From NCBI RefSeq assembly GCF_034039665.1, contig NZ_CP120131.1:490206-522205 (forward strand): a DNA stretch of 32,000 nucleotides, written 5' to 3'. The stretch is from Mammaliicoccus sp. Dog046. GTDB taxonomy: Bacteria; Bacillota; Bacilli; Staphylococcales; Staphylococcaceae. Made by a program: the position numbers and the translations under genes. The notes under the pieces were generated by a model. It was not told the DNA's origin and did not search any database. It saw only the letters and a program-made list of their open reading frames with translations. Shown here one piece after another: positions 1 through 32,000 of the stretch. The first letter of the stretch is position 1. The number at the start of each line of letters is the position of its first letter.

Positions 1-263
1 CTGTTAAAGAAATCGAAATCGCTGTAACGCTTGTTGCTGAGAAGAAATTCTCACATATCCGCGTACATTCTATTAACATTAAAGAATATGAAACGAACTG
101 TGACAGTATTTTAAGACAGTCTATTAAATATATATTCAATAGTGAAACAGATCCAGTTACATTAATCAAAGTTAAAGATATTTATGAGTCATTAGAAGAC
201 GTTGCAGATAAATGTCAATTAGTAGCAAACAAACTAGAACAAATTATTATGAAAAATAGCTAA
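1..263 (+). CDS. DUF47/PhoU-like phosphate-transport accessory protein (YkaA/PitR type), C-terminal fragment; 5' end lies outside the window
   Basis: Open frame 3..263 ends at TAA 261-263 (...VKDIYESLEDVADKCQLVANKLEQIIMKNS*), 12 nt before the Pit start. DUF47 followed by Pit is the usual Firmicute operon. Confidence 0.75.
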   Translation, partial: VKEIEIAVTLVAEKKFSHIRVHSINIKEYETNCDSILRQSIKYIFNSETDPVTLIKVKDIYESLEDVADKCQLVANKLEQIIMKNS

Positions 264-275
264 GGAGTTTTAAAC

Positions 276-1274
276 ATGGATAGTTTACTCATTATTACCG
301 TAGCTATTGTTGTGTGTGCGTTACTTTTTGACTTTATTAATGGTTTCCATGATACAGCAAATGCTATCGCAACAGCAGTATCTACAAAAGCACTTAAACC
401 AAGACATGCAATTTTACTCGCAGCCGTTATGAACTTTATCGGTGCATTGATGGCTACAGGTGTAGCTAAGACAATTGCGAAAGATATTGTTGACCCATTT
501 AAATTAGAGAATGGTTCGATAGTTATTTTAGCTGCATTACTTTCAGCAATCACATGGAACCTAGTCACTTGGTACTTCGGTATTCCAAGTTCATCGTCAC
601 ATGCACTTATAGGATCAATTGCAGGTGCAGCAATCGCATCAGCAGGATTTGGTGTATTACACTATCAAGGGTTCTCGAAAATTATATTAGCGTTAATCGC
701 ATCTCCAATTCTTGCGTTTATCGTTGGTTTTATTATGTACTCTATATTTAAAGTAGTGTTTAAAAATAATAATTTAACGAAAACAAATAGAAACTTTAGA
801 TTTATACAAATCGGGACAGCAGCATTGCAAGCATTCTCCCATGGTACAAATGATGCTCAAAAAGCAATGGGTATCATCACAATGGCTCTTATTTCTGCAA
901 ACATGCAATCTACAACTGATATTGAATTATGGGTTAAAATTAGTTGTGCGACTGCAATGGGATTAGGAACAGCAGTAGGTGGTTGGAAAATCATTAAAAC
1001 TGTTGGTGGAAATATTATGAAAATACGCCCAGCTAATGGTGTAGCAGCAGATTTATCATCAGCTGCAGTAATATTTGGTGCAACATTTATCCATTTACCA
1101 GTTTCAACAACACATGTTGTATCATCTTCAATATTAGGTGTAGGTTCATCACAACGTGTTAAAGGTGTTAAATGGACAACAGCACAAAGAATGATTATTA
1201 CTTGGATTATTACATTACCAGTTTCAATCTTACTTGCATTTATCATTTACCATATTTGTGCGTTATTTGTATAA
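276..1274 (+). CDS. pitA: Inorganic phosphate transporter, PiT family
   Basis: 332 aa with SD TAAGGAG at 261-267. Duplicated PiT signatures GFHDTANAIATAVST and HGTNDAQKAMG; polytopic membrane protein. Confidence 0.95.
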   Translation: MDSLLIITVAIVVCALLFDFINGFHDTANAIATAVSTKALKPRHAILLAAVMNFIGALMATGVAKTIAKDIVDPFKLENGSIVILAALLSAITWNLVTWYFGIPSSSSHALIGSIAGAAIASAGFGVLHYQGFSKIILALIASPILAFIVGFIMYSIFKVVFKNNNLTKTNRNFRFIQIGTAALQAFSHGTNDAQKAMGIITMALISANMQSTTDIELWVKISCATAMGLGTAVGGWKIIKTVGGNIMKIRPANGVAADLSSAAVIFGATFIHLPVSTTHVVSSSILGVGSSQRVKGVKWTTAQRMIITWIITLPVSILLAFIIYHICALFV

Positions 1275-1284
1275 AAAATTTTAA

Positions 1285-1321
1285 AAACGCTTGAGGTATA
1301 TATTACCTCAGGCGTTTTTTT
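1285..1321 (+). terminator. Rho-independent terminator of pitA
   Basis: Stem ACGCTTGAGGTA (1287-1298) pairs with TACCTCAGGCGT (1304-1315), one G-U pair, followed by a T7 run. Confidence 0.8.
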
Positions 1322-1362
1322 GATATTTATAGTGTTTTTTGATATTTATAGTGTTTTTTGAT
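1316..1362. repeat. 19-bp tandem duplication (2.5 copies) of the terminator T-tract plus flank
   Basis: TTTTTTGATATTTATAGTG occurs at 1316-1334 and 1335-1353, with partial TTTTTTGAT at 1354-1362. Confidence 0.8.
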
Positions 1363-1380
1363 TAATGTGAGATAGGGACG

Positions 1381-1867
1381 GTCGTAGATTAACTTTGTAG
1401 TTAAGCGACAAGATTGGGTAAGTCGTAGATTAACTTTTGAATTAAGCGACGAGATGGCCAAAGTCGTAGATTAACTCTTGAATTAAGCGACGAGATGAGT
1501 GAAGTCGTAGATTAACTTTGTAGTTAAGCGACAAGATTGGGTAAGTCGTAGATTAACTTTTGAATTAAGCGACGAGATGGCCAAAGTCGTGAGTTAATTC
1601 CAAAGTTAATCCAAGAGATGACCAAAGTCGTGAGTTAACGCCAGAGTTAATCCAAGAGATGGCCAAAGTCGTGAGTTAACTCCGAAGTTAATCCAAGAGA
1701 AAGCCGAAGTCGTGAGTTAACGCCAAAGTTAATCCAAGAAAAGGGCCAAGTCGTGAGTTAACTCCGAAGTTAATCCAAGAGAAAGCCGAAGTCGTGAGTT
1801 AACGCCAAAGTTAATCCAAGAGATGAGGTAAGTCGTGAGTTAATTCCAAAGTTAATCCAAGAGTCGT
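1381..1867. repeat. Tandem array 1: 12 units of exactly 41 bp, in two subfamilies
   Basis: Units start at 1381, 1422, 1463, 1504, 1545 (type A, GTCGTAGATTAAC...TTAAGCGAC) and at 1586, 1627, 1668, 1709, 1750, 1791, 1832 (type B, GTCGTGAGTTAA...GTTAATCCAAGA). No ORF track entry (60 aa or longer) falls within the array. Confidence 0.95.
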
Positions 1868-1888
1868 ATCCCAAACTTCTATATAAAA

Positions 1889-1925
1889 TGAAAAAAGGTT
1901 CAGACCTTAAGTCTGAACCTTTTCG
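1889..1925 (-). terminator. Rho-independent terminator of the LysM-CHAP gene
   Basis: Stem AAAAGGTTCAGAC (1893-1905) pairs with GTCTGAACCTTTT (1911-1923). The A-run at 1891-1896 gives a T-run on the minus strand. Lies 4 nt after the stop. Confidence 0.8.
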
Positions 1926-1928
1926 TTA

Positions 1929-2747
1929 TTAATGAATGTATGAATAGTTGTAAACTTCTGATGCTGGTATTGTTCTGTAGTCTGTTACGCCTGGTGGTGT
2001 ATTGTAGTTTGTTTCAGAAATAAGCAAACTTCCATCAGCGTTGATTGATTCAACATAAGCAACGTGTCCATATTGTCCAGCTGTTGACTGCATGATTGAA
2101 CCGACTGCAGGTGTGCTATCTACACGGAAACCGTCAGCTTGTGCTGCGCCTGCCCAATATTTAGCGTCTCCCCAGTATGTACTAATTGAACTTCCAGCTT
2201 GTCCTCTACGATCAAATACATAATATGTACATTGACCCCAGTCATATAAATTTTGGTCATTAAATGATTGATTGCCAGTTGTTTGAGTTGGTTGTGTATT
2301 ACTTGCTGTTGTAGTTGCAGTTTCACTTCCGCTTCCACCAGCAATTTTTAATGTTTGACCAGGATAGATAATATAACCTTGTAATTGATTTGAATTCATA
2401 AGTTGGTCAACTGAAACACCATGTTGTTGAGCGATAACGTCTAATGAATCGCCGCTTTTCACTGTGTATGTAGAACCTGAAGTTGCTGTACTTGTACTAT
2501 CTTGAGAGCCACTTCCTCCAGCTGAACTACTTCCGTTTACAGTAATGACTTGTCCTGGGAATATCATGTTACCTGAAATATTGTTATTAGATTTCAGTTG
2601 GTCAACAGATGTACCATATTGATCGGCTATTTGCCATAAAGACTCACCATTTTTTACAGTATGTTGTGTAGATGCGTCTGCATCATGATGTGTAGCTAAT
2701 GCTGCAACACCTGAAACTGCTGTTACTGCGAATGCAAATTTTTTCAA
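1929..2747 (-). CDS. Secreted peptidoglycan hydrolase with signal peptide, 2 LysM domains and a C-terminal CHAP domain (SsaA/Sle1-like)
   Basis: 272 aa with TTG start at 2745-2747 and SD GAGGAGG. Signal peptide ends ...HHDADA. Two LysM repeats (HTVKNGESLWQIADQYG..., YTVKSGDSLDVIAQQHG...) separated by S/T/G linkers. CHAP motif GQCTYYVFDRR...GHVAYVE. Confidence 0.9.
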   Translation of the reverse strand: MKKFAFAVTAVSGVAALATHHDADASTQHTVKNGESLWQIADQYGTSVDQLKSNNNISGNMIFPGQVITVNGSSSAGGSGSQDSTSTATSGSTYTVKSGDSLDVIAQQHGVSVDQLMNSNQLQGYIIYPGQTLKIAGGSGSETATTTASNTQPTQTTGNQSFNDQNLYDWGQCTYYVFDRRGQAGSSISTYWGDAKYWAGAAQADGFRVDSTPAVGSIMQSTAGQYGHVAYVESINADGSLLISETNYNTPPGVTDYRTIPASEVYNYSYIH

Positions 2748-3064
2748 AGGCTTATCCTCCTCGTTTATCGTAAAATGTATAGAAACAGTTATCTGTAAAT
2801 ATATAAATCCTTCGATACCAGTAATGGTAACAAAAATCGTTATAGAAGTACTCTATGTCATCACTTTGTAATGAAAATACAATAATTGATGAATGACGAG
2901 TTTATGTGAAATGAAAGCGTAAAACTTGTGGGAATGGGATATTTTCGATATGTAAAAATATGTATGTGAATGGAATGTTACAGAAGGGTGATGTCTTCAT
3001 GTTTGAAAAGTGATGCTATACGATGTAAAATGTTGGTATCACTTAAGAGAAGGAATGATTACGA

Positions 3065-3712
3065 ATGAGTTATGAACAACATTATGATTCCCATAGCGCT
3101 AGTGATTCACATGGCTCAGCGATTAGAAAAACATGGTTATACTTTTTATATTATTGGGTGATATTTGGTGTCGGTACTTATATAGGACAATTTGTACCAC
3201 CAGCATTATATTTACCAATATCAATTGGTTTATTTGCATTAATAATGATTTCACTTTTTGTAAAATCTTCTAGAAAATTTAGCGGACTGATTTCAAATGT
3301 GTTTGCATTCTTAATAGGTGTACTTTCATATACATCATTTATGTATTATCTTGGTGCATTAGGCACGCAAGCATTTTATGGAAATATTGCATTAGCTATC
3401 GGTGCATTTGCGGCATTTGGAATATTAGGTTATTTCATGATTGACGATGCATCTGGTTTAGGAAAATATTTATTCGTAACATTAATCGCATTAATCGTAG
3501 CAAGTTTTGTTGGTTTATTCATAAATAATCCAATTTTCCATACTGTTATTTCAGTAATTGGTCTTGGCTTGTTCTTGCTGTATACTGTTTATGATTTTAA
3601 TAGAATGAAATTGGGGAACTTCTCACCTAGAGAAATGGGATTCAATTTATTTATTAACTTATTAAATATCATCATGCATATCTTAAGACTTGCGAGTATT
3701 TTAAAGGATTAA
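3065..3712 (+). CDS. Bax inhibitor-1/YccA family membrane protein
   Basis: 215 aa, about 7 TM. Family-typical C-terminal region LLYTVYDFNRM...NLFINLLNIIMHILRLASIL. Confidence 0.85.
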   Translation: MSYEQHYDSHSASDSHGSAIRKTWLYFLYYWVIFGVGTYIGQFVPPALYLPISIGLFALIMISLFVKSSRKFSGLISNVFAFLIGVLSYTSFMYYLGALGTQAFYGNIALAIGAFAAFGILGYFMIDDASGLGKYLFVTLIALIVASFVGLFINNPIFHTVISVIGLGLFLLYTVYDFNRMKLGNFSPREMGFNLFINLLNIIMHILRLASILKD

Positions 3713-3721
3713 TATAAAACT

Positions 3722-3767
3722 AAGTAAGCTCTGCCGATGTTATACAGGTGCAGGGCTTACTTTTTTT
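3722..3767 (+). terminator. Rho-independent terminator
   Basis: GTAAGCTCTGC (3724-3734) pairs with GCAGGGCTTAC (3750-3760), followed by T7. Confidence 0.8.
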
Positions 3768-3847
3768 GAACGGCAAACTTTGCGAGATTGATGCAATATT
3801 GTATAATAAGTATGTTAAATAACTCACTTTGAAAGAGAGATGGAATT

Positions 3848-4561
3848 ATGGGACGTAAATGGAATAATATTAAGGATAAAAAAGCCCAAAAAGATAAAAA
3901 TACGAGTAGAATATATGCGAAATTTGGTCGTGAAATATATGTTGCTGCTAAATCAGGTGAACCAGATCCAGAATCTAACCAAAACTTGAAATTCGTATTA
4001 GAAAAAGCTAAAACTTATTCTGTTCCAAAACACATTATAGATAGAGCAATTGAAAAAGCAAAAGGCGGAGCAGAAGAAAACTTTGATGAATTACGTTACG
4101 AAGGATTTGGCCCAAGTGGTTCAATGCTTATTGTAGATGCATTAACAAACAACGTTAATCGTACAGCAAGTGATGTGAGAGCAGCATTTGGTAAAAATGG
4201 TGGGAACATGGGTGTTTCTGGTTCAGTAGCTTACATGTTCAATCATACAGCTGTATTTGCATTTAAAGGTAACTCTGCTGATGAAATCTTTGAAGTACTA
4301 CTTGAAGCAGATTTAGATGTTAGAGATGTAATTGAAGAAGAAGAATTAACTATCGTCTATGCTGAACCTGATCAATTCGCACAAGTTCAAAATGTACTAA
4401 AAGAAAATGGTGTAGAAGACTTCGAAGTTGCTGAATTATCAATGTTAGCACAATCAGAAGTGACATTATCTGAAGAAGATCAAGAAACATTTGAAAAATT
4501 AGTAGACGCTATTGAAGAATTAGAAGATGTACAACAAGTCTTCCACAATGTAGATTTGTAA
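3848..4561 (+). CDS. YebC/PmpR family DNA-binding transcriptional regulator (YeeN-like subgroup)
   Basis: 237 aa. N-terminus [30 protein letters not shown] and ...YEGFGPSG... are hallmarks of the family. Confidence 0.95.
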
Positions 4562-4570
4562 GGTTATCAT

Positions 4571-5056
4571 ATGATGAATAAAGAGAAATGGATTGAAACA
4601 CTTCAACTTTCAGCACATCCAGAAGGTGGCTATTATAGAGAAGTGATCAAATCTAATCAATCACTAGAAAGTGGAAATGCGTTATTTACAAGTATCTATT
4701 TTTTATTAGAGAAAGATAATATATCTCATTTTCATAGAATTCAATCAGATGAAGTTTGGTATTATCATGCTGGACAGACGTTGACAGTGCATATGATATA
4801 TCCAACTGGTGAATATAAAAAGGTCAAAGTAGGACCAAATGTTGAAAATGGCGATGTACTACAAACACTTGTACCTAAAGGTGTTATCTTTGCTTCAACA
4901 GTTGAAGGTGATAATGATTATGCTTTAGTAGGATGTATGTGTGCACCTGGATTTCAATTTGAAGCATTCGAATTATTTACACAAGATGAGTTATTACCTT
5001 TATATCCACAACATGAAGAAGCAATCAGAAAGTATGCATTTGCATCTGAAGAATAA
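4571..5056 (+). CDS. Cupin-fold DUF985 family protein
   Basis: 161 aa. HPEGGYYRE...IYFLL...SHFHRIQSDEVWYYHAG matches the DUF985 cupin pattern. Starts 10 nt after the YebC stop, so probably the same operon. Confidence 0.8.
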   Translation: MMNKEKWIETLQLSAHPEGGYYREVIKSNQSLESGNALFTSIYFLLEKDNISHFHRIQSDEVWYYHAGQTLTVHMIYPTGEYKKVKVGPNVENGDVLQTLVPKGVIFASTVEGDNDYALVGCMCAPGFQFEAFELFTQDELLPLYPQHEEAIRKYAFASEE

Positions 5057-5097
5057 AAATGAGGCTGGGACATAATATATGTCTCAGCCTCATTTTG
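5056..5097. terminator. Bidirectional terminator between convergent genes (GGCTGGGACATAATATATGTCTCAGCC family)
   Basis: A 17-bp stem at 5057-5073 pairs with 5079-5096. An A-run and a T-run flank it on either side. It abuts both stop codons. Confidence 0.85.
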
Positions 5098-6207
5098 TTA
5101 TAGTTCGCCGTATACTTCTAAAGCTGTTTCTATAACGTATGATAATTTTTCCCATTGTGCATCTTCTGTTAAAATATTTCCTTCTTCAGTTGATGCAAAT
5201 CCACATTGTGGACTTAAGCATAATTGGTCTTTGGCAACATATTGTGTTGCTTCATCAAGTCTGTTTAAGATGTTTTGTTTGTCTTCAAGTTCACCTGTTT
5301 TTGAAGTGAATAGTCCTAATACGATATAGGCATCTGTTCTATCAAAATGTCTTAAAGGTTCGAAATCACCAGAACGATTATCATCGTATTCTAAGAAGAA
5401 ACCTTGTAATTTTTCAGTGAATAATTCTTTAGCAATTGGTTCATAACCACCTGAAATTGCCCAAGATGATTGGTAGTTACCACGACAAATATGTGTTGTA
5501 ATAAGAAGGTCTTCAGGTAAATCTGCTAATGAATCATTGACTACTTTTGCAGCTAATTTAATCGCTTCTTCCTTCTCGTCTTCAGTGCGTTCTCTATTCT
5601 TAATTAATTGTTCTGTAGCAGCAAGGCCTGCCCAATAAACATCATCAATTTGTAAATAACGACAACCTAAGTCATAGAATTTCAAGATAGATTGACGATA
5701 TGCTTCTGAAACATCTTTAGCAAATTCATAAATATCAGGATAAATGTCATGATTTAATATGTTTGGATGGAAGAGTTGGTTCGGACTAGGTATAGAAACT
5801 TTACTTACGGCTCTGCCATTCACCTGTTTATGTAAGTAATCGAAATGTTCAAAGTGTGGATGCTCTGGATTGAATTCGACTTTACTGACAACTTTAACAT
5901 CATGTTTTTTCGTTTCAACACCGTTAAAAGTTAAACCAATTTCTGGTTCATAGTCTTCAACGCCAGTTAAGTTCTCTAAGAAATCAAAGTGCCAGTATGA
6001 ACGTCTGAATTCACCGTCAGTAATACTTTTTAGGCCGATTTCTAATTGTTTTTCAATGATTTTGTTAATTTCTTGATCTTCTACTTTACGTAATGCATCT
6101 TCTGAAATCTCGCCATTTGAATATTGTTTACGTGCCTCTTTCAAAGGTTCCGTTCTCAATAAACTACCAACGTGATCTGCACGAAAAGGTCTTATTTGTT
6201 CTCCCAA
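5098..6207 (-). CDS. Cobalamin-independent methionine synthase family protein (MetE C-terminal-domain-like, YxjG/YxjH type)
   Basis: 369 aa. N-terminal RADHVGSLLR, a single-domain size of about 370 aa, and C-terminal ...LSPQCGFAS (Zn-ligand Cys context) are typical of MetE-like proteins. Confidence 0.8.
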   Translation of the reverse strand: MGEQIRPFRADHVGSLLRTEPLKEARKQYSNGEISEDALRKVEDQEINKIIEKQLEIGLKSITDGEFRRSYWHFDFLENLTGVEDYEPEIGLTFNGVETKKHDVKVVSKVEFNPEHPHFEHFDYLHKQVNGRAVSKVSIPSPNQLFHPNILNHDIYPDIYEFAKDVSEAYRQSILKFYDLGCRYLQIDDVYWAGLAATEQLIKNRERTEDEKEEAIKLAAKVVNDSLADLPEDLLITTHICRGNYQSSWAISGGYEPIAKELFTEKLQGFFLEYDDNRSGDFEPLRHFDRTDAYIVLGLFTSKTGELEDKQNILNRLDEATQYVAKDQLCLSPQCGFASTEEGNILTEDAQWEKLSYVIETALEVYGEL

Positions 6208-6336
6208 TGTGATTCACTCCTATGTATATACTCAAAAAATTCTGAATAATTTAATATTCATTAAAAGTATCAAAGTCATACATCGTTGTCAATTAAATTT
6301 TGTTATAATAAAAAATAAAAGGAGGGAAATAAACTT

Positions 6337-7881
6337 TTGGCAAACAAGAATAAAATTAAATCTAAAAGTAATACAAAAAAAACTAAAAAGAAACCTGCTA
6401 TAACAAAGTCGAGAAAAAAATCTAAATCTAAAGATAAAAAAAGTAAATTCAAGAAAAAATACATATCTTGGCTGTTATGTGCGCTTTTGATTTTAGTTAT
6501 TATTGTTTCTATTTATCATGTGTTTAAGCCTCTACCACATAATGTTTCTACTTTAAGTCCAGAATCGAGAACAAATAATTTAGAATTACTAACGGATGTG
6601 ACTTATCAATCTGGAAATAAAGTAAAGGCAAAACAAGAAATATTTGATAAAGTAAATGAAACAATCGAAGAAGCGGATGACTTTATCATCATGGATATGT
6701 TCCTATTTAATGCATATAAAATGGATGACAGATCATATCCAAACATCGCAGACCGATTGACAAAGTCACTCGTTGCGAAGAAAAAATCCAATCCAAACAT
6801 GAGAATTATTGTGGTGACTGATCCTCTTAATACATTCTATGGTTCATACACGCCACCAAATATTAAAGAATTAAAAGAGAATAACATCGAGGTACATTAC
6901 ACTAATTTAAGAAAATTAAGAGATGTGAACCCTATATATTCAGGCGGATATCGTACTTTTGGACAATGGTTTGGTAATAGTGAAAACGGTATGTTAAGAA
7001 ACCCATTGAGTCAGCAAGCACCGAATGTAACAGTTAGAGGGTATCTTGATCTATTTAACTTGAAAGCAAATCATAGAAAGACACTTGTGACAGAGAAACA
7101 TGGTATGGTCTTAACAAGTAACCCACACGATTCTAGTGGTTATCATCAAAATGTAGGCGTCCGGTTTACAGGTCCATTACAAAAATCGTTGATTAAATCT
7201 GAATTAGCTGTCGCAAATATGAGTGGGGCACACTATTCGGCAGATGACTTTAACATCAAAGAAAATAGTTGGGACGACGATGATGATTACAGTGTACAAT
7301 TAGCAACAGAAGGAAAAATCAAAGAACAAATGATTAAACATATTAGAAAGCTTCAGTCTAAAGATCGTCTTTCAATAGGTATGTTTTATTTGTCAGATAG
7401 AGATGTTGTTAATGAACTCGTTAAAGCATCTAAGAGGAACGTAGATGTTAAACTGATCTTAGATATTAATAAAGATGCTTTTGGTAGAAAGAAAAATGGT
7501 GTACCTAATAAACCTGTAGCGAGTGAATTAATTAATCGCTCAAATGGTAATATTAAAGTACGATGGGCAATCACACACGGCGAACAATTCCATTCGAAAT
7601 ATTTATTGATGGAACAACATGAGAATAAAGATGCAACAATGATCTTAGGTTCTGCTAATTTAACAAAAAGAAATATCGGTGATTATAACCTTGAATCGGA
7701 TATTATTATAAAAGGTAAGCAAGATAGTAAACCATTTAAAAAATTATCAAACACATTTAATGATGAATGGAACAATAAAAATCATAAGATGACATCACAA
7801 TATAGTGACTATAAAGATGAATCACTGTTGAAAAAGGTATTATATCGTATACAAGAAAAAACTGGACTATCAAGTTTTTAA
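6337..7881 (+). CDS. Membrane-anchored phospholipase D superfamily protein (two HxK motifs) with a polybasic N-terminal tail
   Basis: 514 aa with TTG start 10 nt after SD AGGAGGG. 20 K plus 1 R in the first 42 residues, then one TM (ISWLLCALLILVIIVSIY). HRKTLVTE...TSN and HSKYLLME...GSANLTKRN are PLD-type motifs. Confidence 0.8.
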   Translation: MANKNKIKSKSNTKKTKKKPAITKSRKKSKSKDKKSKFKKKYISWLLCALLILVIIVSIYHVFKPLPHNVSTLSPESRTNNLELLTDVTYQSGNKVKAKQEIFDKVNETIEEADDFIIMDMFLFNAYKMDDRSYPNIADRLTKSLVAKKKSNPNMRIIVVTDPLNTFYGSYTPPNIKELKENNIEVHYTNLRKLRDVNPIYSGGYRTFGQWFGNSENGMLRNPLSQQAPNVTVRGYLDLFNLKANHRKTLVTEKHGMVLTSNPHDSSGYHQNVGVRFTGPLQKSLIKSELAVANMSGAHYSADDFNIKENSWDDDDDYSVQLATEGKIKEQMIKHIRKLQSKDRLSIGMFYLSDRDVVNELVKASKRNVDVKLILDINKDAFGRKKNGVPNKPVASELINRSNGNIKVRWAITHGEQFHSKYLLMEQHENKDATMILGSANLTKRNIGDYNLESDIIIKGKQDSKPFKKLSNTFNDEWNNKNHKMTSQYSDYKDESLLKKVLYRIQEKTGLSSF

Positions 7882-7908
7882 TGAAATACGATTATCAATC
7901 AATATAAA

Positions 7909-7948
7909 GAAGCGGCTAGGACACAATCAAGTTGTCCTAGCCGCTTTA
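7909..7948. terminator. Bidirectional terminator between convergent genes
   Basis: AAGCGGCTAGGACA (7910-7923) pairs with TGTCCTAGCCGCTT (7933-7946). Confidence 0.85.
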
Positions 7949-7950
7949 TA

Positions 7951-8502
7951 TTATCTATTCATCTTAATAATATTACGATACATAATATCAGCCATCTTAT
8001 CTGATTCTTCTTCGCATCCATTTTTTAACCAACTATAAATAGAAGCAATTTGTCCACCTACAGTATAATCAAGAAAGAAATTAATATCTTGTATAGAGCT
8101 AATGCGTAGTATTAATTGTTCAAATCTTGTTCTGATTAATTTAATGAAATCTATTATAAATTCTCTTTCAGGATGAGCAACACATACGCTAGTGAAAAAT
8201 CGCTGGTGTCTACTTACATAATAAAAGATATTTACAAAATATTGCTTAATATATTTATGTCGATCGTCAGGATGATCGATGAGTAACTGTTCGATGTTAT
8301 CCATTAAAGTTTCATAATTAGTCATATGGAATTTTTTGATTTCTGAGTATGTATCATATTTGTCTTTAAAATGGGCATAAAAAGTTGAACGATTAATGCC
8401 ACATTCTGCACATAACATTTTAATTGTTATTTCATCAAAATGATAATGTTCTAACAAGTAAACCATGTTACTCGTAATTAGTTGTCTCGCATGTTTTTTC
8501 AT
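7951..8502 (-). CDS. TetR/AcrR family transcriptional regulator
   Basis: 183 aa. N-terminal HTH ITIKMLCAECGINRSTFYAHFKDKYD. SD AGAGGTGA. Divergent from the efflux pair. Confidence 0.9.
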   Translation of the reverse strand: MKKHARQLITSNMVYLLEHYHFDEITIKMLCAECGINRSTFYAHFKDKYDTYSEIKKFHMTNYETLMDNIEQLLIDHPDDRHKYIKQYFVNIFYYVSRHQRFFTSVCVAHPEREFIIDFIKLIRTRFEQLILRISSIQDINFFLDYTVGGQIASIYSWLKNGCEEESDKMADIMYRNIIKMNR

Positions 8503-8623
8503 AGTTCACCTCTAATAAATACATAATGTACATTTTATCAAATATCCAGAAGAATATACATTAATATTGGTTTCAAAAATGAATATATTATGAACAAATA
8601 TCTGATTTTTTTGTTAATTTAAC

Positions 8624-8648
8624 CCGACAAACTTGTATAATTTGTTGG
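8624..8648. promoter_or_regulatory. Candidate TetR operator overlapping a TATAAT box
   Basis: Imperfect inverted repeat CCGACAAA-N9-TTTGTTGG, with TATAAT at 8636-8641 inside it. Lies in the TetR/efflux divergent region. Confidence 0.3.
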
Positions 8649-8711
8649 TTTAAATAATGTTTGACACGTCATATAATAGATAAATCATTGAAATTTGGAG
8701 GAAAAAGAGTA

Positions 8712-9359
8712 ATGAAAAAAATCGTACTTGTAAATGTTATCACTATAGTAATTTTAGTGGCTATCGGCCTAGTAGGTTTCCACTATTATAGTGAAGCAAC
8801 GGATTATGTTAAAACAGAAAATGCAAAAGTAGACGGTGAGCAAATTAAAATTGCAAGCCCAGTATCAGGAAACTTAACTAGTTTCGATGCTAAAGAAGGT
8901 AAAGAATTCGGTAAAGGTGACAAAATCGGAGAAGTAGAAGGAAAAGGTGACAACGGCGAATCTCAAAAAATGGATATCGACGCACCATCTAAAAGTACAA
9001 TCGTTAAAACTTCAGCTTCAAAAAACAGTTTAGTACAAGCTGGTTCACCAATCGCATACGCATATAACTTTGATGATTTATATGTAACTGCAAATATTGA
9101 CGATACAGATGTTAAAGATGTAGAAGAAGGACAGGCTGTTGATGTTACTATTGATGGTCAAGAAGCTAGCGTTAAAGGTAAAGTGTCTCATGTTGGATTA
9201 GCAACTGCATCAAGTTTCTCATTGATGCCTTCATCAAATAGTAATGGAAACTATACAAAAGTGACACAAGTTGTTCCAGTGAAAATCACATTTGATTCTA
9301 AGCCATCAACAAATGTTGTTCCAGGAATGAATGTTGAAGTTCGAATCCATAAAAATTAA
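8712..9359 (+). CDS. HlyD/EmrA-family efflux adaptor (membrane fusion protein), short form
   Basis: ATG 8712 preferred (SD GGAGG at 8698-8702) over the track's TTG start at 8661. 215 aa. N-terminal TM, then a lipoyl-like motif (VDGEQIKIASPVSGNLTSF) and beta-barrel motifs (YVTANIDDTDVKDVEEGQAVDVTIDG). No long coiled-coil segment. Confidence 0.8.
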   Translation: MKKIVLVNVITIVILVAIGLVGFHYYSEATDYVKTENAKVDGEQIKIASPVSGNLTSFDAKEGKEFGKGDKIGEVEGKGDNGESQKMDIDAPSKSTIVKTSASKNSLVQAGSPIAYAYNFDDLYVTANIDDTDVKDVEEGQAVDVTIDGQEASVKGKVSHVGLATASSFSLMPSSNSNGNYTKVTQVVPVKITFDSKPSTNVVPGMNVEVRIHKN

Positions 9360-9371
9360 GGAGGGTGTATA

Positions 9372-11261
9372 ATGACATCAACCTTTACGGTGGCTTATAT
9401 AATTATTGCAATCCTTCTATGGATAGGAATTAATGCATTAGTAGTTAAACGCAGAAAGAATAAATCCGTATCAAAAAATCAATCTAACGATTCAAAAGTG
9501 AAAGAAACATCACATTTACAATCAAAAGACGATTCAAAAACGGATCAACAACCAGTTACACGTCATGAAAAAATGGAAGAAGAAAAGCAAGCGTCTGTAT
9601 CAGAGACAGCTGCGACAACTTCAAACGAAGAAAATTCTGAAGTAGAACATGACGCTCAAACAGAAGAAGCACACGATGATTTAGAAGATCGTGGTGCAGA
9701 ACTAAATGAAGATGAACCAATTAATGAACAAATTAAGAAACAACATGTGAATTTTGTTTTTGGAAAAGGTGTTTCTAGAAATAAAATACTGTTAGCCTTA
9801 TTGTTCGGTATGTTCATCGCAATATTGAACCAAACATTATTGAACGTAGCATTACCAGTCATTAATAATGAATTTAGTGTATCAACATCAACCGGACAAT
9901 GGTTGGTGACAGGATTTATGCTTGTAAATGGTATTTTGATACCAATCAGTGCCTTCTTAATTAGTAAATATTCGTACAGAAGATTATTCCTAATAGCAAT
10001 GACACTCTTTACGATTGGATCATTACTATGTGCCATTTCATTTAACTTCCCGTTAATGATGACAGGACGTGTCATTCAAGCGATAGGTGCAGGTATATTA
10101 ATGCCTCTTGGTACGAATGTATTTATGACGATTTTCCCACCTGAAAAACGTGGTGCCGCTATGGGTACATTGGGTGTTGCATTTATATTAGCACCAGCAA
10201 TTGGTCCGACGTTATCAGGTTGGATCGTACAAAATTATCATTGGAACGTAATGTTCTATGGTATGTTTGGCATTGGCTTACTTGCTATCTTTATCAGTTT
10301 CTTCTGGTTCAAGATTTATCAACAAACATCAAATCCAAAACCAGATGTGCCAGGTATTATATTTAGTTCCATTGGTTTCGGTATGTTGTTATATGGATTT
10401 AGTGAAGCGGGTAATGATGGCTGGTCTTCAGCGACAGTAACTATATCATTAATAGTGGGTGTGATCTTTACAGCACTATTTGTAATCCGTGAAATCAGAA
10501 TGGATAAACCAATGTTAGATATGTCTGCATTGAAATATTCTGGATTTACATTAACAACTGTAATCAATGTAATCGTAACAATGAGTTTATTCGGTGGAAT
10601 GATTCTTCTACCAATGTACTTACAAAACTTACGTGGATTCTCACCATTAGATTCAGGTTTACTATTATTACCTGGTTCATTACTTATGGGTATTATGGGT
10701 CCAATCGCTGGTAAAATGTTAGACTCAATTGGTATTAAACCATTAGCTTTAATCGGATTAACAATTATGACGTTCGCGACTTATGAACTGACACAATTGA
10801 ATATGGATACACCATATACAACGATTTTAGTAATTTATATCGTACGTTCATTCGGAATGAGCTTTATCATGATGCCAATTATGACAGCAGGTATGAACGC
10901 ATTACCACAAAGATTAATACCACATGGTAATGCAATTAGTAATACAGTAAGACAATTAGCAGGATCAATCGGTACAGCAATACTTGTAACAGTTATGACG
11001 CAAAATGCAAGTTCACATTTAGCGAATATGTCTGATAACCTTGATTCAACAAATCCAATGATTCAAGAACAAGTAAAAGCACTATCAGATTCTGTAGGTG
11101 GAGAACAAGCAGGTACATCTGCTTTAGTTGAATTCCTTAATAAATTAGCAACAGTTCAAGGTATTAACGATGCCTTCTGGGTTGCGACATTATTCAGTGT
11201 GATTGCTCTTGTTTTAAGTTTATTCTTAAAAGGAAAATCACATTATATTTCACACGAGTAA
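9372..11261 (+). CDS. MFS drug:H+ antiporter, DHA2 (EmrB/QacA, 14-TMS) family, with a ~135-aa N-terminal extension
   Basis: 629 aa with SD AAGGAGGG, starting 13 nt after the adaptor stop. The DHA2 core begins near residue 136 (LLALLFGMFIAILNQTLLNVALPVI...). Residues 1-135 comprise one TM, KRRKNK and an acidic low-complexity region. Confidence 0.9.
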   Translation: MTSTFTVAYIIIAILLWIGINALVVKRRKNKSVSKNQSNDSKVKETSHLQSKDDSKTDQQPVTRHEKMEEEKQASVSETAATTSNEENSEVEHDAQTEEAHDDLEDRGAELNEDEPINEQIKKQHVNFVFGKGVSRNKILLALLFGMFIAILNQTLLNVALPVINNEFSVSTSTGQWLVTGFMLVNGILIPISAFLISKYSYRRLFLIAMTLFTIGSLLCAISFNFPLMMTGRVIQAIGAGILMPLGTNVFMTIFPPEKRGAAMGTLGVAFILAPAIGPTLSGWIVQNYHWNVMFYGMFGIGLLAIFISFFWFKIYQQTSNPKPDVPGIIFSSIGFGMLLYGFSEAGNDGWSSATVTISLIVGVIFTALFVIREIRMDKPMLDMSALKYSGFTLTTVINVIVTMSLFGGMILLPMYLQNLRGFSPLDSGLLLLPGSLLMGIMGPIAGKMLDSIGIKPLALIGLTIMTFATYELTQLNMDTPYTTILVIYIVRSFGMSFIMMPIMTAGMNALPQRLIPHGNAISNTVRQLAGSIGTAILVTVMTQNASSHLANMSDNLDSTNPMIQEQVKALSDSVGGEQAGTSALVEFLNKLATVQGINDAFWVATLFSVIALVLSLFLKGKSHYISHE

Positions 11262-11321
11262 CAACGTAAAAAATACACAAAGTTGCACAATATATTGAAA
11301 TTTTTTCAAGACACAAAGCAC

Positions 11322-11364
11322 AAACACTAAGATTATTTTATTCATAATCTTAGTGTTTTTTTTC
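11322..11364 (+). terminator. Rho-independent terminator of the efflux operon
   Basis: AACACTAAGATTAT (11323-11336) pairs with ATAATCTTAGTGTT (11344-11357), followed by T8. Confidence 0.85.
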
Positions 11365-11404
11365 GTGGAAAATAATTTATTTTGAAAAACACATCTCTAA
11401 TGCT

Positions 11405-11432
11405 TTGAAACGGGCAAGGTTTTTTATATAAT
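11405..11432 (+). promoter_or_regulatory. Sigma-A-type promoter for the DUF402 gene
   Basis: TTGAAA (11405-11410), 16-nt spacer, TATAAT (11427-11432), 22 nt upstream of the GTG start. Confidence 0.5.
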
Positions 11433-11454
11433 GTAAAAAAGGAGTTGGTGACTT

Positions 11455-11994
11455 GTGAAAGTGAAGTATATAGACAAACGTCATTGGCGACGTCTCCTTA
11501 AACGCGATTATAAAGAAGTTGTACTGGATACGAACCACTTTAAAGGGCTAGTCGGACTCGTTACGATGGTAGAAGTGAAAGAAACTTTAAAAGTGGACGT
11601 TGTAGATAAAGAAATTACAGTAGCGGATAATGGGTATAAATGGATGCAGATTTTGCCTGAGAAGAAACCGTACAGTATAACTGTAATGTATAATAAACAA
11701 AATCAACCAGTGCAGTATTATTTTGATGTGAATTTGAGGAACATCACGCAACCTGGTAATGCTAGAACACTGGACTTATGTTTAGATGTATTAGTCATAC
11801 CGAAGTCGGGTGAGTATGAATTAGTTGATGAAGATGATCTAGAAAGAATGCTTAAAGAGAAAAAAATATCTAAAGCACAATATCATAAAGCATATGTAAC
11901 AGCACATGAAATCATGTTTAAATTAGAAACAGATTTCAAAGGCATAGAAAAGAAAATTAGATATTGCTTCCATGAAATAATGAATGCGAAATAA
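11455..11994 (+). CDS. DUF402 domain protein (nucleoside tri/diphosphatase Ntdp-like)
   Basis: 179 aa with GTG start and SD AAGGAG. Size and the ...GYKWMQILPEKKPYSITVMY...YYFDVN... pattern resemble staphylococcal DUF402/Ntdp, recalled from memory. Confidence 0.7.
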   Translation: MKVKYIDKRHWRRLLKRDYKEVVLDTNHFKGLVGLVTMVEVKETLKVDVVDKEITVADNGYKWMQILPEKKPYSITVMYNKQNQPVQYYFDVNLRNITQPGNARTLDLCLDVLVIPKSGEYELVDEDDLERMLKEKKISKAQYHKAYVTAHEIMFKLETDFKGIEKKIRYCFHEIMNAK

Positions 11995-12015
11995 ACGGGA
12001 ATGTTACTTCGAATA

Positions 12016-12045
12016 GAGCTGAGACACTGTGTCTCAGTTTTTTTA
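12016..12045 (+). terminator. Rho-independent terminator
   Basis: CTGAGACA (12019-12026) pairs with TGTCTCAG (12030-12037), followed by T7. Confidence 0.8.
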
Positions 12046-12059
12046 GTATATAGATAAAA

Positions 12060-12253
12060 GATATCGTGCGATTGACCCCGGAACGCACGATATCTCGGCC
12101 AAACTCCAAAGTCTTCGTGCGATTAGACCTGAAACGCACGATATCTCGGCCAAACTCCAAAGTCTTCGTGCGATTGGACCTGAAACGCACGATATCTCGG
12201 CCAAACTCCAAAGTCTTCGTGCGATTGGACCCGGAACGCACGATATCTCGGCA
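12060..12253. repeat. Tandem array 2: 3.7 units of 51 bp with a CGTGCG/CGCACG hairpin core
   Basis: Units start at 12065, 12116, 12167 and 12218. In the first copy the stem extends to GATATCGTGCG (12060-12070) paired with CGCACGATATC (12084-12094). Linker is TATCTCGGCCAAACTCCAAAGTCTT. Confidence 0.95.
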
Positions 12254-12294
12254 TCGAATAATCTCTAAACCTCATCTTTATTGCAACTTAATAT

Positions 12295-12330
12295 AAAAAA
12301 TGAGACACATGTTGTAATGTGTCCCAGTTC
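12295..12330 (-). terminator. Rho-independent terminator of uppP
   Basis: On the minus strand, TGGGACACAT pairs with ATGTGTCTCA (one G-U pair), followed by T6 (A-run at 12295-12300 on plus). Confidence 0.8.
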
Positions 12331-12334
12331 TTAT

Positions 12335-13156
12335 TTATAAAAATATTAAAGCTAATATAATTGCTAATGGTCCGACAATGAAACAGTATTTACTGAATAT
12401 ACCTAATTGTCCGCGTTCCATAATGCCTTGTAACCATTTCAATGAGAAATAACTTGCTACAAGTGATGCAATAAATGCAAATACATACGATATCATTAAT
12501 GAAGAATTTGGTGGTGAATCGATTATATCTTTAAATCCAAGTAATGCTGTACCTAAACTTACTGGTATGTATAGTAAGAAAGAAAATTTAAAGGCTGTTT
12601 TCTGATTCATACCAACGCCTAGTGCACCGACGATTGTTGCACCGCTTCGACTTAATCCAGGAATTAATGCTACTGCCTGGAATAAACCAACAATGATTGC
12701 ATCTTTCAGTGATAGATCGCGTTCTAATTTTTGTCCGCGTTTGTTTTTAATAAACCATAAAGCGATACCTGTTACGATCAGCATAATACCAACCATGATG
12801 ACGCTTTTCGTATCTCCGATGATATCTTTAAAGATGACACCTAATACGCCTGCAGGTATTGTTGCGATAACGACATACATGGCAAGTTGGAAGTTTTTCT
12901 TAACAACTTCTGTACGGTCGCCTTTAATGTATTTAAGTGTGTCTATTATCAGTTCGATGATATCTTTTCTAAATAAGATGAGTACTGCGATTAATGAAGC
13001 GGTATTGACTACTATTTCAAAAGTTAGCCCATCCGTATGTAGACCTAAAAATTCTTGTGCCATGACGAGGTGACCACTTGAGGAAACCGGAATGGGTTCA
13101 GTCACACCTTGTACAATTCCAAGAAAAATATACTTGATGATTTCTATAATTAACAT
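12335..13156 (-). CDS. uppP: Undecaprenyl-diphosphate phosphatase (BacA/UppP)
   Basis: 273 aa, 8 TM. Motifs GVTEPIPVSSSGHL and PGLSRSGATI are diagnostic. Confidence 0.95.
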   Translation of the reverse strand: MLIIEIIKYIFLGIVQGVTEPIPVSSSGHLVMAQEFLGLHTDGLTFEIVVNTASLIAVLILFRKDIIELIIDTLKYIKGDRTEVVKKNFQLAMYVVIATIPAGVLGVIFKDIIGDTKSVIMVGIMLIVTGIALWFIKNKRGQKLERDLSLKDAIIVGLFQAVALIPGLSRSGATIVGALGVGMNQKTAFKFSFLLYIPVSLGTALLGFKDIIDSPPNSSLMISYVFAFIASLVASYFSLKWLQGIMERGQLGIFSKYCFIVGPLAIILALIFL

Positions 13157-13290
13157 GATAAAATCCTTTCTCTATTTATGTACAAGCTCAACTATAACGA
13201 ATTATGAAATGAGTTTCAATTTATGATTGAAAAAATTATTATTTTACTTAAAAATGCATTTGGACTTTCAAAGTCGCTATATAAAAATCA

Positions 13291-13299
13291 TGTTATAAT
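13291..13299 (+). promoter_or_regulatory. Extended -10 element (TGtTATAAT) for the LysR gene
   Basis: TGTTATAAT at 13291-13299, 26 nt upstream of the GTG at 13325. Confidence 0.4.
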
Positions 13300-13324
13300 A
13301 TAATCAAAGTAAGGAGTGTGTCAT

Positions 13325-14200
13325 GTGAAAGTAGACGATTATAAATTGCTTGTAACTTTAGAAGATGTAAAGACTTTACGCAAAGCGGCAGACATTCTTT
13401 ACATATCACAACCGGCTGTGAGCCAAAGACTAAAATCTATAGAGAATTTCTTCGGTATTGATATTTTTATTAGAACAAAAAAACAACTAATAACAACAAA
13501 CGAAGGATTACTTGTGATTGAACATGCAAGAAAGATGTTAAAAGAAGAACGTTTACTATTAGACAAGATCAGTTCGAAAATAGGTGAAGTAAACGGTAGT
13601 ATTTCAATCGGTGTTTCTTCATTAATCGGACAAACAATCTTGCCACAAGTGCTTGGTGAATATACGAATCTATATCCAAATGTAGATATTCAATTACAAA
13701 TCGGATCCAGTGAACACATTAAATCATGTCAAAATGATTTCCACGTCATGGTTGTTAGAGGAAATGAAGTCATGAACGTTCAAAATGATTTATTGTTAAA
13801 TGAACAACATTATTTTATTTATCCGAAAAGTAAAAAACAAGATTTACATTTGTTGCCTATGATTGAATTCCAAGCAGAACCGATTTATTTGAAACAAATT
13901 GAAGAATGGTATGCTGATTATTTTCAACAAGAATACCATGCACTTATCAAAGTAGATCAAATCGCGACTTGTAAGGAATTATTATTAAACGGTGTAGGTG
14001 TAACGGTATTGCCAGAATTAGTAATAGGGGATATTGATACTGATAAATTTGAAATTAAGAAATTAAATATCATGCGTAAGCCACTGACACGTTCGACGTA
14101 TATTTGTTATGAACATAATGTGATGCAGTTGCCGCAGGTGAAATCGTTTATTGAAGTTTTGAAGAATTATATTAAACATGTTGAAATAGGAAAAAAATAA
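13325..14200 (+). CDS. LysR family transcriptional regulator
   Basis: GTG 13325 preferred (SD AAGGAG 13311-13316, 8-nt spacing); the track ORF starts at 13316. HTH: LRKAADILYISQPAVSQRLKSIE. The substrate-binding domain follows. Confidence 0.9.
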   Translation: MKVDDYKLLVTLEDVKTLRKAADILYISQPAVSQRLKSIENFFGIDIFIRTKKQLITTNEGLLVIEHARKMLKEERLLLDKISSKIGEVNGSISIGVSSLIGQTILPQVLGEYTNLYPNVDIQLQIGSSEHIKSCQNDFHVMVVRGNEVMNVQNDLLLNEQHYFIYPKSKKQDLHLLPMIEFQAEPIYLKQIEEWYADYFQQEYHALIKVDQIATCKELLLNGVGVTVLPELVIGDIDTDKFEIKKLNIMRKPLTRSTYICYEHNVMQLPQVKSFIEVLKNYIKHVEIGKK

Positions 14201-14238
14201 AACAATCTATCCATCTGGTGATGAATAGATTGTTTTTT
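14199..14238. terminator. Bidirectional terminator between convergent LysR and MOSC genes
   Basis: AACAATCTAT (14201-14210) pairs with ATAGATTGTT (14225-14234), followed by T6. Overlaps the MOSC stop codon. Confidence 0.75.
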
Positions 14239-14881
14239 ATAGTCGGTTATAAAATCGTGTGAATATATTTCTCGTTTCTTCATTAATACCATCATGATTT
14301 AAGATGTTTTCAATACGAGATTTATTTTTATTATCTTTAAATTGAGTTGTATTGAGTTCATAAATAGATAGTTTAGGTTCATAAGATTGGAGCAATTGAA
14401 GATGGTCATTTTGAGAAACATAACCTTCTTGTAACACTCTGAAATAGCAACCGGTCTTACCACTATCAGCCATACGCTTGACTAAATCTTTAATTCCATA
14501 TTTGAGTGCAATCGTCGCACAAGGTTGTCTCGGACAGGATACTTGAATGATGGCTTCACCAAGTTGATATGTATCACCAATATTTAAATCTTCCTCTGTA
14601 AGCCCTGATACAGTTATATTCTCACCAAAAATTGCATACTCAGGTAGTTGATCTAAAATATCATTCCAAAATGGATGGTGGTCTTTACTATAAAAACAAA
14701 TTGCCTTTTCTATGCCGCCATGTCCTTTATATTCTTGCTCATCTTCAGTAAAACCTGTTTTTGTTAAGTACATTTTTCCTTTAAATGGCTCTTTAAAGAT
14801 TGCTGTTCGTTTTGTTTTTTGATTGTCGAAAGTAACGTCAGAAACTTTACCTGTTGAAATATAGTCAATGTGATATTGCAT
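14237..14881 (-). CDS. MOSC domain protein (YiiM-like)
   Basis: 214 aa. GENITVSGLTEEDLNIGDTYQLGEAIIQVSCPRQPC is the MOSC core with the conserved Cys. SD AAGGGGA. Confidence 0.85.
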   Translation of the reverse strand: MQYHIDYISTGKVSDVTFDNQKTKRTAIFKEPFKGKMYLTKTGFTEDEQEYKGHGGIEKAICFYSKDHHPFWNDILDQLPEYAIFGENITVSGLTEEDLNIGDTYQLGEAIIQVSCPRQPCATIALKYGIKDLVKRMADSGKTGCYFRVLQEGYVSQNDHLQLLQSYEPKLSIYELNTTQFKDNKNKSRIENILNHDGINEETRNIFTRFYNRL

Positions 14882-15015
14882 TTGAGAGTCCCCTTTTAAA
14901 AAGATCTGTATTTCAGTATACTACTTGATTCGATATATATCAATTAAGCATTGACGTAATGTTGGATAAGCATTAAAGTACAACCATATAATAAAATAAA
15001 GGAAGTTGTGAATTC

Positions 15016-16227
15016 ATGTTCTTTAAACTGTTTCAGATTAAAAATTATAAACTGTTCACGTTAAATATGGGGTTATTAGGAATGGCTATGGCCATAACTG
15101 TACCATTCTTAGTATTGTATGCCACTCAGCATTTAGGCATGACTAAATTTCAATATGGTATTTTAATGGCATTAGCAGCTACGGCTTCATTTACTGTCAA
15201 TTCGATTATAGCTCGATTTTCAGATAGCGGGAAGATTAACCGAAAACATTTGATTATCACAGCATTAATTATGGGGGCAATCTGTTTTTCTATTTATTTT
15301 TACATACATACAATCATTTTGTTTATTCTTTTGTATGCGATGTTTCAAGGTTTAGCTGCACCAGCGATGCCACAAATGTATGCATCTGCACGTGAATCGA
15401 TTAATGAGTCTGATTATAAAGATAGAAGTATCTTTGCGAACACGGTATTACGTTCAACATTTTCATTAGGATTCCTATTTGGTCCATTAATCGGTACGTT
15501 ATTATTACGTTCGTTCGATTATGATGGACTATTTGGTGGGACTGTCGCACTATTTTTAACAGTACTCATTTTATTTATTATCTTTTATAAAGAACCAATA
15601 AAAGTCATCAACCATGCAATGGGTAAATTTCCTGAAAGAAAAGCACCGAACTTATTTGCGGAACCGACTTTAATGATTCCGTTCTTGGCATTTATTTTAT
15701 TACATGTAGGTCAATGGATGTATACATTAAATATGCCTTTATATGTAACGGAATACTTGAAAGATGATGAGTCAAATGTTGGTTATTTAGCAAGTTTGTG
15801 TGCAGGACTTGAAGTACCATTTATGATTATATTAGGTATAATTGCAAGTAAATTTAAGACGAAGACATTATTAATGGTAGGATCCATCTTTGGATTTGGT
15901 TATTACTTTAGTATTGGTGTGTTTGATAACTTCATCGCTATGTTAATAGGACAATTGGCGCTTGCATTCTTCCTCGCTATTTTATTAGGGTTAGGGATCA
16001 GTTATTTTCAAGATATTTTACCAGACTTTCCGGGTTATGCTTCTACACTATTTGCCAATGCAATGGTTATTGGACAATTAGGTGGTAATTTACTTGGCGG
16101 TCTGATGAGTGACATCGTTGGACTTGGTAATGTGTTCTTCGTATCAGCTCTTTCAGTTGCGATAGGGTTTGTACTGTTAATATTCACAATAGAACATACT
16201 AAGGATAAAGAAACACAAACAAGTTAG
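15016..16227 (+). CDS. MFS transporter, 12 TM (sugar-efflux/SET-like)
   Basis: 403 aa, hydrophobic throughout. A central loop (KEPIKVINHAMGKFPERKAPN) splits it into 6+6 TM. Confidence 0.8.
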   Translation: MFFKLFQIKNYKLFTLNMGLLGMAMAITVPFLVLYATQHLGMTKFQYGILMALAATASFTVNSIIARFSDSGKINRKHLIITALIMGAICFSIYFYIHTIILFILLYAMFQGLAAPAMPQMYASARESINESDYKDRSIFANTVLRSTFSLGFLFGPLIGTLLLRSFDYDGLFGGTVALFLTVLILFIIFYKEPIKVINHAMGKFPERKAPNLFAEPTLMIPFLAFILLHVGQWMYTLNMPLYVTEYLKDDESNVGYLASLCAGLEVPFMIILGIIASKFKTKTLLMVGSIFGFGYYFSIGVFDNFIAMLIGQLALAFFLAILLGLGISYFQDILPDFPGYASTLFANAMVIGQLGGNLLGGLMSDIVGLGNVFFVSALSVAIGFVLLIFTIEHTKDKETQTS

Positions 16228-16237
16228 GAGAAAACAC

Positions 16238-16720
16238 ATGACAACAATCAATTGGATATTAATTATACTTATGTTTGTAATCGCATTTGTAGGTTTAATA
16301 AAGCCAATCATCCCATCAGTTTTATTTTTATGGGTAGGTTACTTTATATACCACTTTGCGATAGATAATAGTAAATTGTCTTGGGTATTCTGGACAGTGA
16401 TGGTATTGTTTACAGTATTTATGATACTTTCAGATATCATTATGAATAGTTATTTTGTTAAAAGGTTTGGAGGCTCGAAATTAGGAGAAACAATGGCAGC
16501 AATCGGTGTGATTATCGGTTGTTTCGTATTTCCTCCATTTGGTATTATCATCGTACCGTTTGTACTCGTATTTGTATCAGAATTAGTACAAAAAAATAAT
16601 CTAGCTACAGCATTTAATGCAAGTGTAGGATCATTATTAGGCTTCTTAACAAGCTCAATAGCGAAAGCATTGATCATGATCGTTATGGTCATTTGGTTCT
16701 TTATTGCTATATGGATTTAG
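16238..16720 (+). CDS. DUF456 family small membrane protein
   Basis: 160 aa, 4-5 TM, starting 11 nt after the MFS stop. The family assignment is from memory of the DUF456 pattern (GLIKPIIPSVLFLWVGY...). Confidence 0.65.
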   Translation: MTTINWILIILMFVIAFVGLIKPIIPSVLFLWVGYFIYHFAIDNSKLSWVFWTVMVLFTVFMILSDIIMNSYFVKRFGGSKLGETMAAIGVIIGCFVFPPFGIIIVPFVLVFVSELVQKNNLATAFNASVGSLLGFLTSSIAKALIMIVMVIWFFIAIWI

Positions 16721-16738
16721 CGTAACGTTTAATATTAG

Positions 16739-16775
16739 AATGTCGACAAAGTTATCACTTTGTCGGCATTTTTTA
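16739..16775 (+). terminator. Rho-independent terminator of the MFS-DUF456 operon
   Basis: ATGTCGACAAAGT (16740-16752) pairs with ACTTTGTCGGCAT (16757-16769), followed by T6. Confidence 0.8.
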
Positions 16776-16780
16776 TGCGT

Positions 16781-16944
16781 TGAACATTGCAAGTGAGGGT
16801 CGACAAGCAACATTGAGCGCCTGAACATTGCAAGTGGAGGTCGACAAGCAACGTTGAAGCGTTGAACATTGCAAGTGGAGGTCGACAAGCAACGTTGAAG
16901 CGTTGAACATTGCAAGTGGAGGTCGACAAGCAACATTGAGCATG
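16781..16944. repeat. Tandem array 3: 4 units of 41 bp
   Basis: TGAACATTGCAAGTGGAGGTCGACAAGCAACGTTGAAGCGT-type units start at 16781, 16822, 16863 and 16904. Confidence 0.95.
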
Positions 16945-16945
16945 G

Positions 16946-17536
16946 CTAACGAGATAGTTCTGAGAAACAATCTTTTTAGAAAATCTAACGAGATAGTTCT
17001 GTAAAACAATCTCGTTAGAGCGAAAATAGCCCACGAAAAAGCCTGATTTACTACCAAAAATGAGAAAACAACACGCTAACGAGATAGTTTAAGGAAACAA
17101 TCCTTTTAGAAAATCTAACGAGATAGTTCTGTAAAACAATCTCGTTAGAGCGAAAATAGCCCACGAAAAAGCCTGATTTACTACAAAAAATAAGAAAACA
17201 ACATGCTAACGAGATAGTTTGAGAAAACAATCCTTTTAGAAAATCTAACGAGATAGAAAGTAAAAACAATCTCGTTAGAGCGAAAATGGTCATCTCAAAA
17301 GGCCGTATTTACTACAAAAAATGAGAAATGAACATGCTAACGAGATAGTTTTGGGAAACAATCCCGTTAGAAAATCTAACGAGATAGAAAGTAAAAACAA
17401 TCTCGTTAGCGGGAAAATGGACACCTCAAAAGGCCGTATTTACTACAAAAAATGAGAAATGAACATGCTAACGAGATAGTTTTGGGAAACAATCCCGTTA
17501 GAAAATCTAACGAGATAGAAAGCAAAAACAATCTCG
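16946..17536. repeat. Tandem array 4: 4.5 units of a 130/131-bp composite repeat, each with two CTAACGAGAT hairpin modules
   Basis: Units start at 16946, 17076, 17206, 17337 and 17468. Each has a perfect 10-bp stem CTAACGAGAT-N14-ATCTCGTTAG and a degenerate first copy. Confidence 0.95.
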
Positions 17537-17650
17537 TTTGTCGGCATTTTTTTATAAAAAGGATATGTAGAAATAAAAATTGCATGCTATATTGTTACAG
17601 ATGTGTAATTCAGGGTAATTGTATGATAATAATTAAAAGGAGTATATGAT

Positions 17651-18511
17651 ATGTCGAATAGAATATTAGCAATCACTGGTCCGACTTCAGGTATTGGAAA
17701 GAGTACAGTATTAGAATTAGCACATCGTTATGACACACTTATTTTATTATGTAGAAATATAGAGAAGGGTGAACATTTAAAGAAGCTGTTGCTTCTAGAA
17801 CATCAGGATTTAAATGTAGATGTAATTAAATGTGATTTATCGGATTTAGCAAATGTTATGAAAGCTGCTACAAAGGTGATGGATACTTATTCACATGTTG
17901 ATTGTTTAATTAACAATGCTGGTGTCGTTTCTTTAACACGACAAAAGACTGTCGACGGCTATGAGCTTATGTTCGGTACAAATTATTTGGGTCATTTCTT
18001 GTTGACGCATATATTATTTGAGTCGGTTATGAAAAGTGAAGACAAGCAAATTATTATTGTGTCGTCAGGCGCTTATAAGTATGCACATCTTGGACGTCGA
18101 AATTTTAAATATCCATTAAGATTCAATCCAATACAATCATATAGTCGGTCTAAATTAGCGACAATATACTTTATGCAAGAATTACATGAACAATTTCATG
18201 AACATGGATTAAACGTTACAGCTGTACATCCAGGTGCAGTCTCAACAAATTTAGGTAAAACGAAATATAATAAAACTTTTGGAGACATGATTTATAAAGT
18301 TTTTGATCCGATGTTTATTACACCTAAGGAAGGTGCAAAATCCACAATTAAAGTGACGAAAGACCAATGTTTATATAGAGGGCAATATGTTTCAGATGGA
18401 AAAGTAACGCCACTTGTTAACCAAGGATTGAATTATTATGATCGTAAGCGGCTCATTCGTGAAACGTTAGAATCGTTACGATTAAATCAGTTTATGTATT
18501 TATGTGATTAA
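17651..18511 (+). CDS. Short-chain dehydrogenase/reductase (SDR) family oxidoreductase
   Basis: 286 aa. Cofactor motif TGPTSGIGKS, NNAG, and catalytic YSRSK. SD AAGGAG with 8-nt spacing. Confidence 0.9.
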   Translation: MSNRILAITGPTSGIGKSTVLELAHRYDTLILLCRNIEKGEHLKKLLLLEHQDLNVDVIKCDLSDLANVMKAATKVMDTYSHVDCLINNAGVVSLTRQKTVDGYELMFGTNYLGHFLLTHILFESVMKSEDKQIIIVSSGAYKYAHLGRRNFKYPLRFNPIQSYSRSKLATIYFMQELHEQFHEHGLNVTAVHPGAVSTNLGKTKYNKTFGDMIYKVFDPMFITPKEGAKSTIKVTKDQCLYRGQYVSDGKVTPLVNQGLNYYDRKRLIRETLESLRLNQFMYLCD

Positions 18512-18634
18512 AAACCAAAATGAATACGTTTACATTCGATGTTCAGTATGCTAATTATTGTTTTATTTTAAATTAAATTTTATAATAGTTGATATTGTAA
18601 GAATATTTCCAATATTAATTAAAGGATGAGGATT

Positions 18635-19477
18635 ATGAGCGAGCATTATATATTATTAGCTGATTGTAAAGATGAAATCGGAATTACGTCATTGATTTCA
18701 ACAATCATTAAAGATACACATTCAAATATATTCCACTTGGATCATTATACAGATGTACAAGAGAATGAAAATCATTTATATCTTCGTATTGAGTTTGATA
18801 AGAATGAACAAGTGAAACCATTGTTAGAGAAAGAATTAAGTAATAAACAAATTAACTATCAAATATTTGATGCAGAAGAAAAAGTAAAAACAGCACTACT
18901 TGTGTCAAAAGAAGATCATGCATTGAGTGAAATTATTTTACGTGCGAATCGTCAAGAATTCCCAATTGAAATTAGTTGTGTGATTAGTAATCACGAGAAC
19001 AATCGTAAGTTTGTAGAAGACATGGGCATTCCGTTCCATTATATAAAAGTAACTAAAGATACAAAACGTGAAAGCGAAGATGAAATTACGCGAATTAGTG
19101 AATCATATAATGTCGATTTACTCGTACTCGCAAAATATATGCAAATTTTATCTGAAACGTTTGTTGAAAGACATCATTTGAAGATTATTAATATTCATCA
19201 TTCGTTCTTACCTTCATTTATAGGCGCAAATCCTTATAAACAAGCTTACACGAGAGGTGTTAAGTTAATAGGGGCAACGAGTCACTATGTTACTGAAGAT
19301 TTAGATGCAGGTCCGATTATTGAACAAGATGTTGTCAGAGTGAACCACAGATACTCTGCACAAGATATGAGACAGTCAGGTAGACATGTCGAATCACATG
19401 TATTAGCGAGAGCTGTACAGTGGCATTGTGAACATAAAATTATTGTTAACGGGAATAAGACAGTTGTCTTTTCATAA
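18635..19477 (+). CDS. purU: Formyltetrahydrofolate deformylase
   Basis: ATG 18635 preferred (the track starts at 18626). N-terminal ACT-like domain plus a formyltransferase core with INIHHSFLPSFIGANPY and HYVTEDLDAGPII. Confidence 0.9.
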   Translation: MSEHYILLADCKDEIGITSLISTIIKDTHSNIFHLDHYTDVQENENHLYLRIEFDKNEQVKPLLEKELSNKQINYQIFDAEEKVKTALLVSKEDHALSEIILRANRQEFPIEISCVISNHENNRKFVEDMGIPFHYIKVTKDTKRESEDEITRISESYNVDLLVLAKYMQILSETFVERHHLKIINIHHSFLPSFIGANPYKQAYTRGVKLIGATSHYVTEDLDAGPIIEQDVVRVNHRYSAQDMRQSGRHVESHVLARAVQWHCEHKIIVNGNKTVVFS

Positions 19478-19482
19478 GTGAT

Positions 19483-19519
19483 TTAAGGCTGAGACGCATA
19501 CATCTCAGCCTTAATTTTT
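19483..19519 (+). terminator. Rho-independent terminator of purU
   Basis: AAGGCTGAGA (19485-19494) pairs with TCTCAGCCTT (19503-19512), followed by AATTTTT. Confidence 0.75.
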
Positions 19520-19554
19520 CTAAAGATTAAAATGTAGTAGGTGGTGTAATTCCT

Positions 19555-20499
19555 ATGATTAATACATATTATGTTAATTTAAATAATGAAGTTAAAGCAG
19601 TATCATCACCATATGACATTACAGAAGATAAAAAATGGATATGGGTAGATTTAAATGAGCCTTCAGAGGACGAAGCAAAAGTATTAGAAGAGTATTTTAA
19701 ATTTCATCCGTTAACGATTGATGACGCAACAGTTGTTCAACAAAGACCGAAGTTTAAACAATATGAGGATTACCAATTTATTGTCTTCTATGCATTGGAT
19801 TTAAAGACACTTGAATCTGAAGAGATTGATATATTTATAGGTGAGGATTATATCGTTACTTATCATAAAGAACGATTTGAAGAAATTGATACGATTGTTA
19901 GAAAGTTATTGAATCAATCTATTCAATTCAATGAACCAAAAGATATATTATTAAATATTTTAGATGATATCGTGGATAATTATTTTCCGTTTATTTATGA
20001 TATTGAAGACAAAGTATTTAATTTTGAAGATCGTCATAATGTAGATATTTCTACAAAGAACTTAATCGATGACACATTTGATTTAAGACAAGAACTTTTA
20101 TTGATTAAACGAACTGTGCAACCGATGAAAGATTTGGTTTATCGCATGAGAGAAGGTAAAGTACTTCAACTACAAGAGCAACAATTGTTATATTTGACGC
20201 ACATTTATGATCATTTGATGAAACAAATGGAGATGGTAGATGCCTCGAGAGAAATGACTAGTGACATAAGAGATAATTATATTTCTCTAAATTCGTTTAA
20301 GATGAATAATATTATGAAAATATTAACGATTTATTCCGTTGTATTTATGCCATTAACACTTATAGCAGGTATATACGGTATGAACTTTACCAATATGCCG
20401 GAGTTGAGTTGGCACTATGCATATTATGTCGTACTTGTTATTATGATTGTAATCGCATTAATTATGTTAACAATATTTAAAAAGAAAAAGTGGTTTTAA
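19555..20499 (+). CDS. corA: Magnesium/cobalt transporter CorA
   Basis: 314 aa. C-terminal two TM with the YGMNF signature. SD GGTGGTG. Confidence 0.95.
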   Translation: MINTYYVNLNNEVKAVSSPYDITEDKKWIWVDLNEPSEDEAKVLEEYFKFHPLTIDDATVVQQRPKFKQYEDYQFIVFYALDLKTLESEEIDIFIGEDYIVTYHKERFEEIDTIVRKLLNQSIQFNEPKDILLNILDDIVDNYFPFIYDIEDKVFNFEDRHNVDISTKNLIDDTFDLRQELLLIKRTVQPMKDLVYRMREGKVLQLQEQQLLYLTHIYDHLMKQMEMVDASREMTSDIRDNYISLNSFKMNNIMKILTIYSVVFMPLTLIAGIYGMNFTNMPELSWHYAYYVVLVIMIVIALIMLTIFKKKKWF

Positions 20500-20526
20500 C
20501 GATAATTAGAAAGGTGAGTGGAAGAA

Positions 20527-21396
20527 GTGAAACTTTTTGGAGCTATAGAAGCGGGCGGAACAAAATTTGTGTGTGCAGTAGGTGATGAAGATTTATCAGT
20601 TAAGGAGCGTATAACGATACCAACAACTGAACCATCTGAGACGATGCCTCAAGTCATTGAATTTTTTAAGAAATATGAAGTTGATAGTATTGGGATTGGT
20701 TCATTTGGTCCTATAGATATAAATAAGGATTCAGATACATACGGCTTTATCACAACAACACCAAAGACTGCTTGGAAACATTTCGACCTTGTAGGTACAA
20801 TTAAGCAACATTTTGATATTCCAGTAGCTTTTACAACTGATGTTAATACGTCGTTATATGGAGAATTTAAAAAAGGTATCGCTAAAGATAACCGTTCAGC
20901 AGTGTATTATACAATTGGAACTGGTATCGGTGGTGGCGCTATGATTGATGGACAATTTGTACAAGGATTGAGCCATCCTGAAATGGGACATACATCAGTA
21001 CATATACATCCAGATGATCAACAATTTGATGGAAACTGTCCATATCATGGTACTTGCCTTGAAGGCTTGGCATCAGGACCAGCAATTGAAAAGAGAGCAG
21101 GCAAATCAGCGAAAGACATACCTGAAACAGCTAAAGATTGGGATATCGTTGCGTATTATATTGCGCAAGCAGCATTTAATACAACATTGATGTTATCGCC
21201 TGAAAAAATCATTTTTGGAGGCGGTGTGATGCATCAAACACATTTACTTGAAAAGGTACACCAACAATTTACGTTATTAAATAATGATTATATTAAATTA
21301 CCACCTGTTGATACGTATATTGTTACACCGAGCTTGAATGATGACCAAGGGATTATTGGTTGTTTAGCACTCGCGCGAGATGAATTCAACAATTAA
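20527..21396 (+). CDS. ROK family fructokinase
   Basis: GTG 20527 preferred (MKLFGAIEAGGTKF...); the track's GTG at 20518 abuts the SD. ATP-binding motif EAGGTKF and zinc motif HPEMGH...CPYHGTCLEG. Confidence 0.85.
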   Translation: MKLFGAIEAGGTKFVCAVGDEDLSVKERITIPTTEPSETMPQVIEFFKKYEVDSIGIGSFGPIDINKDSDTYGFITTTPKTAWKHFDLVGTIKQHFDIPVAFTTDVNTSLYGEFKKGIAKDNRSAVYYTIGTGIGGGAMIDGQFVQGLSHPEMGHTSVHIHPDDQQFDGNCPYHGTCLEGLASGPAIEKRAGKSAKDIPETAKDWDIVAYYIAQAAFNTTLMLSPEKIIFGGGVMHQTHLLEKVHQQFTLLNNDYIKLPPVDTYIVTPSLNDDQGIIGCLALARDEFNN

Positions 21397-21409
21397 AGTA
21401 GGTGCTTAT

Positions 21410-21973
21410 ATGGATAGATTATTAGTTACATTAGGGGAAAACCAATATTTAGAAACAGAGCGATTGATATTAAGACCTGTTACATTAGAAGATACAGAAG
21501 ATTTGTTTGAATATGCTTCTGATGTAGAGAACACTTCACATGTATTTCCTACACATCAATCTATAGAAGAAACGAAAGAAGTCATCGCAAACTTCTATTT
21601 AAATTCACCGCTCGGTAAATATGGAATCGTATTAAAGGAAAATAATAAATTTATTGGATCGATAGATTTAAGAGTAGAAAGTGAACATAAGCGAGCAGAA
21701 ATCGGTTATGCATTGAATTTATCGTATACAGGAAAAGGTTATATGACAGAAGCAGGTACAAAAATATTGTCATTGGCTTTTGATAAATTGAATCTAAATC
21801 AAGTCAAAGCCGTTCATAGTACGATAAATCCTAAGTCAGGCGAAGTGATGAAACGTTTAGGTATGAAGAAGGTCGGTGTGATGCCTAAAAATAGAATTCA
21901 TAAAGAAAGAATCGTCGACGATGCCATATACGCAATTACTGATACAGAATTTCAAAATATAAATAGTAAGTAA
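21410..21973 (+). CDS. GNAT family N-acetyltransferase (RimJ/RimL-like)
   Basis: ATG 21410 preferred (SD AGGTG); the track starts at 21380, inside the kinase gene. TERLILRPVTLED...IGYALNLSYTGKGYMTEA is typical of the RimJ/L subgroup. Confidence 0.9.
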   Translation: MDRLLVTLGENQYLETERLILRPVTLEDTEDLFEYASDVENTSHVFPTHQSIEETKEVIANFYLNSPLGKYGIVLKENNKFIGSIDLRVESEHKRAEIGYALNLSYTGKGYMTEAGTKILSLAFDKLNLNQVKAVHSTINPKSGEVMKRLGMKKVGVMPKNRIHKERIVDDAIYAITDTEFQNINSK

Positions 21974-22015
21974 TGAGAGAAGTAGGATAGTGAGTTTTAG
22001 AGTGTCTGTTGTGTG

Positions 22016-22410
22016 GTTCTAAGGGACAGAATTCATAGTATTGTCCGTTACGCCGTTCTAAGGGACAGAATTCCAGATTATGTCCGTTACGCGGTTCTAA
22101 GGGACAGAATTCCAGATTATGTCCGTTACACGGTTCTAAGGGACAAAATTCCAAATTATGTCCGTTACGTGGTTCTAAGGGACAGAATTCAGAGTATTGT
22201 CCGTTACGCCGTTCTAAGGGACAGAATTCCAGATTATGTCCGTTACGCGGTTCTAAAGGACAAAATTCCAGATTCTGTCCGTTACACGGTTCTAAGGGAC
22301 AAAATTCCAGATTCTGTCCGTTACAGCATTCTAACGGTCATAATTCAGAATACTGACACTTACGGAACCTATAACAGTCACAATCCGAATTCTGTTCCAT
22401 CACTTACACT
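22016..22410. repeat. Tandem array 5: 8 conserved plus about 2 decayed units of 39 bp
   Basis: GTTCTAAGGGACAGAATTCCAGATTATGTCCGTTACGCG-type units start at 22016, 22055, 22094, 22133, 22172, 22211, 22250 and 22289. Degenerate copies follow from 22328. Confidence 0.9.
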
Positions 22411-22449
22411 AATCTAACAACTATAACGCGTACTATTTTCACTATAATG

Positions 22450-22490
22450 AAAAAAACAAGCAGCTCATTGAGCTGCTTGTTTTCTTTTTA
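22450..22490. terminator. Bidirectional terminator (GNAT operon / nitroreductase)
   Basis: ACAAGCAGC pairs with GCTGCTTGT within 22456-22480, flanked by A7 and TTTTCTTTTT. Confidence 0.8.
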
Positions 22491-22512
22491 TTAATACTTA
22501 TGCAAATATACT

Positions 22513-23115
22513 TTATTCGAATTTAGCGAATGTTTCAGCTGGTATACGTGATGCGCGATCGTTAGTCATTTCGCCTTTACCTATTGTAATAAGCATTGCT
22601 GGCACTAAGTGATCTTCGATATTAAATTCATCTATTACAGCTTGTTTATTAAATCCTATCATTGGGCATGTTGCAAATCCGGCATTTTCACTTGCAAGCA
22701 TTAGACTCATTGCGAACAATGATGCGCCTCTGACTGCTTCATCTCTTTGATTTGTTGTACTTTCGAAAAATGTATTAACACTTGATATCAAGCCATCTTT
22801 TTTATCAGCTGGGATATGATTATGTTCTATCCAATCATCTGCCACGTCTTCAATTGTTTCGTGTGCCTTTAAATCACCTAAGATGATAAATGTTGCGCTT
22901 GCTTCTTTGACTTTAATTTGTTTATTTGAAGCTTGATATAGTTTTTCTTTTGCTTCATCAGATTGTGCAACAATCACTTTCCATTGTTGTAAATTCCATG
23001 CAGAGGGTGATAGTGCAGCTTGATCTAATAAGTTGTTAATTGTTTCTTTATCTAATTCATATGGTTCATAAGATTTTACAGAACGACGTTGTTCTAAGAC
23101 TTCTTTAAATTCCAT
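22513..23115 (-). CDS. Nitroreductase family protein (NAD(P)H-flavin oxidoreductase-like)
   Basis: 200 aa. N-terminal RRSVKSY and SPSAWNLQQW motifs. SD AGGAGGAAG. Confidence 0.9.
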   Translation of the reverse strand: MEFKEVLEQRRSVKSYEPYELDKETINNLLDQAALSPSAWNLQQWKVIVAQSDEAKEKLYQASNKQIKVKEASATFIILGDLKAHETIEDVADDWIEHNHIPADKKDGLISSVNTFFESTTNQRDEAVRGASLFAMSLMLASENAGFATCPMIGFNKQAVIDEFNIEDHLVPAMLITIGKGEMTNDRASRIPAETFAKFE

Positions 23116-23310
23116 GATGGACTTCCTCCTTTAAATCGATAATGTTATCGTGATATAAACAAGAGAGAATTACAAATATTCTGCTTATTGTTAAAAAGAC
23201 TGCTTGTTACAATCGTTTTAATATAATTTGTTTATAGTTATTTGTTACAATATAAGTAATAAGGTATTTTTGTAAGTTTATATGATTGAATGACTAAAGG
23301 AGCGATGTTC

Positions 23311-24027
23311 ATGATTGATATTCATAATCACTTATTATATGGTTTAGACGATGGTCCGTTGGATGCTGAAAGTATGCTTGAATTAGCAAGAGAAGCCGAA
23401 AAGATAGGTATTACAGATATTGTAGTGACACCGCATTATATCGAACATCGATTTAAAAATAGTGCATCTATTGTGAAAGAGAGAACTGATGAAGTGCAGG
23501 CTCTATTAAATGACAATAAGATTGATATTAAAATATATCCAAGCCAAGAAATTCATATGTTTGGTAAAGAATTAGAGGGACTTCAATCAGGTGAATTACT
23601 GCCTATCACTCAAGGTTCAAAATACGTACTCATTGAATTTCCTTTCTTTTCTGTACCGGATTTTGCAGAAGAGACTTTTGATAAATTGTTTAATGCGGGA
23701 TATCGCCCATTACTTGCGCATCCTGAACGTATCATTCCGATACAAGACAATCCAGAGATACTCTACGATTTAATTGATAGAGGTGCGCTTTGCCAAGTGA
23801 CAGCAGGATCACTTGTGGATCGATATGGACCAGATGCGAAAAGGGTCGCAGATGAACTTCTTAAGAAGGACGCGATTCATATTATAGGAAGCGACGCACA
23901 TAATACGTCGAATAGAAACTTTCACATTCGTGAAGCATATGAATATATTGAGCAACAATTTGGTGAAGAAAAAGTAATACAATTTAAAGAGAATGCACGA
24001 AAAATATTAGAAAACGAAGATATTTAA
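23311..24027 (+). CDS. CpsB/CapC/YwqE-type PHP-domain protein-tyrosine phosphatase
   Basis: ATG 23311 preferred (SD AAGGAG, 9-nt spacing). MIDIHNHLLYGLDDGP...TPHY...AHPER...GSDAHN are the metal-binding motifs of this family. Confidence 0.85.
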   Translation: MIDIHNHLLYGLDDGPLDAESMLELAREAEKIGITDIVVTPHYIEHRFKNSASIVKERTDEVQALLNDNKIDIKIYPSQEIHMFGKELEGLQSGELLPITQGSKYVLIEFPFFSVPDFAEETFDKLFNAGYRPLLAHPERIIPIQDNPEILYDLIDRGALCQVTAGSLVDRYGPDAKRVADELLKKDAIHIIGSDAHNTSNRNFHIREAYEYIEQQFGEEKVIQFKENARKILENEDI

Positions 24028-24033
24028 TAAACG

Positions 24034-24078
24034 AAAGAAGCGGCTGGGACATAATATATGTCTCAGCCGCTTCTTTTA
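24034..24078. terminator. Bidirectional terminator (GGCTGGGACATAATATATGTCTCAGCC family)
   Basis: GAAGCGGCTGGGACAT (24037-24052) pairs with ATGTCTCAGCCGCTTC (24058-24073). Confidence 0.85.
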
Positions 24079-24089
24079 TCTATAATTAT

Positions 24090-25283
24090 TTATTTTGCTA
24101 CTTCAAGTGTTTCAGTAGATTCTCGTTTATTTATTGTAAACATTAATGCACTAGCCAATATTACCATTATGAAAGCGAAATATGGAGTAAGTGACAATGT
24201 AAAGTGGTTTAATATAAATCCACCAATGACAGAACCAAATGTGATGCCAAGATTGAATGAAGATATATTTAAACTAGATGCGAAATTCACAGTTTCTTTA
24301 CTGTGTCTTTCAGCAAAAATAACGACGATGAGTTGTAGACCAGGTACATTCATAAACGCAAATAATCCCATTAGTAATATACTGATAAGTCCAAATACAT
24401 GGAGATGTATTGTTAAACCTAAAAGTAATAGTGTTAAAGCTTGTAATAAAAAGATAAACGTAAGTGAGCGTGTTGGGTCATTGTTTGTTAATTTTCCACC
24501 TAATGTGTTGCCGATTGCGACCATTACGCCATATAAAATTAATATAATAACAATGCTATTTGTATCATAACCTAAAATATGTGTGAGTATTTCAGTTAAA
24601 TACGTATAGACAACAAATGTACCGCCATAGCCAAGTGTTGTAATTAAATAAAGCGTCATCAGTGGTTTGTTTTTAAATACGCTAAGTTGTTTTATGATAG
24701 GTGCTTGTTCATACTCTGTTAAGTGTTTAGGTACAAACATAATATTGGCGATTAAGCTAATTAAGCCAATCCCTGCAATCGTATAGAATGACATTTCATA
24801 GCCAAAAGTTTGACCAATCCATGTTCCAAACGGTACACCTGTTATTGTTGCAACTGTTAAACCAGTAAACATCATTGCGATCGCGCTTGAACGTTTGTGT
24901 GGAGGTACTAAGTCAGCTGCAATAGTAGTAGCAATTGACATAAATACACCATGAGCAAATGCGCTCAAGATTCTCATAGCTATAAGAAATGCAAAGGATG
25001 TTGCTACCCCTGCAAATATATTGGCGATAATAAATACGACCATAATGAGAATAAGTACTGTCTTTCTTTTAAAACGATTTGTTAAAGGGGTTAAAATCGG
25101 TGCTCCAAATGCTCCACCAATCGCGTATAAGGATACGGTTAAACTTGCAATTGGAATAGTGACATCAAAAGAATCTTTAATTAATGGTAAAAGTCCGACA
25201 CTTATAAATTCTGCAGAGCCGATAGCGAATGCTGAAATGGCGAGAGAAATAAGTGCGAGTTGATTTGAAATATTAGTTTTCAT
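24090..25283 (-). CDS. MFS transporter, DHA1-like (AraJ/YdhP/PbuE-type), 12 TM
   Basis: 397 aa. N-terminal LAISAFAIGSAEFISVGLLPLI pattern. Divergent from an HxlR regulator. Confidence 0.85.
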   Translation of the reverse strand: MKTNISNQLALISLAISAFAIGSAEFISVGLLPLIKDSFDVTIPIASLTVSLYAIGGAFGAPILTPLTNRFKRKTVLILIMVVFIIANIFAGVATSFAFLIAMRILSAFAHGVFMSIATTIAADLVPPHKRSSAIAMMFTGLTVATITGVPFGTWIGQTFGYEMSFYTIAGIGLISLIANIMFVPKHLTEYEQAPIIKQLSVFKNKPLMTLYLITTLGYGGTFVVYTYLTEILTHILGYDTNSIVIILILYGVMVAIGNTLGGKLTNNDPTRSLTFIFLLQALTLLLLGLTIHLHVFGLISILLMGLFAFMNVPGLQLIVVIFAERHSKETVNFASSLNISSFNLGITFGSVIGGFILNHFTLSLTPYFAFIMVILASALMFTINKRESTETLEVAK

Positions 25284-25347
25284 CTGTAAATTTCCTTTCC
25301 TTGTTATATGATATGTGTTATTTTATATCTTAAGTAATCAAATAGGA

Positions 25348-25386
25348 AGTACGTACTTTAATGTCATATAGGTACTAAAAAGTACC
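25348..25386. promoter_or_regulatory. Candidate HxlR operator(s): two GTAC-centred palindromes
   Basis: AGTACGTACT (25348-25357, perfect 10-bp palindrome) and GGTACT-AAAA-AGTACC (25371-25386), in the 118-bp divergent region. Confidence 0.35.
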
Positions 25387-25401
25387 CTTAGGAGGAATAT
25401 T

Positions 25402-25773
25402 ATGAATGGAACGCAATATCATATTGGAGTAGAAGCTACGATTGATGTAATAGGTGGGAAGTGGAAACCAGTCATTTTATGTCATTTGAAGCATGGGAAA
25501 ATGAGAACGTCAGAATTAAAAAAAGCTATACCACAGATTACTCAGAAAATGTTGACGCAACAATTGAGAGAATTAGAAAAAGACCAAATTATCAATAGAA
25601 TTGTCTATCAACAAGTACCTCCAAAAGTAGAATATGAAATTTCTGAATATGGAAGCACGTTGAATCTTTTATTAGAGCATCTATGTAAATGGGGAGAATT
25701 ACATGTTCAAAAACGAAAAGAAAACGGAGAAGAGGTTGAATTAAATTCAGTTGAATTTATAGATGTTGTTTAA
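25402..25773 (+). CDS. HxlR family winged-helix transcriptional regulator
   Basis: 123 aa. IGGKWKPVILCHL...RTSELKKAIPQITQKMLTQQLRELEKDQII...VPPKVEYEISEYG is the canonical HxlR pattern. Confidence 0.9.
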   Translation: MNGTQYHIGVEATIDVIGGKWKPVILCHLKHGKMRTSELKKAIPQITQKMLTQQLRELEKDQIINRIVYQQVPPKVEYEISEYGSTLNLLLEHLCKWGELHVQKRKENGEEVELNSVEFIDVV

Positions 25774-25787
25774 AAATTAAAATGAAT

Positions 25788-25826
25788 AAAAAGAAGGAAA
25801 ATGAGTAATCATTTTCCTTCTTTTTA
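25788..25826. terminator. Bidirectional terminator (HxlR / iadA)
   Basis: AAGAAGGAAAATGA (25791-25804) pairs with TCATTTTCCTTCTT (25809-25822). Overlaps the iadA stop. Confidence 0.8.
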
Positions 25827-26969
25827 TTCAAACATACCTTTTCTTATTACTTCATATTCGGATACCATTTGTTTTCCTTTTGCAAGTACGTCTTTAACGC
25901 GGTGTTTTTCGGTGTCTAATATGAGAATATCAGCGTCATAGTTTACTTCTATGTGTCCTTTGTGATGAAGTGTGAGGACTTTTGCGACGTTTGAGGTGAA
26001 CATAGCGATGATGTCTTCTTGATTAGCATGTGTATCTAATAAATTAAATAATTGTTGTGTAAGCATGCTGCATTTCGCGACATCATAACCGACTAATTTA
26101 TTACGTTCATCAAATTTAGGTAAGCTACCGTGACCATCTGAAGATATAGTAAGTCTAGATAAATCACCGTCATGTTTTTTGAAATAATCCACGCATTCAA
26201 CGGTATTGTCACTAGCCGTTAAATCAACGTACACGCCTTGATGACTCAAGTTGACGCCTTCTTTTAACAGATTTAATGCCTTATCGAAATGAGTGACATA
26301 CATTTTGTTTGGTTTGACATCATAATGATCTAACAGTTCATATATTTGATCTAATTGATGCTTCCCCGTTCCTAAATGGAAGTGAGTGACACCAGCTTTA
26401 CCGCTTAACATACCGCCAACAGTTGTCTCGGATACAATCCTTGCAAGCTCTTGAGTTGTTGGTATGGATGATCTGAAATCGTTAATGGCAACTTCACCAG
26501 TTCCTATAACTTTATCGATTAATAACAGATCTTCTTGAATAGATTGCGTTAATGTTGTGATGGGCAAGTGATAATTTCCTGTATACATATAAGTAGAAAC
26601 ACCTTCAGCTTCTAAGGCTTTTGCTTTTGAATAAAGGTTCGTGAGCGTGCGAGATAGACCATCCGTGCCAATTAAACCTACAACGCTGGTGATACCATTT
26701 TTAATTAAATCTGTTAAATTTACTTCAGGTGTACGTGTCATATATCCAGCTTCTCCACCACCTCCAAGTAAATGAATATGGGGATCGATGATTCCTGGCA
26801 TAATGGTATGGTCTTTCGCGTCAATTGTAATAAAGTCTGGATCTATCTTTTTTAATGCGGTTATATCTATATTACCAATTTTGATGATTGTTTTACCTTG
26901 AATGAGTATAGGTTTCTGACCGATATACTTTGGCGAATAAATTTCTCCATTAATAATGAGCGTAAACAT
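25824..26969 (-). CDS. iadA: Isoaspartyl dipeptidase / beta-aspartyl peptidase (amidohydrolase superfamily)
   Basis: ATG 26969 preferred (SD AGGAGG); the track extends to 27029. 381 aa. PGIIDPHIHLLGGGGEAG is the IadA metal-binding signature. Confidence 0.85.
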   Translation of the reverse strand: MFTLIINGEIYSPKYIGQKPILIQGKTIIKIGNIDITALKKIDPDFITIDAKDHTIMPGIIDPHIHLLGGGGEAGYMTRTPEVNLTDLIKNGITSVVGLIGTDGLSRTLTNLYSKAKALEAEGVSTYMYTGNYHLPITTLTQSIQEDLLLIDKVIGTGEVAINDFRSSIPTTQELARIVSETTVGGMLSGKAGVTHFHLGTGKHQLDQIYELLDHYDVKPNKMYVTHFDKALNLLKEGVNLSHQGVYVDLTASDNTVECVDYFKKHDGDLSRLTISSDGHGSLPKFDERNKLVGYDVAKCSMLTQQLFNLLDTHANQEDIIAMFTSNVAKVLTLHHKGHIEVNYDADILILDTEKHRVKDVLAKGKQMVSEYEVIRKGMFE

Positions 26970-27069
26970 AGTTAGCCTCCTGAAAATGTAGTTGTTACAT
27001 ATTTTAAAATAAGTGGAATTTGAAATCAAAATTTATAAATTTGTATAATAAATATTATGAAATTCGATA

Positions 27070-27086
27070 TGTAATATAATTGTAAT
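27070..27086 (+). promoter_or_regulatory. Direct repeat matching the WalR-type consensus TGTWAH-N5-TGTWAH
   Basis: TGTAAT-ATAAT-TGTAAT lies about 20 nt upstream of a putative -35 (ATGACA 27107-27112, with TATAAT at 27130-27135) of the protease gene. It could occur by chance in AT-rich DNA. Confidence 0.25.
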
Positions 27087-27175
27087 ATAAATTTACACTT
27101 TTGTTGATGACATTTGCTTCGCGAATATATATAATTGACTTGTACTTATTCAGAATTTGTATAGGGGTGGATTTG

Positions 27176-28723
27176 ATGAAGAATCAAAAGAAAGTATTAT
27201 CAGTTGGCTTTGCATCAGTAATCGCATTATCTTTAGGGGTATCACACATAGCAAATGCAGCAGAAAATAGTCCGATAGATCAAAAGGAATTAAAATCAAT
27301 TCCTAAGTTGGACGTAAACAGTAAGTCAGAAGCACAAGAGGTTCTAAGTCAATTACCAGGAAATGCAAACATTAAAAAAAGCTACAAACAGTTTGCGGTA
27401 ACTAATGAATTCCGAGATAAGTTAGGTTTTACACATTACACACTTAAACCGAAAGTCGATAACTATCTTGTTGAAGATAAAGAAGTAAAGATACATACGA
27501 ATGGCAAAAAGGAGTTAGAACTCGTAAATGGTGATGTAAATACAGATAAAGTTACTTATACGAATAAGCAAAGTTTATCTAAGCAAGACGCAATCAATAA
27601 GGCTTTTAACAGTATTGGTAAAAGTCAAAATGAAGTTAAAAATGTTAAAGGCAAACAAGTCATTAATAAAAATGAATTGGTGATAAATGCCAAGAAGAAA
27701 AAGCTCGTTTATAATGTTGAAGTAATTTATTTAGAGCCTGAACCAGCACGATGGGAAATTAAAATCGATGCAGAAACAGGAGATGTAATAAGTAAGCAGA
27801 ATAAAATTGAGCATGTTGTAGGTAGTGGGAAAGGTGTTAATGGAGATACGAAAGAACCATTGAATTTAACAAAAGTAACTAATGGTTATGACCTTCAAGA
27901 TATGACACATACTGGAGCTATTCAAACGTATGATGCGAAAGGTGGTAAATCAAGTGCATCCTTAATGACAGATCCAGATACGACATTCAATGATGCAAAC
28001 CAAGCTGCCGGTGTAGATGCACATTTTAATGCAGCTAAAACATATGATTATTATTTGAATACGCATCAACGTGATAGTTATGATGGCAACGGTGCACCAA
28101 TTAATTCTATCGTTCATTATGACAAGGATTATAATAATGCCTTTTGGAATGGACAATATATGGTATATGGAGACGGTGATGGAACAACATTTACATCATT
28201 ATCTGCTGCCGATGACGTTGTCGCACATGAATTGACACATGCTGTCACTGAACATAGTGCAGGACTTGTGTATGAGAATCAACCTGGCGCATTAAATGAA
28301 TCTATGTCTGATGTGTTTGGCTATTTTGTAGATCCAGATGATTGGTTGATGGGTGAAGATGCTTATACACCTGGAAAATCTGGAGATGGTTTAAGAAGTT
28401 TATCTAATCCAGAACAATATAATCAACCCGCACATATGGATAATTATCAAAACTTACCAAACACAGAACAAGGTGACTATGGTGGTGTCCACATTAATAG
28501 TGGTATTCCAAATAAAGCAGCTTACTTAACAATTACAAAAGTAGGTAAAGAAAAGTCAGAAGCGATTTATTATAGAGCGTTAACAGAATATCTGTCTTCT
28601 AATTCTTCTTTCTTAGACGCAAAATACGCTTTGAAACAGGCTGCATCTGATTTATACGGTGCAAATTCAACTGAGGAACAAGAAGTCATAAAAGCTTGGG
28701 AATCAGTAGGTATTACTGGATAA
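27176..28723 (+). CDS. Secreted M4 (thermolysin/aureolysin-family) zinc metalloprotease, prepro form
   Basis: ATG 27176 preferred (SD AGGGGTGG). Signal peptide ends ...VSHIANA. A propeptide of about 200 aa follows. Catalytic HELTHAV plus NESMSDVF, and a C-terminal helical domain. Confidence 0.95.
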   Translation: MKNQKKVLSVGFASVIALSLGVSHIANAAENSPIDQKELKSIPKLDVNSKSEAQEVLSQLPGNANIKKSYKQFAVTNEFRDKLGFTHYTLKPKVDNYLVEDKEVKIHTNGKKELELVNGDVNTDKVTYTNKQSLSKQDAINKAFNSIGKSQNEVKNVKGKQVINKNELVINAKKKKLVYNVEVIYLEPEPARWEIKIDAETGDVISKQNKIEHVVGSGKGVNGDTKEPLNLTKVTNGYDLQDMTHTGAIQTYDAKGGKSSASLMTDPDTTFNDANQAAGVDAHFNAAKTYDYYLNTHQRDSYDGNGAPINSIVHYDKDYNNAFWNGQYMVYGDGDGTTFTSLSAADDVVAHELTHAVTEHSAGLVYENQPGALNESMSDVFGYFVDPDDWLMGEDAYTPGKSGDGLRSLSNPEQYNQPAHMDNYQNLPNTEQGDYGGVHINSGIPNKAAYLTITKVGKEKSEAIYYRALTEYLSSNSSFLDAKYALKQAASDLYGANSTEEQEVIKAWESVGITG

Positions 28724-28927
28724 AATAATTGAATTTTTACAAGCATCACATTAAAATATAAATAAGGAATAGCACGACTTAATCTTGATATTTAGAAGTA
28801 GTTTTTTCAGTATGACAATCATCTTGTATATATTCACCGGGAAGAATAATACTTGATGCGTAAAGAACAATTATATGATTTTCTAAATCAAATGAGTTTG
28901 CTTATTCGAAAAAAATGGGGGAGTTAC

Positions 28928-29770
28928 ATGATGAAACTAGGAGAACGAGTTAAACAAAGAAGAATTGACTTAAAGCTTTCACAACAAACGTTGGCGAAAG
29001 ATATTGCAACTCAAAGTCAAATATCTAAAATTGAAAAAAATGAATTACAACCAGGATCACAATTACTATTTAATATGTCTAGACGATTAAATTGTAGTAT
29101 GGATTATTTGTTTAATGGTAATGAGTTAGATAACCAGTTTGAACAAAAATTGAAAGTCATCGAACGATTACTTAGTAAGCAAGACTATGATGCACTTATT
29201 CCATTGTTAGATGGTAATTATTTATCTAATGGATCTACAGATGAAATAGCTGCTATTAAATGGGTTAGAGCGATGATCGCACAACATAAATATGATAATC
29301 TTGACGAAGCAATTGAAAATATAGATGAGTCATATGATTTGTTGAATTCAAATATGTATGAAAGATTACAAGTAAGTATTTGTGATGCAAAAGCAAGATT
29401 TCATTTTGAAAAAGGTAACAATGATGTTGCAAAAGCAGCTTTAGAACAAGGTTTGCAAATTGCTAAACGCTATAATGTGGATGAGAAATATTCAATCCAC
29501 TTATTATACTTGTTATCAAATATGTATTTAACTGAAAATAGTTTCGATAGATGTTTAGCTTATGCACAAGCGGCATTAGATTTAACAATTAAATCAAATA
29601 ATTACGAGTTATATAGTGAAATTGTATATAACATAGTTAAATCAAAAATCGAAATGGGTATTAACAATGATAGTGACGTGAAACAATTAGATGTAGCACT
29701 ATACTTAAGTGATGCTTCTAAGAAATATAATGTTTCTATCTTAATTAGAGATTTAATGAAATTACAATAA
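28928..29770 (+). CDS. XRE-family HTH regulator with a C-terminal TPR-like helical-repeat domain (Rgg/PlcR-like architecture)
   Basis: ATG 28928 preferred (SD GGGGGAG, 6-7 nt upstream); the track starts at 28853. 280 aa. HTH: LGERVKQRRIDLKLSQQTLAKDIATQSQISKIEKNE. About 210 aa of helical repeats follow (for example IHLLYLLSNMYLTENSFDRCLAYAQAALDL). Confidence 0.75.
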   Translation: MMKLGERVKQRRIDLKLSQQTLAKDIATQSQISKIEKNELQPGSQLLFNMSRRLNCSMDYLFNGNELDNQFEQKLKVIERLLSKQDYDALIPLLDGNYLSNGSTDEIAAIKWVRAMIAQHKYDNLDEAIENIDESYDLLNSNMYERLQVSICDAKARFHFEKGNNDVAKAALEQGLQIAKRYNVDEKYSIHLLYLLSNMYLTENSFDRCLAYAQAALDLTIKSNNYELYSEIVYNIVKSKIEMGINNDSDVKQLDVALYLSDASKKYNVSILIRDLMKLQ

Positions 29771-29892
29771 TATCATTTCAACTCCTTGTATTTATTCGAG
29801 AATCGCTTTAAAAGGCATTTTATAATTGACGCGTACTACTTTGTCATGTAACCTTTTAAAGTATTCAAGATATATTTACAAGGAGATTTTTT

Positions 29893-31182
29893 ATGGAACA
29901 AATAGATAAGAAAGGTTCTTTCATAGCACTATTGCCGTTAATTGTGTTTGTTTTTCTGTTTATAGGAACAGGAGTAATTAAGAAAGACTTTGAATTCTTA
30001 CCATTAAATGTAGCAATTTTGATTGCTGCTGTATTCGCATGTGCAATGTATCCAAAGACACCATTAGCTAAGAAATTAGATATTTTTACAAAAGGTGCAG
30101 CACATCCAAATATATTATTAATGGTATTTGTATTTTTACTTGCAGGTGCTTTTAGTGAAACAGCAAAAAGTATGGGTGCGGTCAGTTCTACAGTTAATTT
30201 AGGATTATCATTAATACCTGGACAATTCCTATTAGCAGGACTATTTATCGTAGGTGCATTCATCTCAGTTGCTATGGGTACATCAATGGGTACAGTAGCA
30301 GCATTAGCGCCAGTGGGTGTTGGTATATCAGAAGCGACAGATATATCATTAGCACTAACAACAGCAACTGTTGTCGGAGGTGCAATGTTTGGTGATAATT
30401 TATCAATGATTTCAGATACGACAATTGCTGCAGTTCGAACGCAACAAACTAAGATGAGCGATAAATTTAAAATGAATTTCTTGATCGTTTTACCAGGTGC
30501 TATTATAACTATTTTTATACTATGGTTTATCACACGAGATGCTGGTATATCTGATGCCAGTCATGGTGGTTATAGTTTAATTAAAGTCATTCCATATCTA
30601 TTTGTATTAATAAGTGCTCTATGTGGAATGAACGTATTGCTCGTATTAGTATTAGGTATCGTCGTCGCAAGTTTAATTGGCTATATAGATGGCTCATTTA
30701 CACTTGCAGAAAATTTAAAAGCCATTTCAGACGGCTTAATCGGTATGCAAGATATTTCTATGATTGCGCTATTAATAGGTGGAATGATAGGGATTATTGA
30801 ATATAACGGTGGCATTACTTGGCTATTGAACGCAGTGACGAAAAAAGTAAAATCCAAACGCGGTGCAGAATTTGGCATTGCTGGATTAGTCAGTGTGACT
30901 GACTTAGCAACTGCAAACAATACAATTTCTATTATTACAACAGGACCATTAGCAAAAGAAATTGCGGATGATTATAATATTGATCCTAGAAAATCAGCCA
31001 GTATATTAGATATATTTGCAAGTACGATACAAGGAATTATTCCTTACGGTGCGCAAGTATTAGCAGCAACAAGTGTAGCAGGCATATCGACAATGTCATT
31101 GTTACCATATACATTCTATCCATATTTACTAGGCATATGCGGAATCGTATCAATCATTATTGGTTATCCGAGAAAAAAGTAG
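29893..31182 (+). CDS. Na+/H+ antiporter NhaC family protein
   Basis: 429 aa, about 11-12 TM. SD AAGGAG. Pattern FISVAMGTSMGT...GGAMFGDNLSMISDTTI is typical of NhaC. Confidence 0.85.
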   Translation: MEQIDKKGSFIALLPLIVFVFLFIGTGVIKKDFEFLPLNVAILIAAVFACAMYPKTPLAKKLDIFTKGAAHPNILLMVFVFLLAGAFSETAKSMGAVSSTVNLGLSLIPGQFLLAGLFIVGAFISVAMGTSMGTVAALAPVGVGISEATDISLALTTATVVGGAMFGDNLSMISDTTIAAVRTQQTKMSDKFKMNFLIVLPGAIITIFILWFITRDAGISDASHGGYSLIKVIPYLFVLISALCGMNVLLVLVLGIVVASLIGYIDGSFTLAENLKAISDGLIGMQDISMIALLIGGMIGIIEYNGGITWLLNAVTKKVKSKRGAEFGIAGLVSVTDLATANNTISIITTGPLAKEIADDYNIDPRKSASILDIFASTIQGIIPYGAQVLAATSVAGISTMSLLPYTFYPYLLGICGIVSIIIGYPRKK

Positions 31183-31196
31183 AGAAATAAATGAAG

Positions 31197-31232
31197 GAAA
31201 GATGCTAGGACAATGTCCTAGCATCTTTTTTG
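31197..31232 (+). terminator. Rho-independent terminator of nhaC
   Basis: GATGCTAGGAC (31201-31211) pairs with GTCCTAGCATC (31215-31225), followed by T6. Confidence 0.85.
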
Positions 31233-31234
31233 AT

Positions 31235-31430
31235 GAGATATCGTGCGATTGGATATGAAACGCACGAAGAGTTAGGGGTTAGTGCTGAGATATCGTGCGA
31301 TTGGATATGAAACGCACGAAGAGTTAGGGGTTAGTGCCGAGATATCGTGCGATTGGGTATGAAACGCACGAAGAGTTAAGGGTAAGTGCCGGGATATCGT
31401 GCGATTGAGTGTAAATCGCACGATATCCCG
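31235..31430. repeat. Tandem array 6: 3.8 units of 52 bp sharing the CGTGCG/CGCACG hairpin core of array 2
   Basis: Units start at 31235, 31287, 31339 and 31391. The last unit is a perfect 16-bp-stem palindrome, CGGGATATCGTGCGAT-N8-ATCGCACGATATCCCG (31390-31429). Confidence 0.95.
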
Positions 31431-31444
31431 ACGTGCAAACAAAA

Positions 31445-31485
31445 ATAAAGAGGCTGGGACATAATATATGTCTCAGCCTCTTTTA
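31445..31485. terminator. Terminator hairpin (GGCTGGGACATAATATATGTCTCAGCC family)
   Basis: AAAGAGGCTGGGACAT (31447-31462) pairs with ATGTCTCAGCCTCTTT (31468-31483). Confidence 0.85.
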
Positions 31486-31490
31486 GTATC

Positions 31491-31610
31491 TTGGCAGTAG
31501 ATGGCTGAGTTAAAAATGCGCTTGTATCAAGCTTTTTTCAACTCTAGTCATCCTTGCCGGGGCGAGACTACGAAATCTTTTTTTATAAATTAGATTTCTG
31601 TCCCGCTCCC
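31491..31610. other. Structured GC-richer intergenic element (nested imperfect hairpins) downstream of amt
   Basis: Small hairpin GCTTG-TAT-CAAGC plus T6 (31520-31538). Long imperfect hairpin GGGGCGAGACTACGAAATCT (31559-31578) pairs with AGATTTCTGTCCCGCTCCC (31592-31610). Confidence 0.4.
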
Positions 31611-31624
31611 TTTTCTTACATCTA

Positions 31625-32000
31625 TTATGCTCTTTTTTCTTCTAATTCATACCCGTAAGCTGTTTCACCATGGAAGGCTGCATCTAATCCTTCTAGTTCT
31701 GATTTTTCATCTGTTCTTAAAGTAGTGAATATACTAATCACTTTAGCGATTGCATATGTCATGATACCACTAAAAGCGATTGTAACGACAACTGCTACGA
31801 TTTGAATAACGACTGGCATGATGCCACCACCGAATAATGTACCGTCTGTTATTGTTGGATTGACACTTGAATTTTGGAATAATCCTGTTCCGATTGCGCC
31901 TACAACACCACCGAAACCGTGTAATCCAAATGCGTCTAATGCATCATCATAATTTAATAATACTTTTAAGTGAGTAATAACGTAATAACAAACTAGTCCG
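31625..32000 (-). CDS. amt: Ammonium transporter (Amt family), C-terminal part; 5' end lies outside the window
   Basis: The minus-strand frame stays open to the window edge. It translates to ...YDDALDAFGLHGFGGVVGAIGTGLF...GLDAAFHGETAYGYELEEKRA*, containing the Amt signature. Confidence 0.9.
   Translation of the reverse strand, partial: GLVCYYVITHLKVLLNYDDALDAFGLHGFGGVVGAIGTGLFQNSSVNPTITDGTLFGGGIMPVVIQIVAVVVTIAFSGIMTYAIAKVISIFTTLRTDEKSELEGLDAAFHGETAYGYELEEKRA

Follow-up and report, generated by a model that had tools for sequence, protein, structure and literature searches.

Tandem arrays behind genes of Mammaliicoccus sp. Dog046 are probably amplified cores of small intergenic repeat elements

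Tandem arrays and terminators in the window

The stretch of DNA analysed here (the window; 32,000 nucleotides of Mammaliicoccus sp. Dog046, contig NZ_CP120131.1) carries six tandem arrays, all of which were recovered by TRF where an earlier note on this DNA had placed them. Together they cover 2,027 bp, or 6.3% of the window, in line with the approximately 2 kb and 6% estimated previously, and they have no coding capacity. A protein of the window is 100% identical to one of Mammaliicoccus sp. Dog046, and the Staphylococcus aureus frame of the earlier note is not supported. The arrays and the features around them are the following:

1283..1319, + strand: terminator of the phosphate-permease gene, upstream of array 1
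1362..1380, + strand: purine-rich, head-like motif TTAATGTGAGATAGGGACG, directly before array 1
1381..1867, + strand: array 1, family F1, 12 in-register units of 41 bp (TRF 1381-1863)
1892-1924, − strand: terminator of the convergent gene, after array 1
12015..12041, + strand: terminator upstream of array 2
12060..12253, + strand: array 2, family S2, 3.7 x 51 bp (TRF 12064-12252, 94% matches)
12301-12326, − strand: convergent terminator after array 2
16739..17555, + strand: MITE-like composite of ~820 bp that contains arrays 3 and 4 and is co-linear with relatives' copies
16777..16944, + strand: array 3, family F3, 4 x 41 bp (TRF 16777-16939, x4.0)
16945..17536, + strand: array 4, family F4, 4.6 x 130/131 bp (TRF 16937-17538, 131 bp)
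21970-21990: motif like TTAATGTGAGATAGGGACG, before array 5
22013..22410, + strand: array 5, family F5, 39 bp x8.6 (TRF 22015-22349) plus ~2 decayed units
31198..31228, + strand: terminator upstream of array 6
31235..31430, + strand: array 6, family S2, 52 bp x3.3 (TRF 31235-31407) plus a terminal palindrome
31448-31482: second terminator at array 6

Every array locus starts 43-107 nt after a stop codon, as measured from the ORF ends, and four of the five loci are flanked by convergent genes, as had been proposed. On the gene map of the window, arrays occupy 4 of the 9 convergent, 1 of the 12 co-directional and none of the 8 divergent intergenic regions, which amounts to an enrichment in convergent regions (4/9 vs 1/20 others; one-sided Fisher p ~0.02). 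The previous description of the arrays as mostly sandwiched between two terminators agrees with arrays 1, 2 and 6, which have terminator-like hairpins on both sides; array 5 is located between the stop codon of a GNAT gene and the sole terminator (22453-22483) and thus lies inside the transcription unit. Arrays in relatives are preceded by motifs similar to TTAATGTGAGATAGGGACG, including the conserved F3 head AATTGGATGAGGTTGG. TRF also detected higher-order periods of 82/123 and 78/156 bp. Consistent with the earlier reading, gene annotation of the window includes no transposase, RAYT or cas gene. Rfam yielded no match on any of the arrays, comparison with plasmids and phages no match to the array units, and literature searches neither an account of these units nor a described staphylococcal repeat family that they match.

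The 39-bp period of array 5 keeps the reading frame, and a 134-aa ORF spans the array, the equivalent of which was called as a 181-aa gene on a metagenome contig. Array 5 could accordingly be read as a repeat protein (13-residue repeat VLRDRIxxxVRYx), with the other arrays being unrelated phenomena. We regard this as extremely unlikely: the ORF has no Pfam match and no convincing ribosome-binding site, its variable residues fall on the hairpin loop, and the periods of sister arrays (40, 41 and 52 bp) cannot be coding. Moreover, the unit shows homology to a 39-bp family that is non-coding and is read on the opposite strand, and other Mammaliicoccus lineages have no such gene at the array 5 site.

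Hairpin units and their family relationships

Two subtypes make up array 1, a (GTCGTAGATTAAC..TTAAGCGACGAG; 5 units) and b (GTCGTGAGTTAAC..AGTTAATCCAAGAG; 7 units), with conserved arms and a variable loop and linker; interleaved subtypes are seen within arrays. The unit of array 2 is built on the hairpin GATATCGTGCG-N13-CGCACGATATC, that of array 4 comprises two 34-nt hairpin modules (CTAACGrGAT-N14-ATCyCGTTAG) and a 52-nt linker, and the hairpin of array 5 is CTAAGGGACA-N13-TGTCCGTTAC. Array 6 terminates in a perfect palindrome with a 17-bp stem (31390-31430). The units are A+T-rich, with hairpin loops of 12-16 nt. DNA folding against shuffled sequences bears out the hairpin that the earlier note ascribed to every unit in the case of arrays 2 (first unit, z −5.2), 4 (z −4.8), 5 (z −3.5) and 6 (z −3.9; last unit, −20.3 kcal/mol, z −9.2), but only marginally for array 1 (z −1.4 and −2.1), and no significant hairpin was found for array 3 in this genome (z +0.8).

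The assignment of the arrays to five unrelated families did not hold. A single composite includes arrays 3 and 4 as modules, and the array 5 unit is homologous to family F4' of Marseille-Q6498 (25/39 matches, 0/2000 shuffles), which has a CTAAsG...CsTTAG foot in common with array 4; direct comparison of F4 with F5 revealed no significant similarity. The arms of array 6 are common to array 2 and, in Marseille-Q6498, to an array (40 bp x7.8) that occupies the pit/LysM site. Array 1 matches a 41-bp x10 array at a different site in M. stepanovicii (28/41 matches, 0/2000 shuffles), and the array 3 unit matches F3 of M. vitulinus (23/41 matches, 4/2000 shuffles). A period of 39-41 bp is shared by at least 10 sequence families.

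Compensatory stem changes, which were sought across copies and relatives, are present. When the modules are aligned by their shared foot, 84% of cells are paired (68% in shuffles), 6 of the 10 stem pairs change on both sides, and the covariation of 0.431 (vs 0.152 in shuffles, with 0/500 reaching 0.431) falls to at most 0.146 once partner columns are slid, although this signal stems from few independent events and partly from the alignment of families without proven homology. Within the securely homologous subset, covariation is 0.191 vs 0.089 (0/500), with two compensated pairs. F5 and Marseille-Q6498 F4' differ by compensatory changes at two stem pairs and share a mismatch conserved at stem position 5, an A-T pair in the F4 module stem is replaced by G-C between the window and a close relative, and some of the covarying stems contain G-U pairs.

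Conserved arms with variable loops, loops longer than optimised hairpins would have and the period common to so many families are also compatible with tandem binding sites for a DNA-binding protein that acts as a dimer, such as a nucleoid, segregation or topology factor, in which case the functional features would be arms spaced by about two helical turns and a period of about four turns. We give this reading very little weight. The arm sequences differ completely between families, so that no single protein fits, and we know of no candidate protein; furthermore, the arrays are dispensable at any given site, and conservation of length is more simply accounted for by in-register slippage and common descent.

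Dispersal, turnover and insertion at terminators

The families are not unique to the loci in the window, being carried at other loci and by other species. Units of F3 were found in 33 metagenome contigs (M. vitulinus-type) with 38 distinct flanks, corresponding to at least 19 loci; of the 37 flanks that could be classified, 29 adjoin the 3' end of a gene and 8 the 5' end. Three F3 loci lie within 41 kb of M. vitulinus. The F4 modules and the S2 arms are each present at 4 loci in 3 lineages, and relatives of F1 occur in M. stepanovicii and M. sciuri; a scan of the genome collection for the S2 hairpin returned chance matches only. At many loci, the F3 array is bounded by a conserved head and tail, and the resulting layout, head-(41 bp)n-tail, is BOX-like.

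Comparison with relatives revealed variation in copy number, orientation and presence or absence. At the pit/LysM site, the window has F1, L013 has F1 in inverted orientation, L011 an S2-type array and L015 F8, and in L058 the site is empty. The inverted F1 array of the close relative, at the same site as array 1, has 13.4 copies vs 12 in the window (L013 11289-11837). At the position of array 2, a close relative has a single S2 hairpin (L017, ~1665-1705) rather than 3.7 units, which demonstrates expansion or contraction in place. The site of array 5 has 13.8 copies in a close relative vs 8.6 (plus 2 decayed) in the window, and the GNAT site of Marseille-Q6498 is occupied by a different 41-bp family of ~22 units; the DUF456 and GNAT sites show turnover like that at the pit/LysM site. 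F3 is present in 1 copy in the composites of the relative vs 4 in the window.

The composite in the window starts with a T-hairpin (16739-16779), followed by array 3, array 4 and a right end (17537-17555) that repeats the 3' half of the T-hairpin; across copies, the order is T-hairpin, E100-like element, F3, F4 and tail. It is bounded by a 16-nt direct repeat, TTTGTCGGCATTTTTT, and the close relative has an empty orthologous site with a different terminator. Co-linear copies are found at two other loci of the close relative, and a partial one in Marseille-Q6498. In the composites of the relative, F4 modules are arranged as an array (90 bp x2.2) and as a unit of two modules, and Marseille-Q6498 has 6 of them. 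Within an element, one unit family can bud from another, as F8 does within F3. One target site is represented in its empty state:

7907..7946, no strand assigned: empty target site with a single terminator hairpin, AAGAAGCGGCTAGGACACAATCAAGTTGTCCTAGCCGCTT

The close relative carries this hairpin twice, once on either side of a 339-bp composite. In the empty/filled pairs, two duplications, one of 41 bp (exact match over 40 identical bases) and the other of 23 bp (with one mismatch), coincide exactly with the native terminator hairpin; a third flanking duplication measures ~48 bp, and all three bound a CAGA...TCTG element. The first terminator copy at filled sites is missing its T-tract, making read-through into the element likely. 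Significant flanking direct repeats are present at only 3 of 18 arrays, which confines documented hairpin duplication to the composite and one M. vitulinus locus, arrays 1, 2, 5 and 6 not being among them. We saw no candidate for a mobilising gene, either in the window or in the flanks examined, nor did we find a parent IS whose ends match. Target duplications of variable length, matched to the size of a structure, are not the product of classical transposases, so that insertion by repair or template switching is equally possible.

These observations contradict, as a full explanation, the notion that the arrays are purely local VNTRs, generated in place by slippage or duplication of terminator or neutral DNA, with no mobility and with resemblances due to chance or to terminator motifs. 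This notion, which we consider improbable, would suit the solo hairpin and the 3.7-copy array at the same position, the higher-order repeats, the location of arrays in the least constrained DNA and the budding of F8 within F3. However, one 41-bp family recurs with the same head and tail at no fewer than 19 loci, one composite occupies 3-4 loci of which the orthologous sites are empty, and a single orthologous site can hold different families; local duplication survives only as the amplification step.

Alternatively, the hairpins might act as functional RNA modules in 3' UTRs or small RNAs, stabilising mRNA, attenuating read-through or binding a regulator, with selection keeping the stems. Array 5 and its Marseille-Q6498 counterpart, located between stop codon and terminator, must be transcribed, and the probable read-through into filled sites and the covarying stems with G-U pairs point in the same direction. 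In addition, an E100-like module beside the F4 modules reaches the Rfam gathering score of tsr24, an S. aureus sRNA validated by RT-PCR (PMC4752604). Such a role is nonetheless unlikely to account for the arrays, given that arrays 1, 2 and 6 lie beyond a terminator on both sides, the units match no Rfam family, one family is inverted at the same site, and sites are empty or filled by another family in close relatives without visible consequence.

Origin of the arrays and comparison with known repeat systems

We conclude that the arrays are probably the amplified, hypervariable cores of small non-coding, non-autonomous intergenic repeat elements distributed across the genus Mammaliicoccus. They may be viewed as hairpin minisatellites embedded in modular elements of BOX-like or MITE-like type; the earlier note overlooked the larger elements, equipped with heads, tails and inverted ends and inserting at terminators, of which the arrays form internal modules. 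Elements assembled from hairpin modules of 30-40 nt, to which a head, a tail and imperfect inverted ends (CAGAGTATCGACAAAG / CAGATTGTGGACAAAC) may be added, would land directly beside intrinsic terminators downstream of genes; the outcome is seen at the loci above, and the agent may be an enzyme acting in trans or structure-directed repair at hairpins. For the composite of arrays 3 and 4, insertion has left a copy of the whole native terminator hairpin on either side. The 39-41-bp unit or a multiple of it then expands, contracts, homogenises and sometimes inverts in register, as observed, presumably by replication slippage or unequal recombination, the outcome being a VNTR with higher-order periods. 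The arms keep their complementarity while loops and linkers drift, which suggests either that the folded form of a single strand, whether DNA or RNA, is under constraint or that palindromic units amplify better. The build-up behind genes may reflect terminators serving as the target and the insertion-tolerant gap between convergent terminators, and a host function, for instance on 3' UTRs or termination, would be secondary, if any. The missing hairpin of array 3 and the weak one of array 1 count against this explanation.

REP/BIME elements, which occur in enterobacteria and pseudomonads, are likewise extragenic palindromes at 3' ends or between convergent genes, single or clustered and variable in copy number. 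Were the arrays true members, their palindromes would have been spread by a RAYT (TnpA-REP, HUH Y1), with REPs in alternating orientation, and the S2-type array of Marseille-Q6498 is indeed readable as arms alternating in orientation. We nevertheless consider membership very unlikely: there is no conserved GTAG/CTAC head (GTAG is confined to F1 subtype a), the window contains no Y1 transposase, several different arm sequences would demand several RAYTs, the units are A+T-rich with long loops, and the arrays are direct, not alternating, repeats of the complete hairpin and linker. Filled sites also carry long target duplications, which HUH single-strand transposition (IS200/IS605) is not known to make. 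MIRU of mycobacteria and SIRU of S. aureus are tandem units of 40-130 bp at many intergenic loci, with strain-variable copies usable for typing, and in this they are similar; however, they are operationally defined VNTR loci, and hairpins, head/tail modules and empty/filled sites fall outside their definition.

BOX of Streptococcus pneumoniae has the structure boxA-(boxB)n-boxC (Croucher et al. 2011, PMC3049150), that is, a modular head, a tandem unit of ~40-45 bp in variable number and a tail, as in F3 here. BOX shares with our elements predicted stem-loops, enrichment downstream of coding sequences, strain-variable copy number and the lack of a known encoded transposase, and it nests or clusters with small repeats including a terminator-like one, SPRITE (PMC3049150), the counterparts of which here are the T-hairpin/E100-like element and the GGCTGGGACA terminator family. 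The differences are the genus, the many unit families with one period in Mammaliicoccus, with no sequence relationship being expected, and the target: BOX has no clear target duplication (PMC3049150), whereas at least one element type here duplicates the target terminator hairpin over a long stretch.

STAR elements of Staphylococcus aureus and S. lugdunensis (Purves et al. 2012, PMC3532100) belong to the same family, Staphylococcaceae, and are interspersed intergenic direct repeats with tandem units of ~50 nt, variable repeat number, loci that differ between species, and unknown function and spreading mechanism. Their defining 14-bp G+C-rich motif, T(G/A/T)TGTTG(G/T)GGCCC(C/A) (PMC3532100), is absent from the window, which agrees with the earlier impression that the units do not resemble STAR; the units found here are A+T-rich hairpins. 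In addition, STAR spacers are locus-specific (PMC3532100), whereas whole units recur between loci here. BrickBuilt of Porphyromonas gingivalis, a minisatellite inside a MITE, is similarly made of a leader, tandem minisatellite, tail and small inverted ends, and is multi-copy (19 per genome) and always intergenic (Klein et al. 2015, PMC4596501). It differs in its phylum and its 23-nt unit, compared with 39-41-nt hairpin units here, and its abstract mentions no duplication of a terminator hairpin (PMC4596501).

By these analogies, the elements resemble pneumococcal BOX and staphylococcal STAR more than true REP/BIME. The proposed REP/BIME- or BOX-like interspersed system is thus upheld in its recurrence, turnover and compensated stems; the comparison with REP/BIME is reasonable, although there is no support for membership.

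The Mammaliicoccus sciuri group is the source of the mec region. Adjacent to mecA, SCCmec carries the dru units, 40-bp direct repeats in a region whose DNA is thought to derive from the mecA donor species (PMC3636274). They are reminiscent of our arrays in their 40-bp period and hypervariability, which makes them a possible lead.

Hairpin-unit arrays downstream of mostly convergent genes

Analysis of the window with Tandem Repeats Finder (TRF) recovered, in place, all 6 tandem arrays that the earlier note had picked out from the sequence alone:

Array 1, 1381-1863: 41-bp units of two subtypes (family F1)
Array 2, 12064-12252: 51-bp units, 3.7 copies, 94% matches (family S2)
Array 3, 16777-16939: 41-bp units, 4.0 copies (family F3)
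Array 4, 16937-17538: 131-bp units, 4.6 copies (family F4)
Array 5, 22015-22349: 39-bp units, 8.6 copies (family F5)
Array 6, 31235-31407: 52-bp units, 3.3 copies (family S2)

Collectively, they occupy 2,027 bp, or 6.3% of the window, in agreement with the initial estimate of about 2 kb and 6%. Read in register, array 1 comprises 12 units (5 of subtype a and 7 of subtype b), array 5 continues for 2 decayed units beyond its TRF span, and array 6 is closed by a perfect palindrome with a 17-bp stem. The S2 hairpin has 16 matches in the window versus 0 expected, and shuffled sequence never gives such arrays. On the gene map, the arrays start 43-107 nt downstream of a stop codon at every locus and 4 of the 5 loci lie between convergent genes, both as originally described; of the 9 convergent intergenic regions, 4 hold an array, against 1 of the 12 co-directional and none of the 8 divergent ones (one-sided Fisher p ~0.02, our calculation). 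The proposed location between two terminators applies to arrays 1, 2 and 6, which are bordered by terminator-like hairpins, but not to array 5, which lies upstream of the sole terminator. Between the permease terminator and array 1, a perfect 19-bp tandem repeat (1316-1362; 2.5 copies of TTTTTTGATATTTATAGTG) reiterates the T-tract region of that terminator.

A CRISPR array was rejected because entire units recur, with variation limited to a few loop and linker bases, and the gene scan of the window shows no cas gene. A coding reading of the arrays was rejected as well. Array 5 (22013-22417; counterpart at 10640-11185 of the close-relative locus L017) contains an open frame, (VLRDRIxxxVRYx)n, which stays open because 39 bp equal 13 codons; an ORF of this type is annotated as a 181-aa gene, without a Pfam match, in a public metagenome assembly. 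This gene call is probably an annotation artefact. Arrays are wrongly annotated as genes. Elsewhere in the window, a 222-aa ORF (29865-30533, minus strand), antisense to and fully within an NhaC-type antiporter gene (29893-31182), is probably a false call; in some relatives, the interval from the HTH regulator to the antiporter contains a genuine minus-strand gene.

Dispersal and turnover across Mammaliicoccus

The repeats are dispersed over multiple loci, with a terminator-proximal, 3'-biased placement. When metagenomes were scanned for the F3 core, 33 contigs were retrieved, with the match mostly at the contig end; clustering left 38 distinct flanks, which therefore represent at least 19 loci, so that this family is not confined to the window, a possibility that the earlier note had allowed for. 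Of the F3 flanks in these contigs, 29 border the 3' end of a gene and 8 the 5' end (binomial p <0.001, our estimate), bearing out the suspected 3'-end bias. In approximately 413 kb of Mammaliicoccus DNA, TRF detected 39 arrays with a period of at least 20 bp, which 11-mer linkage sorted into 14 families; the period is 39-41 bp in 31 of the 39 arrays, across at least 10 families. The S2 hairpin pattern (TCGTGCGATT-N8-AWCGCACGA) had 8 matches among species-representative genomes, all in unrelated MAGs and consistent with chance, and the F4 hairpin pattern had no match in either JGI metagenomes or viral contigs. Of the short-read Logan contigs from this strain (SRR27467580), L010 ends (5829) inside array 1 and L001 ends (4564) at a hairpin just before array 3 (T-hairpin). 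Because short-read contigs stop inside or at the arrays, these are easily missed; they fragment draft genomes, in which they are largely invisible since assemblies break there, and will be under-represented in databases.

We ran TRF on the syntenic DNA of relatives within Mammaliicoccus (previously the Staphylococcus sciuri group): a close relative (ENA contig k141_15875, loci L013 and L017; 94-99% protein identity), Marseille-Q6498 (L011, L019), M. vitulinus (L015, L021, L022), M. sciuri (L023), M. stepanovicii (L024) and another lineage (L058). The phosphate-permease-like protein of the window (276-1274) shares 100% identity with a protein of Mammaliicoccus sp. Dog046, which places the window in this genus rather than in S. 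aureus; its counterparts in M. sp. Marseille-Q6498 and M. vitulinus are 97% and 94% identical, respectively. Orthologous array sites are highly fluid, displaying presence or absence of arrays, replacement of one family by another and in-register expansion or contraction. At the pit/LysM-CHAP site, L058 has no array and two back-to-back terminators alone, the window has 12 F1 units, L013 an inverted F1 array (13.4 units) and L015 another, distinct 41-bp family, while L011 carries a 40-bp array (7.8 units) with arms GATATCGTGCG and CGCACCATATC, which are the arms of window arrays 2 and 6 bar one base in the second arm. At the DUF402/BacA site, a single S2 hairpin occupies in the close relative the exact position of the 3.7 units of the window. 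The DUF456 site, home of arrays 3 and 4 in the window, holds nothing in L017, a 40-bp array (2.4 units) in L019, F3 in reverse orientation (7.1 units) in M. vitulinus, a 41-bp array (10 units) homologous to F1 (28/41 matches, 0/2000 shuffles) in M. stepanovicii and two F1-like hairpin units in M. sciuri. At the GNAT/nitroreductase site, F5 has 8.6 units (plus 2 decayed) in the window and 13.8 in L017, and Marseille-Q6498 has approximately 22 units of another 41-bp family, with two subtypes interleaved; no array was found there in the other species compared. Families missing at a window site occur there in relatives: the CpsB/MFS site has 7.5 F3 units in M. vitulinus and a terminator alone in the window (24035-24075). 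Copy number at orthologous sites thus differs between strains, the comparison proposed at the outset, and one unit family occurs at several loci with strain-dependent copy number, as in interspersed VNTRs. The arrays are usable as VNTR typing markers.

Insertion at terminators and anatomy of the elements

Target duplications of hairpin length accompany some of the insertions. In the first empty/filled pair, the window has one terminator (7907-7946), whereas in L013 two copies of the same terminator frame a 339-bp element; the copies, at 17972 and 18351, are identical over 40 bases (41 bp by junction reading). In the second, a single AGACTAATGCTTGTCATTAGTCT hairpin is present in Dog046 (L010) and Marseille-Q6498 (L011), whereas in L013 two copies of it (23 bp, one mismatch) enclose a 496-bp element of opposite orientation. 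At a third site, in L019, a terminator of ~48 bp is duplicated, and in M. vitulinus an F3 element has a diverged copy of the local terminator on either side. The duplications of 41, 23 and ~48 bp each equal the native terminator hairpin; the fixed short target-site duplication characteristic of MITEs is absent. Duplication as a universal accompaniment of insertion was rejected, because significant flanking direct repeats were found at only 3 of 18 arrays. No parent insertion sequence with matching ends was seen in ~410 kb of loci, and the IS257/IS431 end has 0 matches in any locus, for which reason a suspected mimicry of such ends by F3 arms was discarded. The terminator hairpin GGCTGGGACATAATATATGTCTCAGCC is near-identical at 5058-5094, 24035-24075 and 31448-31482, with a related copy at 7907-7946; these terminators form a scattered family that recalls the SPRITE repeats of pneumococcus.

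At different loci, F3 arrays are flanked by two conserved modules, a head (...TTTTAATTGGATGAGGTTGG...GGyCTGA) and a tail (AGCATGTAC-TTAAAAGAACAAAyGAAAAAT...CACGATTTTGTAAAG). This head-(unit)n-tail layout is seen in F3 of M. vitulinus-type contigs and in a MITE-like composite element of ~820 bp (16739..17555), which consists of arrays 3 and 4, a hairpin at 16739-16779 and a half-copy of that hairpin at 17537-17555. Arrays 3 and 4, initially counted as separate families, are accordingly not independent. Co-linear copies of the composite lie at two further loci in the close relative, and one Marseille-Q6498 copy is partly co-linear with it. Its modules are:

Module 1: CAGAG and the left-end T-hairpin, TCGACAAAG..CTTTGTCrGCATTTTTTATGCG
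Module 2: E100-like element (~100 nt, non-tandem), missing from the window copy
Module 3: F3, with F8 units nested in some copies
Module 4: F4 modules
Module 5: tail, ..GGTTTGyCCACAATCTG

The relative has one F3 unit and 1-2 F4 units in the composite, the window 4 and 4.6, respectively. Imperfect terminal inverted repeats were recognized by eye between the start (CAGAGTATCGACAAAG) and the opposite-strand end (CAGATTGTGGACAAAC), with 12 of 16 positions matching, and the ends CAGA...TCTG are present at two loci. F8, a 41-bp hairpin family (GATAAATAG...TATTTATCAAG...), sits precisely inside the composite's lone F3 unit, at 18120-18210 and 8840-8890 of L013, with GACAAG on both sides; new unit families seem to bud within older ones.

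Stem conservation and kinship with known repeat classes

Single-strand folding of the units against dinucleotide shuffles recovered the hairpin ascribed to every unit in the earlier note for arrays 2 (z -5.2, full first unit), 4 (-4.8), 5 (-3.5) and 6 (-3.9; last unit -9.2), weakly for array 1 (-1.4 and -2.1) and not for array 3 (+0.8). Variation within arrays falls mostly in loops and linkers, and the arms are conserved with their complementarity maintained. We aligned 44 distinct 33-34-nt modules of F4, F4' (a Marseille-Q6498 family), F5 and F7 on their common foot CTAAsG...CsTTAG, an alignment that presumes homology, which is proven for F5 versus F4' only (25/39 matches, 0/2000 shuffles). 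In this alignment, 84% of cells are paired versus 68% in shuffles, 6 of 10 stem pairs have double-sided changes, and the covariation score is 0.431 versus 0.152 shuffled (reached in 0/500), falling to at most 0.146 with partner columns slid. In the F5 plus F4' subset, covariation is 0.191 versus 0.089 shuffled (0/500), two neighbouring pairs are compensated (G-C/A-U swapped to A-U/G-C) and stem position 5 is mismatched in 21 of 22 distinct modules. F4 stems are perfectly paired in both the window and the close relative despite an A-T to G-C double change between the two. Compensatory changes, the check suggested earlier, are thus present, with support that is moderate rather than strong because independent events are few. 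Direct comparison of F4 and F5 units was not significant (19/39 matches, 231/2000 shuffles), and the link between arrays 4 and 5 rests solely on the common foot motif and the bridging family F4'.

REP/BIME elements are 20-40-nt imperfect palindromes with a GTAG/CTAC-type head, arranged in alternating orientation with defined linkers, and RAYT is a Y1 HUH transposase gene often flanked by its own REPs. The REP/BIME-like character proposed for the arrays stands as regards their extragenic position at gene 3' ends or between convergent genes and the palindromes, present in 4 of 6 arrays. It fails as regards a shared head, no tetranucleotide being common to the array families and GTAG being confined to F1 subtype a and lost in subtype b, and as regards clustering: the window arrays are head-to-tail hairpin-plus-linker repeats, and the L011 40-bp array is the sole one readable as alternating arms. 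As first reported, RAYT and cas genes are absent from the gene scan of the window, with no RAYT among its 29 scanned genes. REP/BIME is a reasonable functional analogy, right in spirit, but membership is not supported.

In behaviour, the arrays are nearest, among described repeats, to STAR, BOX, BrickBuilt and MIRU/SIRU-type interspersed VNTRs. STAR has a 14-bp motif, T(G/A/T)TGTTG(G/T)GGCCC(C/A), every ~40-50 bp (PMC3532100); its core TGTTGKGGCCC has 0 matches in the window at up to 1 mismatch, in line with the dissimilarity stated in the earlier note. The head-(unit)n-tail layout of F3 arrays resembles that of BOX (PMC3049150) or BrickBuilt (PMC4596501). Rfam, searched as proposed, gave no match to any array at gathering score or at E-value <=5, and full-text searches of the literature on Mammaliicoccus or S. 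sciuri turned up nothing relevant to repeats of this kind. The arrays are a variant of the BOX/STAR/minisatellite-MITE kind, undescribed in the literature searched, whose unusual feature is target duplication equal to an entire terminator hairpin. They document in Mammaliicoccus, the mecA reservoir genus, a rich intergenic repeat set of which the searchable literature yielded no description.

The elements may have been moved by a trans-acting enzyme or by hairpin-directed repair, and copy number could change via slippage or unequal recombination. The common 39-41-bp period would reflect shared descent, with in-register events preserving length, and the elements may be mostly selfish or neutral, affecting 3' UTRs and termination as a side effect. 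As a more specific scenario, which we regard as rather unlikely, non-autonomous elements would enter intrinsic terminators through a structure-directed cut at each foot of the hairpin, the duplication being the whole hairpin and its length (23-48 bp) dictated by target structure, not by the enzyme; a putative Mammaliicoccus enzyme would mobilise them, with the 39-41-bp hairpin units as its recognition modules. If true, structure-directed insertion would give Firmicutes an equivalent of the REP/RAYT relationship that uses other chemistry, and could explain where the 40-bp dru array of SCCmec came from. The empty/filled pairs with whole-hairpin duplication offer a testable handle on the decades-old question of BOX- and STAR-type spread. 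The elements alter the 3' ends of transcription units through duplicated terminators and added structured 3' UTRs.

Two non-tandem elements accompany the arrays. At 31461-31624 (minus strand), an interspersed element of ~130 nt joined to the terminator at 31448-31482 resembles Rfam S35 (srn_0335) below threshold (47.3 bits versus 69, E 3.7e-9); a copy 95% identical, with the same terminator, lies at 12929-13059 of L017, and the corresponding window site (24035-24075) is empty. The E100-like element (CATGCTTTCCGCGGGC...AGCCTGTAGTCT...GTCAGCGC) is interspersed in L019 (18378-18630), L013 (8960-9160 and 18020-18120), and L015 and L021 (at least 8 copies), with none in the window; in L019 it reaches the Rfam gathering score of the S. 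aureus sRNA tsr24 (64.8 bits versus 50). A 1.2-kb query of all unit families had no matches in the phage collection, and among plasmids none to tandem units; the E100-like module alone matched, in 3 plasmids (two from M. sciuri, one from S. arlettae). This element is often fused to the T-hairpin and arrays.
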